From Antedon mediterranea (taxonomy: Eukaryota > Animalia > Echinodermata): a stretch of 64,000 bases of DNA. The stretch lies in contig NC_092674.1 of NCBI RefSeq assembly GCF_964355755.1, positions 21,204,001-21,268,000 of the forward strand, read 5' to 3'. The first letter of the stretch is position 1; every line of letters begins with the position of its first letter. The notes beneath the pieces were generated by a model. That model searched no databases, was not told the DNA's origin, and saw nothing but the letters and a program-made list of their open reading frames with translations. Below are positions 1 through 64,000 of the stretch, piece by piece. The position numbers and the translations under genes are program-made.

Positions 1-1444
1 ATACTAGGGGCACGAACGATTCCTACAAACGACACCGTCAACAACCGCCTGTAGGCCTAGGCCTACCTATTGTTTAGATCGCTGGCAGTCAGCAAGCATA
101 AATATAAGTATACGTCTAAAATGGAACGCCGTGTTTACCTACAGATCATTATCATAGAGGATATGTAAATAAAAATATAGTACTAACTGTGGTAACTGTG
201 TACTGTAGTATATATAATAGAAACCGATTTTTTTTCTAGGCCACCCACCCAAATGTATCAATATCAATTATATTTATATACTTAATTTATTTTTTCGGGG
301 CTTCCCCTAGATGTAAGTTCTCTTTGAACTCAAAACTAAATACTGAGTGAATAAAAACGGCAACAAAATGTTATATCGTCCTGTAATTGAAAAACGTACG
401 TGTGTTTATTGGAGGGAAAAAGTATGATGATTTATCATGAATTTTATGTCCGAGAGTACCATTTCCAGCCATCTGGGACGTCATTTAAAGATATATTAAT
501 AAGAAAATAATTGTTAAAACATTTTTTGTTGAATATTCCATAATAAATAATGTAACATAATAGTTATCCATTTTGACCAAAAATTGAATAAAAAAAAAAT
601 GTATTTACCTGAAAAAACGTGATTTAAAACAAAAAATTGTCAAATTGGCTGCCAGCCAATGGAATTTTGGTTGAATTTAATCATTTATTTTGTCATTTTA
701 TAAGTGCAAACAATCAACAACTGGACCATGCATGGTATTGTCGTTCATTGATTGTTTTGTGATGTAATTAATGGTAATTAGTAACCATAAGGTTCGTTTG
801 CAAACAAATTGCAAAGAAGCTGATTTCAACGGATTTGTGTAGGTATGGGTATACAGATATACCAACAAAATGTAAGGAAGGATGGGGGTGGGGAAATTTG
901 GGGGACCCATTGACCTCATTTTATAATGCTAAAAGTTGTATCTTCGCAACAAAATATGGTATATGGTTGAGCTTGGTGTCAAAATGTACACAATTATGCC
1001 AGGAATTAAACAAAATTGGACCCTTATGACCATATCTTGACCTTCAAAAATCAGGTCAAAGGTCAATATACTAATTTTTTTTTTGGTTTAACACATACTT
1101 ATAATGTACTATCAACTAAAATGTTACATTATAAAGTGCATGTCAACTGATTTGTGTAGGGGTATGGATATACAGATATACCAAAAACAAGTGAAGAGAA
1201 ATAGGGGATGGGAATATTCTTTTTTTTTTCGTGTTAAGGTCATTGACCTTCTTTAAAAATACTAAAAATTGTATCTTCGCAACAATGTATGATAAAGGTT
1301 GATCTTGGTGTAAAAATGCACAGAGCTATACTAGAAATAACAACAAATAAAATTGGTCCACTATGACTATATCTTCACCGTTGAAAATTAGGTCATAGAT
1401 TAATATACCCATTTTTGTGTTATCCACATAAATTAGGATAGTCA

Positions 1445-2130
1445 ATCAGTGCCCACAGAAAACCCGGATGCAGAAGCACATGACAATCTTGCCTTAATAC
1501 AGCTACAGCATTTCAGTCCTTGACACTGCCTATCGCCTTCTTTGCAGTTGCAGCATATTCCTTTTAAAAGAGCATCTGGTGCGATACTCCATGTATCATT
1601 TTCAACCTTAGATTTCCGTTACTACTATCTAGATCCCATCTTCTTTCCAACAGACTCAAGAACGTATGGGTTCAGATGTTTCCGAAGTACAACTTGTAGA
1701 TGAACCCGAAAAAAGTGCTGTGTAGCTGCATTTTCTGTTGTTGGTGGTAGACGGTCAAGTCAAGTCAAGTCAATTTCACCCTTTGCTGCTTGGTTTTGAA
1801 ACTTTTCATAACGAGCCTTTTCAAGAAGGGTCTTTTTGCTTCCATATGTAACCTGCATTGCTATTAACCCTGCTGTTTGAATGGTGTCGACTGCATATTT
1901 GTAAATGTAGTGTAGACAGTATTGGGAAACTTGCATTTATAGATTGCACATTTGGTGTGGCCATAAATGCAAGAAACCGTGTCGTTTACTGACCAACCAT
2001 ACTTAAACAGAAACTCTTTCTTGTCACCTATAACTATTTAAGATATATCATAGAGGCCATCAGCTTCTCCGTAATCTTCTGCTTGATACACACATATATT
2101 GTGATGCATAAGCTCAGTAGTTATCATCTT
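1445..2130 (-). pseudogene. Decayed Academ-like transposase C-terminal remnant, copy 1
   Basis: Minus strand gives fragments LLEKARYEKF, RLPPT(T)ENAATQHFFRVHLQV and a Cys-rich tail (PDALLKGICCNCK..CSC), with frameshifts. The LPPT..H..R..Q plus Cys cluster resembles Academ proteins (recalled, not searched). Confidence 0.5.
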
Positions 2131-2284
2131 GATTAGTCAAGATTTTTTTTTTTATTTGCTAGAAAGACCTCACTGTCGCAAGAAATGATCAATTCTGGTG
2201 TTATTGGTAGTGTCTGCGAAACCTGTTTAGCTCTGCCATTATTTTGGTTAATATATGATATGGTTACTAAATAGATTATTAAAA

Positions 2285-3607
2285 CAAGATGGTACGCTCA
2301 CTTCGCTCGCGTACCATAGGTCGTGCCCACAGATGGTTCTCGAATACACAGTAATTTCAGGGTAACAAAACTGGCGATTTCAAATGTACGTTCCGCACGA
2401 CTATAATACTATAATTGTCGTATACAGAAACGAATAAATAGACACGATGATTTATGTAGTCAACTAAAATTAGCACCCTGGGAATTACTTCCGAAGGAGG
2501 AACTTATCACAAAATGAGTCAACATTTTTGATTTGGACTCATTTAAAGAAACCCAATTTGTGTTTTGTATGTAACATTAGGGTTGAGGGATGGGAAAGCG
2601 GATAGGTAGAAAGAGGAACAATTTTTAAATATATTCTTTATCCACTCAGTAACGAAAGATTTTTTTCATGTTTTATACGCCTATAAATAATATACCTCTA
2701 AATACAGTAAAACATTTGCGATTTAATACTTTGTTAAAACTGTCACTGTCATAATCGATTGAAATATTAAAGTACATGTCACGATACACCACTACGACGT
2801 TTATATTGTTGGTAATTATTAATTAATACAAACGTTGAGAAGGAACTGTCAGTATAAAGTTTATGTGTATATAATAATGTGTTTATATATCTAACAGTAT
2901 AGCCTATCCACAATCTCAGTAATAACGTTTATTTGTATATATTTATATATTACATCCAACAGTACGAACATTCACAGTAAGAAATGTTCGATTCAAATGA
3001 GGACCAAAAATAGTTAATAGGTATTTACAGTATTGCTCAAGTTTATTCTCAAAGGGCCCATATATTTACCTACCGTATGTGTTAAACCAAGGGCTCATAA
3101 ATCTACCTACTTGTGTTAAACCAAACTCTGGCAGACCGAGAGATTGGGATGTTCCATTCATCGCAAATCAATACATTTGTATAATCGTATATTAAATCTA
3201 TCAAAATAGTATTTTTTTAAGAAAATCGGCCTGTCTTCAACATTATGATGCTGTACTCTAGCTGTTCAACCAATTTTCAGCTATTAAAAACAATTATCGT
3301 AGGAGGAGATATGAAAATGCGAAGCCTCCTCGCATTTTTGTGGCGGGTATTTTTCAAGATGGACATCCATTAGACAGTGTATACCACGATCGGAAAACAC
3401 CCCTATTTGGGGCAAATCGTTGAACCTAAATTCATTTTAATCGTCAATAACTAATTATCTAACTTAATTTAATTAGTAAACAGGGTTACATCAGGTGGTT
3501 AAAATCAGTACCGAAAGTACGAACCAACTTTATATACCATCGAGTAAAAATTCTAGATGTAAGGCGCGATTTACCGAATTTTGCCCTTACGTAAATGTAT
3601 ATATAGA
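2285..3607 (-). mobile_element. Non-autonomous Helitron
   Basis: Minus strand starts TCTATATATA and ends with a GC hairpin followed by CTTG. Inserted between A and T with no TSD. Absent from copy 2 (ATTAAAA|TTTGTAGTAC, ~52991). Same family as 22588-26315. Confidence 0.8.
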
Positions 3608-4489
3608 TGTGTAGTACTACCAATCAAACCAGCTATACCTCTTAACATTACTACTTTTTAACAGCAGAGAGTTCGTCTTAACAGTAATTATTGTGTGAAA
3701 CCATATGTGTTCTCATTGAGTGGGGAGTGGTCTATCATACGGTTTGCCTATTAATCTATTGCGTACCCTATTTTTTCACATGCCCACAATTCTATTTTGT
3801 TATAATGTGCTATGCCTATAAAACACAAACGAAACTGAAGGTACGCAAACAGGAATACTGCTATATGTAGCTTAAGTCAGAAAAGCTTTATAAAATAACA
3901 TTTCATTTCATTTCAAGCGAAATTAAGACGATAAAGCCGCCAAGCCTTTGTACTATCAGATGACTTACCAACCTTCTTGTACAGAAATCAAATCAGCAGC
4001 AAGCTTACTCATGAAAATGATGCCATAACAATCATTCGAGTTTATAAAAGTACCCCCAGTTCAGACTTGCCCCAAGTCTGTATATATTTCGAGGCTTTTC
4101 GGTGATTGTCTGAACCTGAAATCGGGCCTGAAATACATACTTGTAAGGACGCGTATAAAAATCGATTTGCAGACCGCAAACATCAGATAAGAATGACATA
4201 GATTAACATATACCATATTTGGCTAAATGAGGCGAGCCGCGAGTATTGATTTCGAATCAACCAATGATTAAACGGATGGTTTCAAAAAGAGTACTTTCGA
4301 TCAAGTCGAGTAAGACTTTTAAACTGAAACAAGAATTGTCGAAGTATATATTGTGAAAGGTATTATAAAAGTGGTTGTGTTGTTTGATACAATAACAAGT
4401 CAAGACCCACCCGCCTACGGTTGTACTCCTATGAACGAACCGGCAACTAAAACGTCAATCTAGACACTATTTATACATGCCACCGCCGG

Positions 4490-4555
4490 TGTAAGATTTA
4501 AATGTGTCCGGTGTTTGAAAGTGTCCACTGGACAATTTTCAGCATTGAATAGTGT
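4490..4555 (+). repeat. Left terminal inverted repeat of Ginger element
   Basis: TGTAAGATTTAAATGTGTCC...GAAAGTGTCCACTGGACAATTTTCAGCATTGAATAGTGT. Imperfect reverse complement of 37395-37461, with repeated GTGTCC/GGACA motifs. Confidence 0.9.
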
Positions 4556-4684
4556 AATACTAGCTGTTGAAAATGGCTGCAACCACCCGGGCAGCTTTCA
4601 TCGATAAAAAAGTAGGACCATCGACATCGACATCATATTAAACCTGTAAAAACTAGGGCACTGGACGTTCACCAACTCCCGTTA

Positions 4685-7600
4685 TAGACCGGGCGCCCGG
4701 AAGATTTATTCATGTGAAAAGATAAAAAAGGTTTGATGATGTAGTTAGGTGCGTATTAGGGCGAGATGCAATATTCGACATTGCTGCCGGGTCACAGCCT
4801 GTACATGGGGCCTGTGGGGATCATAACATAGGGGTGTAAAAATGCATTTATTCATGTGAAGCGATACAAGGATAAACTTTGTTGGATATCATTCGCAGTG
4901 GGCTACTAATGATTACATCACCAATGACAGCAACTTTATCCTGTACATAAGCTCAGACAGCAGCCCTAAAGGTCCGCAGTTTTCCCCCTATTCGGCTATA
5001 TACTCGGTGCGTATGTCGTCTTATGGCGTTCAGCTGAGTTAGAAATACGTGAAACGGACTCGGACTGACAATAAATACACAGTAGAATGCTAAAACAATA
5101 AATAAAGAGAGCAGTTGTTTCCTGTACCAAATCATCAAACATCACACTCTTAGGAACTTGCCCAAAATGGGTTTATCCATGAAGTATGAATCATTTTTGA
5201 AAAAAAAATTTTTTTTTTTCACTTTATCCGGTACACAGCAGCTCAAATGCCCGAGGCTCCATTCGATCAACAATGTCGATAATACAAACACATTCACGAT
5301 AACGAGTGACTTTTATTTTATAATTGAAATATATCTTTATTTTGGAATAATAAATAACACCAACAAAAACACTTAAAATAACCAACAGCAGATTTGTATT
5401 TTAGGGTAAAATTTTGAACAATCAATATTATATCAAAATCATTATTTCGATCAAAATAATATAATTTAAGAATATTTTTCAGATAAACTAAATAATTACA
5501 CTCATAATGATCGACACCGGTACCGATTTATTGTGCATTATTATTATAACTCGATTTAAATATTGTTTTAATTACACACTAGACACTAGTGATATGTCTA
5601 TGAAAAAGGGCAACGAAATCTAAATTTGCAACATTTTTTAACATAACATAATATAATAGTAAAGTAAATAATAGTTCGAATTCTACATAATCACTTAGAG
5701 AATTGGTAAGGTATAGATTAGACTATCGATTGCACACTATTACTGTATTTTTAACTCAATTAAATAAAAAAAAAGTAACCGTTTTCATGTGAATTAGACT
5801 GATAAAAACCAACAAAAAACTTAATCTGCCAACATTTTAAACATCGTTACTTGTCCATAATGGATCAACTACTGTATCGATTACTGCACATTGTTTTACT
5901 TTAACTGAACCAAAGAAAAATTTGTAATTGTTACTGTACTAACATTAGACAGTGATATCTGATAAAAGGCAATATTAATAATACTGACCAAATTAAATAT
6001 CGTTACTTATCCACAATGGATCGACTACTGTATTGATTATTGCACATTATTTTACTATAACTGCCCAAGTAAAATTTAAAATTGTTACTGTACTAACATT
6101 AGACAGTGATATCTGATAAAATGCAACATACTCTGGACCAAATTAAATATCGTTACTTATCCATAATGGATCGACTACTGTATTGATTACTGCACATTAT
6201 TTTACTATAATCAAATTTATAAATGACGCTGTCACAAATCATGTAAAAAGAAATCCAATAGCCCTTATTGGTTTTATTATATCGTGTATTCTGTTCAGCT
6301 AGTAATGGAATATGAGGAATGTACAATATTCAGTTATTTAATTCATACAGCCAGTAACCTGGATGTCTTTGCTCAATGCTTTTACAGTGTGTCGGTAGTT
6401 ACACTGAATGTAAAATATTCGACCTGGGTTCAGTTAGAGAAAAATAATGTGCAATAATCAATACAGTAGTCGATCCACTGTGGATAAGTAACGATATTTA
6501 ATTTGATCCAGTATTATTAATGTTGCCTTTTATCAGATATCACTGTATAATGTTAGTACAGTAACAATTTTAAATTTGACTTCGGCAGTTATAGTAAAAT
6601 AATGTGCAATAATCAATACAGTAGTCGATCCATTATGGATAAGTAACGATATTTAATTTGGTCCTGAGTATGTTGCCTTTTATCAGATATCACTGTCTAA
6701 TGTTAGTACAGTAACAATTTTAAATTTGACTTCGGCAGTTATAGTAAAATAATGTGCAATAATCAATACAGTAGTCGATCCATTGTGGATAAGTAACGAT
6801 ATTTAATTTGGTCCTGAGTATGTTGCATTTTATCAGATATCACTGTCTAATGTTAGCACAGTAACAATTTTAAATTTGACATGGGCAGTTATAGTAAAAT
6901 AATGTGCAATAATCAATACAGTGGTCGATCCATTGTGGATAAGTAACGATATTTAATTTGGTTCAGTATTATTAATATTAATTAATGTTGCCTTTTATCA
7001 GATATCACTGTCTAATGTTAGTACAGTAACAATTAAAAGTTTGACTTTGGTTCAGTTAAAGTAAAACAATGTGCAGTAATCGATACAGTAGTCGATCCAT
7101 TATGGACAAGTAACGATGTTTAAAATGTTGGCAAATTAAGTTTTTTGTTGGTTTTTATCAGTCTAATTAAAATGAAAACGGTTACTTGTTTTTATTTAAA
7201 TTGAGTTAAAAATACAATAAAAGTGTGCAATCGATAGTCTAATCTATACATTACCAATTCTCTAAGTGATTATGTTGAATTCGAACTATTATTTACTTTA
7301 CTATTATGTTATGTTAAAAAATGTTGCAAATTTAGATTTCGTTGCCTTTTTTCATATAGACATATCACTAGTGTCTAGTGTGTAATTAAAACAATATTTA
7401 AATCGAGTTATAATAACAATGAACAATAAATCGGTACCGGTGTCGATCATTATGAGTGTAATTATTTAGTTTATCTGAAAAATATTCTTAAATTATATTA
7501 TTTTGATCGAAATAATGATTTTGATATAATATTGATTGTTCAAAATTTTACCCTAAAATACAAATCTGCTGTTGGTTATTTTTTTAAGTGTTTTGTTGGT

Positions 7601-8619
7601 GTTATTTATTATTCCAAAATAAAGATATATTTCAATTATAAAATAAAAGTCACTCGTTATCGTGAACATTGTCGATCACGAATGGAGCCTCGGGCATTTG
7701 AGCTGCTGTGTACCGGATAAAGTGAAAAAAAAAATTTTTTTTTCAAAAATGATTCATACTTCATGGATAAACCCATTTTGGGCGAGTTCGTAAGAGTTTG
7801 ATGTTTGATGATTTGGTACAGAAAACAACTGCTCTCTTCAATTATAAAATAAAAGTCACTCGTTATCGTGAATGTGTTTGTATTATCGACATTGTTGATC
7901 GAATGGAGCCTCGGGCATTTGAGCTGCTGTGTACCGGATAAAGTGAAGAAAAAACCATTTTTTTCAAAAATGATTCATACTTCATGGATAAACCCATTTT
8001 GGGCAAGTTCCTAAGAGTTTGATGTTTGATGATTTGGTACAGGAAACAACTGCTCTCTTTATTTATTGTTTTAGCATTCTACTGTGTATTTATTGTCAGT
8101 CCGAGTCCGTATCACGTATTTCTAACTCAGCTGAACGCCATAAGACGACATACGCGCCGAGTATATAGCCGAATAAGGGAAAACTGCGGACCTTTAGGGC
8201 TGCTGTCTGAGCTTATGTACAGGATAAAGTTGCTGTCATTGGTGTTTTTGTCATCCCCAATATGTACTTCTGCCATTAAAAAAAGATTCAACCTTGTATC
8301 GCTTCACATGAATAAACCCATTTGGGCGTGGCCCTAAAATGTTGCTGTTTGGCGCCCCGTACAGGATAAAGTTGCTGTCATTGGTGATGTAATCATTAGT
8401 AGCCCACTGCGAATGATATCCAAAAAAGTTTATCCTTGTATCGCTTCAAATGAATAAATGCATTTTAACCCCCTATGTTATGATCCCCACAGGCCCCATG
8501 TACAGGCTGTGACCCGACAGCAATGTCGAATATTGCATCTCGACCTAACACGCACCTAACTACATCATCAAACCTTTTGTATCTTTTCACATGAATAAAT
8601 CTTCCTTGCGCCCGGTCTA
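4685..8619. mobile_element. Foldback (long palindromic) non-autonomous DNA transposon, TAG..CTA termini (Academ-like)
   Basis: TAGACCGGGCGC..GCGCCCGGTCTA. Arms over 1.5 kb are near-identical in inverted orientation. ~120 bp tandem units flank a ~220 bp loop (~6215-6440). Flanks TTA/TTT form an imperfect 3 bp TSD. Confidence 0.8.
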
Positions 8620-9609
8620 TTTAGGGTAATTATAATTCCTTAGAATACCAACTTGAATCGCAAAATATCAAGTCAATTGAAATAAATATTACTATTATTA
8701 TATCTGGAGACATATAGTCTAATCAAATTAAATTGTTTGTTTTTGATTGAGTATATACAACCTGTTGTCAATTTGAAGTAAATCGACAACTTGAAGAAAT
8801 ATATAGCCTACTGTATTATTATTTCGAGGGAATGAATATCACTAAATCATATAGGCCTAGGGCCTACCTATTTCGTTCTCTCGAAATATTATTTCATTCG
8901 AATTCGAATTACTACTTCGCGAGAGAACGAAATAATTTCCCTCGAAATTATTTCGTTCTAGTCGAGTCTCGAAGTAGTAATTCGTTTTTTATATTATTCA
9001 GTTCATTGAAATCTTATTTTGTTCTCCCTAAATATATTTGTTCCCTCAAAATATTTTTCAATTCTCAAAATATTATTTTGTAATATTCATAATACTGTTA
9101 CTAATTTAATAATATTAACTGATAACATAAGTTCTGTAAACAAGTAAGTTCGTCATTGTTAAAGTCAGTTCTTTTTCATTATATTTTTTTTCACAGATGC
9201 CTGATGTTTGTTTTTATTTAATAAAACATTGAATTGGTTAGTCACAATATTTTTTTTGTTTCTAGAGACTTTACATTATTTATCTATTTATCTTAAATAC
9301 ATTTGAAAAATATTGTTGATGCATATTACCAAAAAATATTTATTTTTTATATTTTATATGGCAAAATAAAACACCTAATTGCGCATCATAAATATTCGTT
9401 CACTCAATGGTATTTCGGTTTTTTTGTTTTTTTCGAATATTATTTCGTTTCCAATACAAACAGTCCAATACCGTTATACATCAAATTCATAGAATAATGG
9501 CTTATATTGAAATCAAGCGTTTAAAACGTCTTTGCCACAATAAAATGTCTGTACATGCAGCTGAGTTTAAAAAATCGCGGTTGTATTTTTGTTTAATATG
9601 GACATATAA

Positions 9610-10614
9610 ACATAGAAACCTCCAGCTAATACCAGAAATACCAACAGCTTATGTATCAATTTTTAAAATCAACACCAGCTAATTTAGAACGGTCAGCAGA
9701 TAATGTAGTAACGAAAATTGTCTCACAGCTAATGTTGAAAATATTGTATAATTTAAAAACCTGTCTACATCATGTGAAAATGCATTTCTTTACTTACCGC
9801 TAGCTATCCATCTATCCACGTCTCGTAAGTGACCAACCAACAACCACTTCTAGTAAGTAACCACCTCTATTGAACGACCACCGTCTTTGATAATCGACCA
9901 CCGTCTCTTAACGACCACACCACTCGAGGACGAGGTATTTTATTTTAAAGGACCACCACCTCGGCTTCTCATAATCAACCTCATGATGGACTACCTCTCT
10001 TAACGACCACGCCTAAAGTGTCGACCTCTCTAAAAAAAAATGTCCACCTCTCCAAGAGACCACTTCTCATAATCGACTACCATCCGTAACGACCACCTTT
10101 CGCAAATTACCACCTCTATTGAGGTGGTCACGTCTACGAGCGGTGGTAGTTTATGAAAAGCAGTCCCTTATGAGAGGAGGTTACCCCTTCAGGAAGTTGT
10201 CCATTGTGAGAAGCGGTCCCTTAACAGAGGTAGTCCCTTTTAAATATTAAAGGTGGTCGCTAACAAGGGTGGTTGCTTACGATCAGAGTGCTACGTTTTG
10301 AAAGCCGATCACTTACGAGAGGTGGATAGACTGACGGCTAAGTAGAGAAATACATTTGCACATGATTTAGACATTTAGGTTTGTAAAATATATAATATTT
10401 TATTAGCTGGTGATATTAACTACATTAGCTGTGAGGCAATTTTCGTTACTACGTTACCTGTTGAGTTGTACATTAGCTAATGTTTATTTAATAAATAACT
10501 GTTGGTGTTTCTACATTAGCTAGTTCTAGGTTTTACTACATGGGTGGATTTGACTTTGTTTCGACAACATTTGCTGGCGTTTTCTACACTAGCGGTTTTG
10601 AACAGGGACTACTG
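9610..10614. repeat. Diverged palindromic MITE-like repeat with GACCACCTCTC / CAGCTAATGTAG submotifs
   Basis: Left half is rich in ACGACCACCTCTC and right half in GAGAGGTGGTCG. Ends GGGACTACTG|TA. A related copy spans ~17311-26400, split by the LINE and Helitrons. Boundaries approximate. Confidence 0.55.
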
Positions 10615-10925
10615 TATTAGTGTAAAGGGAATGCCACAAGTTGTATTTTTTTTTTCATTTATCTTTTTGTGTACTGAAGTGGCAGCATAATCAGTATTTA
10701 TTTTTACCAGATGTCCAGCAAGGGTAATGTCCCATAACTCAGGCCACAATTGTCAGGTCAACCTCTAAACAGCGGCTCTCGGGAGATATTAATTAGTCGT
10801 GTTAACTGTCATCTGTTATTTTTCAGGAGAAGGGGTGCGAACTTGCTCAGGGTTAGCCATATCTCAAATTAGGATTACGCTTACCATGAATATGATTTCA
10901 TTACAAGAATTATATACCACAATAT

Positions 10926-13900
10926 TAGTTCATGGGCTGAAGGGGGTTACCGTGTACCCCCCCCCCCCCCCCACAGTTAAACTTCTTTGGTATCATTTTC
11001 TTCCCACGGACATATAGAGTGAAAAAATCGATGTTAAGAAGAAAAATATAGGGATGCATTGTATGTACTTGCGTCATTTGTAATGATAATCAGTGTTTTA
11101 TCTTCAAATATTTTTTGGGGTAGGGGGTAACATCTATCCTAATAACCCAAGAATCCAACATCTAATTAGTATTATCTTAGTAACATTGTGTAGCATACAT
11201 CTTTTAAAATCTTTTAAAATTTAAATAAGATTAATCGGAAGATTATTAAGGTCAGTAGAGGTCAAAAGGTCATTGACCTTTTACAAAAATGCACATTTTT
11301 GCCAAAATATAGATAAATTTCAACATAGTATCTACAATTTTCAATATTTTTTATCTTAATTGTGTTTTACTTGTGCTTACTGACATATTGAATAAGAAAA
11401 TATATGTTAACAAGATAAAAATTGCAGTTCATTATATACAAATTGTTATTTTTTATTGTTAAAAATTTCAATAAAAATACATTGTTTGGGGTAGGGTGTA
11501 ACATTAATAGCAATAACCCAAGAATCAAACATCTAATTAGTATGATCTTGGTGTCGTTGTGTAGCATTCGTGTTTTTTTAATCATATAGAATTTTAATAA
11601 AATTAATTGAACCATGTTTAAGGTCAGTAGAGGTAAAAAAGGTCACTGACCTTTTGCAAAATTGCAAGTATTTGCTATAATGAGATACATTTCAATATAA
11701 AATCTCCAATTTTTTCAATACTTTTTATTTTAATTGTGTTTTACTTGTGTTTACTGACATTGAATAACAAAATGTGTGTTAACATGAAAAAAATTGCAGT
11801 GCATTAATACCATTGTCATGTAATGTTATTATTCTTCAAAATTGCAATAAAAAGACATTTTTTGGGGTAGGGGGTAGCATTAATCCCAATAACCCAAGGA
11901 TCAAACATCTAATTAGTATGATCTTGGTATCGATGTGTAGCATATATTTTTTTAATCATGTAGAATTTAAATGAAATTAATCGAACGATACTAAGGTCAG
12001 TAGAGGTCATAAGGTCACTGACCTTTTGCGAAAATGTAATTTTTTGGCAAAATGAGATATATTTCAAAATCAGATCTCCAATTCTCGATATTTTTTTATT
12101 TGAATTGTCTTTTACTTGTGCTTACTAAAGCCTGGTTTCAATAAAATCGCTACACGACAGAGCGTAGCGATTCTATGGAAACGCTAGAATTTATCAGGGA
12201 TCTAGTACCCGAGCGCTAAATATTCTTTGGTAGGCGTATACGATTCATCGCCGACACAATCGGCAAAGTTGAACATGTTTGAACTTTGCCGATTTGACTG
12301 CGATGAATCGGGGAGCTTTCCCGATTGCGTCGGCGACATCTGCGCGTGTAGCGATTTTAATGGAAACGCTGTAGCGATTTTAATGGAAACCAGGCTTAAC
12401 ATATTGAATAAGAAAATGTGTGTTAAGATAAAAAATTGCAGTACATTGTATAAAAATTGTCAATTTTTAATTGCAATAAAAAGACATTTTTGGGGTAGCA
12501 GGTAACATTTATAAGAAGAAGAATAACCCAAGAATCAAACATCTAATTTGTATGATCTTGGTATCGTTGTGTAGCATTTTGTTTAATTTTATTTAAATTC
12601 TGCATAATTTTTATTTGAAATTCTACACAACGATACCAAGAACATACCAAATTAGATGTTTGATACTTGGGTTATTCTTATAAATGTTACCCGCTACCCC
12701 AAAAATGTCTTTTTATTGCAATTTTTAACAATTACAAAAATGACAATTTTTATACAATGTACTGACATTTTTTATCTTAACACACGTTTTCTTATTCAAT
12801 ATGTTAGTAAGCACAAGTAAAAGACAATTCAAATAAAAAAATATCGACAATTGGAGATCTGATATTGAAATATTTATATTTTTACCTCCATTGACCTTAA
12901 TAATCGTTCGATTAATTTCGTTTAAATTCTACATGATTACAAAAACATATATGCTACACATCGATACCAAGATCGTACTAATTAGATGTTTCATTCTTGG
13001 GTTATTGGTATTAATGCTACCCCCTACCCCAAAAATGTCTTTTTATTGCAATTTTGAAGAATAATAAAATTACATGACAATGGTATTAATGCACTGCAAT
13101 TTATTTCATGTTAACACACATTTTGTTATTCAATGTCAGTAAACACAAGTAAAACACAATTAAAATGAAAAGTATTGAAAAAATTTGAGATTTGATATTG
13201 AAATGTATCTCATTAGGCCTATGGCAAATATTTGCAATTTTGCAAAAGGTCAGTGACCTTTTTGACCTCTACTGACCTTAAACATAGTTCAATTAATTTT
13301 ATTAAAATTCTATATGGTTAAAAAACACGAATGCTACACAACGACACCAAGATCATACTAATTAGATGTTTGATTCTTGGGTTATTGCTATCAATGTTAC
13401 ACCCTACCCCAAAAAATGTATTTTTATTACAAATTTTAAGAATAAAAAATGATAATTTGTGTATAAATAATGAACTGCAATTTTAATCTTGTTAACATAT
13501 ATTTTCTTATTCAATATGTCAGTAAGCACAAGTAAAACACAATTACGATAAAACATATTGAAAATTATAGATACTATGTTGAAATTTATCTATGTTTTGG
13601 CAAAAATGTTTTGTAAAAGGTCAATGACCTTTTGACCTCTACTGACCCTACTAGTAGTCCGATTAATTTCATTTAAATTTTATAAGATTTTAAAAGATGT
13701 ATGCAACACAGTGGTACCAAGATAATACTAATTAGGTGTTGGATTCTTGTGTTATTGGGATAATTGTTACCCCCTACCCCAAAAATGTCTTTTTATTGTA
13801 ATTTTGAAGAATAACAAAATTAGATGACAATGGTATTAATGCAGTGCAATTTTTTTCATGTTAACACATATTTTGTTATTCAATATGTCAGTAAACACAA

Positions 13901-14689
13901 GTAAAACACAATTAAAATAAAAAATATTGAAAATTGGAGATTTGATATTGAAATGTATCTCATTATGGCAAATATTTGCAATTTTGCAAAAGGTCAGTGA
14001 CCTTTTGACCTCTACTGACCTTAGAAATGGTTCGATTAATTTTATTCAAATTTTATATGATTAAAAAACATGAATGCTACACAACGACACCAAGATCATA
14101 CTAATTAGATGTTTGATTCTTGGGTTATTGCTATTTTTGTTATCCCCTACCCCAAAAATGTATTTTTATTGCAATTTTTAACAATAAAAAATAAAAATTT
14201 GTATATAATGAACTGCAATTTTTATCTTGTTAACATATAATTTCTTATTCAATATGTCAGTATGTTAGTAAAACACAATTAAGATAAAAAATATTGAAAA
14301 TTGTAGATACGATATTGAAATTTATCTATATTTTGGGAAAAATTTGCATTTTTGACCTCTACTGACCTTAATAATCTTCCGATTAATTTTATTTAAATTT
14401 TAAAAGATTTTAAAAGATGTATGCTACACAATGTTACTAAGATAATACTAATTAGATGTTGGATTCTTGGGTTTATTAGGATAAATGTTACCCCCTACCC
14501 CAAAAAATATTTGAAGATAAAACATTGATGATCATTACAAATGACGCAAGTACATACAATGCATCCCTATATTTTTCTTGTTAACATCGATTTTTTCACT
14601 CTATATGTCCGTAGGAAGAAAATGATACCAAAGAAGTTTAACTGTGGGGGGGGGGGGGTGCACCGTAACTCCCTCCAGCCCATGGACTA
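10926..14689. mobile_element. Foldback non-autonomous DNA transposon, TAG..CTA termini, 3 bp TSD (Academ-like)
   Basis: TAT|TAGTTCATGGGCTG...CAGCCCATGGACTA|TAT. Whole element is palindromic about ~12600, built from ~370 bp units (about 4 left, 6 right). Confidence 0.85.
12129..12396. mobile_element. PIF/Harbinger-like MITE
   Basis: TAA|AGCCTGGTTTC...GAAACCAGGCT|TAA. Empty site (single TAA) is in the opposite arm of the host foldback near 12805. Confidence 0.85.
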
Positions 14690-15207
14690 TATGTTACGTA
14701 ATTTAATTCTCTTATTTTAGAAAATAACTAAATAAATTAGTACATGATTCTAGTATAAGTATTATAAAAAATGTTTCTATTTAATATACAGGGAGCGGAG
14801 GTTGCCTCATAGACTGAACGGTTTTCATACGAACTTATGTACTGTAATATTATTTTACGTAGATTACTTTTTAATATTATTTTATTTATTTAATAACATA
14901 TTTATACAGGATTATACACAATCAAGTAGAAATATACTTGTTTTGCATTGTGGTCCTGTCGACAAAAACGGATACAAATTTAAATACAATTTCAATTAAT
15001 ATTATAGTATAATTTGAGATGAACGTATGTAATAAAGAATATAACTATATGATTATATTTTATACTCCTATCTGAATGTGCTTTTTATTGTGTAATAGAA
15101 CGACCGAAGCGTTTACCTATAGAATAAGAGTCTCTTCGAAATTTAATTTAATAAATGGCATTTCCCTCCAATAGTTTTTTTCTCTCATTTTTTTGTGTAC
15201 TCGCCAC

Positions 15208-15680
15208 TGTAATAAATTACCATTCCCTAACCATGAACATTCTAGAATAAGATGTTTACATTTAAGACACCATGTATAATTAATATAATAACAATCAGGA
15301 ACATTCTAGTATGCTATTAATAGAAACTGTAATCCAATAGAATAAGAAGTATAAAGAATGATCTAGAAGGATAGGAACATCTTGATATAAAGGGATGTAA
15401 AACTATTGTCAGGTTGTTGGATATTAGAGGTTGGATATTAGATTGTAAAAGTTATTGTGAAGCTGTTGTTTAAAGTGCTTACTGGGTTGTTGAAAGTTGA
15501 AGTTGATTGAAATTAAAGCTTTGTTTTTAAGTTATTTGACAACTTTGTGGATTTGGTGTGTATACTTTTATGTCACAAGGGAGTTCCTAAAGTATTTTCA
15601 ACGGCTCGGAAACATACGTAAAAGGAGTTCGTGACATCCACTTAAGACACAAAGTTTAAATTATAGGCCTACACCTGACA
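15208..15680 (+). mobile_element. Possible solo LTR directly upstream of the transposase gene
   Basis: TGTAAT...CTGACA ends, internal TATAAA and an ATTAAA signal with LTR-like texture. No convincing TSD (CCAC vs AAAC). Confidence 0.3.
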
Positions 15681-15699
15681 AAACTGTTTGCTCTTCTCT

Positions 15700-15815
15700 T
15701 CTAATCGGCAATTGGTTAAAACAAATGTAGCAAGAAGCTGATTGGCTCAATGTTTGTTCAAAACCTCCTACATTTCAAAAATCGTTCACTTTGCTTACAA
15801 AGTTCCAATCACGGT
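15700..15815 (+). promoter_or_regulatory. Candidate transposase promoter with CCAAT boxes
   Basis: ATTGG at ~15711 and ~15741 and CCAATC at ~15805, 50-150 bp upstream of the ATG at 15863. Confidence 0.3.
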
Positions 15816-15862
15816 GTTGTTCGTTACAACCTGCCTTCTTTCTATTTTTACTTACTATCATT

Positions 15863-16110
15863 ATGGCCGATCATGAGTTTGATGCCTTGAGAAACTATCT
15901 ACAAAACAACGTTTATCCTGTAAATTATTCTGAAATATTAAAACGAAGTTTGCGACGGAAAGCCAAGAACTTTACAATTCTTCGTGATATCTTGTATTAC
16001 AAACAACATTCTGGTAGATTGTTGCGTGTATTGTTACCGAAAGAAAAAAACGAAGTGTTAAATAGTATCCATAAGCAGGCACATGGTGGTCACTTGGGTG
16101 TCAACAAAAC
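15863..16110 (+). CDS. Ginger transposase/integrase exon 1 (N-terminal YP..YY region plus the His part of the H2C2 zinc finger)
   Basis: MADHEFDALRNYLQNNVYP..LYYK..IHKQAHGGHLGVNK(T). Donor AC|GTAAGT, phase 2. Confidence 0.85.
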
Positions 16111-19100
16111 GTAAGTTTAAAGTTTGTTAATTAAATAATATTTAAGCTTCGATAACTTTCTGGGTGACTTTAAAACTGTTTATGTTTGGCCAGGTGGAAT
16201 GCCATCCTGAGATGAGTATTAGTAATTATTACAGCATTGTTTTTAAATGATTGTATACGTAATTTTACTTTCTGTGAACCACAGAATTCGAAATAAACGA
16301 TTAAATGAATGAATTAAATGAATAATAACTAATACTTATCAATTGAAAAATGTATAATGACCGTGTACATTATGAAGTTAGTATTTTATATATAGATTCA
16401 AACATATTTTTATACCTCCAAGAATGAAAAATATGTTAAGTCGATAATAATTTCTACTCAATATATTATCGCAATTAATTGTATAAATATATTGAAGTTG
16501 AACATAAAATATCACATGTAAAAAATACAAAACATATGTTGACATTCAATAATTAATCAAAAATGTTCCGAATATGAGCACTGTTTCAATAATTTGACAG
16601 ACTATTATTATATAATTTACACAGTGCTACACAACGCATATATCTTTAGTTCAAAATTAAGATATCTCTTTTAATAGAGATACATTATTTCAATTTAAAA
16701 CTAAGATGTCTTCCTTTTTAAAAGAAATATCTATGTTAATAGATATTTTTGTGTAGGCTTATTACAACTCGAAAAACCAAGAAGAATACAGTACAACTAG
16801 CTCTATCTATAATATTTTTAAAAAGTAATGTTGCAGTTTTATAACAGTTCATATACGGTACTCTACACGTGCCCACTGCATAACTAACACAGAAAAAAAT
16901 CCACTTGTGATATTCCGAATGGGACAAGTTAATCTTCCATTCTAAATATCTTGGTTACTAAATCTTAGATAGCTCAAGTAATATAGAGATTTCCCTCATG
17001 AGAGATATCTTATTTTTAAATAGTGATACAAATACTTCCCGAATGAAAACTTATTCAGGTCTTGGTATAATAAATATGTTCAATATTAGTTGCTCATTCA
17101 TAATGCAAAAAGCCATATCAGTAAATAATGTATTAACTTTCGTTCGTTTAAAATGTATACTTATGAAAGAAAATACAATTTGACAAAAAAAAAAGGTTAG
17201 GAATAAGACTTTTATTATGTAACTTTTAAGTGGATTATTAATTTTTAATTGTTTTTTTAGGGAATACATCTTTATAAGAAAACGCATTTTCAATAACAAA
17301 ACTAGTTTCCAGTCCCCCGCTAATGTAGTAAAACCACCTGCAGCTTATGTAATGAAAAAATTTAACACCATGTAGAACGATCAACAACGAATGTAGGAAC
17401 GAAAATTGCATCCCAGCTAATGTAGGTACTATCGCCAGCTAATGTAGAAAATATATATTTTACAAACCTAAATGTCTAAATCATGTGCAAATGCATCTGT
17501 TTACTTAGCTATCCATCTATCCACGTCTCGTAACCTACCAACTTTCTAAAACGACCACACATCGTAAGCAACCACCTCTTTTAAGGGACCGCTTCTCATA
17601 ATCGACTTCCTCTCTCGTAACGACAACTTTTTTGGGTGACCACCTCTATTAAAGGCCATCGTCTCTGTTAAGGGATCGCTTCCCATAATCGACCAACTCT
17701 TGTAAGTGATCACATCCTCTCATTATGGACCGCTTCTCATAATCAACCACCTCTCGTAGTAAGTGACCACCTCTCTTAACAACCACAACTCTCGTAAGCG
17801 ACCGCTTTTTATTTTCGACCGCCTCTCGTAAGTGATGATTACATTGATGACGATAAATTTAAATTTGCTTTATTCAGTCTTAAAAATATCCTTGAATATA
17901 ATAGAATGTTAAATCTGAAATTTAATCCATTTGTCTTTAACGATGTGATAAATAACTCTAATAATTTAATTGATTATGACATACCACATTCATGTTCTTA
18001 TACCTTTGATCATAACATCTCAGCTACATGTGAAAAAGACTTTTCCATCTTACATATAAATCCACGAAGTTTCAATAAAAACGTTGATCTGATTAGCACT
18101 TTCCTCACTAGTTTAAGGCATACCTTTTCGATTCTAGCTTTATCAGAAACCTGGTTTAAAGAAGATGGTTCCAATTTAATCCACATATATAACTATAACT
18201 CGGTTAATACACCACGCTGTGGAAGAAGAGGTGGTGGTGTTGCTATCTATGTTCATAATACAATCTCATTTCGAATCCGGAATGATTTAAAATTAATTGA
18301 CAAACCGTCTGAGCACTTTGATCATTCTGAATCTATCTTTATCGAAATAACAGTTCCCGGTAGGAAAAACATTTCTGTTGGCAATATCTATCGTGCTCAT
18401 CGTACCAATATTGAAACATTTTTTTATGATCTTACAAACTGTCTCACAAAAATTAATACTGAAGAAAAACAATGTTATATATCCGGTGATTTTAATCTTG
18501 ACCTTCTAAATTCTAATGACAATCACATTATTAATGAGTTCCTCTCTATTTTTTATAACCATAATATGTTTCCTCTTATCGATAGACCCACCAGAATTAC
18601 CCCTTCAACAGCTTCCTTAATTGATAACATTTTCACTAAAGTTTTTACTCAATATATAAAATCGGGTGTTGTTATTGCCGATGTTTCTGATCATTATCCT
18701 GTTTACCAAATCACTAAATCAACTCCAATTAGCAACGCAAATACTTCGAATAAAATTTCCACTCGTTTATTTAACCAAACTAGAATTCAACACTTTTATG
18801 AAAATTTAAGCTTGGTTGATTGGAGTTGTATTACTGATCTTGATTCTTCTGACCATGCATATAATGCTTTCATCCATAAATTTACAGAGGTCTACAATGT
18901 ACATTTTCCCATCTCTAAACATTCCAACAACAATTCCCGGCGTCGTTGTATTCCTCAAAAGCCTTGGATTACTTCGGCGATCCAAAAATCAATAACTCGA
19001 AAAGATAAATTAAACAAAAAGTATGCAAGTAACCCTACTGAATCCAACAAAACGTCTTATGTTAATTATCGTAATAAACTTACTTCTTTAATCAGGATTT

Positions 19101-19174
19101 TTAAACAGCAGTATTATGCTGAAAAGCTTGAGGAAACAAAATTTAATTCAAAACAGACTTCTCAATAACATTAT

Positions 19175-19509
19175 ATAATAATAATAATACCACATTTATA
19201 TAGCGCCCTTTTCATGAGTAATCATGCTCAAAGGCGCTTTACAAGCATTATTACCCCAGTATTTTTTGGGATCAAACACGTATGGAAACATACTCCCATA
19301 ATGCAGCCGGTAACCAGCGCAAAGTTGTGTCTAGATCTAACTGGGTACCCATTTATACACCTGGGTGGAGAGAGGCAACGTAAGTAAAGTATCTTGCCTA
19401 CGGATACAAGCAATGCGGCGAGAGTTGGATTCGAACCTAGGTCTGACGATCGGTAGTCCAACGTCCAACACACTGCGCCACACGCCCCTAACACACTGCG
19501 CCACACGCT
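19175..19509 (-). mobile_element. tRNA-derived SINE
   Basis: A-box (TGGCGCAGTGTG, duplicated) and B-box GGTTCGAATCC, (ATT)n tail, 7 bp TSD ACATTAT (19168-19174 / 19510-19516). Confidence 0.88.
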
Positions 19510-19920
19510 ACATTATGGGTAGACAAAACAATAAACACATATCATCATTTTTTTAAATAAATGATATACATATATCTGATTCTCAAATCATTGCTGATAA
19601 CTTTAATAAATACTTTGTCAACATTGGTCCTGAATACCTGCGTAAAATTCCTCAATCTGATATTACTTTTAATTATTTTATAAATAACATAAAATCACCC
19701 GTTAGCTCTCTGTTTGTTTTACCAACTGATAAAGATGAAGTACTCACAATATTCAGAAATCTAAAATCTGGTGCTAGCAGCGGTTTCGATGACATTAAAC
19801 CAGATATTATTAAATATGTTGGGGAATTAATAGCATCTCCACTTGTTCATATTTTTAATTTATCACTATCTACCGGTATTGTCCCGGAGAAGCTGAAAAT
19901 TGCCAAGATAATTCCCGTCT

Positions 19921-20248
19921 TGAGTGAGTGAGTGGCCGAGCGGTTAAGACAGTGGAACCGTAATTACGTAGCCATAACATCGGCATGGGTTCGAGGCTCA
20001 CTCACTCCATGGTTCTGGTGGTAGAACGAGTCTTCTCGGATAAGGACTATAAACCGTAGGTCCAGTGTACACATCTAGCTCGTGTGCACTTTAAAGAACC
20101 TAGTACATCTTTCGAGACGAGTAGGGGGTTACCCCGGTGTATTAGTACATCACAGCCACTGATCACCAACTGGGCCCTCTGGGAGACCAGTCTTTGACTG
20201 AAGAGGTTACCCAGTATAAATATATATTTCAATCAATTTCAATCAATC
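19921..20248 (+). mobile_element. tRNA-derived SINE (second family)
   Basis: Head GTGGCCGAGCGGTTAAG..GGGTTCGAGGC, (CAAT)n tail. Interrupts the LINE RT between IIPV and YRPIS. Confidence 0.8.
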
Positions 20249-22587
20249 ATGGTGAGACTGATAAATTTAGCAATTATAGGCCCATCTCGGTAATGCCCGT
20301 TTTCTCCAAAGTTTTAGAACGCATAATTCATAAAAGACTCTATAATTAATTTTCTCGATTTAATTTATTGCAAGAAAACCAATTTGGTTTCCGCCCAAAC
20401 ATGTCTACTGAAATGGCTGTTCTACAAGCATATGATAAAATAATCTCTGAATTAGATAAGAAAAAGCATGTTCTTGGGATATTTCTGGACCTTTCAAAGG
20501 CCTTTGACACCGTTAATCACGACATTCTCCTGTCTAAACTACAGCATTATGGTATACGTGATGCTGCCTTTGATTGGTTCAGAAGTTACCTGGCGGATAG
20601 AAAGCAATATATATCTTTTAATTATCATAGTTCTTCTTCTTTAAACGTTTGTTGTGGTGTTCCACGGGGCTGAATTTTAGGCCCGCTACTCTTTATTATT
20701 TACATTAACGATTTAGCAAACATCTGTAAACACTCCAATCTTATTTTATATGCTGATGACACTAACCTTTTAATTTCAGATAATGTTTTAAACCGTCTAG
20801 TTGATAATGTTAATTCCGATCTCTCGACTATCTCGAGTTGGTTTAAAGCAAATAAGTTATCGCTTAATGCTAATAAAACCAATTATATGATTTTTAAGAA
20901 CAGATATAGTAACCGTGTTTAGAATGACCTTAACGTTTTCATTGATAATAATAACATCTCTCGTGTAACTAGTTGTACATTTCTTGGTGTAATAATGGAC
21001 GAATGCTTAACCTGGAATCAACATACAATCCATATTGCAAACTTAGTTTCAAAATATTCTGGTATTCTTTTTAGGCTAAAACCAATTTTACATGTCAATG
21101 TTCTATCATCCTTATACAAGACTCTAGTCCTTCCTCATATTCAATACTGTAGCTTGATTTTGGTTGACGACAATAACTGTCGCCTTGAAACTGTTTATCG
21201 CAAACAAAAGCGCATAATGCGTTTATGCACAAATTCTCAATTCCTTGAGCATTCACCACCATTATTTGCTAGTCTTAACAACTTAACTGTGTATGATATT
21301 CATAAGTTATCAAAAGGTGTTTTCATGTACAAATTTAAGAATAATTTATTACCAGCTAACTTTTCTAATTATTTTGTTAGAGTAAACTCAGTTCATAATT
21401 ATGGCATCAGGTCCTTTGATACTTATCGTCCTTATCATTTTGTTACCGATATGGGTAGAAACACTATCAGAGGACATGGTCCAATTTTATGGAACAGTAT
21501 TGATGCTTCTATTCGTAATTCATCATCTGTCAAAGTATTTAAAAAGTTGTATAAAAATAATTTGCTCTTAACTTATCAATGAGTGTTACAAATATGTTTA
21601 CATTTACATTGTTCTTTTGCTTTTTTGGTTTTATCGCACTATCTTTGAATTCATATGCCAACATGTTTAGCTAGTATTGTCTCGTCCTGTGCTTCAATTA
21701 TGTTTGTATCATGTATTAATTATTTTGTTAAGGTGGCCAAATACTTTTTTGCTCTTTTTTGGTCATCCTTCCATTTTTGCATATATTCATTACACTTTTT
21801 TATATTGGAAAATAAAAACTGAAACTGAAACTGAACTGAAACTGATGATCTCTTTTAGAAGACCACCATATCTCTAAATGGACCGCTTCTCATAATATAC
21901 CAACTCTTGTATAAATCACCTCTCTTAAGTGGCCACTTCTAATGAACGACCTCTCTGTTAGGAGACCGCTTCTCATAATCGATCGTAAGCGACCACCTCC
22001 CTTATCGACCACAACTTTCGTAAGTGACCCCTTTTTTAAAGGACCACCACCTCTCGCAAGGACCGCTTTTCATAATCAACTACTTACTTATTCTTTACTT
22101 AAATTTTAATATTGTAATACATTTTTTACTTGTAATGTTTTTTATGTCGTTTGTATTGCTTATTCACCATCTATTGTTGAAAAAATAAATAAATAAACTA
22201 CTTCCCGTAAGCGACCGAGGTGGTCGAATATAAGAATGTGGTCCCTTAAAAGAGAGAAAGAGGGGTTGTGGTTCCATAAAAGAGGTGCACTTACGAGAGG
22301 AGGTCGATTATGAGAAGCGTTCCTTTATGAAAGTGAGTGCTCCCTTACGGGGGTGCTCGATTGTAAGAAGCGGTCTCCTAACAGAAATGGTGGTCGTCCA
22401 ATAGAGGTGGTCTCCTAAAAGAGGTGTTTGCTAATGAGGGTGGTTGCTTACGATGTATGGTCAATTCTGGGAGGTAATCGCTTACAAGTTAATTACCGCG
22501 TTTTTAAAGTCGGTCGCTTACGAGAGGTGGATAGTTACTGACAGATTAGTAGAGAGATAGCTGGCAATAGTAACTACATTATAGCTA

Positions 22588-25500
22588 CTAGATGGTCATC
22601 TAGGTCGTGCCCACAGATGGTTCTCGAATACATATAATAGTGATTTCAGCGTTAAACAAGGCCAACAGCTCATTAAGTCGCGTGCTACAATGCATAGTGA
22701 TACCGGACCGACAGACATACAGACCGACCGACATAGTGAACTATAGACTCGCGTCCACGCGACTAAAAAGGCATGATTTTGACGAATTTTTAAACTTTTT
22801 CATCAAAAACGTGCGCAAATTATCCAATTCGGCGTGCTCGTATGACGTAATTTTAAGTCGAAATTGTTTAAAAGTTGATAAAATTATTAGAAAAGGCTGC
22901 AAAAACATAAATCACGCGAAAAAGTATGTATTTAACGCTACGTGCGCACCGCGCGCGTATGGGAATTTTTGACATGCTCAAAATGACAAGAAACGCGTAG
23001 AAAGTTGATTAAAAATTAATTTTGCACATTTTAAAATTTTAAATGTCCGTGCGCGCGTAACTTTGTGTAAAACACATTTTTTGTCAACAGAAAGTTAGCG
23101 CCTGATATAAATTAAACTTTTGCAAAGTTTCAATTTAAAATGTTATTTGGTTTTTGACCTATGTTAAATACGAGAAAATCGTTAAATCGCTCGTAAATCA
23201 CGTTGCGCAACTCTAACGTCATTCACAATAAAAGGTGCACAATTTCACGTAAATGCCCACATGTTGACATCAAAACAGTTCAAAAAGTACAGAAAAGTGA
23301 TAAAGCGCATAGTGATACCGGACCGACAGACAGACCGACAGACCGACAGACAGACCGACCGACCGACATAGTGAACTATAGAGTCGCGTCCACGCGACTA
23401 AAAACTGGCGACTTCAAATGTACATGCAGGACTCGACAATAATACATGTCGTTTACAGGAACGAATAAATAGACACGGTGATTTATGTACTCAACTAAAA
23501 TTAGAACCCTGGGAATTACTTCCGAAAGAGAAACTTGTCACAAAATAAGACCAATTGTTTTGTAACAAACTGAATTTGTATTTTGTATGTAACATTATGG
23601 TTGATGGATGGGGAAGAGGATGGGTGCAAAGACGAACAATTTTTAAATGTATTCTTTATCCATTTAGTAACGAAATACTAATTGTTTTCATGTTTTACAA
23701 ATAATATACACTAAACACAGTAAAACATTGCAATTTAATACTTTGTTGAAACTGTCACCGTCATAGTCGATTGAAATAGTACAGTACATGTAACGATACA
23801 TCACTAATACGACGTTTATATTTTTTTGTAATTACATTATTAATTAATACAAACGTTCATAAGGAACTGTCAGTAATAAAGTAAACGCCTCAATTCGGGG
23901 AAAATCGTAAATTCGCTTTAATCGTCAATAGATAATTATCTAACTCAACTTAATTAGTAGGCCTAATGGTTTTCAATTGTTTCTGAGAGCCAATTTAAAG
24001 TTGTTCTGCGTTTAGGGCATGTGATCCTTCGTACTGTAAGTCTGTCCTCTACTGGCTTTACAACGCTACTCATGCCAGTGAGGGGGAGGGTGGTGGTGTG
24101 GATGGTGGTTTAACTGCAATAATAAAGTTGATTGTACATAATAGACGACGACTGGAAAGGCTAGCTCATAATCCGTTAAAAAAATACCTCTGCAGCACTG
24201 ATTGAAAAAAAATGTATTGAATTTCTGTTATGACTGTACTTGTCTTTACGACGCCTGAGGGAATAGAAACTTGTGGAACAGAGATTGGAACATGTTTCAT
24301 TTATCGCATATCAACACATTTGTATAAACGTATATTAAATCTATCAAAATAGTATTTTTTAAAGAAAATCAGGCTGTCTTCAACATTATGATGCTGTACT
24401 CGAGCTGTTCAACCGGTTTTCAGCTATTAAAAACAATTATCGTAGGAGGAGATAGGAAAATGCGAAACATCCTCGTATTATTGTGTGCGGGTATTTTTTA
24501 AGATTGACATCCATTAGACAGTGTATACCACAACCACGAAACACCCCTCTTTGGGGCAAATCGTTGAACCTAAATTCGTTTTAATTGTCAATAACTAATT
24601 ATTTAACTCAATTTAATTAGTAAACAGGGTTACATCAGATGGTTAAAATGTGTACCAAAAGTCCGAACCAACTTTATATACTATTGAGTAAAAATTATAG
24701 AAATAACGCGCAATTTACCGAATTTTGCCCTTACGTAAATTTATATATAGACTAGATGGCACGCTCGCTTCGCTCGCGTACCATCTAGGTCGTGCCCACA
24801 GATGGTTCTCGAATACACAGTATTTCCAGCGAGAAAAAAATGGAGATTTCAAATGTACGTACTGCAGGACTATAATACATTGTCGTTTACAGAAACGAAT
24901 AAATAGACACGATGATTTATGTAGTCAACCAAAATTAGCACCCTAGGAATTACTTCCGAGAGAGAAACAAAATGAGTCAATTTTTTTTATTTGGACTCAT
25001 TTAAACAAACCCAATTTGTGTTTTGTATGTAACATTAAGGGTTGAGGGATGGAGGAAGAAGATAGGTACAAAGAGGAAACATTTTAAAATATATTCTTAT
25101 CCACTCAGTAACGAAATATTGTTTTTAATGTTTTATAGGCCTATAAATAATATACCACTAAATACAGTAAAACATTTACGATTTAATACGGTACTTTGTT
25201 AAAACTCTCACTGTCATAGTCGATTGAAATAGTAAAGTACATGTAACGATACACCACTACGACGTTTATATATTTTTAAATTATTAATTAATACAAACGT
25301 TGAGAAGCAACTGTCAGTAATAACGTTTATTTATTTGTATATTATATGTTTATAATCTAACAGTAGGGCCTACCCACACTCACAGTAATAACGTTTATTT
25401 GTATATATTTTTATATTACATCTAACAGTACCAACACTCACAGTAAGAAATTTGCGATTCAAATTGCGATCAAAAGTGGTTAATACCTTAACAGTATTGT

Positions 25501-26315
25501 ACAGCATTGCAATACTATTTATGTTTATTCTCCAAGGGGGCCCATAAATCTAAATCTAAATCTATACCTCTATGGTTAAACCAAATAATTTGGAATGTTT
25601 ATTTGTATATTATATGTTTATAATCTAACAGTAGGGCCTACCCATACTCACAGTAATAAAGTTTATTTGTATATATTTTTATATTACATCTAACAGTACC
25701 AACACTCACAGTAAGAAATTTGCGATTCAAATTGCGATCAAAAGTGGTTAATACCTTAACAGTATTGTACAGCATTGCAATACTATTTATGTTTATTCTC
25801 CAAGGGGGCCCATAAATCTAAATCTATACCTGTATGGTTAAACCAAATAATTTGGAATGTTCCATTCATCAAAAATCAATACATTTGTAAAAACGTATAT
25901 TAAATGTATCAAAATAGTATTTTTTAAAGAAAATCGGCCTGTCTTCAACATTATGATGCTGTACTCGAACTGTTCAACCGGTTTTCAGCTATTAAAAACA
26001 ATTATCGTAGGAGGAGATAGGAAAATGCGAAGCCTCCTCGCATTTTTGTGGCGGGTATTTTTCAAGATGGACATCCATTAGACAGTGTATACCACGATCG
26101 GAAAACACCCCTATTTGGGGCAAATCGTTGAACCTAAATTCGTTTTAATCGTCAATAACTAATTATCTAACTTAATTTAATTAGTAAACAGGGTTACATC
26201 AGGTGGTTAAAATCAGTACCGAAAGTACGAACCAACTTTATATACCATCGAGTAAAAATTCTAGAAGTAAGGCGCGATTTACCGAATTTTGCCCTTACGT
26301 AAATTTATATATAGA
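22588..26315 (-). mobile_element. Head-to-tail dimer of a non-autonomous Helitron (units 22588-24751 and 24752-26315)
   Basis: Minus-strand junction ..GCCATCTAG|TCTATATATA with no spacer. Outer ends sit in an A|T site. Hairpin GCTCGCTTCGCTCGC region lies next to CTAG. Confidence 0.82.
22655..23403 (-). mobile_element. Helentron-associated (DINE/HINE-like) non-autonomous element nested in the Helitron
   Basis: Hairpin AGTCGCGTCCACGCGACT at the end, (GACA/GACC)n microsatellite, subterminal repeat AGTCGCGTG near the other end, T-rich boundaries. The terminal module is duplicated. Confidence 0.6.
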
Positions 26316-28265
26316 TGAGGCAATTTTCGTTACGACGTTAGCTGTTGACCGTTCTACATTAGCTAATGTTAATTTGTATTTACTACACAAGCTGTTAGTA
26401 TTTGAATGCCAATCTGCTTAATTTTTGTATTTAATTGTAAAAAATTTTTGAGAATAGAATTTAAATTTATTTTATTAAATACTGTATTAATTTAATTGAT
26501 TAAAAAATTTAAATAAATTTTATCTTAAAACGTATTAGAATTATTATTATCATCATCATTATTTAGTATTATAATGTATTCATTCAAATTTATTCAGCAA
26601 TATATTTACATTGTTACATACACCATTGCATTATTTTCCTACAAGTTAAAAAGAAAAAAAAAACATTAGGCCTATATAATAAAACAAATAACACATATTA
26701 TTGTTATTACTAAACAGTCCCTCGTTTCTCTCGCGTACCCTAGGCTCTAGAAATTATTGTCAACGGGTTATTAGGGTGGTTCTCAAATATTATAGCCTCG
26801 ACGTACATAACTGGCAATAGTAAAAGTGAACGCAAGGCACTCCACACCTACACACAATATAGGCCTAAATGGACTGCATGAAACAAATGCAGAGTCTCTT
26901 AATTGACAAAAAACACAACATACATCGGAAAAATAAATATAACATAATTGCATTACAGTAACTAATCCACTTACCTACCAAAGTAAAGTTGGGTACAGAA
27001 AGAAATGGTACCAAAAGTCCATTTCAAAATACTATTTATTTATTTATATTAAAAAAAACAAATCTAATTTCTGTTAGTGTACTGGTTTTTGTTTGGAACT
27101 GATTTATTACGCCTGAGGGAATTGACACTTGGAAGAGAAATTCTTTCATTATACCCTATGCACGGTTGTACAAACGTATTTTAAATTCTTTATTAATAAA
27201 GTACATCAAAACAAATTTGATTATATTACTATCAAGAAAGGTAAGAGCCAAAACAAATAAATAAACAACAGTAGTTGTCAATTAAGTATGTCTCCTAAAT
27301 AAGGCGAAGTTAACATAATTGATAACAGCCAAAATAATATCAAAGTCATGGGGAAAGTGTCATTAAAATAATTGTTATTAAAATCAAAATGATTAGCTCA
27401 GTTTCTTACATTGCTACACAAATCATAACGTAAATCTGATTAAAATAAGCATTTTTATTTTTTTTTTAAATAAAGTTGGTTTGTCTTTAACATTATGATG
27501 CTGTACTCGAGCTTTTTAATGGGTTGTCAGCTATTAAAAACAATTATTGAAATTTTAAGAATATGTTACTAGATCATTCATATTTAACATATCTTTAAAG
27601 AAGAAAATATTGTTCTCTTAATAGTGGTTAAATCTACCATTTTGGTTTTTTAAAAAAATGGGGATTTTTATATCTACTCTTTCGCACATTCACCAAGCGT
27701 ACACAATAATTCTAGTAGGACAATTAATTATTTATACTTTTCAAGTGAGTTTGTTATTGCCTGAGTGAATTATTGAGGGCGTAGTTATTTTGTATGGGAG
27801 GCTGCCCTCAATTTTAAGTTTATATGTGGGTATTTAGAATGTAAACACGGTACAATCAGGGAGATGTAAATCTCCCTGGTACAATGTGACAACGGAATCA
27901 TCACGGACTGATGGACATTTTTCATAGAAGGTATCTTTTCCCTTTTCAATATTCATTTATCATTGTCAAATAAAAAAAACTAGAAACATAGATAAATATT
28001 AAAAGTTAATTAATCACTTGTGCCCAGTGCTTGCCTTAAACGAAAAGTTAAAATATATGGAACGCCAAACTGTAATGTTAGTATAATGCATTGATGAGAA
28101 TGGTGATGTGAACTGCGGTAATAAATAATAAATAATATTTAAAATCAAAACAAAATTAAATTATTTAAAGAATCCATAATACAGTTTTAAGGTCAATAGT
28201 AAATCTACAAAGAGATTGAATATCATCAATACAATAAACACATTTGTTTTGGTTTTTTTTAACAG

Positions 28266-28459
28266 TTGGAAAAAGATACGCGAAAGGTATTATTGGAAGG
28301 GGTCATTTGATGATGTTCGTAATTTTATAGCCGCCTGTGATCAGTGCCAACGGAAAGAAGTTTTAAAAAAAGTGCCACTTCAACCTATACCCGTAACAGA
28401 TACTGCTTTCAGACAGATCGGTATGGATATTGTTGGGCCTTTGATAAAGACAGAAAATG
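28266..28459 (+). CDS. Ginger transposase exon 2 (Cys pair of H2C2 plus first catalytic Asp)
   Basis: Acceptor TTTTTTTAACAG|. WKKIRERYYW..CDQCQ..IGMDIVGPL..EN. Donor G|GTAAGG. Phases 2 and 1 join exons 1 and 3 in frame. Confidence 0.88.
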
Positions 28460-29090
28460 GTAAGGTATCTCATAACAATTTACTGAAAAAACAACAATGC
28501 TGTGGCTGGATAAAAAAGTTAAATCAAAATGTAAAAGTAAAAAGCAAGAAGACATGAATGCAATACGTTCAGAAAACTCTGTAATTCATTCTTCAGGGCC
28601 TAAAATTACAGTTAATAATTAGTTCTGTTCGGCCTTTATTGTAATAGGGCTGAACTTAAATTTATTATTGTAAAGGCAGAAGCGCAATATTTGTGAGGTT
28701 TCTTGAAATTGTTAACTAAACTAAAATTATGTCAGTTCTATTTTTTACACTGTCAACAAAAACTAGATTTACCAAGAATCAGATGCTCTTATTATTGTGG
28801 CCGGATTTACATCGATTATGGCTATACAGTAATAATCTTTATTTCTGCCTGTTTTAATTTGATCCAAGCCATGACTGGGGTAATACTGTTTAGCGCATAG
28901 AGGTTTTACAACATTAGGCGCTATGTAAATCCACGATATTATTATTCTTCTTGTTCTTATTATTTTTATTGATATTAATATTGTTATTATTATTGTTATT
29001 TCATTCGTACAGTTTGGGTCTTGTACATCTCATCATGACATTTTGATACTATTATTACGGCTTATTATACTATTATTTGCTGTGTTTCAG

Positions 29091-30964
29091 GTAATCGATA
29101 CTTACTTGTATTTACCGAGTACCTTACCAAATGGGTGGAAGCTGATGCAATTCCAGATAAATCTGCTAAAACAGTGCTGAAATCTTTTATTGATTTTGTC
29201 TGCAGACATGGAACACCTTCTATATTGATTACAGACCAGGGTAGAGAGTTTTGTAATGAGCTGAATGACAGCTTCTGTAAGCGGATTGGGGTAGACCACA
29301 GAGTTGCCTCACCATACCATCCTCAAACAGGCGGGCAAATGGAGCGCTTTAACAGAACACTTTGCACAATGCTTATGACGTTTACCAACGCAGACCAAAA
29401 TGACTGGGATATACAACTCCCATACGTGTTGTTTGCCTACAGAACATCTGAGCACAAGTCTACGAAATGTGACCCATTCTCATTAGTTTACGGTAGAAAG
29501 GCTGTGTTGCCTGTAGAATTACGTATTCCCATCGTTTCGTCTAATAAAGATGACATATCCGGAACTGTTCCTTTAAAAATAAGAGTGGACGCTTTTTTGA
29601 AACTCAAAGATTCAAGGAGAAGGGCATCAGAAAATATCAAAAAAGCACAGAAAAAGCAAAAACATTATCATGATGCTGGTGTTAAAAGCAACACGTACTA
29701 TGCAGGAGATCAAGTGCTCTTGCAGAATTCCAGAAATTTGTCAAGAAAGGGAGGCAAAATTAATGCTCGATGGACTGGTCCATATATTATAGAAAAAGTC
29801 CTCACTCACAATACATATCGACTAAAAGGAAGAAAGGCTATTGTTAACGGAAACAAGATCAGACATTACAAGTCTGATAAAACAACCTCTTTGAACTGTC
29901 CATCATCAAGCACTAAACAGAAATGTAATACTGATGATAAGCATCTCCCTCCAAAGAAACGAAAGCGAACGCCAGACATCCCACCTGAAGTAACGCACCA
30001 TGATAACAGACCTACATCCAAGAATGGTGATATCACACCGGATGATCACATTATTAACATACCTACATCAAAGAATGTTGATGATAACGATAACAGACCT
30101 ACATCCAAGAATGATGATATCACACCGGATGATCACATTAACATACCTACATCCAAGAACGATGATATCACACTGGATAATCACGATAACATACCTACAT
30201 TAGACAATGATAATGTCGCACCGGATGATGACCATGACAACAGTAGGCCTGTATCTGATAGTGATGTGGTATACCTCAACACGAAAACTTCAAGAAAGTT
30301 ATTCTTTCCTGTCGATGCCAATTGGCAGCTTGAAAAGACAGCACCGTTTGGTATCAATGTCAAAAATTTTCACAAAACTCACTTAAAATGTGAAATGGAC
30401 AAGGCAGCCAGGCCTACTAAAGTTGTTAATATGAGAGGGGACGGCAACTGTCTTTTTAGGGCTTTGAGTTATATTCTCTTTGGTGTCCAGAACTACCATG
30501 TAGTTGTACGGGATTACATACTAAACTATATGTCCATGAACAAAAACCTATTTGAAAAAATTGAATCCAGATCATTTGAACGATACGTGGAAGACACGAG
30601 AATGGGGGAATATGGGACATGGGGTTCGGACATCGAAATCATGGCATTTGCGACCATGTCAAATACGAATGTTTATGTTTACAGTAAATATGGAAGAAGG
30701 AAAGGAGTTCCACATTACGAATGGTTGAAATATGCACCAATAAGTAATCAGTTTGGTGATTTAGTATCTGAAAGAAACATCTATCTATCAAACGTATGTG
30801 CACACTTTGAGCCTGTCCTGGATGTAGACAAGAGGGCTTATGATGCTGAATTAAAATACACTCGTACACCATACGCACCAATCAAAAACCACCTTGCACG
30901 GAAATACTGGGATATTGTATCCGATGTGACCCTCAATGCTGCTCTGGTAAATAATTTCTGTTAG
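29091..30964 (+). CDS. Ginger transposase exon 3 (rve integrase core D35E, GPY/F module, basic NLS, acidic repeats, OTU-like cysteine protease)
   Basis: Acceptor GTTTCAG|. ITDQG..35 aa..ER, WTGPY, PPKKRKR, OTU Cys box GDGNCLFRALS, WG..IEI.A, His box HFEPV. Spliced CDS is 2316 nt (771 aa) if it stops at 30964. Confidence 0.9.
29995..30245 (+). repeat. In-frame coding minisatellite (PTSKNDDITPDDH-like units)
   Basis: About 6 degenerate CCTACATCCAAGAA..GATATCACACCGGATGA units that keep the reading frame between the integrase and OTU domains. Confidence 0.85.
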
Positions 30965-30973
30965 TTCTTTTAA

Positions 30974-31578
30974 CACATTGACTGCCAAGGCATTTTCCGT
31001 AATTTCTGTCCCAGTGCCAAGTCCCGTTTACATATTAAATTACAGTTTGAAAGTGTAACATCTGGTCACAGACTATCATGATGTCATTCAAAATACGATG
31101 GCGGGAAAAACCGTTGAGACGTATAAATACGTCACTGGCAATGGTCCAACAATTTTATTGACTTTGCCAGGAACGTAAATATACGTCGGGGATTTTCCGC
31201 GCTAAAATCGGTCAAACCTATCATCGAGAGATAAAAACAGTAAACCACACTGAATCATTTCATCCTTTATTATTTTTATTTACTATTAGCGCAATTTATG
31301 ACATGTTTGAGATGATTATATTGAGTGTGAGGGCGCCATCGTATCAACCATATTCAATGCATGAGGGAATAAACACAAACAAACATACGACATTTATTTT
31401 TAGATTATCGTTTACGTACATCATTCATAAACTGCCATGCGATAATTCCTGTTCCAATCACCACTGCCAGCGATTCTACATACAATACAAAAGTGCTACG
31501 ATTTTGACGTAGTATTACGTCTTGGCAAGTAGCGACACGCAATTTTTGACGTATAAATACGCCGTGGCAGTGAACGTG
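30974..31578. mobile_element. piggyBac-like MITE
   Basis: TTAA|CACATTGACTGCCAAGGC...GCCGTGGCAGTGAACGTG|TTAA. Confidence 0.78.
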
Positions 31579-31844
31579 TTAAAACCAAATTACTTAATTA
31601 TCTCAATATTTATTTTTTAAATAATTTTGATATTGAAAATGTGTGTAGTTGGTCGCTTTCTTGTCGATGTTTTTATTGTAGAACGTAATTTATTTATTTT
31701 TCTCTGTTCTGGGTTGACCAACTAGCATAGGTGTTTAGCACCTGTTTGGTCTTTCCGTGCCTCCTTTTATAATTGTTTTGTCTTCTTTATTTATGTATAT
31801 GGCAGAAATTGAATAAATAAAAAAAAAAAAATAATAATAATTAC

Positions 31845-32726
31845 GAAGATAAAAATGTGGTATTTTTGGGGAAAAATGAAGTTTGAGGACGCTGTTCACA
31901 AAATAAAAATACATCTTTAAGTTGCCTGTATCTAATTAACTTTTAGCCATAATAATTTGAAAATGGTCTTATTTGATATATAATTAAATTTTCGTTAAAA
32001 CTTTATATTTAAACACACCTAATTCTAATAAATTCATGTGAAGTGCTTAAAATCAGCAAATATAACACATTTTAATATTGTAACAAATGCTAGTGATGTT
32101 AATAAATTACAAAGTTAGTGATCATAAATTGAATTATTTTACATTTCTATAAAATGTTGTTATTATAAAACATATACTGTAAATGTAAATTTTTCGAAAG
32201 ATTTCGCAAAAAAAATCCTTTTACGTCCAATAGATTTTGAGATTGCAGGAATGTGTATTACCTGTACAGGTCAAAGGTCAATAAGAACATTTTGGGTCAT
32301 TTTCGTGAAAAAGTTCTTATTAGACTGAATAGAAACATACACCTTCAGAATATTTTGAGCCCTATTTAAAGTTTGTCCAACTGTTAGTTACGGAGTTATA
32401 TGATATGTAGGTCAAAGGTCAAAAATGCCAAAAATCATACTTCCGGCCATTTTTGGACAAACTTTTCCATTAGAACGAATATTAATATGCATCTCCCAAG
32501 TAATTTGACACTAAAATTATTTCATTTAATCTGAGCGTTACAAAGATATGACCATTTTGTTTTCAATGGGTCAAAATTGAGGTCAGAGGTCAAAGATGAA
32601 TTTTAGAAATTTGACAACATGGGTTTTTACAACCAGCATGATTCAAATATTCATAAAACACAATGTTTACACTTTCCCCATGATCTGCACACGAAGGCAA
32701 TTTTTGTTACATAGGGATCTGGACTA
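31845..32726. mobile_element. Truncated Academ-like terminal fragment
   Basis: Ends GGATCTGGACTA (compare the GGACTA terminus at 14689) and carries AGGTCAAAGGTCA subterminal motifs. Left boundary uncertain. Confidence 0.4.
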
Positions 32727-33727
32727 AAGGGGTCTAATGGCAGATAACAACAGACCAAATATAATGTGTCCAGTGTAAACAGGCGATGATGTGTCATGCG
32801 CCCTGCTTTGATCGCTACAAGGATTAAAAAGCAGATTGTACAAAGAATAACGCGACTAAAGGTAAGGTAAAAGTACGTGAATTAGATTGTAAATAGTGTT
32901 TATTTTTATTGTATTTTTATGTTTAAAAAACTTGTTCATATTTACAACTCATATGATTCTGTTTCATAATGTTATGCAATTTTCTTCTATAATATGTTTT
33001 CTTTGGTCAAAGGAGCACATACAAACGTGCAACCTACCCTCTTTATGATCATTAACCTTGACGTGGTAGCGAGGCTTGCAGTGTATTGGTAGCCAGACCA
33101 ATGATGATCAATAACAAAGTAAAATAAATACAAACACACTTACTGAAACAAGTTTTAATAGCAAAAAATAAATAAATAAATAAATAAATATTTTTCTATA
33201 ATTATTTTTCATTATTATTACACTATTATTATTTTGTCCTGTTAATATAAGTAATGATCAATGATATATAATTTATGTTTACAAAACTCGTTCATATTTA
33301 CAACTCATTCTGACAAGACAACAACATATTTTTTGTAATTCACAATTCATACATTTATTTATTTTCAATCTGTCTGCATAACAAAAAATATATAGTATAA
33401 CAGATAGATTCCAGATACCGGATCGTTGTTTTTTTACATAACAAGTCATTTTTTCTTTGAATATAAATTCGGATTTAAGGACAAAATACTAAAATAAATA
33501 CTTACACCAAAGGTGCATAAAAACGTGTTGATGTGGCGCTATATCAATTTCATTATCTTTGCATTCACCCTAGACGCACATAGTGTGACACCCCCACCAT
33601 ATTCTCGATGTGACGATCAATGTGCCAATTAACATAATACTTCAGTAAAACGGATTATGTTCTTTCAAGAGATCAGCTATATCGTGTTGATTATAAAAAG
33701 GTGCAACTTTTAATTGATTGGGGATTA

Positions 33728-36700
33728 AACGGTCGCTAAATGGAAGTGTTTAAATTTAAGTGATCTTTAATTGGAAGAGAACCATTACAATAACTTGTTT
33801 TTTTATCACATGATTATAAACTATTTATTCTTCTTGTCTTTACTCGTACAAAATAATATAACGGTCGCTAATTAGAAGTGTCTTAAAGTAAAGTGATCTT
33901 TAATTGGAAGAGGACCAGTAAAATTACTTGTTTTTTTATCCCATGATTAAAAACTATTTATTCTTATTGTTTTTACTCAAACAAAATAATATAACGGTCG
34001 CTAATTGGAAGTGTTTAAACTAAAATGATCTATAATTGGAAGAGGACCCGTACAATTACTTGTTTTTTATCACATGATTATAAACTATTTATTCTTCTTG
34101 TCTTAACTATTTATTCTTCTTGTCTTTATTCATACCAAAAAATATAACGGTCGCTAATTAGAAGTGTCTTAAAGTTAAGTGATCTTAAATTTAAAGAGGA
34201 CCAGTACACTAATTACTTGTTTTTTATCACATGATTAAAAAATATTTATTATTCTTGTCTTTACTCATACAAAATAAAATAACGGTCGCTAATTGGATGT
34301 GTTTAAATTTAAGTGATCTTTAATTGGAAGAGGACTAGTACAATTACTTGTTTTATATCACATGATTATAAACTATTTGTTATTCTTGTCTTTACTCGTA
34401 TAAAATAATAAAACGGTCGCTAAATGGAAGTGTTTAAATTTAAGTGATCTTTAATTGGAAGAGGACTAGTACAATTACTTATTTTTTATCACATAATTAA
34501 AATCTATTTATTCTTCTTGTTTTTATTCATACAAAATAATAATAACGGTCTCTAAATGGAAGTGTCTTAAAGTAAAGTGACCTTTAATTGGAAGAGAACC
34601 AGTACAATTACTTGTGTTATATCACATGATTATAAACTATTTATGCTTCTTGTTTTTATTCATAAAAAATAATATAACGGTCGCTAATTGGAAGTGTCTT
34701 AAAGTAAAGTGATCTTTCATTGGAAGAGGACCAGTACAATTAATTGTTTTTTATCACATGATTAAAATCTATTTATTCTTTTTGTTTTTATTCATACAAA
34801 ATAATAATAACGGTCGCTAATTGGAATTGTTTAAATTTAAGTGATCTTTAATTGGAAGAGGACCAGTACAATAACTTGTTTTTTATCACATGATTATAAA
34901 CTATTTATTATTCTTGCCTTTCTTCATACAAAATAATATAACGGTCGCTAATTGGAAGTGTTTAAATTTAAGTGATCTTTAATTGAAAGAGGACCAGTAC
35001 AATTACTTGTTTTTTATCACATGATTAAAATCTATTTATTCTTCTTGTTTTTTATTCATACAAAATAATAATAACGGTCGCTAATTGGAAATTTTTAAAT
35101 TTAAGTGATCTTTAATTGGAAGAGGACCAGTACAATTACTTGTTTTTTATCACATGATTAAAATCTATTTATTCTTCTTGTCTTTATTCATACCAAATAA
35201 TATAACGGTCGCTAATTGGAAGTGTCTTAAAGTAAAGTGATCTTTCATTGGAAGAGGAGCAGTACAATTACTTGTTTTTTAAACTTCTTGTCTTTACTCA
35301 TACAAAATAATAAAATGGTCGGTAAGTGGAAGTGTCTTAAACTAAAGTGATCTATAATTGGAAGAGTACCAGTAAAATTACTTGTTTTTCATCACATGAT
35401 TAAAATCTATTTATTCTTCTTGTTTTTATTCATACAAAATAATAATAACGGTCGCTAATTGGAAGTGTATAAATTTAAGTGATCTTTAATTGGAAGAGAA
35501 CCAGTACAATAACTTGTTTTTTATCACATGATTATAAACTATTTATTATTCTTGTCTTTCTTTATACAAAATAATATAACGGTCGATCGCTAATTGGAAG
35601 TGTCTTAAATTAAAGTGATCTTTAATTGGAAGAGGACCAGTACAATTACTTGTTTTTTATCACATGATTAAAATCTATTTATTCTTTTTGTTTTTATTCA
35701 TACAAAATAATATTAACGGTCGCTAATTGGAAGTGTTTAAATTTAAGTGATCTTTAATTGGAAGAGGACCAGTACAATTAATTGTTTTTTATCACATGAT
35801 TAAAATCTATTTTTTCTTTTTGTTTTTATTCATACAAAATAATAATAACGGTCGCTAATTGGAATTGTTTAAATTTAAGTGATCTTTAATTGGAAGAGGA
35901 CCAGTACAATAACTTGTTTTTTATCACATGATTATAAACTATTTATTATTCTTGCCTTTCTTCATACAAAATAATATAACGGTCGCTAATTGGAAGTGTT
36001 TAAATTTAAGTGATCTTTAATTAGAAGAGGACCAGTACAATTACTTGTTTTTTATCACATGATTAAAATCTATTTATTCTTCTTGTTTTTTATTCATACA
36101 AAATAATAATAACGGTCGCTAATTGGAAATTTTTAAATTTAAGTGATCTTTAATTGGAAGAGGACCAGTACAATTACTTGTTTTTTATCACATGATTAAA
36201 ATCTATTTATTCTTCTTGTCTTTATTCATACCAAATAATATAACGGTCGCTAATTGGAAGTGTCTTAAAGTAAAGTGATCTTTCATTGGAAGAGGAGCAG
36301 TACAATTACTTGTTTTTTAAACTTCTTGTCTTTACTCATACAAAATAATAAAATGGTCGGTAAGTGGAAGTGTCTTAAACTAAAGTGATCTATAATTGGA
36401 AGAGTACCAGTACAATTACTTGTTTTTTATCACATGATTATAAACTATTTATTCCTCTTGTCTGTACTCATACAAAATAATAATAACGGTCGCTAATTGG
36501 GAGTGTCTTAAAGTAAAGTGATCTTTAATTGGAAGAGGACCAGTACAATAACTTGTTTTTTATCACATGATTATAAACTATTTATTATTCTTTCCTTTCT
36601 TCATACAAAATAATATAACGGTCGCTAATTGGAAGTGTCTTAAAGTAAAGTGATCTTTAATTGGAAGAGGACCAGTACAATTACTTGTTTTTTATCACAT

Positions 36701-37170
36701 GATTATAAACTATTTATTATTCTTTCCTTTCTTCATACAAAATAATATAACGGTCGCTAATTGGAAGTGTCTTAAAGTAAAGTGATCTTTAATTGGAAGA
36801 AGACCAGTACAATTACTTGTTTTTTATCACATGATTAAAATCTATTTATTCTTCTTGTTTTTTATTCATACAAAATAATAATAACGGTCGCTAATTGGAA
36901 GTGTTTAAATTTAAGTGATCTTTAATTGGAAGAGGACCAGTACAATTACTTGTTTTTTATCACATGATTATAAACTATTTATTATTCTTGTCTTTACTCA
37001 TACAAAATAATAAAAATGGTCGCTAATTGAAAGTGTTTAAACTAAAGTGTTCTTTAATTGGAAGAGGACCAGTATAATTACTTGTTTTTATTACATGATT
37101 ATTATTATATTATTATTTATTCTTCTTGTCTTTATTCATACCAAATAATACAATGGTCGCTATTTGGAGG
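33728..37170 (+). repeat. ~131 bp tandem satellite, ~26 copies, subterminal in the Ginger element
   Basis: Unit AACGGTCGCTAATTGGAAGTG..GTGATCTTTAATTGGAAGAGGACCAGTACAATTACTTG..ATCACATGAT..CATACAAAATAAT. A variant block recurs at offset 1038 bp (35251 / 36289). Confidence 0.95.
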
Positions 37171-37394
37171 TGTTTTAAGCCAAAAAATCTTTGAAAAATA
37201 AAAACTAGTTTGGCATTATTAACTTAATAGTCGTCGTTAAAAAAAGACAAGTGCATGCGCAATCACGATCAAAACCTGAATCTCAAATCTCAACCACGGA
37301 CGGTATTCAATCCAAGGGTCAGACATTATTAAACGCGCCGGACAGCATTAAATTGTTGGAAAACGCCCGCGAACCCGTTGAAACATGCAATTGG

Positions 37395-37461
37395 ACACTA
37401 TCCAATGTTGAAAAGTGTCCACCTGGACACTTTTGAATGATGGACACATTTCAATCTTACA
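37395..37461 (-). repeat. Right terminal inverted repeat of Ginger element
   Basis: Reverse complement TGTAAGATTGAAATGTGTCC..AAAGTGTCCAGGTGGACACTTTTCAACATTGGATAGTGT matches 4490-4555. Confidence 0.9.
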
Positions 37462-38935
37462 CCGGCATTAATTACCACGCAGGGCAGGATGGATCTGCCT
37501 GGGTGGGAATTAATGATAACAATACCCAGTTTTCCTTTTCTCCGTCAACTGTATACCAGACAGGCGTAAAAAACATTTCCATATCTAGCATTCACAAAAA
37601 CTCATCACATCATCATTTCGTAAAGAAACGACATGAAGTTTACACACAAGCGTGTATCAAAACGTAATATAGCGCATTCGCATCATCTTAGTTGTTCAAT
37701 TTTTGAAATTTCCAAAAATGCATATTCAAAAATCAACAAAAATATACAATATTACAGATCTCCCAACTTGTGAGATTTTCTGAACACTATAGAGGGCGCA
37801 ATAATATTTTAAAATACATCAAACCATAGAGGGCAATATTAAAAAATGGTAACGATATTGGCATCTAACAGTAAACATGATATGTCAGGCGTGCCAAAAG
37901 CGGAAATGTGATGCAACTCAGTTCGCTCATTACAGTATTAGGACGCACGAATTCATTTATAACATTTTACGGACCGATGATAGTACAGTATCCTACTCTC
38001 TTGTTTCTATCTATAGATAGAACAAATTTCAAACCGCCAATCAATTAATCAATTCATTTAAAACGATATGATGAGGAAATCAAGATGAGGAAGTCTGTGA
38101 GAAGGAGAAAAACCTAGATTTGAACCCGGAACCTTCTGCTTGATATGTCCTAACCATTTAGACAACTGGGGCTTTCATAGTATTGTTAAAACCCGATTGG
38201 ATAGCGACTCTTTAACATTCTCGGCGTGGTACGACGGCGGAACATCACTAGCCCCTTCGTTGTACGCACGCGCACCACAGAGATCAAATTGATACGCCCT
38301 CATCTTTTAGTATTTTTATTCACGAAGTGGGATATATTTCATCCAAAATATCGGGAGAAATTGCATGGTGGCAGGTGTGAGGACGTGACACGAAGTATAT
38401 TGAGACTCCCACTTTAACATGGTTGTAATTAGATATAACCCAGAACTTATTGACTTCCATCAATGGAGTTTCGTTTAAACAAGAAGATATTTCTTACAAA
38501 AAACGCCGCTCGACATTTTAAAATTAATCATTGTTCTTTTGATTAATTTATGATTATTTAGTAAAAAGATGTCCTTTAATCGCAAAGATACATACAAATC
38601 ACAGATAGTTCTTTAATTATGAATCACATGCCCAATTTTTCACTAGTTAATTGTATACACAGAATTTGAAAGAAGACATGTGTACCTTTCCAAAAATGTA
38701 TTATTTGCCAACAAATATCAATCTACTAATTCAAAAATGGCATTTAAAAATGGTCAATTTTGAACTTTATTGTGCTGTAGCCTGTTTGTGTGTGAGCTCA
38801 ACCTGAACTGTACGCATGCAACTGAATACCCTCTGAGAGACAACGTGACTTCACAGCGGTACAAGTGAAAATTCTTGATCAAAAAATCTGTTGATTCGCG
38901 TCAACCAATCAAAGAGCAAGAATCCAAAATCGTTC

Positions 38936-40414
38936 TATGGAAAGCCAAACCCGCCAAAAATAAATAATACATACCATCCACCAATAATTAATTCGTACAA
39001 AATTCAAACCATCCAATATTATCTCATGCAGTTCAATGAAAACTTAAACCATTCACCTAGTATCTACACCATCCAATACAATGTGTGACCATCTACCACT
39101 AGCCCAAACGACAATACGCCGAACAAACTACCCATAACACAAACCATCTAAAGAATGTTGAGCCCAGGCAGCAATAATTGAATTAATCTAACGTTAATAC
39201 AAGTATATATTAGCCAACTCATTTATCAACATTTCATGTAGTTCATGAACATTTCAAACAAAGCATCTTAATTATAGTTCATCGAATTCTAATTCTAATA
39301 CATTGCCTGTTTTATACACCGTTCGTCTGTTCAACAGTTTAAACAACTGTTTTGCACACGATACGCCCGTTCGTGAGTTCAAACCATGATATTTGAAGCA
39401 TCGACTTTCAAAATTGCGATTTTTCGCACCGAACGTATTTTCTTGAGTTAAAGTGGTTGCATTTCAATCACTTACTTTCGATTGGCCAGTATTACACACC
39501 GTTCGCTTGTTCGTGATTTCAAACCATGATATTTGAAGCATCGACTATCCAAACGGCGATTTTTCGCACCGAACGTATTTTCTTGAGTTAAAGTGGTTGC
39601 ATTTCAATCGCCTACTTTCGATTGGCCAGTATTACACACCGTTCGCTTGTTCGTGATTTCATGTGATAACATTTCATTCGACAACTTTTCAAACGTTAGT
39701 TTTTGGCTCTGCTTACGTATATGTCAGTTGATATACTATTTTTTAATTTTCATACTTTCCATAGTCAGTTTTGTACATCATTCGCATTTACGCATGTAAA
39801 GTGTAGATATTCCACTCGACAAGTTTTAAACGGTAGTTGTTCGCACATTTATTGTTTTATTGTTAAATTGTAACTGTTGGCGCCGATTTAATATTGAGGG
39901 GCGGAGGGTGAATGTCAACTTTACGACTGTATGACACTTACTTTAGGCCTAGGCCTACGTTACACACACAGGGAGATGTAAACTAATTTATAAATTTATA
40001 AAGTTGTTTAAACTGTTGAACAGACGAACGGTGTATAAAACAGGCAATGTATTAGAATTAGAATTCGATGAACTATAATTAAGATGCTTTGTTTGAAATG
40101 TTCATGAACTACATGAAATGTTGATAAATGAGTTGGCTAATATATACTTGTATTAACGTTAGATTAATTCAATTATTGCTGCCTGGGCTCAACATTCTTT
40201 AGATGGTTTGTGTTATGGGTAGTTTGTTCGGCGTATTGTCGTTTGGGCTAGTGGTAGATGGTCACACATTGTATTGGATGGTGTAGATACTAGGTGAATG
40301 GGTTAAGTTTTCATTGAACTGCATGAGATAATATTGGATGGTTTGAATTTTGTACGAATTAATTATTGGTGGATGGTATGTATTATTTATTTTTGGCGGG
40401 TTTGGCTTTCCATA
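38936..40414. mobile_element. Non-autonomous DNA transposon with ~410 bp TIRs and 6 bp TSD (IS3EU-like termini)
   Basis: TCGTTC|TATGGAAAGCC...GGCTTTCCATA|TCGTTC. Empty site at 62627-62632. Internal ~140 bp tandem duplication. Confidence 0.82.
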
Positions 40415-41145
40415 TCGTTCAACCGTGAGCCCTCATAGACTCTTTTTCTGATATATACAAACAAATATCTACCGAACTGTAATTGAAAAGGTTTATTGTG
40501 TGAACCGATCAACATAACAACATTGTTTCAGGCCGAACGTAATAACACTTCTGTTTTCGCGGGCTTTCAGGTCCCGTATTATAAATTCCATTTTAAATTA
40601 TGGCAGAATAGGCATATGCCCTTATCCCATAATAATAGTAAATAGATCGTGTCCTCGTTGCACAGGGTACAGAATCAGTAGGTCTACAGCTATACATTAT
40701 TTAACAATTAAGAAAATTAGTGTTTAACTAATAAATTGTAACTGTATTGACCTCTGTACATTGCTTTAGTGGTACAACATTATTATAGAATATCCTGAAT
40801 TATTTCGGTAAATACTTACACAGGGCCGGTTTTGTTTATAATAGAAAAGTATCTCTTCGGAGATCCCGCCTCGTGAATAAAAATACTGAAAGATGAGGGC
40901 GTATCAATTTGATCTCTATGGTGCGCGTCCATACAACGAAGGGGCTAGTGATGTTCCGCCGTCGTACCACGCCGAGAATGTTAAAGAGTCGCTATCCAAT
41001 CGAGTTTGAACAATACCATGAAAGCCTCAGTGGTCTGATGGTTAGGGCAACTGCATATGAAGCAGACGGTCCGAGTTCGAGTCTCGGATTCTCACAGATC
41101 TCCTCATCTTTATCGTTTCAAATTATATATTTGTTCAAATTATTC

Positions 41146-41206
<61 letters not shown>

Positions 41207-41314
41207 ACATCAGGCAATGAACATTAATTCTAAACCGCCCGGTGATATACTGAAATTTTAATTAATTAATTTGAAACGATAAAGATGAGGAAATCTGTGA
41301 GAATGAGAAAAAGT

Positions 41315-41386
41315 CGCCCCAACCGAGACTCGAACTCGGACCGCCTGCTTGATATGCGGATGTCCTAACCATTAGACCACTGGGGC
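41315..41386 (-). tRNA. tRNA-like gene, anticodon ATC (Asp); one mismatch in the anticodon stem
   Basis: 72 nt cloverleaf with A and B boxes, followed by a TTTTT terminator. Repeat-borne, so function is unknown. Confidence 0.45.
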
Positions 41387-41596
41387 TTTCATGGTATTGT
41401 TCGAACTCGATTGGATAGCGACTCTTTAACATTCTCGGCGTGGTACGGCGGAACAGCACTAGTCCTCAGTTGTACGCACGCGCACCAGAGATCAAATTGA
41501 TACGCCCTCATCTTACAGTATTTTTATTCACGAGGCGGGATCTCCGAAGAGATACTTTTATATATATAACTAACCATTAGACCACTGGGGCTTTAA

Positions 41597-42222
41597 AGCC
41601 CCATTCCCTACGTTTTTTAGATCTAATTTAAGATCACAAACTATATTTAATGTAAAAATTATATTATATGGTCCTATTGCGATAACTTTTTTCGTCTTTA
41701 AACTGTTAAAAATGTGAAAAATAAGTCGATTCTAATAATTATAGCGGCCCGCTATAAATCCCAAAATGCATTGCGCGCGGATTGATATTTTTGTTTTTCA
41801 CCTGTAATTCGCCCACTTTTCGATCGATCGTGAGGCCAAAACAAATGGAAGACTCCTAACTTTTCAGCGAAAATACCGGGTTTTCCCCAATTTGTATCAA
41901 TGGAGTCTGGCAAAAATAGAAAGACAATTAATGCAGCAACTATACAACGTCAGGCTAGGTATATAGCTAGCGTATGATGTTCGTACGTTACCGATGTTTA
42001 CCAGCTAGGCCTACAAAACTAAGCCTAGCTAGGCTAGGCCTAAGACCGTCCACGAGAGGTCGATCGCCGCGAGCTACCTAGGTAGTGCATTGTTTCTCAC
42101 TTTTTATCATAATTTACCATAAAACGTACATTTAAGACAAGGAATGACATGGTTTAATGTTTTTAAAGTGATATATATGTATTATTTTCCAAAAAACGTC
42201 CAAAATTGCAGGGAAGGGGTCT
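41597..42222. mobile_element. Kolobok-like MITE (TTAA TSD, AG..CT termini), 626 bp
   Basis: TTAA|AGCCCCATTCCC...GGGAAGGGGTCT|TTAA. Near-identical inverted copy at 50899-51524. Confidence 0.82.
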
Positions 42223-42513
42223 TTAATGGTATTGTTCGAACTCGATTGTATAGCGACTCTTTAACATTCTCGGCGTGGTACGGCGGAACAGCACTAGTCC
42301 TCAGTTGTACGCACGCGCACCAGAGATCAAATTGATACGCCCTTATCTTACAGTATTTTTATTCACGAGGCGGGATCTCCGAAGAGATACTTTTATATAT
42401 ATAAACAAATCAGGCAAAGAACATTAATTCTAAACCGCCCGGTGATATACTGAAATTTAATTAATTAATTTGAAACGATAAAGATGAGGAAATCTGTGAG
42501 AATGAGAAAAAGT

Positions 42514-42585
42514 CGCCCCAACCGAGACTCGAACTCGGACCGCCTGCTTGATATGCAGATGTCCTAACCATTAGACCACTCGGGC
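42514..42585 (-). tRNA. tRNA-like gene, anticodon ATC (Asp); one mismatch in the acceptor stem
   Basis: Same cloverleaf with 5' GCCCGAG. Confidence 0.45.
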
Positions 42586-43070
42586 TTTCATGGTATTGTT
42601 CGAACTCGATTGGATAGCGTCTCTTTAACATTCTCGGCGTGGTACGGCGGAACAGCACTAGTCCTCAGTTGTACGCACGCGCACCAGAGATCAAATTGAT
42701 ACGCCCTCATCTTACAGTATTTTTATTCACGAGTCTCATTCTCACAGATTTCCTCATCTTTATCGTTTCAAATTAATTAATTAAATTTCAGTATATCACC
42801 GGGTGGTTTAGAATTAATGTTCTTTGCCTGATTATAAACGGCGGAACAGCACTAGTCCTCAGTACTTTTATATATATAAACTGGTGATATACTGAAATTT
42901 AATTAATTAATTTGAAACGATAAAGATGAGGAAATCCGAAGAGATACTTTTATATATATAAACACAAGAGGAAAAGAACATTAATTCTAAACCGCCCGGT
43001 GATATACTGAAATTTAATTAATTAATTTGAAACGATAAAGATGAGAAAATCTGTGAGAATGAGAAAAAGT

Positions 43071-43142
43071 CGCCCCAACCGAGACTCGAACTCGGACCGC
43101 CTGCTTGATATGCAGATGTCCTAACCATTAGACCACTGGGGC
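43071..43142 (-). tRNA. tRNA-like gene, anticodon ATC (Asp); all stems paired
   Basis: GCCCCAG TG GTCT AATGGTTA GGAC A TCTGC ATATCAA GCAGG CGGT CCGAG TTCGAGT CTCGG TTGGGGC G, then ACTTTTT. Confidence 0.55.
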
Positions 43143-43977
43143 TTTCATGGTATTGTTCGAACTCGATTGGATAACGACTCTTTAACATTCTCGGCGTGGT
43201 ACGGCGGAACAGCACTAGTCCTCAGTTGTACGCACGCGCAACAGAGATCAAATTGATACGCCCTCATCTTTCAAAGCGATATGGATCTTGTTCTAATTCT
43301 TTTTTCCATATATGCCGTAGCAATCTTTCCTCAAGTATCCCTTCATTGTCAAGCTTATTCCAAAGAATCCTCAGTTGTTTCTATTTTCAAATAGGCCTAC
43401 AAAGATATGCATCTTAAATACAATAATTTACATAATCAAAAATATTAGCCTACAAATAACATTAAAAATACTATAAAAATATACAAATTACAACTGTTTA
43501 AAAAAAAATGCGTCTAAAGTTGTTTCTTAAAAGATTGAACATTAGAAACCTCACGAACACGATCAGGTATAGCAATGCAATAATCGTGGACCAGAACCGA
43601 AAATGACTTATCACCAAAATACCGCAGAGTTTTAGGAAATAAGTAAAGACGAGTAATATTATGTTTATATATAATAAACCTTGTACACCCCAGTAAAAAT
43701 GCGGAGTTGATCAGGAATTGTATAACCCGAGTCGTATCAGGGATGCAAAAATGCGGAAATGTAGGCCGGTGTAAATGATGTATAAAGGTACCCGTGTTTG
43801 TAATGTAATACGCTCAGCGTATCTTTAACCGTTTTGTTTCTACATATTCGCTCACTATAGTATTTAATTTACATACAATTAAGATAAGATTGATTTTGTT
43901 TATTCGCTTATTTAATAAATAAAACTTGGTTTTTAAACGGTATTAAATGGTTATTTGTAGATTCAATATTTGTCGCG

Positions 43978-44140
43978 TTGAGAGAACCGGCTGCTGGGCA
44001 GAGGAACTTTATGAATTTAAATCAATTAAAAACACTTTGACATTCATGTATAAAAAAGGTTAATATCACAAAATAAGAAAAGCAACATACATATTTAATC
44101 ATTTGTATTTACATCTTTGATTAATATAAAATCATTATGA

Positions 44141-44173
<33 letters not shown>

Positions 44174-45675
44174 ATGAATTGATGCAACAGCTCACTATCT
44201 TTGTCGGTTGGTTGGTCGGTTGGTCGATAAACATTAATTTTAAAACGCGACTGCAGCCATGTATAGGCCTATGGGCTTGTTAAATAACGTAAAATAAAAT
44301 GTAAACATTACAAAATAATTAATTAAACTCACAAAGTATACATTTTATTTATTTATTTATTCAAGATCCAACAGTGTAAAGAAAAACATTAATACAGGAT
44401 CGCCATGAAATATACATTTGATTTACACAAAAAAAAGAACAAGGAAAACAAATAGATTTATATATTATTAAAAATGACATTAAAAGCAGAATTATTAGGC
44501 CTACAACTAAAAATATCGATGTAAGGAAACATTTGAACTAAACTATTATATGAATGAGCAACCCGACAAAAAATACCGTTTTTAAAAACATTAACACGAG
44601 AAAACTGCAGCATTTTAAAAGATTATTAATCATAATCTTAATAATTATTACACGAAAATTAAATTTAGAGACAAATTTACAATTAAACTTTGAATTTAGG
44701 CATTTAAAAAGAAAAAATCATGTCGGTTCTTGGCAAGAATACTGGTCTTGAGAGAACCGGCTGCTGGGCAGAGGAACTTTGTGAATTTAAATCAGTTAAA
44801 AACACTTTGACATTCATGTATAAAAAAGGTTAATATCACAAAATAAGAAAAGAAACATACATATTTAATCATTTGTATTTACATCTTTGATTAATATAAA
44901 ATCATTATGAATGATGATGATGATGATGATGATGATTATGAATTGATGCAACAGCTCACTATCTTTGTCGGTTGGTTGGTCGGTTGGTCGATAAACATTA
45001 ATTTTAAAACGCGACTGCAGCCATGTATAGGCCTATGGGCTTGTTAAATAACGTAAAATAAAATGTAAACATTACAAAATAATTAATTAAACTCACAAAG
45101 TATACATTTTATTTATTTATTTATTCAAGATCCAACAGTGTAAGGAAAAACATTAATACAGGATCGCCATGAAATATACATTTGATTTACACAAAAAAAA
45201 AGAACAGGGAAAACAAATAGATTTATATATTATTAAAAATGACATTAAAAGCAGAATTATTAGCCCTACAACTAAAAATATCGATGTAAGGAAACATTTG
45301 AACTAAACTATTATATGAATGAGCAACCCGACAAAAAATACCGTTTTTACAAACATTGACACGAGAAAACTGCAGCATTTTAAAAGATTATTAATCATAA
45401 TCTTAATAATTATTACACGAAAATTAAATTTAAAGACAAATTTACAATTAAACTTTGAATTTAGGCATTTAAAAAGAACAAATCATGTCGGTTCTTGGCA
45501 AGAATACTGGTCTTGAGAGAACCGGCTGCTGGGCAGAGGAACTTTATGAATTTAATTCAGTTAAAAACACTTTGACATTCATGTATAAAAAAGGTCAATA
45601 TCACAAAATAAGAAAAGCAACATACATATTTAATCATTTGTATTTACATCTTTGATTAATATAAAATCATTATGA

Positions 45676-45738
<63 letters not shown>

Positions 45739-45748
45739 ATGAATTGAT
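43978..45748 (+). repeat. ~767 bp tandem repeat, ~2.3 copies, each with a (GAT)n tract
   Basis: TTGAGAGAACCGGCTGCTGGGCAGAGG at ~43978, 44748 and 45513. Duplicate short ORFs at 44554 and 45319. Confidence 0.92.
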
Positions 45749-45898
45749 ACTTACATATTTTTACACAATAAACGGTAATTATTTAAGGAAAAATTAATTT
45801 AGACATAATCATTTATTTTGTATTGTTTTACAAATGATTTTGGAAAATGATTATTCCATTTATTTTTTGCGAAATTGATTTTAGTTGGAGTACATCTG

Positions 45899-46747
45899 TC
45901 AAGGTATTTCTTGTTCATATCCAAACAGCAAAAAATCAAGTTTGTATTTTCTATAAATACTCTTCATATCTGAGCGTGGAATTTTAGCATAACCTTGTTT
46001 AATCTTAGCACGGTGCGAACTGTTTGTAAAATGTGTTCCTGTCGATTTAGGAAATCTTATATCACTTCCCACAAGTCTTAATATATAATTTGAATCGTCT
46101 TCGATATGTTCAAATCTACCAATAATGTCGTATTTAATATCACATGGAAAACATATCTGGTGCATATTCCTCCAATGAATATTATTAATGGACTCGGTAG
46201 AAACAATCATTCTTATAAATTCATTAAATGTCGGATCGTATTGTCCAGAAACATTTCCTGTTCTGAAATCTTGTAGAATTTGTTTACTTAATTGGCGTTG
46301 AAATGACAAATTGTAATCACTTTTATTCTTCGCCACTGCTTTGTCATTGAATGCTGATAAGAGTCTTGTTAACGGATTTCGCACGATCATAATTTTTGTA
46401 TAATTTGACAAAATGTATCTTTGTTTTGCGGGTGTAAACTGTGACAACTTTGGTACATGTTTCTTCCAGGCAGCACTCACATTCATCACGTTCATTTTCA
46501 AAACTTCTGTATAGCTCTTATATCCTGAAAGAACCAAAAATAGTTTACACCAACTGTCTGTTCCCGCCTTAGGTGTTTGACAATAGACAAGTTTATACTT
46601 TTCATTCACAAGCAAAATTGGAGTTTTTTCCATCTTTGGTAATTCCTTACGATGCCTATCACACTGTGCTTTTACATAATCTGTGCGGTTTTTGTGCAAA
46701 GCGGTGTACCTATCTATAACACTTTGAGCAATCAGTCTGTATGACGG
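45899..46747 (-). CDS. Carbohydrate sulfotransferase (Sulfotransfer_2, CHST8-14/HNK-1ST family), catalytic exon
   Basis: 5'-PSB YCQTPKAGTDSW, 3'-PB IVRNPLTRLLSAF, HW..C.PC..YD.IG.FE, terminal YKLDFLLFGY. Acceptor TTTTGTTTTACAG|, phase 0. Confidence 0.92.
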   Translation of the reverse strand, partial: PSYRLIAQSVIDRYTALHKNRTDYVKAQCDRHRKELPKMEKTPILLVNEKYKLVYCQTPKAGTDSWCKLFLVLSGYKSYTEVLKMNVMNVSAAWKKHVPKLSQFTPAKQRYILSNYTKIMIVRNPLTRLLSAFNDKAVAKNKSDYNLSFQRQLSKQILQDFRTGNVSGQYDPTFNEFIRMIVSTESINNIHWRNMHQICFPCDIKYDIIGRFEHIEDDSNYILRLVGSDIRFPKSTGTHFTNSSHRAKIKQGYAKIPRSDMKSIYRKYKLDFLLFGYEQEIP

Positions 46748-47506
46748 CTGTAAAACAAAATAATTAATTTGTTTAGGCCTAAGTTTAACATTTTTATATA
46801 AAAATTGAAACGACCCAACGATAATATTTGTTGGAATAATCAGTATCAGCATTCCGTAGTGAGTGGTATGTTTCACAGTAATTTTCTAAACTATATACGT
46901 TCTTACGCTACCGACGTATGGTATATCCATATTTAAATGGACTTCTGTAATACTTTCACCATAGAGGCGTACGTACGATCTACTCGTGTCTTTTTTGAGT
47001 AAAATTCAAATAAACTGATATTTGTTCAATGTTTTATATATCGTTTTATTCTATGTAGCACGTGATGCATCCTACCAACGTAAATCAAAGTCGCAAAAAG
47101 TTATGATATTTCTGTAAATTTCAATTTTAATGGTGAACCAGCCATCTTTTTAGACTTAATTCAAGTAACGTACAACATTGGAATTGTCACATCTGACAAC
47201 AATCATAATTAATATTGTCGAGGCACAGCGCTTACCGAGGTACTTGCATCAAAGAATACATTATTATGTTCGAATAATTAATGTTGGAACAAAGTAGGCT
47301 ATCACATGTCATATTCATATTGATTAACTCTTGTAAATAAAGGTAAAAATAACAACAAATAAAATGATGAGCGAGTTGTGCGCGGCTTATCTAATCTTCC
47401 AATGTTGTAACCCTACGATATAGTGTTACCCACGAAGCAATATAACCCAACTATATGCATTATATTTAGGGAAATACGGTAATATTGTATCTTGGTAAGA
47501 CCTTAC

Positions 47507-47538
47507 CTTTCCTGACGACTGCCTTCCTACGACAGCTT
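47507..47538 (-). CDS. Sulfotransferase 32 nt micro-exon (stem region, EAVVGRQSSGK)
   Basis: TTTATTCATAG|..AAAG|GTAAGG. Converts phase 1 to phase 0 as needed to join the flanking exons. Confidence 0.7.
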
Positions 47539-47903
47539 CTATGAATAAAAATAATTTCTTAATTGCTGCCAGTTGGCCTATATAATAATCATTATATATA
47601 ATGTATACTATTTTAATCAAAATTATGTTTTATTTTTTAAAGAACACTTAAAAACAACCAAACACATCAAGTAAATATGAATGTATGTAAAAAATATTTC
47701 AACAAACAATTTTTCTGTGCTGATCTAACAATGGCGTTTTCTGTTTGTCTGTCGACACACTACCCATTCTGTTCTCAATAGTAACTCAATAAAAAGATAA
47801 ATGGTTTGTAAACGATCCGTTTTTTTGTACTGCAGCTGCCAGATGTCTTTATTGTTACGGTGCACAATCATCGACAAACAGTAAACTAAAATCATATACT
47901 GAC

Positions 47904-47991
47904 CTGTATAAGGATACCAAATCATGATAGAATAGGTAAGAACCGCGAAGGTAGCGAATCCAAAAACTAAGCTTGCTGATATTCTAGCCAT
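47904..47991 (-). CDS. Sulfotransferase first coding exon (type II membrane anchor)
   Basis: MARISASLVFGFATFAVLTYSIMIWYPYT. Donor G|GTCAGT. An upstream acceptor at 48016 implies a 5' UTR intron. Spliced product is 322 aa. Confidence 0.78.
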
Positions 47992-48929
47992 GAGACCCGA
48001 ACCTACCAATTACATCTGAAATAAAGAATAATGACCGTAAGACAATTAAGAATTCATAATATAGAAAGATGAGAGCAAAAGACAAACATATATTTAGGGA
48101 CTACAAATCTGAAAAGATCTTTATAAATCAATTTAGGGGGAGTGGAATGTCAGGGCTTGTCAACAACAAGCCAAATATCCTAATTAATCAGAACTAAATC
48201 AGATAGATGCAAGATCTTGGTGTCTAAATAACCTACATGTTGACACTTCAGTTTTTGCCTTGTATTGAAATAATACACAAACAGGAGGTAATCGTTATTT
48301 TTTGTGTGTAGTCGTGTTCATAACGTCCGGTTTCTGTCTTGAAATGTGCCGAATTCTACTACTTTACGAGTGTAATTTGAGGTATTGAGTTACTTAGAGC
48401 TGCTAATTCCACCATAGAGATATTATAGTTCACTATAATATCTCTATGATTCCACAAGCCTCAATACAGTCAAAAACCTTTATATTACAACGTTTTAGAA
48501 ACGTGGGTCACGTAGAACTTAGAAGACAGAAACAAAAAAACAACTTCCGCCTACAATGCATGAGAAGAATTATGTTTACATACAATGATATTAATTATTA
48601 TAATTTAAGCCACCATGATACAGATCTTTTCATCCCTAAGCCAAAAACCGATTTAAAGTCTGTTTAATTGTGGAGCAGTCACATGAATATTTGAATAATA
48701 CTTGAATAAATAAGTTGATTGAAATTCAGCCTAGCTACAGTGTTATTATTATTATTATTACATTTATTTACCCGGGGTAGACCAAACAGTTGGTTTCCAT
48801 TTGGGCCCTGAATTACGTTATTTGAAGGTAACGTAGCTCCTCTCATTTTGAACACAGTATGGTCTTAATTGTACTTAATGCATTGTATCATACAAATTGG
48901 ATTTTAAAACACTTACAGAAGTCTCGGTT

Positions 48930-49520
48930 CTTAAGTCAATATGCAACTTGTTTCATATATTTGTCCGACTTACACAAAACTCGTGAGGTAACTTTCTTTT
49001 TTCGCAAAAGGGACCTTCAACTTCATAACTATTGACTGCCTTGTTTCACGAGTTTGAGGTAATGGAGGTGCCAGATTGTTGAAACATTAAAAAACGAGTT
49101 ATGGCCTTTTTTTTTATTTGTAACTCTTTCGGAAAACGGGAGCCAGTTCAAATTTGAAAACATATCAGATGATGGGGTAAGAAAATCACACTTTAATATT
49201 ATTCTAGCTGCTCTTTTCATGCATTTGTTAAGCCAAGTATTGTGGGATATGTACCAACCTCCCCATACTGTACAGCAGTAGTCCAACGATGGCCTAACTA
49301 AACTTACATAGAGTGTGTTTAGACTGCGTTGGGGAGACAGCCCTGTCTCTGCTTAACATACCCAGTTTAGATGAAACTGTTTTCCTAACATGTGGCGTCC
49401 AACTTAATGTCTCATCAATAATTACCCCTAGGCATTTACAATTCGCTTCGTTTCTCTTACAATTACAGTGGTATAAGCTTTCTTTTAGCTGTTCTTTATT
49501 TGTTTGTTTCCGTGCAAAAA
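48930..49520 (-). pseudogene. Decayed CR1/L2-type LINE ORF2 C-terminal fragment
   Basis: KCLGVIIDETLSWTPH and DYCCTVWG..KRAARIIL..LNWL in different frames. Confidence 0.75.
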
Positions 49521-50898
49521 TACAATGTTTGAATTGTATTGGCTGTAGGCAATACAAAACATATGTTAGACGGTGGAGTCGTTCTCTTCAGAAGGAATTG
49601 GATGTTACATTACGTTCCTTGATCCAATGCGCTGCCGAGCAGGAGGGTCGTATACAGTGGCGGATATAGAGGGAGTGCACCCTCCGCACGCCCCTATAAA
49701 TCTGGAGAAGAAGAAAAATTATCCTACTTTAAGGAGGAAAAAAATGGGAAAAAAGCGTAAAAAAGAGTAAAGTACTTTCACTTTGATTAAAACAAAATGT
49801 TTCAGTGCCGTGCTAATTCAATTTTTATCAGAGGTCACCTAAGAGTTGCGAAATGAATTGCCTTTCTTTTTTTTTCACCTGAAAAATAAACGTCCCTGGA
49901 TGTAACATGATATTTAGTCCGGTGGCAGGAGGGGGTATATCACCACCCGAAAGGGGACAAATTGCCATCCAACTTTTCTAGACCAGAATTTTCCGTAGAT
50001 TACGAATATGGAAGGTAATCGATCAGGATAGGAAGCGTTTTCGAGATATAAGGGGTCAAAGTTCAAAATTGACCAATTCTGGAAATTCTGGTAAATAATT
50101 GATGCGTGTATCATACACTTACTAGGGGCACGAACGATTCCTACAAACGACACCGTCAACAACCGCCTGTAGGCCTATGCCTACCTATTGTATTAGATCG
50201 CTGGCAGTCAGCAAGCATAAATAAAAGTATACGTCTAAAATGGAACGTCGTAGTTACCTACAGATCATTATCATAGAGGATATGTAAATAAACATATAGT
50301 AGTATACATAATAGAAACCGGTTTTCTTTTCTAAGCCACTCACCCAACTGTATCAATACCTATTTACATTTATATATTTAATTTATTTTTTCGGGGCTTC
50401 CCCTAGATGTAAGTTCGCTTTGAACTTGAAGCAATCAAAACTAAATACTGAGTGAATAAAAACGGCAACAAAATGTTATATCGTCCTGTAATTGAAAAAA
50501 CGTACGTGTGTTTATTGGAGGGAAAAAGTATGATGATTTATCATGAATTTTATGTCCGAGAGTACCATTTCCAGCCATCTGGGGCGTCATTTAAAGATTG
50601 TTGTCCCCCGGAAAAAATAATTCTTAAAACATTTTTTGTTGAATATTCCATATTAATGTAACATAATAGTTATCCACTTTGACCAAAAATTGGATCGAAA
50701 AAAAATGTATTTACCTGAAAAAAAACGTGATTTAAAACATGGTCAAATTGGCTGCCAGCCAATGGATTTTTGGTTGAATTTAATCATTTATTTTGTCATT
50801 TTATAAGTGCAAACATTCAAAAACTGGACCATGCATGGTCTTGTCGTTCATTGATTGTTTTGTGATGTAATTAATGGTAATTAGTAACCATATGTTAA

Positions 50899-51524
50899 AG
50901 ACCCCTTCCCTGCAATTTTGGACGTTTTTTGGAAAATAATACATATATATCACTTTAAAAACATTAAACCATGTCATTCCTTGTCTTAAATGTACGTTTT
51001 ATGGTAAATTATGATAAAAAGTGAGAAACAATGCACTACCTAAGTAGCTCGCGGCGATCGACCTCTCGTGGACGGTCTTAGGCCTAGCCTAGCTAGGCTT
51101 AGTTTTGTAGGCCTAGCTGGTAAACATCGGTAACGTACGAACATCGTACGCTACCTATATACCTAGCCTGACGTTGTATAGTTGCTGCATTAATTGTCTT
51201 TCTATTTTTGCCAGACTCCGTTGATACAAATTGGGGAAAACCCGGTATTTTCGCTGAAAAGTTAGGAGTCTTCCATTTGTTTTGGCCTCACGATCGATCG
51301 AAAAGTGGGCGAATTACAGGTGAAAAACAAAAATATCAATCCGCGCGCAATGCATTTTGGGATTTATAGCGGGCCGCTATAATTATTAGAATCGACTTAT
51401 TTTTCACATTTTTAACCGTTTAAAGACGAAAAAAGTTATCGCAATAGGATCATATAGTATTATTTTTACATTAAATATAGTTTGTGATCTTAAATTAGAT
51501 CTAAAAAACGTAAGGAATGGGGCT
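50899..51524. mobile_element. Kolobok-like MITE, second copy
   Basis: TTAA|AGACCCCTTCCC...GGAATGGGGCT|TTAA. Absent at the homologous site near 790. Confidence 0.82.
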
Positions 51525-52174
51525 TTAAGGTTCGTTTGCAAACAAATATTGCAAAGAAGCTGATTTTAACGGATTTTGTGTAGGTATGGGTATACAGATA
51601 TACCAAAAAAATGTAAGGAAGGATGGGGGGTGGGGACATTTTGGGGGGTCATTGACCTCATTTTATAATGCTAAAAATTGTATCTTCTCAACAAAATATG
51701 GTATATGGTTGAGATTGGTGTCGAAATGCACACAATTATGCCAGGAATTAAACAAAATTGGACCCTTATGACCATATCTTGACATTCAAAAATCAGGTCA
51801 AAGGTCAATATACTAAATTTTTTTTTGGTTTAACACATACTTATAATGTACTATCAAGTCAAATGTTACATTATAAAGTGCATGTCAACTGATTTGTGTA
51901 GGGGTATGGATATACAGATGTACCAAAAACAAGTAAGGAGAAATAGGGGATGGGAAAACTTCTTTTTTTTCGTGTTAAGGTCATTGACCTTCTTTAAAAA
52001 TACTAAAAATTGTATCTTCGCAACAATGTATGATAAAGGTTGATCTTGGTGTCAAAATGCACAGAGCTATACTAGAAATAAAAACAAATAAAATTGGTCC
52101 ACTATGACTATATCTTCACCGTTAAAAATGAGGTCAAAGGTTAATATACCCATTTTTGTGTAAAAATTAGGATA

Positions 52175-52839
52175 GTCAATCAGTGCCCACAGAAAACCCG
52201 AATGCAGAAGCACATGACAATCCTGCCTTAGTACAGCTGAATTTCAGTTCTTGACTTGATTTGCAGTTGCAGCATATTCCTTTTAAAAGAGCATCTGGTG
52301 TGATACTCCATGTATCATTTTCAACCTTAGATTTCCGTTACTATCTAGATCCCATCATCTTTCCAACAGGCTCAAGAACGGATGGTGTCAGAAGTTTCCG
52401 GAATACAACTTGTAGATGAACCCGAAAAAAAATGCTGTGTAGCTGCATTTTCTGTTGGTGGTAGACGGTCTGGGTCAATTTCATCCTTTGCTGCTTGGTT
52501 TTGAAACTTTTCATAACGAGCCTTTTCAAGAAGTGTCTTTTTGCTTCCATATGTAACCTGCATTGCTATTAACCCTGCTGTTTGAATGGTGTTATCAGTC
52601 GACTGCATATTTGTAAATGTAGTGTAGACAGTATTTGGAAACTTACATTTATAGATTTCACATTTGGTGTGGCCATAAATGCAAGAAACCGTGTCGTTTA
52701 CTGACCAACCATACTTAAACAGAAACTCTTTCTTGTCACCTATAACTATTTTAGATATATCATAGAGGCCATCATCATCTCCGTCATCTTCTGCTTGATA
52801 CACACAGATATTGTGATGCATAAGCTCAGTAGTTATCAT
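52175..52839 (-). pseudogene. Decayed Academ-like transposase remnant, copy 2
   Basis: ORF 52372-52839 (IDPDRLPPTENAATQHFF) frameshifts into RVHLQV. Candidate TAGTCC terminus at 49915; the other terminus was not found. Confidence 0.5.
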
Positions 52840-54574
52840 CTTGATTAGTCAAGATAATTGTTTTCATTTGCTAGAAAGACCTCACTGTCGCAAGAAATGA
52901 TCAATTCTGGTGTTATTCGTAGTGTCTGCGAAACCTTTTTAGCTCTGCCATTATTTTGGTTAATATATGGTTACTAAATAGATTATTAAAATTTGTAGTA
53001 CTACCAATCAAACCAGCTATACCTCTTAACACTACTACTTTTTAACAGAGAGTTCGTCTTAACAGTAATTATTGTGTGAAACCATATGTGTTCTCATTGA
53101 GTGGGGAGTGGTCTATCATACGGTTTGCCTATTAATCTATTGCGTACCATATTTGTTCACATGCCCGCAATTCTATTTTGTTATAATGTGCTATGCCTAT
53201 AAAACACAAACGAAACTGAAGGTACGGAAACAGGAATACTGCTATATGTAGCTTAAGTCAGAAAAGCTTTATAAAATAACATTTCATTTAATCTCAAGCA
53301 AAATTAAGACGATAAAGCCGCCAAGCCTATCAGATTACTTACCAACCTTCTTGTACAGAAATCGAATCAGCAGCAAGCTTACTCATGAAAATGATGCCAT
53401 AAACAATCATTCGAGTTGTTTATAAAAGTACTCCCAGTTCTAGACTTGCCCCAAGGCTTTTCGGTGATTGTCTGAACCTGAAATCGGGCCTGAAATACAG
53501 ACTTGTAAGACCCGTATAGAAATCGATTTGCAGCCCGCAAACATCAGATAAGAATGACATAGATTAACATATACCATATTTGGCTAAATGAGGCGAGCCG
53601 ATGTAAATAATATTGATTTCGAATCAACCAATGATTAAACGGATGTAATTTTGGTTTCAAAAAGAGTACTTTCGATCGAGTCGAGTAAGACTTTTAAACT
53701 GAAACAACAATTTTCGAAATATAAATTGTGAAAGGTATTATAAAAGTGTTACCAAGTGGTTGTGTTGTTTGTTACAATAACTAGTCTAGACCCACACGCC
53801 TACGGTCGTACTCCTCGTATGTATATGAACGAACCGGCAACTAAAACGTCAACCTTATAGGCACTATTTATACATGCCACCGCCGGCATTAATTACAACG
53901 CAGGGCAGGATGGATCTGCCTGGGCGGGAATTAATGATAAAAATATCCAGTTTTCCTTTTCTCCGTAAACTGTATACCAGACAGGCGTAAAAAACATTTC
54001 CATATCTAGCATTCACGACAACTCATCTCATCATCATTTCGCAAAGAAACGACATGAAGTGTACATAACGTAATATAGCGCATTCGCTTCATCTTAGTTG
54101 TTCAATTTTTGAAATTTCCAAAAATGCATATTCAAAAATCAACAAAAATAAACAATATTACAGATCTCCCAACTTGTGAGATTTTCTGAAAACTATAGAG
54201 GGCGCAATAATATTTTAAAATACATCAAACCATAGAGGGCACTATTCAAAAATTGTAACGATATTGGCATCTAACAGTAAACATGGTATGTCAGGCGTGC
54301 CAAAAGCGGAAAATGTGATGCAACTCAGTTCGCTCATTATACAGTATTAGGACGCACGAATTCATTTATAACATTTTACGGACCGATGATAGTACAGTAT
54401 CCTACTCTCTTGTTTCTATCTATAGATAGAACAAATTTCAAACAGTCAATCAATTTATTTAAAACGATATGATGAGGAAATCAAGATGAAGAAGTCTGTG
54501 AGAAGGAGAAAAACCTAGATATGTCCTAACCATTTAGACCACTGGGGCTTTCATAGTATTTTAAAAACGCCGTG

Positions 54575-56829
54575 CAGTCGGGCAGCAAAGTGGTTGACCT
54601 CGCGAATTATTACCAAATCAAAATTTGAATTGCCGCCATCTTGGAATCGCGATAAAGCAAGTAGTGCGGAATTACAAAATGCAGCAAAAAAAAATTTCAA
54701 TAACATTTAAATAGCATATTCATACAATTAAATTTATATTAATAAAATTCAACTAAGGATTTTACGAAAGATAGGCTACTTAAGAAATACTGCCGAGATC
54801 GGTTCCCCCACACGGCGTAGGGTACCGCAGTGCTAAGGGGCCTAGGTAGGAAAAAATCTGATTTTACCTGTTAAACATGCTTGAACCAAGGCCATTTTAA
54901 TATATATTATCCAGATTATATATCAAAACAAACTGATAAAAGGATTTGTTGATTTGCTTCTGATGAGAAAAGTGCCGGATTCATTTCGCTGACGGCGAAT
55001 GAATACACGAATTTTCGCCATTTTCTAGCACTAGCCTTGGGTACCCAGACAGCTGATAACGATTAAATTTGATTGTCCAGACGTCTCTGCTACTGGTGCT
55101 CAATACTACAGTATGTATTACCATGGACCTATAGGTCCATGGTATTACTGTACATATAGTACTGTATGTTTAGTTTTTGCTTTCTTTATGGCAAAATAAA
55201 TATTTAATTTTTGTTATTGCTTATTTTGGTTTAACTTTATCCAAGAAGAAGTAAATATTATTATATATATGCATATTACAGTCAAGTTGCAACTGCCACG
55301 AATCCAATAACAAGTTAATAAATTAACCACCATTAAATAATTTTATTTACAAAAAAGTATTTTACATACAGTATAACATGTAATATCTTATTTACATCGA
55401 AGTAAAATATGCCTATCAAACTATCTTGCTCAGGCTAAAATATCAAGTTATATGTCAATATTTGAGTTAAATCATCGCGATAATAAAAAATTTTATTTTT
55501 TTTTTATTTTTAAAGACATCTGTTACGTAAATCAATTTACAAATATCAAAAGAGGATTGTTTTTGCAGCACAAGATGAATCACAAGTCGGATAGTTTATT
55601 CTTAGAAACCTGAAAGAAAAAAAAAACACCAATAACGAGCTATTCATAGTTAAATAATTTTAATGTCAACTTTAGTCATCCTAAATTTTGTCGCCATGAT
55701 CACTACTATACACAATACTGTATATATAAATATCATATGTACGACCATCCAAATTACCTCATCCTACCTACAGTCCTTCCTAGCCTAGGCTACATTATTG
55801 TCATATATTTACAAACCTCCAACAGCCACAACGTATTTTCTTTTCTTTGGCAAAGAATTTCCCGTAATATAGTCCTAAATTAATTAAATAAATCAAAAGG
55901 TCTAGGCCTAGGCCTTTCTTTAAATATCCGACGATATATATCCATAATCCAGTGGATATAGATTCAACATTTTAAACATAATAATAATATGGCTTCACAT
56001 TGATTATAATAAGTCGGCGATATGCCACTAAAAACTAGCCTGCGGCCCTCTCTATCCGCCTACAAATAGCACTGGGTTTCCGTCAAATGGGCTAGGCCTA
56101 GCCTAGGCCTAGATAATACTACAAGTTGGGTACATTTTTTTACAACCAAATAATCTACAATTATATTGCAATATTTACCAAACTAGCACCAAATCCAAAA
56201 TAATGAAGCTACTAATAACATATTTTGGTATATTAACTGGTTTAAAAACGGATTGCACATAGTGATTTTGAAGGATTGAAATTACTCAACCACACGGCCT
56301 GTACTAAACATACGAATCCAAGATGGAGTCTGCTTAGAATATATCCCCAGCTTTGAACGGATATATTGAATCCGTCCCACAAGCTGAACCAAGCTTAAAC
56401 TTTCAGAAAAGATAGATTAATAACCTAATAACCAACCACTAAGTTTTTATAAAGGTTCCGTGCTGATGAGAAAAGTGCCGGATTCCCTACGAAACCAAAC
56501 AAATATATCATGTAGCCTACCTCAACGAACACCTCCATCTGCACTTTTTTCTTCAATAAGCTCTGTCGTCATTTCCTGGGCTATTTATACCAAAATTTTG
56601 TGGCGGGAATAATCTTCCATATTAGGAGTAACAATTTCCAAATATAGAAAGATATAATTTAACCCGGATGGTGGAAATTGCAGCAGATTTGTAAGGGTAT
56701 TCCCATGCAAAATGCTTGCCGCGAAGTGAAAAGCGAACCGGAAGTCACTATAACTTGGCGATGCTCAGTGACCTGCGCAGTTAAAAAACAGCGTTTTAAC
56801 GGTTAAATGAGCACTTTGCTGCTCGACTG
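54575..56829. mobile_element. Unclassified non-autonomous DNA transposon, 4 bp TSD, inserted in the host's left TIR
   Basis: CGTG|CAGTCGGGCAGCAAAGTG...CACTTTGCTGCTCGACTG|CGTG. Confidence 0.8.
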
Positions 56830-57494
56830 CGTGGTTAGGATTCAGGCACCGGAACTCAACTTCCCACCGTTAGGGAATCCGACACGCTATTGCGCATGCC
56901 CAGAGCGAAGTAATTATAGCTTGCACTACATTACCCGAGAGTCGGAGTGTTAACTAGGGATGTACTGTGTAGCCAAAGATATCTTTGCTGTGGCCTAGTT
57001 AGTCGTCGCGCGGGGGAGAGAGCGATGGATGAAACTTGGCCTAGGCCATACATGAATTAATAATTACGCCACGCGTTAAAATAATTATTATGATATTGAT
57101 AAGAATCAGCTTGCGTATTTCAAGAAATGTACGAAAATGAATAGCGTAGCGTTGCGACACGGACTCCTCCCGAACAGTTCTGTTTTTTTTTTCACATCCG
57201 CACGGCGGCTGTTGTCAACAAATCAACTTGTATACGATTGCATGATGTTATGTACAGTATAAATGCGTTATATGAAATCTTTTAATTTGTACTTGAAAAA
57301 TCATAAAATTTAAAACTAGTCATGTAATTATAATTCATAAAGTTTATATATGAATGAAGCAACGACTTTTTTAATTACGAAATAAATAGGCCCAATGGTC
57401 ACATCTAGCTGGTAGGCCTACTAGTATTAGTAGGCATGTAGGCCGGCTAGTTCGCCGTGGCGCGCGCAGCTATTAAAATGATCCATCGCTGTAA

Positions 57495-57670
57495 AGCTTG
57501 GTTCCCACTAGAACGTAACGCAAGGACGTAAACGCAACGCAAGCGTTTTAACCAATGACAAGCGAAATAGACAGTTAGCAATCACAAGCGAATAAGCCAT
57601 CGCTTGTGATTGGTCAATTCACTTGCGTTGCGTTACATCCTTGTGTTGCGTCGCTAGTGGGAACCACGCT
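57495..57670. mobile_element. PIF/Harbinger-like short palindromic MITE
   Basis: TAA|AGCTTGGTTCCCACTAG...CTAGTGGGAACCACGCT|TTA. Confidence 0.7.
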
Positions 57671-57972
57671 TTAGTCTGTTGTAGACAAAAATAGAGTCGC
57701 CGATTACCTCGCTCTGGGCATGCGCAATAGCGTGTCGGATTCCCTAACGCTGGGCAGTTGAGTTCCGGTGCCGGAATCCTAACCATGGCGTTTTTAAAAA
57801 CCGATTGGATAGCGACTCTTTAACATTCTCGGCGTGGTACGACGGTGGAACATCACTAGTCCCTTCGTTGTACGCAAGCGCACCATAGAGATCAAATTGA
57901 TACGCCCTCATCTTTTAGTATTTTTATTCACGAAGCGGGATATATTTTATCCAAAATATCGGGAGAAATTGC

Positions 57973-60183
57973 CGTATCCGGATATTCACCCCCTGGAAAT
58001 TTACCCCCCGGAAAACTACGCCCCGGACAACCACCACCTGGACCACTACCCCCTTAGGACAACTACCCCCCGGACAATACCCCCCCGGATAACTACCCCC
58101 TTAGGACAACAGCCTCCTTAGGACAACTACCCCCTGGACAACTACCCCCCGGACAATTACCCCCTAGGAACAATTACCCCCCCGGACAATAACCCCGGAC
58201 AATTATCCCCCCCCCCCGGGTAATTACCCCGCGGACAACTACCTCTGACACAATACTCCCCGTAGGACAACTACTTCCTGGACAATACTCCGAGGGCAAA
58301 TACTCTTTTAGGACAACTACCTCCGTAGGACAACTAACCCCTGGACAACTACCCCCCGGACAATTACCCCCTGACAATTACCCCCGGAGAATTACCCCCG
58401 GAGAATTACCCCCCCCCCCGGGTAATTACCCCGCGGACAACTACCTCTGACACAATACTCCCCGTAGGACAACTACTTCCTGGACAATACTCCGAGGGGA
58501 AATAATCTTTTAGGACAACTACCTCCGTAGGACAACTAACCCCTGGACAACTACCCCCGGACAATTACCCCTCCCCCCGGGTAATTACCCCGCGGACAAC
58601 TACCTCTGACACAATACTCCCCGTAGGACAACTACCTCCTCGACCTGGACAATACTCCGAGGGCAAATAATCTTTTAGGACAACTACCTTTGTAGGACAA
58701 CTACCCCCCGGACGGACAACTACCACCCAGACCATTCAACAACCTGACTCTGCAACAGTGTATAATAGGAATTAATAACTATATTTTAATTCGTTACTTT
58801 GACGAATTACTATTCATTATTGTAAACAAAAGTAAAAGATTGAACATAAATATAGCCTGGTATAAACTGAAGATTGTCACACATGATCATAGGATAGTCA
58901 AACGTATTATATAGTACTCCCTGTATTTACTGTGTAAAGACTGGGTTCGCTAATAATAATAATAATTTTTGCGTCAGGACAATGCTTCGATAACCACTGG
59001 TCTTAAAAGAATTAATTTTTGTCTCAAATTTGTCATATATGTATTTTTGTACACTTGAAGAATAATATCACTTTTGATATTTGACCTCAATGTTCACTCA
59101 CCGAATAAACGGCGATCTTTAAATAAATTCCCCTCAAATAAACGGTGACCATGTCACTCCCATGAAACATCATATGGAATATAATCGGCGTCTATTTCCA
59201 TTAGATTATACCCCCTCCCATTGAATAAACAACTTTCTTCCAATAAATGTACACCTAAAAACCACCTAAACAATAAACAGCCCAGGCCGTTTTTTCAATA
59301 AATACGGTACTTTAAATCTAGCACATCTAGGGTCTAGCGTGCTGTTAAACAGAATAATCGGTTAAAAACGGGTGTTTCGAAACTAGAGACCCGAGACCAG
59401 AGACCAGAGACCCGAGACCCAATACGAAAAGAGAGACCTAAATATACGAAAAGGGAGACCCACGTACGAAAAGGGAGACCCCACTATACGAAAAGGGAGA
59501 CCCACTATACGAAAAGGGAGACCCTAATATACGAAAAGGGAGACCTAAATATACGAAAAGGGAGACCCAAATATACGAAAAGGGAGACCCAAATATACAA
59601 AATGGGAGACCCAAATATACGAAAAGGGAGACCCACTATAAGAAAAGGGAGACCCCACTATACGAAAAGAGAGACCACACTATACGAAAAGGGAGACCCT
59701 AATATACGAAAAGGGAGACCCAACTATAGGTCTCCCTTTTCATATTGGGTCTCGTGTCAGGTCTCTGGTCTCGGGTCTCTAGTTTCGAAACACCCGTTAA
59801 AAACAGATGATTTCATTTTTACAGAAACCGGTCCTATATATTTGTCTACTTTTGGATTGGGGGAGGTGGTAGTTGACCGGGGGGTAGTTGACCGGGGGGT
59901 AGTTGACCAGGGTTAGTTACCCGGGGGGTAGTTATCCTAAGGGGGTAGTTGTCCTAAATGGGTGGTTGTCCGGGGGGTAGTTGTCCGGGGGGTAGTTATC
60001 CTAAGGGGGTAGTTGTCCTAAGGGGGTTGTTGTCCGGGGGGTAGTTGTCCTAAGGGGGTAGTTGTCCTAAGGGGGTGGTTGTTCGGGGGGTAGTTGTCCG
60101 AGGGGGTAGTTGTCCTAAGGGGGTAGTTGTCCGGGTGGTAAACATCCGGGGGTAACTGTCTAGGGGGTAGGTGTCCTAGAACC
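57973..60183. mobile_element. MuDR/Mutator-like foldback element with GGACAACTACCCC minisatellite arms
   Basis: 9 bp TSD AGAAATTGC (57964-57972 / 60184-60192), single in copy 1 (~38356). C-rich repeats on the left, G-rich inverted repeats on the right. Confidence 0.82.
59370..59795. mobile_element. MuDR-like MITE with internal ~22 bp tandem repeats
   Basis: 9 bp TSD GTTAAAAAC. TIR GGGTGTTTCGAAACTAGAGACCCGAGACC. Repeats ATACGAAAAGGGAGACCC. Confidence 0.82.
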
Positions 60184-60681
60184 AGAAATTGCATGGTGGC
60201 AGGTGTGAGGACGTGGCAGGTGTGAGGGCGTGACACGAAGTATATCGAAACTCCCACTTTAACGTGGTTGTAATTAGATATAACCCAGAACGTATGGACT
60301 TCCAGCAATGGAGTTTCGTTTAAACAAGAAGATATTTCTTACAAAAAACGCCGCTCGACATTTTAAAATTAATCATTGTTCTTTTTATTAATTTATGATT
60401 AATTAGTAAAAAGATGTCCTTTAATCGCAAAGATACATACAAATCACAGATAGTTCTTTAATTATGAATCACATGCCCATTTTTTCACTAGTTAATTGTA
60501 TACACAGAATTTGAAAGAAGACATGTGTACCTTTCCAACAATGTATTATTTGCCAACAAATATTAATCTACTAATTCAAAAATGGCATTTAAAAATGGTC
60601 AATTTTGAACTTTATTGTGCTGTAGCCTGTTTGTGTGTGACCTCAACCTGAACTGTAGGCATGCAATTGAATACCCTCTAG

Positions 60682-62569
60682 TAGTCTGGGTTCCAGACGG
60701 AGTTTTGTCTTAATATTAGTAAAAAGATAAATATTTTGGCACATATGGCGTTTCATACGTATACTACTTGATTTTGGATACTCCGTCTGGGGAAACACGC
60801 ACAAGTCACGTGGTTTGACACCAAGAATTCTGGGTGCATACGATTATCCGGTTGACTAGTTTCAGCTGCATGCGATTGGCTACTCACTCGTACACCGTAT
60901 TAATATTCATATTTCAGAATTTCAAAGACTCAACAACTAAGATGATGCGCATGCGCTATGTTACGTTTAGAAAAATGTGTACTTGGGTACATTATGAAGT
61001 TTCTGAAGGCTAGAAATTATTTTATATGCCTAGTAGTCTGGTAAACATTTGATGGGATTTTTCCCAAGAAAATGAAAACTCGTCTTGATATGATAGGCTA
61101 GCTTCTCCACAAATCAAACATTGAATGGATTATTTATTACGCGGAGATAATTTTGATTTAATTCCCACCCAGACCCTGTCCTGTTCTGTGTGGTGGTATG
61201 TAGGCCTACTTTATTGGCGTTTTATTTGGCAGGTCATACGTGCGAGTTGAGTAGGACCTACAAAAGAGGCCTAGGCCAAGGACTAAACAATTAATAAACA
61301 AAACAACTTGGCATTACGATTTTATATTTCAACAGTCTCGAACGTACATTCAGCACTGTACGTAGGCCTACTCGATCTCTTTCATTTTGAAACAAAATGA
61401 TCATTGGTTGATTCGAAATCCATATTTACATACCGCCCGCCCCATATAGCCTAGTCTGGGTTCCAGACGGAGTTTTGTCTTAATATTAGTTAAAAGATAA
61501 ATATTTTGGCACATATGGCGTTTCATACGTATACTACTTGATTTTGGATACTCCGTCTGGGGAAACACGCACAAGTCACGTGGTTTGACACCAAGAATTC
61601 TTGGTGCATACGATTATCCGGTTGACTAGTTTCAGCTGCATGCGATTGGCTACTCTCTCGTACACTGTTTAAATATTCATATTTCAGAATTTCAAAGACT
61701 CAACAACTAAGATGATGCGCATGCGCTATGTTACGTTTAGACAATGTGTACTTGGGTTGAAAGTTCTGAAGGCTAGAAATTATTTGATATGCCTAGTAGT
61801 CTGGTAAACATTTGATGGGATCTTTGAAACATGAAAACTCGTCTTGATATATGATAGGCTAGCTTCTCCGCAAATCAAACATTGAATGGATCATTTATTA
61901 CGCGGAGATAATTTTGATTTAATTCCCACCCAGACCCTGTCCTGTTCTGTGTAGTGGTGTAGCCCTGTTGTGTGCCGGTGGTATGTAGGCCTACTTCATT
62001 GGCGTTTTATTTGGCAGGTCATACGTGCGAGTTGAGTAGGACCTACGAAAGAGGCCTAGGCCAAGGACTAAACAATTAATAAACAAAACAACTTGGCATT
62101 ACTATTTTATATTTCAACAGTCTCGATCGCACTGGTAGGCCTACTACGAACGTACTCGATCTCTTTCATTTTGAAACAAAATGATCATTGGTTGATTCGA
62201 AATCCATATTTACATACCGCCCGCCCCATATAGCCAAATACGGTATGATAACCTACGTCATTCTTATCGTATGTTTGCGGTCTGCAAATCGATTTCTATA
62301 CGTGTTTCACAAGTCTGTATTTTCAGACAAAAATCGCGGTCGAAATAAAAACAAATAAATTTTAAAAAAAGATAATACAGACTTGGGGCAAGTCTACATA
62401 TAGCCAAATAGTTACGGTATGATAACCTACGTCATTCTTATCTGATGTTTGCGGTCTGCAAATCGATTTCTATACGTGTTTCACAAGTCTGTATTTTCAG
62501 ACAAAAATCGCGGTCGAAATAAAAACAAATAAATAGAAAAAAAGATAATACAGACTTGGGGCAAGTCTA
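60682..62569. mobile_element. TAG..CTA element with 9 bp TSD (AcademH-like), both ends tandemly duplicated
   Basis: ACCCTCTAG|TAGTCTGGGTTCCAGAC...AGACTTGGGGCAAGTCTA|ACCCTCTAG. Absent in copy 1 (~38830). Left ~770 bp repeated from 61452; right ~170 bp repeated. Confidence 0.72.
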
Positions 62570-64000
62570 ACCCTCTAGAGACAACGTGACTTCACGGTGG
62601 TACAAGTGAACATTCTTGATCCAAAATCGTTCAACCGTGAGCCCTCATAGACTCTTTTTCTGATATACAAACAAATATCTACCGAACTGTAATTGAAAAG
62701 GTTTATTGTGTGAACCGATCAACATAACAACATTGTTTCAGGCCGAACGTAATAACACTTCTGTTTTCGCGGGCTTTCAGGTCCCGTATTATAAATTCCT
62801 TTTTAAATTATGACAGACAATAGGCATATGCCCTTATCCCATAATAATAGTAAAGGTGTGTAGAGTTATATACTATTCAAGTAGATTGTTTAAATATTTG
62901 AATGTACATTAATACTAATCTGAATCAAAGTGAATTTCAAAGTAAAGTTTTCTCGAAGTAAAGTTCCAATTATAAACTTCTTACTGCCGATACATTTTCT
63001 GTTCGTGAAATGTATGTTACACCATGGTTGCACCTGTTGTATGAGTTAAATAGAAAATAGATAGGGTCCTACTCCATCTATGACGATGCACAAGCACCAC
63101 CTGGGCTTAAACAATATACCAAGGTGGCTTCCACTATTGGACTTCCGAGACATGACAGGCAAGAAATTGGCACATCACACGTGGTACAGACCGGTGTGCA
63201 CTCGCCAGAATACAGGTCCATCAATGCGATACAGCTCAGACATGCTTGCTTTTGCGTGGCACCTTCCAGACTGCTACCGCAGGAATACTCATGCACCTTG
63301 CATGCATTCAGCTTCGACATGGGTATTTGTCCAGAGCAACTGAAATAATACAATGATTTACACTTAAATACAAGCTATTTTACCCCCTTTACCTATGTGA
63401 TTTAATTTCATCATGATCGTGTCCTCTTTGCACAGAGTACAGAATCAGTACAGCTATACATTATTTAACAATTAAGAAAATTAGTGTTTAACTAATAAAT
63501 TGTAACTGTATTGACCTCTGTACATTGCTTTAGTGGTACAACATTATTATTGGAATATCTTGAATTATTTCGGTAAATACTTACACAGGGCCGGTTTTGT
63601 CCGACATCTTTTCTTTACTGTATATGCCATCTATGTTGATAATGCACGTAACAAGTGTGAAGATGATAATGCGCATGTTTGCTGAATACAGGTTGAATAT
63701 GCTTACTACTGTCAATGTGCCTCAAAATAGTTGTGGCAATGAATATACCAGATGCTATTTATATGAATGTCATGTTCCCATAAAGGTGCTAAAAAGGTTA
63801 ATGTTTAGTCATATGCCGGCGTCACTAATAACTGTAGAGTCTAGCTAAAAAGCATGCATTTTAATTGCATAATTATTATATGTAATTACTTGTTTCATAT
63901 TGGTAGTACTCTTCTATTATACCAACCCACCTCTCCGCATACGTACTGTATTCATCAAAACACATTTGGTTTGAATTCAAACAAAAATGTATAATAATTT

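Follow-up and report, generated by a model that had tools for sequence, protein, structure and literature searches.

Is a 33-kb interval of the Antedon mediterranea genome a single transposon, and did it ever move at that length? The window analysed is the whole 64,000-nucleotide stretch of DNA; the insertion within it spans 4490–37461 (32,972 bp), with TGTAA at its start and TTACA at its end. It is preceded by a CCGG target-site duplication (TSD; 4486–4489) and followed by the duplicate CCGG (37462–37465). The left terminal inverted repeat (TIR; 4490–4560, forward strand) is well matched for approximately 70 bp and weakly to approximately 110 bp. The right TIR (37389–37461, reverse strand) is an inverted match to the left end, with 83% identity over 72 bp (BLAST, E 1e-15), and the motif TGTCC is repeated at offsets 14 and 31 in each end. 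The TGT..ACA repeats, CCGG flanks and length of the original prediction are confirmed by these ends and their inverted match. An empty paralogous target with a single CCGG (53883–53886) is located in the same window, inside the duplicated segment 50120–54568. The left flank (3607–4489) aligns to 52991–53886 and the right flank (37462–38192) to 53883–54568; both alignments join on this one CCGG, as had been proposed for position 53883, and the flank paralogs differ by 3.6–4.5%. Since the flanks meet at the empty CCGG, everything in 4490–37461 is one insertion unit, as originally claimed. The window was also scanned for TGTNR..YNACA pairs that are flanked by a 4-bp duplication and match at 21 or more of 30 end bases. 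Six pairs were found, five within arms of long foldback repeats; the sole free-standing pair is 4490–37461.

The interval contains a forward-strand transposase gene of three exons and GT-AG introns, with a spliced open reading frame (ORF) of 771 residues free of internal stops up to a 3′ break. The predicted exon structure is matched by RefSeq protein P0001. Exon 1 (15863–16110) carries the ATG, a putative YPYY-type region and the first half of the H2C2 zinc finger, with 83/83 residues identical to P0001. Intron 1 (16111–28265) is 12,155 nt long. Exon 2 (28266–28459) carries the second half of H2C2, the first catalytic residue D137 and a two-codon in-frame deletion; intron 2 (28460–29090, 631 nt) is predicted from the ORF. 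Exon 3 (29091–30964) encodes D196, E232, GPY and OTU. The zinc finger is formed by H70/H77/C107/C110, the catalytic triad by D137, D196 and E232 (D35E), and GPY is located at 377. In the 45 residues preceding H2C2, YP at 18–19, F37 and Y45/Y46 would fit the YPYY pattern as the literature describes it (PMC2836005). PF17921 (H2C2), PF00665 (rve) and PF02338 (OTU, E 9e-11) score above the Pfam cut-off. Folding the catalytic region from its sequence alone was uninformative (pLDDT 35).

Five full-length Antedon mediterranea proteins (XP_071943839.1, XP_071940918.1, XP_071943805.1, XP_071954160.1 and XP_071959562.1) form an integrase-OTU family whose exon junctions fit those of the 33-kb copy. They are 97.4–97.8% identical to it over 769 residues and 98.5–99.9% alike among themselves. 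As five proteins with 97–98% identity lie on four chromosome-sized contigs, the family appears to be young and multi-copy in this species. The family enzyme has 863 residues with a conserved tail beyond OTU; unlike all five relatives, the 33-kb copy lacks the last 94 residues, as well as two internal ones. This tail is conserved in mollusc relatives too. The match of exon 3 to the family stops at 30956 and a stop codon follows. We rejected a displaced fourth exon encoding the tail, as a six-frame search of the window with the missing 94 residues scored at best 45, against 75–128 for true homologs. That the ORF is complete as it stands was dropped in view of the C-terminal loss shown by the relatives. 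The DDE triad is preserved, as are the OTU motifs. T231M adjoins the catalytic glutamate, in a column on which 20 of 20 relatives agree, and L371I falls in a column agreed by 19 of 20. The loss of the C-terminal 94 residues and the change beside the catalytic glutamate make it likely that this copy is dead or defective.

Of the 32,972 bp, nested repeats account for 21,847 (66%, with approximate ends), bearing out the predicted two thirds of cargo. The large inserts are all located outside the three exons; cargo would be tolerated in introns and untranslated regions, since the reading frame is restored by splicing. Foldback element FB1 (4685–8619) has TAG..CTA ends, 150-bp internal tandem repeats, TTA/TTT flanks and arms 3.0–3.5% apart; from the end motif alone we take it to be Academ-like. 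The MITE-like element X2 (9600–10545, approximate ends) is about 70% like X1 of intron 1. Foldback element FB2 (10926–14689) has the same TAG..CTA ends, a 3-bp TSD (TAT), 370-bp internal tandem repeats and arms 7.8% apart. The MITE-like X1 (17320–26420, approximate ends) hosts a decayed LINE and two Helitrons. The LINE (17833–21842, forward strand), likely of the L2/CR1 group, contains endonuclease and reverse transcriptase (RT), a 7-bp TSD, four in-frame stops and two SINE-like inserts (19168–19510 and 19922–20247). The two tandem non-autonomous elements (22586–26317, reverse strand) are presumably Helitron-like by the end rule (TC..CTAG); they belong to the same family as a flank element at 2284–3607. 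Directly beyond the 3′ gene break is a MITE with a TTAA duplication (30974–31578), presumably piggyBac-like by the TTAA rule. A 132-bp tandem array (33728–37178), whose length corresponds to approximately 26 units and whose monomers differ by 9% on average, stops 283 bp short of the right end. The nested inserts bear clean TSDs. There were no Rfam matches in 4400–37600.

The 33-kb copy was compared with contigs of three public runs from two samples, in which depth gives no copy number and rare variants drop out, so that long copies would escape notice if they were in the minority. A joint of 17832 to 21843, skipping the LINE (4.0 kb), is found in all three runs at depths of 534, 898 and 63, similar to those of the exons (508–577, 879–953 and 49–104). 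One X5 contig passes from 17832 to 21843–22059 and, after 128 other letters, to 27652, skipping a further 5.6 kb; the second joint is based on this one contig. X1 record 6 likewise begins at 27652. Contigs of run X5 cross both introns, and the run thus behaves as DNA. The common form therefore has an intron 1 of about 2.7 kb, against 12.2 kb in the 33-kb copy, a difference of 9.5 kb. The parts of X1 at 17.3–17.83 kb and 21843–22059 belong to the common form; a 0.75-kb MITE remnant occurs in both forms, so some cargo does travel. The common form is without the right part of X1, which the 33-kb copy keeps, and approximately 1.9 kb of the 5.6-kb difference would accordingly be a deletion in the common form. 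Family contigs run beyond 30956 for 164 and 883 letters that have no match there. The common form measures at least approximately 7.2 kb and could reach approximately 23 kb if a further 12 kb near the two ends (FB1, X2, FB2 and the satellite) rides too. The original prediction of a giant Ginger1 thus stands in reduced form for the locus, which is 33 kb long, shares one MITE remnant with its relatives and belongs to a family probably longer than published Ginger1 elements. 'Giant 33-kb transposon' nevertheless overstates the mobile family, in whose common form intron 1 is shorter by at least 9.5 kb, and this copy is 3′-truncated by 94 codons.

We consider it probable that the locus is one Ginger1 copy at CCGG, likely defective, which likely reached 33 kb partly via elements missing from its common relatives. 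In its present state the 33-kb form probably never transposed, because at least 9.5 kb is absent from the common form and the gene end is lost. DDE enzymes of this kind bind the TIRs and join the 3′ CA ends to the target with a 4-bp stagger, which places CCGG on both sides. The donor would have been approximately 11–20 kb, containing the core, the MITE remnant and perhaps FB2 and the satellite, and would have landed in one copy of the 5-kb duplicated segment soon after its duplication. The LINE, the two SINEs, the two Helitrons and the TTAA MITE would have been acquired in the 33-kb copy or its sub-lineage, and the transposase gene would have decayed. The divergence of the FB2 arms, set against the lower divergence of the flank paralogs, hints that FB2 was already present in the donor. 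The LINE is approximately 2% from its own family, equal to the distance of the 33-kb copy from its family, and may therefore predate the last jump. More tentatively, the moving unit of this young crinoid family may be 15–23 kb, with foldbacks, MITEs and the 132-bp satellite hitchhiking in introns and subterminal regions. Such a unit would have two to three times the length of the longest Ginger1 published, with an integrase-type cut-and-paste enzyme moving other repeats. If other copies also have the foldbacks and satellite, the size range known for Ginger1 grows two- to threefold and the element becomes a vehicle for satellite spread; if they are not shared, the locus is nothing out of the ordinary, a decaying copy among abundant repeats.

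It is rather unlikely that nearly all 33 kb, including the LINE and Helitrons, was assembled in the donor and moved whole with transposase from intact relatives. The two TIRs and their TSD have been preserved, the family shares part of X1 and can thus carry cargo, the FB2 arms appear older than the flank duplication, and a low-depth contig, 99% identical over 26298–27510, shows that sample S1 has this arrangement, though not at how many sites. Against this, the contigs that skip the LINE are at family depth in every run, the depth of the copy-specific stretch is 11 and 46 compared with 250–580 and 880–950 for the family, and no second long copy was found in the run contigs, from which rare variants drop out.

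That the ends come from different elements, or that the region is misassembled, is very unlikely. The TIRs differ by 17%, CCGG is the preferred target of the family and often expected at unrelated ends, the match to the family is interrupted at 30956, and contiguity is as given by the assembly; a recombinant of two copies at this break would leave the flanks unchanged. However, the flanks continue one paralogous sequence that joins exactly at the empty CCGG, and between the ends there is a single gene in a single orientation, with nested inserts bounded by clean TSDs. A transposase gene undergoing domestication in place, with a long host-like intron as in GIN1, GIN2 and Imagin, is extremely unlikely. 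The three exons are free of large inserts, and exon 3 has approximately 13 residue changes for approximately 28 base changes against the family (rough dN/dS 0.23–0.36, pooling both branches and pairing the contig of one run with proteins from another source). Such a low pooled value is, however, expected from an active lineage, the TIRs and TSD are still present, the family is multi-copy, the tail conserved in molluscs is lost and an invariant residue is changed.

In a tree of 84 rows, the transposase is located in a 42-row RT-less side with OTU/Ulp1 proteins (support 100/100), and 0 of the 39 RT/RNase H rows are inside this side; this was the outcome of the proposed phylogeny against Gypsy-type pols. 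Together with the three-exon H2C2/DDE/GPY/OTU gene and the Pfam matches, the tree, drawn from rows other than the named Ginger1 reference sequences, supports the predicted identity as a Ginger1 DNA transposon. Debris of a Gypsy LTR retrotransposon, to which the 37% median core identity to Gypsy integrases and an RT domain within the interval might point, is refuted: the ORF begins at an ATG just upstream of the YPYY-type region and has two predicted spliceosomal introns and a C-terminal OTU, the ends are inverted rather than direct, no long direct repeat pair bounds the element, the RT is that of the LINE with its own TSD, and the tree sets the transposase apart from 39 of 39 RT-bearing rows. 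Ginger2/TDD, with an AT-rich RTATAY target and without GPY/F or YPYY, was ruled out by the CCGG target and GPY. Of 80 metagenome loci, mostly 30–37% Gypsy-like or short, in none was a TGT..ACA pair bordered by a 4-bp duplication.

Published Ginger1 elements have TGTNR ends, TIRs of 40–270 bp, a CCGG or CCGT/ACGG TSD and a C-terminal OTU or Ulp1 protease; OTU is found in Ginger1-1/2/3/11_HM (Hydra) and Ginger1-1_AC (Aplysia) (Bao, Kapitonov, Jurka 2010; PMC2836005). The present element resembles the OTU-bearing ones in its TGTNR ends, CCGG TSD, H2C2, DDE, GPY and OTU, presumably in the YPYY-type region, and also in intron number (two GT-AG introns here, 1–4 in the OTU-bearing ones and 0–4 in Ginger1 generally), TIR length (40–270 bp) and enzyme size (500–800 residues). 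It differs in length (32,972 bp, with at least approximately 7.2 kb in the common form, compared with 2,649–7,091 bp; PMC2836005) and in the 863-residue family enzyme, with the conserved post-OTU tail that the 33-kb copy has lost. The host is a crinoid, outside the four species of that study. Ginger1 holds an intermediate position between DNA transposons and Gypsy retroelements, and the way in which it is excised is described as unknown (PMC2836005); five near-identical full-length genes with defined ends and target provide material for testing excision and the role of OTU. The locus itself offers nested insertions in dated succession, and an empty site close by. GIN1, GIN2 and Imagin (PMC2836005, PMC12863088) likewise have an intron-bearing integrase-like gene, but they are single-copy genes, and in Imagin the catalytic E and the inverted repeats are gone; Ginger1 here is multi-copy and keeps DDE, TIRs and TSD. 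At more than 20 kb end to end, the 33-kb copy is comparable to giant eukaryotic transposable elements (Burro, Terminons, Polintons, Teratorn; PMC6431247). In contrast to these, for which the review requires an internal coding capacity above 20 kb, its coding sequence amounts to 2.3 kb, and the bulk consists of nested repeats, much of them copy-specific.

The insertion begins with TGTAA at 4490 and ends with TTACA at 37461, and is flanked by CCGG on both sides (4486–4489 and 37462–37465), giving 32,972 bp from CCGG to CCGG in the window sequence, as the original prediction stated. The two ends match as inverted repeats at 83% over 72 bp (BLAST), and both carry a TGTCC motif at offsets 14 and 31, with unlike spacers. 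In self-BLAST, the left flank (3607–4489) aligns with 52991–53886 and the right flank (37462–38192) with 53883–54568; the flanks thus meet at one CCGG (53883–53886), which bears out the predicted uninterrupted paralogous site at 53883. Substitutions between the paralogous segments amount to 3.6–4.5% in four aligned blocks. The terminal inverted repeats (TIRs) are 17% apart, far more than the flanks, and their imperfection is for this reason likely older than the insertion. Six TGTNR..YNACA pairs with a 4-bp duplication occur in the window, five of them inside foldback arms. The segment 2–4489 plus 37462–38192 and its counterpart 50120–54568 form a 5-kb duplication (3.6–4.5% apart) with separate inserts in each copy. 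It carries a decayed frame (52372–52848, minus strand; broken at 1709–2136) that matches no Pfam family and may derive from an old mobile element.

The transposase gene has three exons (15863–16110, 28266–28459, and 29091–30964) and two GT-AG introns (12,155 and 631 nt), and the joined exons encode a 771-residue frame free of internal stops. Integrase_H2C2, rve, and OTU score above the Pfam cut-offs, with H70/H77/C107/C110, D137-D196-E232 (D–E spacing 35 residues), GPY at 377, and the OTU domain. In the accessible text of Bao et al. 2010 (PMC2836005), Ginger1 has TGTNR ends, TIRs of 40–270 bp, the target duplication CCGG (75%), a YPYY/H2C2/DDE/GPY protein with OTU or Ulp1, 0–4 introns, and listed lengths of 2,649–7,091 bp. 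Except for length, every feature examined fits the window element, the fit of YPYY, compared by eye only, being tentative. An integrase-core tree was built from the window protein and 83 proteins picked for their rank and Pfam annotation (24 OTU, 2 Ulp1, 18 with neither, 38 RT/RNase H, 1 RT plus OTU; named Ginger1 references were not among them), none being lost at the length filter. The window protein falls in a 42-row side (support 100/100) with 24/24 OTU and 2/2 Ulp1 proteins and 0/39 RT-bearing rows; the closest RT-bearing core is 41% identical. The separation from RT-bearing polyproteins, on which the predicted assignment to Ginger1 was to be checked, holds on this tree. The Branchiostoma lanceolatum protein P0163, annotated as GIN1, carries RT, RNase H, and OTU (631–735) followed by integrase, and falls among the RT-bearing rows. 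It is either a Gypsy pol with an internal OTU or a fused gene model, and is relevant to the origin of the OTU of Ginger1.

The top database match is an 863-residue A. mediterranea RefSeq protein (P0001). It belongs to a cluster of five full-length proteins, spread over four chromosome-sized contigs, plus a 218-residue protein present on seven contigs. The five are 98.5–99.9% alike and 97.4–97.8% identical to the window protein; judged by these near-alike copies, the family is young and multi-copy, and its host here is likely an Antedon feather star. The identical 218-residue protein (P0121) comprises half of the OTU and the tail, and likely represents partial or non-autonomous copies. P0121 and P0124 end in a different stretch of 30 residues, which may point to an additional exon or a splice variant.

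Nested repeats total 21,847 bp (66% of the insertion), in agreement with the predicted two-thirds. They comprise two foldback elements with TAG..CTA ends, FB1 (4685–8619) and FB2 (10926–14689, 3-bp duplication); two related MITE-like elements, X2 (about 9600–10545) and X1 (about 17320–26420); a TTAA-flanked MITE (30974–31578); and a 132-bp tandem array (33728–37178). Element X1 hosts two Helitron-like elements (22586–26317) and a LINE (17833–21842). The LINE is flanked by a 7-bp duplication, has endonuclease and RT domains, is broken by four in-frame stops, and has taken up two SINE-like inserts. Presumed from end rules, and not from a library search, are the labels Academ-like (FB1), Helitron-like, piggyBac-like (the TTAA-flanked MITE), and L2/CR1 (the LINE). 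The array lies directly inside the right subterminal region, and within it a higher-order block of about 1.04 kb was recently duplicated (34699 versus 35737, 98%); no carrier-element ends were found for the array.

Contigs from three public runs (X1, X4, and X5; two samples, two studies) were compared with 14750–33700, the interval between FB2 and the array; such contigs lose rare variants, and depth is not equal to copy number. The coding region is present in five runs. Depth over the exons and adjoining intron is about 250–580 (run X1), 880–950 (run X4), and 26–104 (run X5). The joint 17832>21843 occurs in 3/3 runs at family-level depth (534, 898, and 63); the LINE is left out, and the break coincides exactly with its 7-bp duplication. 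One run X5 contig continues past 22059 with 128 other letters and then 27652, where record 6 of run X1 likewise starts. Because contigs skip the LINE and rejoin at 27652, intron 1 of the common form is put at about 2.7 kb, 9,474 bp shorter than here. The original prediction of a giant member stands for the 33-kb unit in the window, but is not supported for the common form. Since the common form contains about 0.75 kb of element X1, the family has carried nested DNA along with it. The right part of element X1 and 1.2 kb of intron are kept here and absent there, so that a deletion in the common form itself accounts for about 1.9 kb of the length gap. The stretch 26298–27510 is found at 99% identity and low depth (11 and 46), which shows that the arrangement of this copy is present as a rare form in one sample (S1).

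The common form measures at least about 7.2 kb (family-depth pieces of 6,733 bp in several contigs, plus the two TIRs and the 95 codons lost here), and this copy minus all recognised inserts measures 11.1 kb. Arm divergence is 7.8% for FB2 and 3.0–3.5% for FB1; FB2 may be older than the insertion, bearing in mind that foldback arms can start out imperfect. At 33078–33700 the depth (376, 1076, and 220) comes close to that of the family and weakly suggests that the 3′ region ahead of the array is core. A moving unit of 15–23 kb for the family, in which part of the 12 kb made up by FB1, element X2, FB2, and the array would travel too, is possible but less likely than not.

Family contigs match up to 30956 and then show different letters. 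The last 94 residues of P0001 were not found in any frame of the window; about 50–60 of them are conserved in 8/13 homologs tested. This copy also has T231M beside the catalytic glutamate (T in 20/20 relatives), L371I (L in 19/20), and a 2-residue deletion after the zinc finger. Given the lost tail, the two substitutions, and the deletion, the copy is likely dead, although its two intact ends could still allow mobilisation in trans. Against its being dead stand the intact catalytic triad and OTU motifs and, in exon 3, about 13 residue changes for about 28 base changes, below neutral (rough dN/dS 0.23–0.36); this ratio pools both branches and mixes sources, and so reflects selection acting on the family and not on the copy in the window.

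As with other integrase-type enzymes, the transposase would bind at the TIRs and join the 3′ CA ends to target DNA at positions staggered by 4 bp, here across CCGG. The accessible text of PMC2836005 states that Ginger1 excision is not understood, and suggests, without a test, that OTU acts on ubiquitin signalling. The segment would have been duplicated, and a donor of about 11–20 kb would have inserted into one copy soon afterwards, since the copy-to-family distance is about 1.5–2.3% and the flanks differ by 3.6–4.5% between the two copies. Further insertions into this copy and the 3′ loss would have followed.

The element thus belongs to Ginger1, as a swollen and likely defective copy; the predicted observation was correct and its interpretation only partly so. 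Judged by listings and abstracts, the papers searched contain neither a crinoid Ginger1 nor one >7.1 kb; Repbase, supplements, and subscription papers may contain ones that are longer or come from echinoderms. As far as their available text goes, Repbase held 23 autonomous Ginger1 elements in 2022 (PMC10045372), giant elements are counted by a >20 kb internal coding region (PMC6431247), and one oyster satellite resembles Ginger1 (PMC8268682).

Elsewhere in the window, a 328-residue frame (45899–46885, minus strand; Sulfotransfer_2, E 1e-48) is likely a host carbohydrate sulfotransferase gene. Just 3′ of it lies a 765-bp tandem duplication (43978–45717; about 2.3 copies, 97–98%) with (ATG)n tracts. 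An element at 38936–40414 has 413-bp near-perfect inverted arms, a 140-bp internal tandem, and a repeated 6-bp word at its flanks, and looks recent. A 634-bp TTAA-bounded element occurs twice in inverted orientation (41593–42226 and 50895–51528; 99% alike), and its second copy interrupts the duplicated segment. A further foldback element is likely at 57978–60180, where inverted GC-rich arms of 15–17-bp minisatellite enclose an array of 22-bp units.
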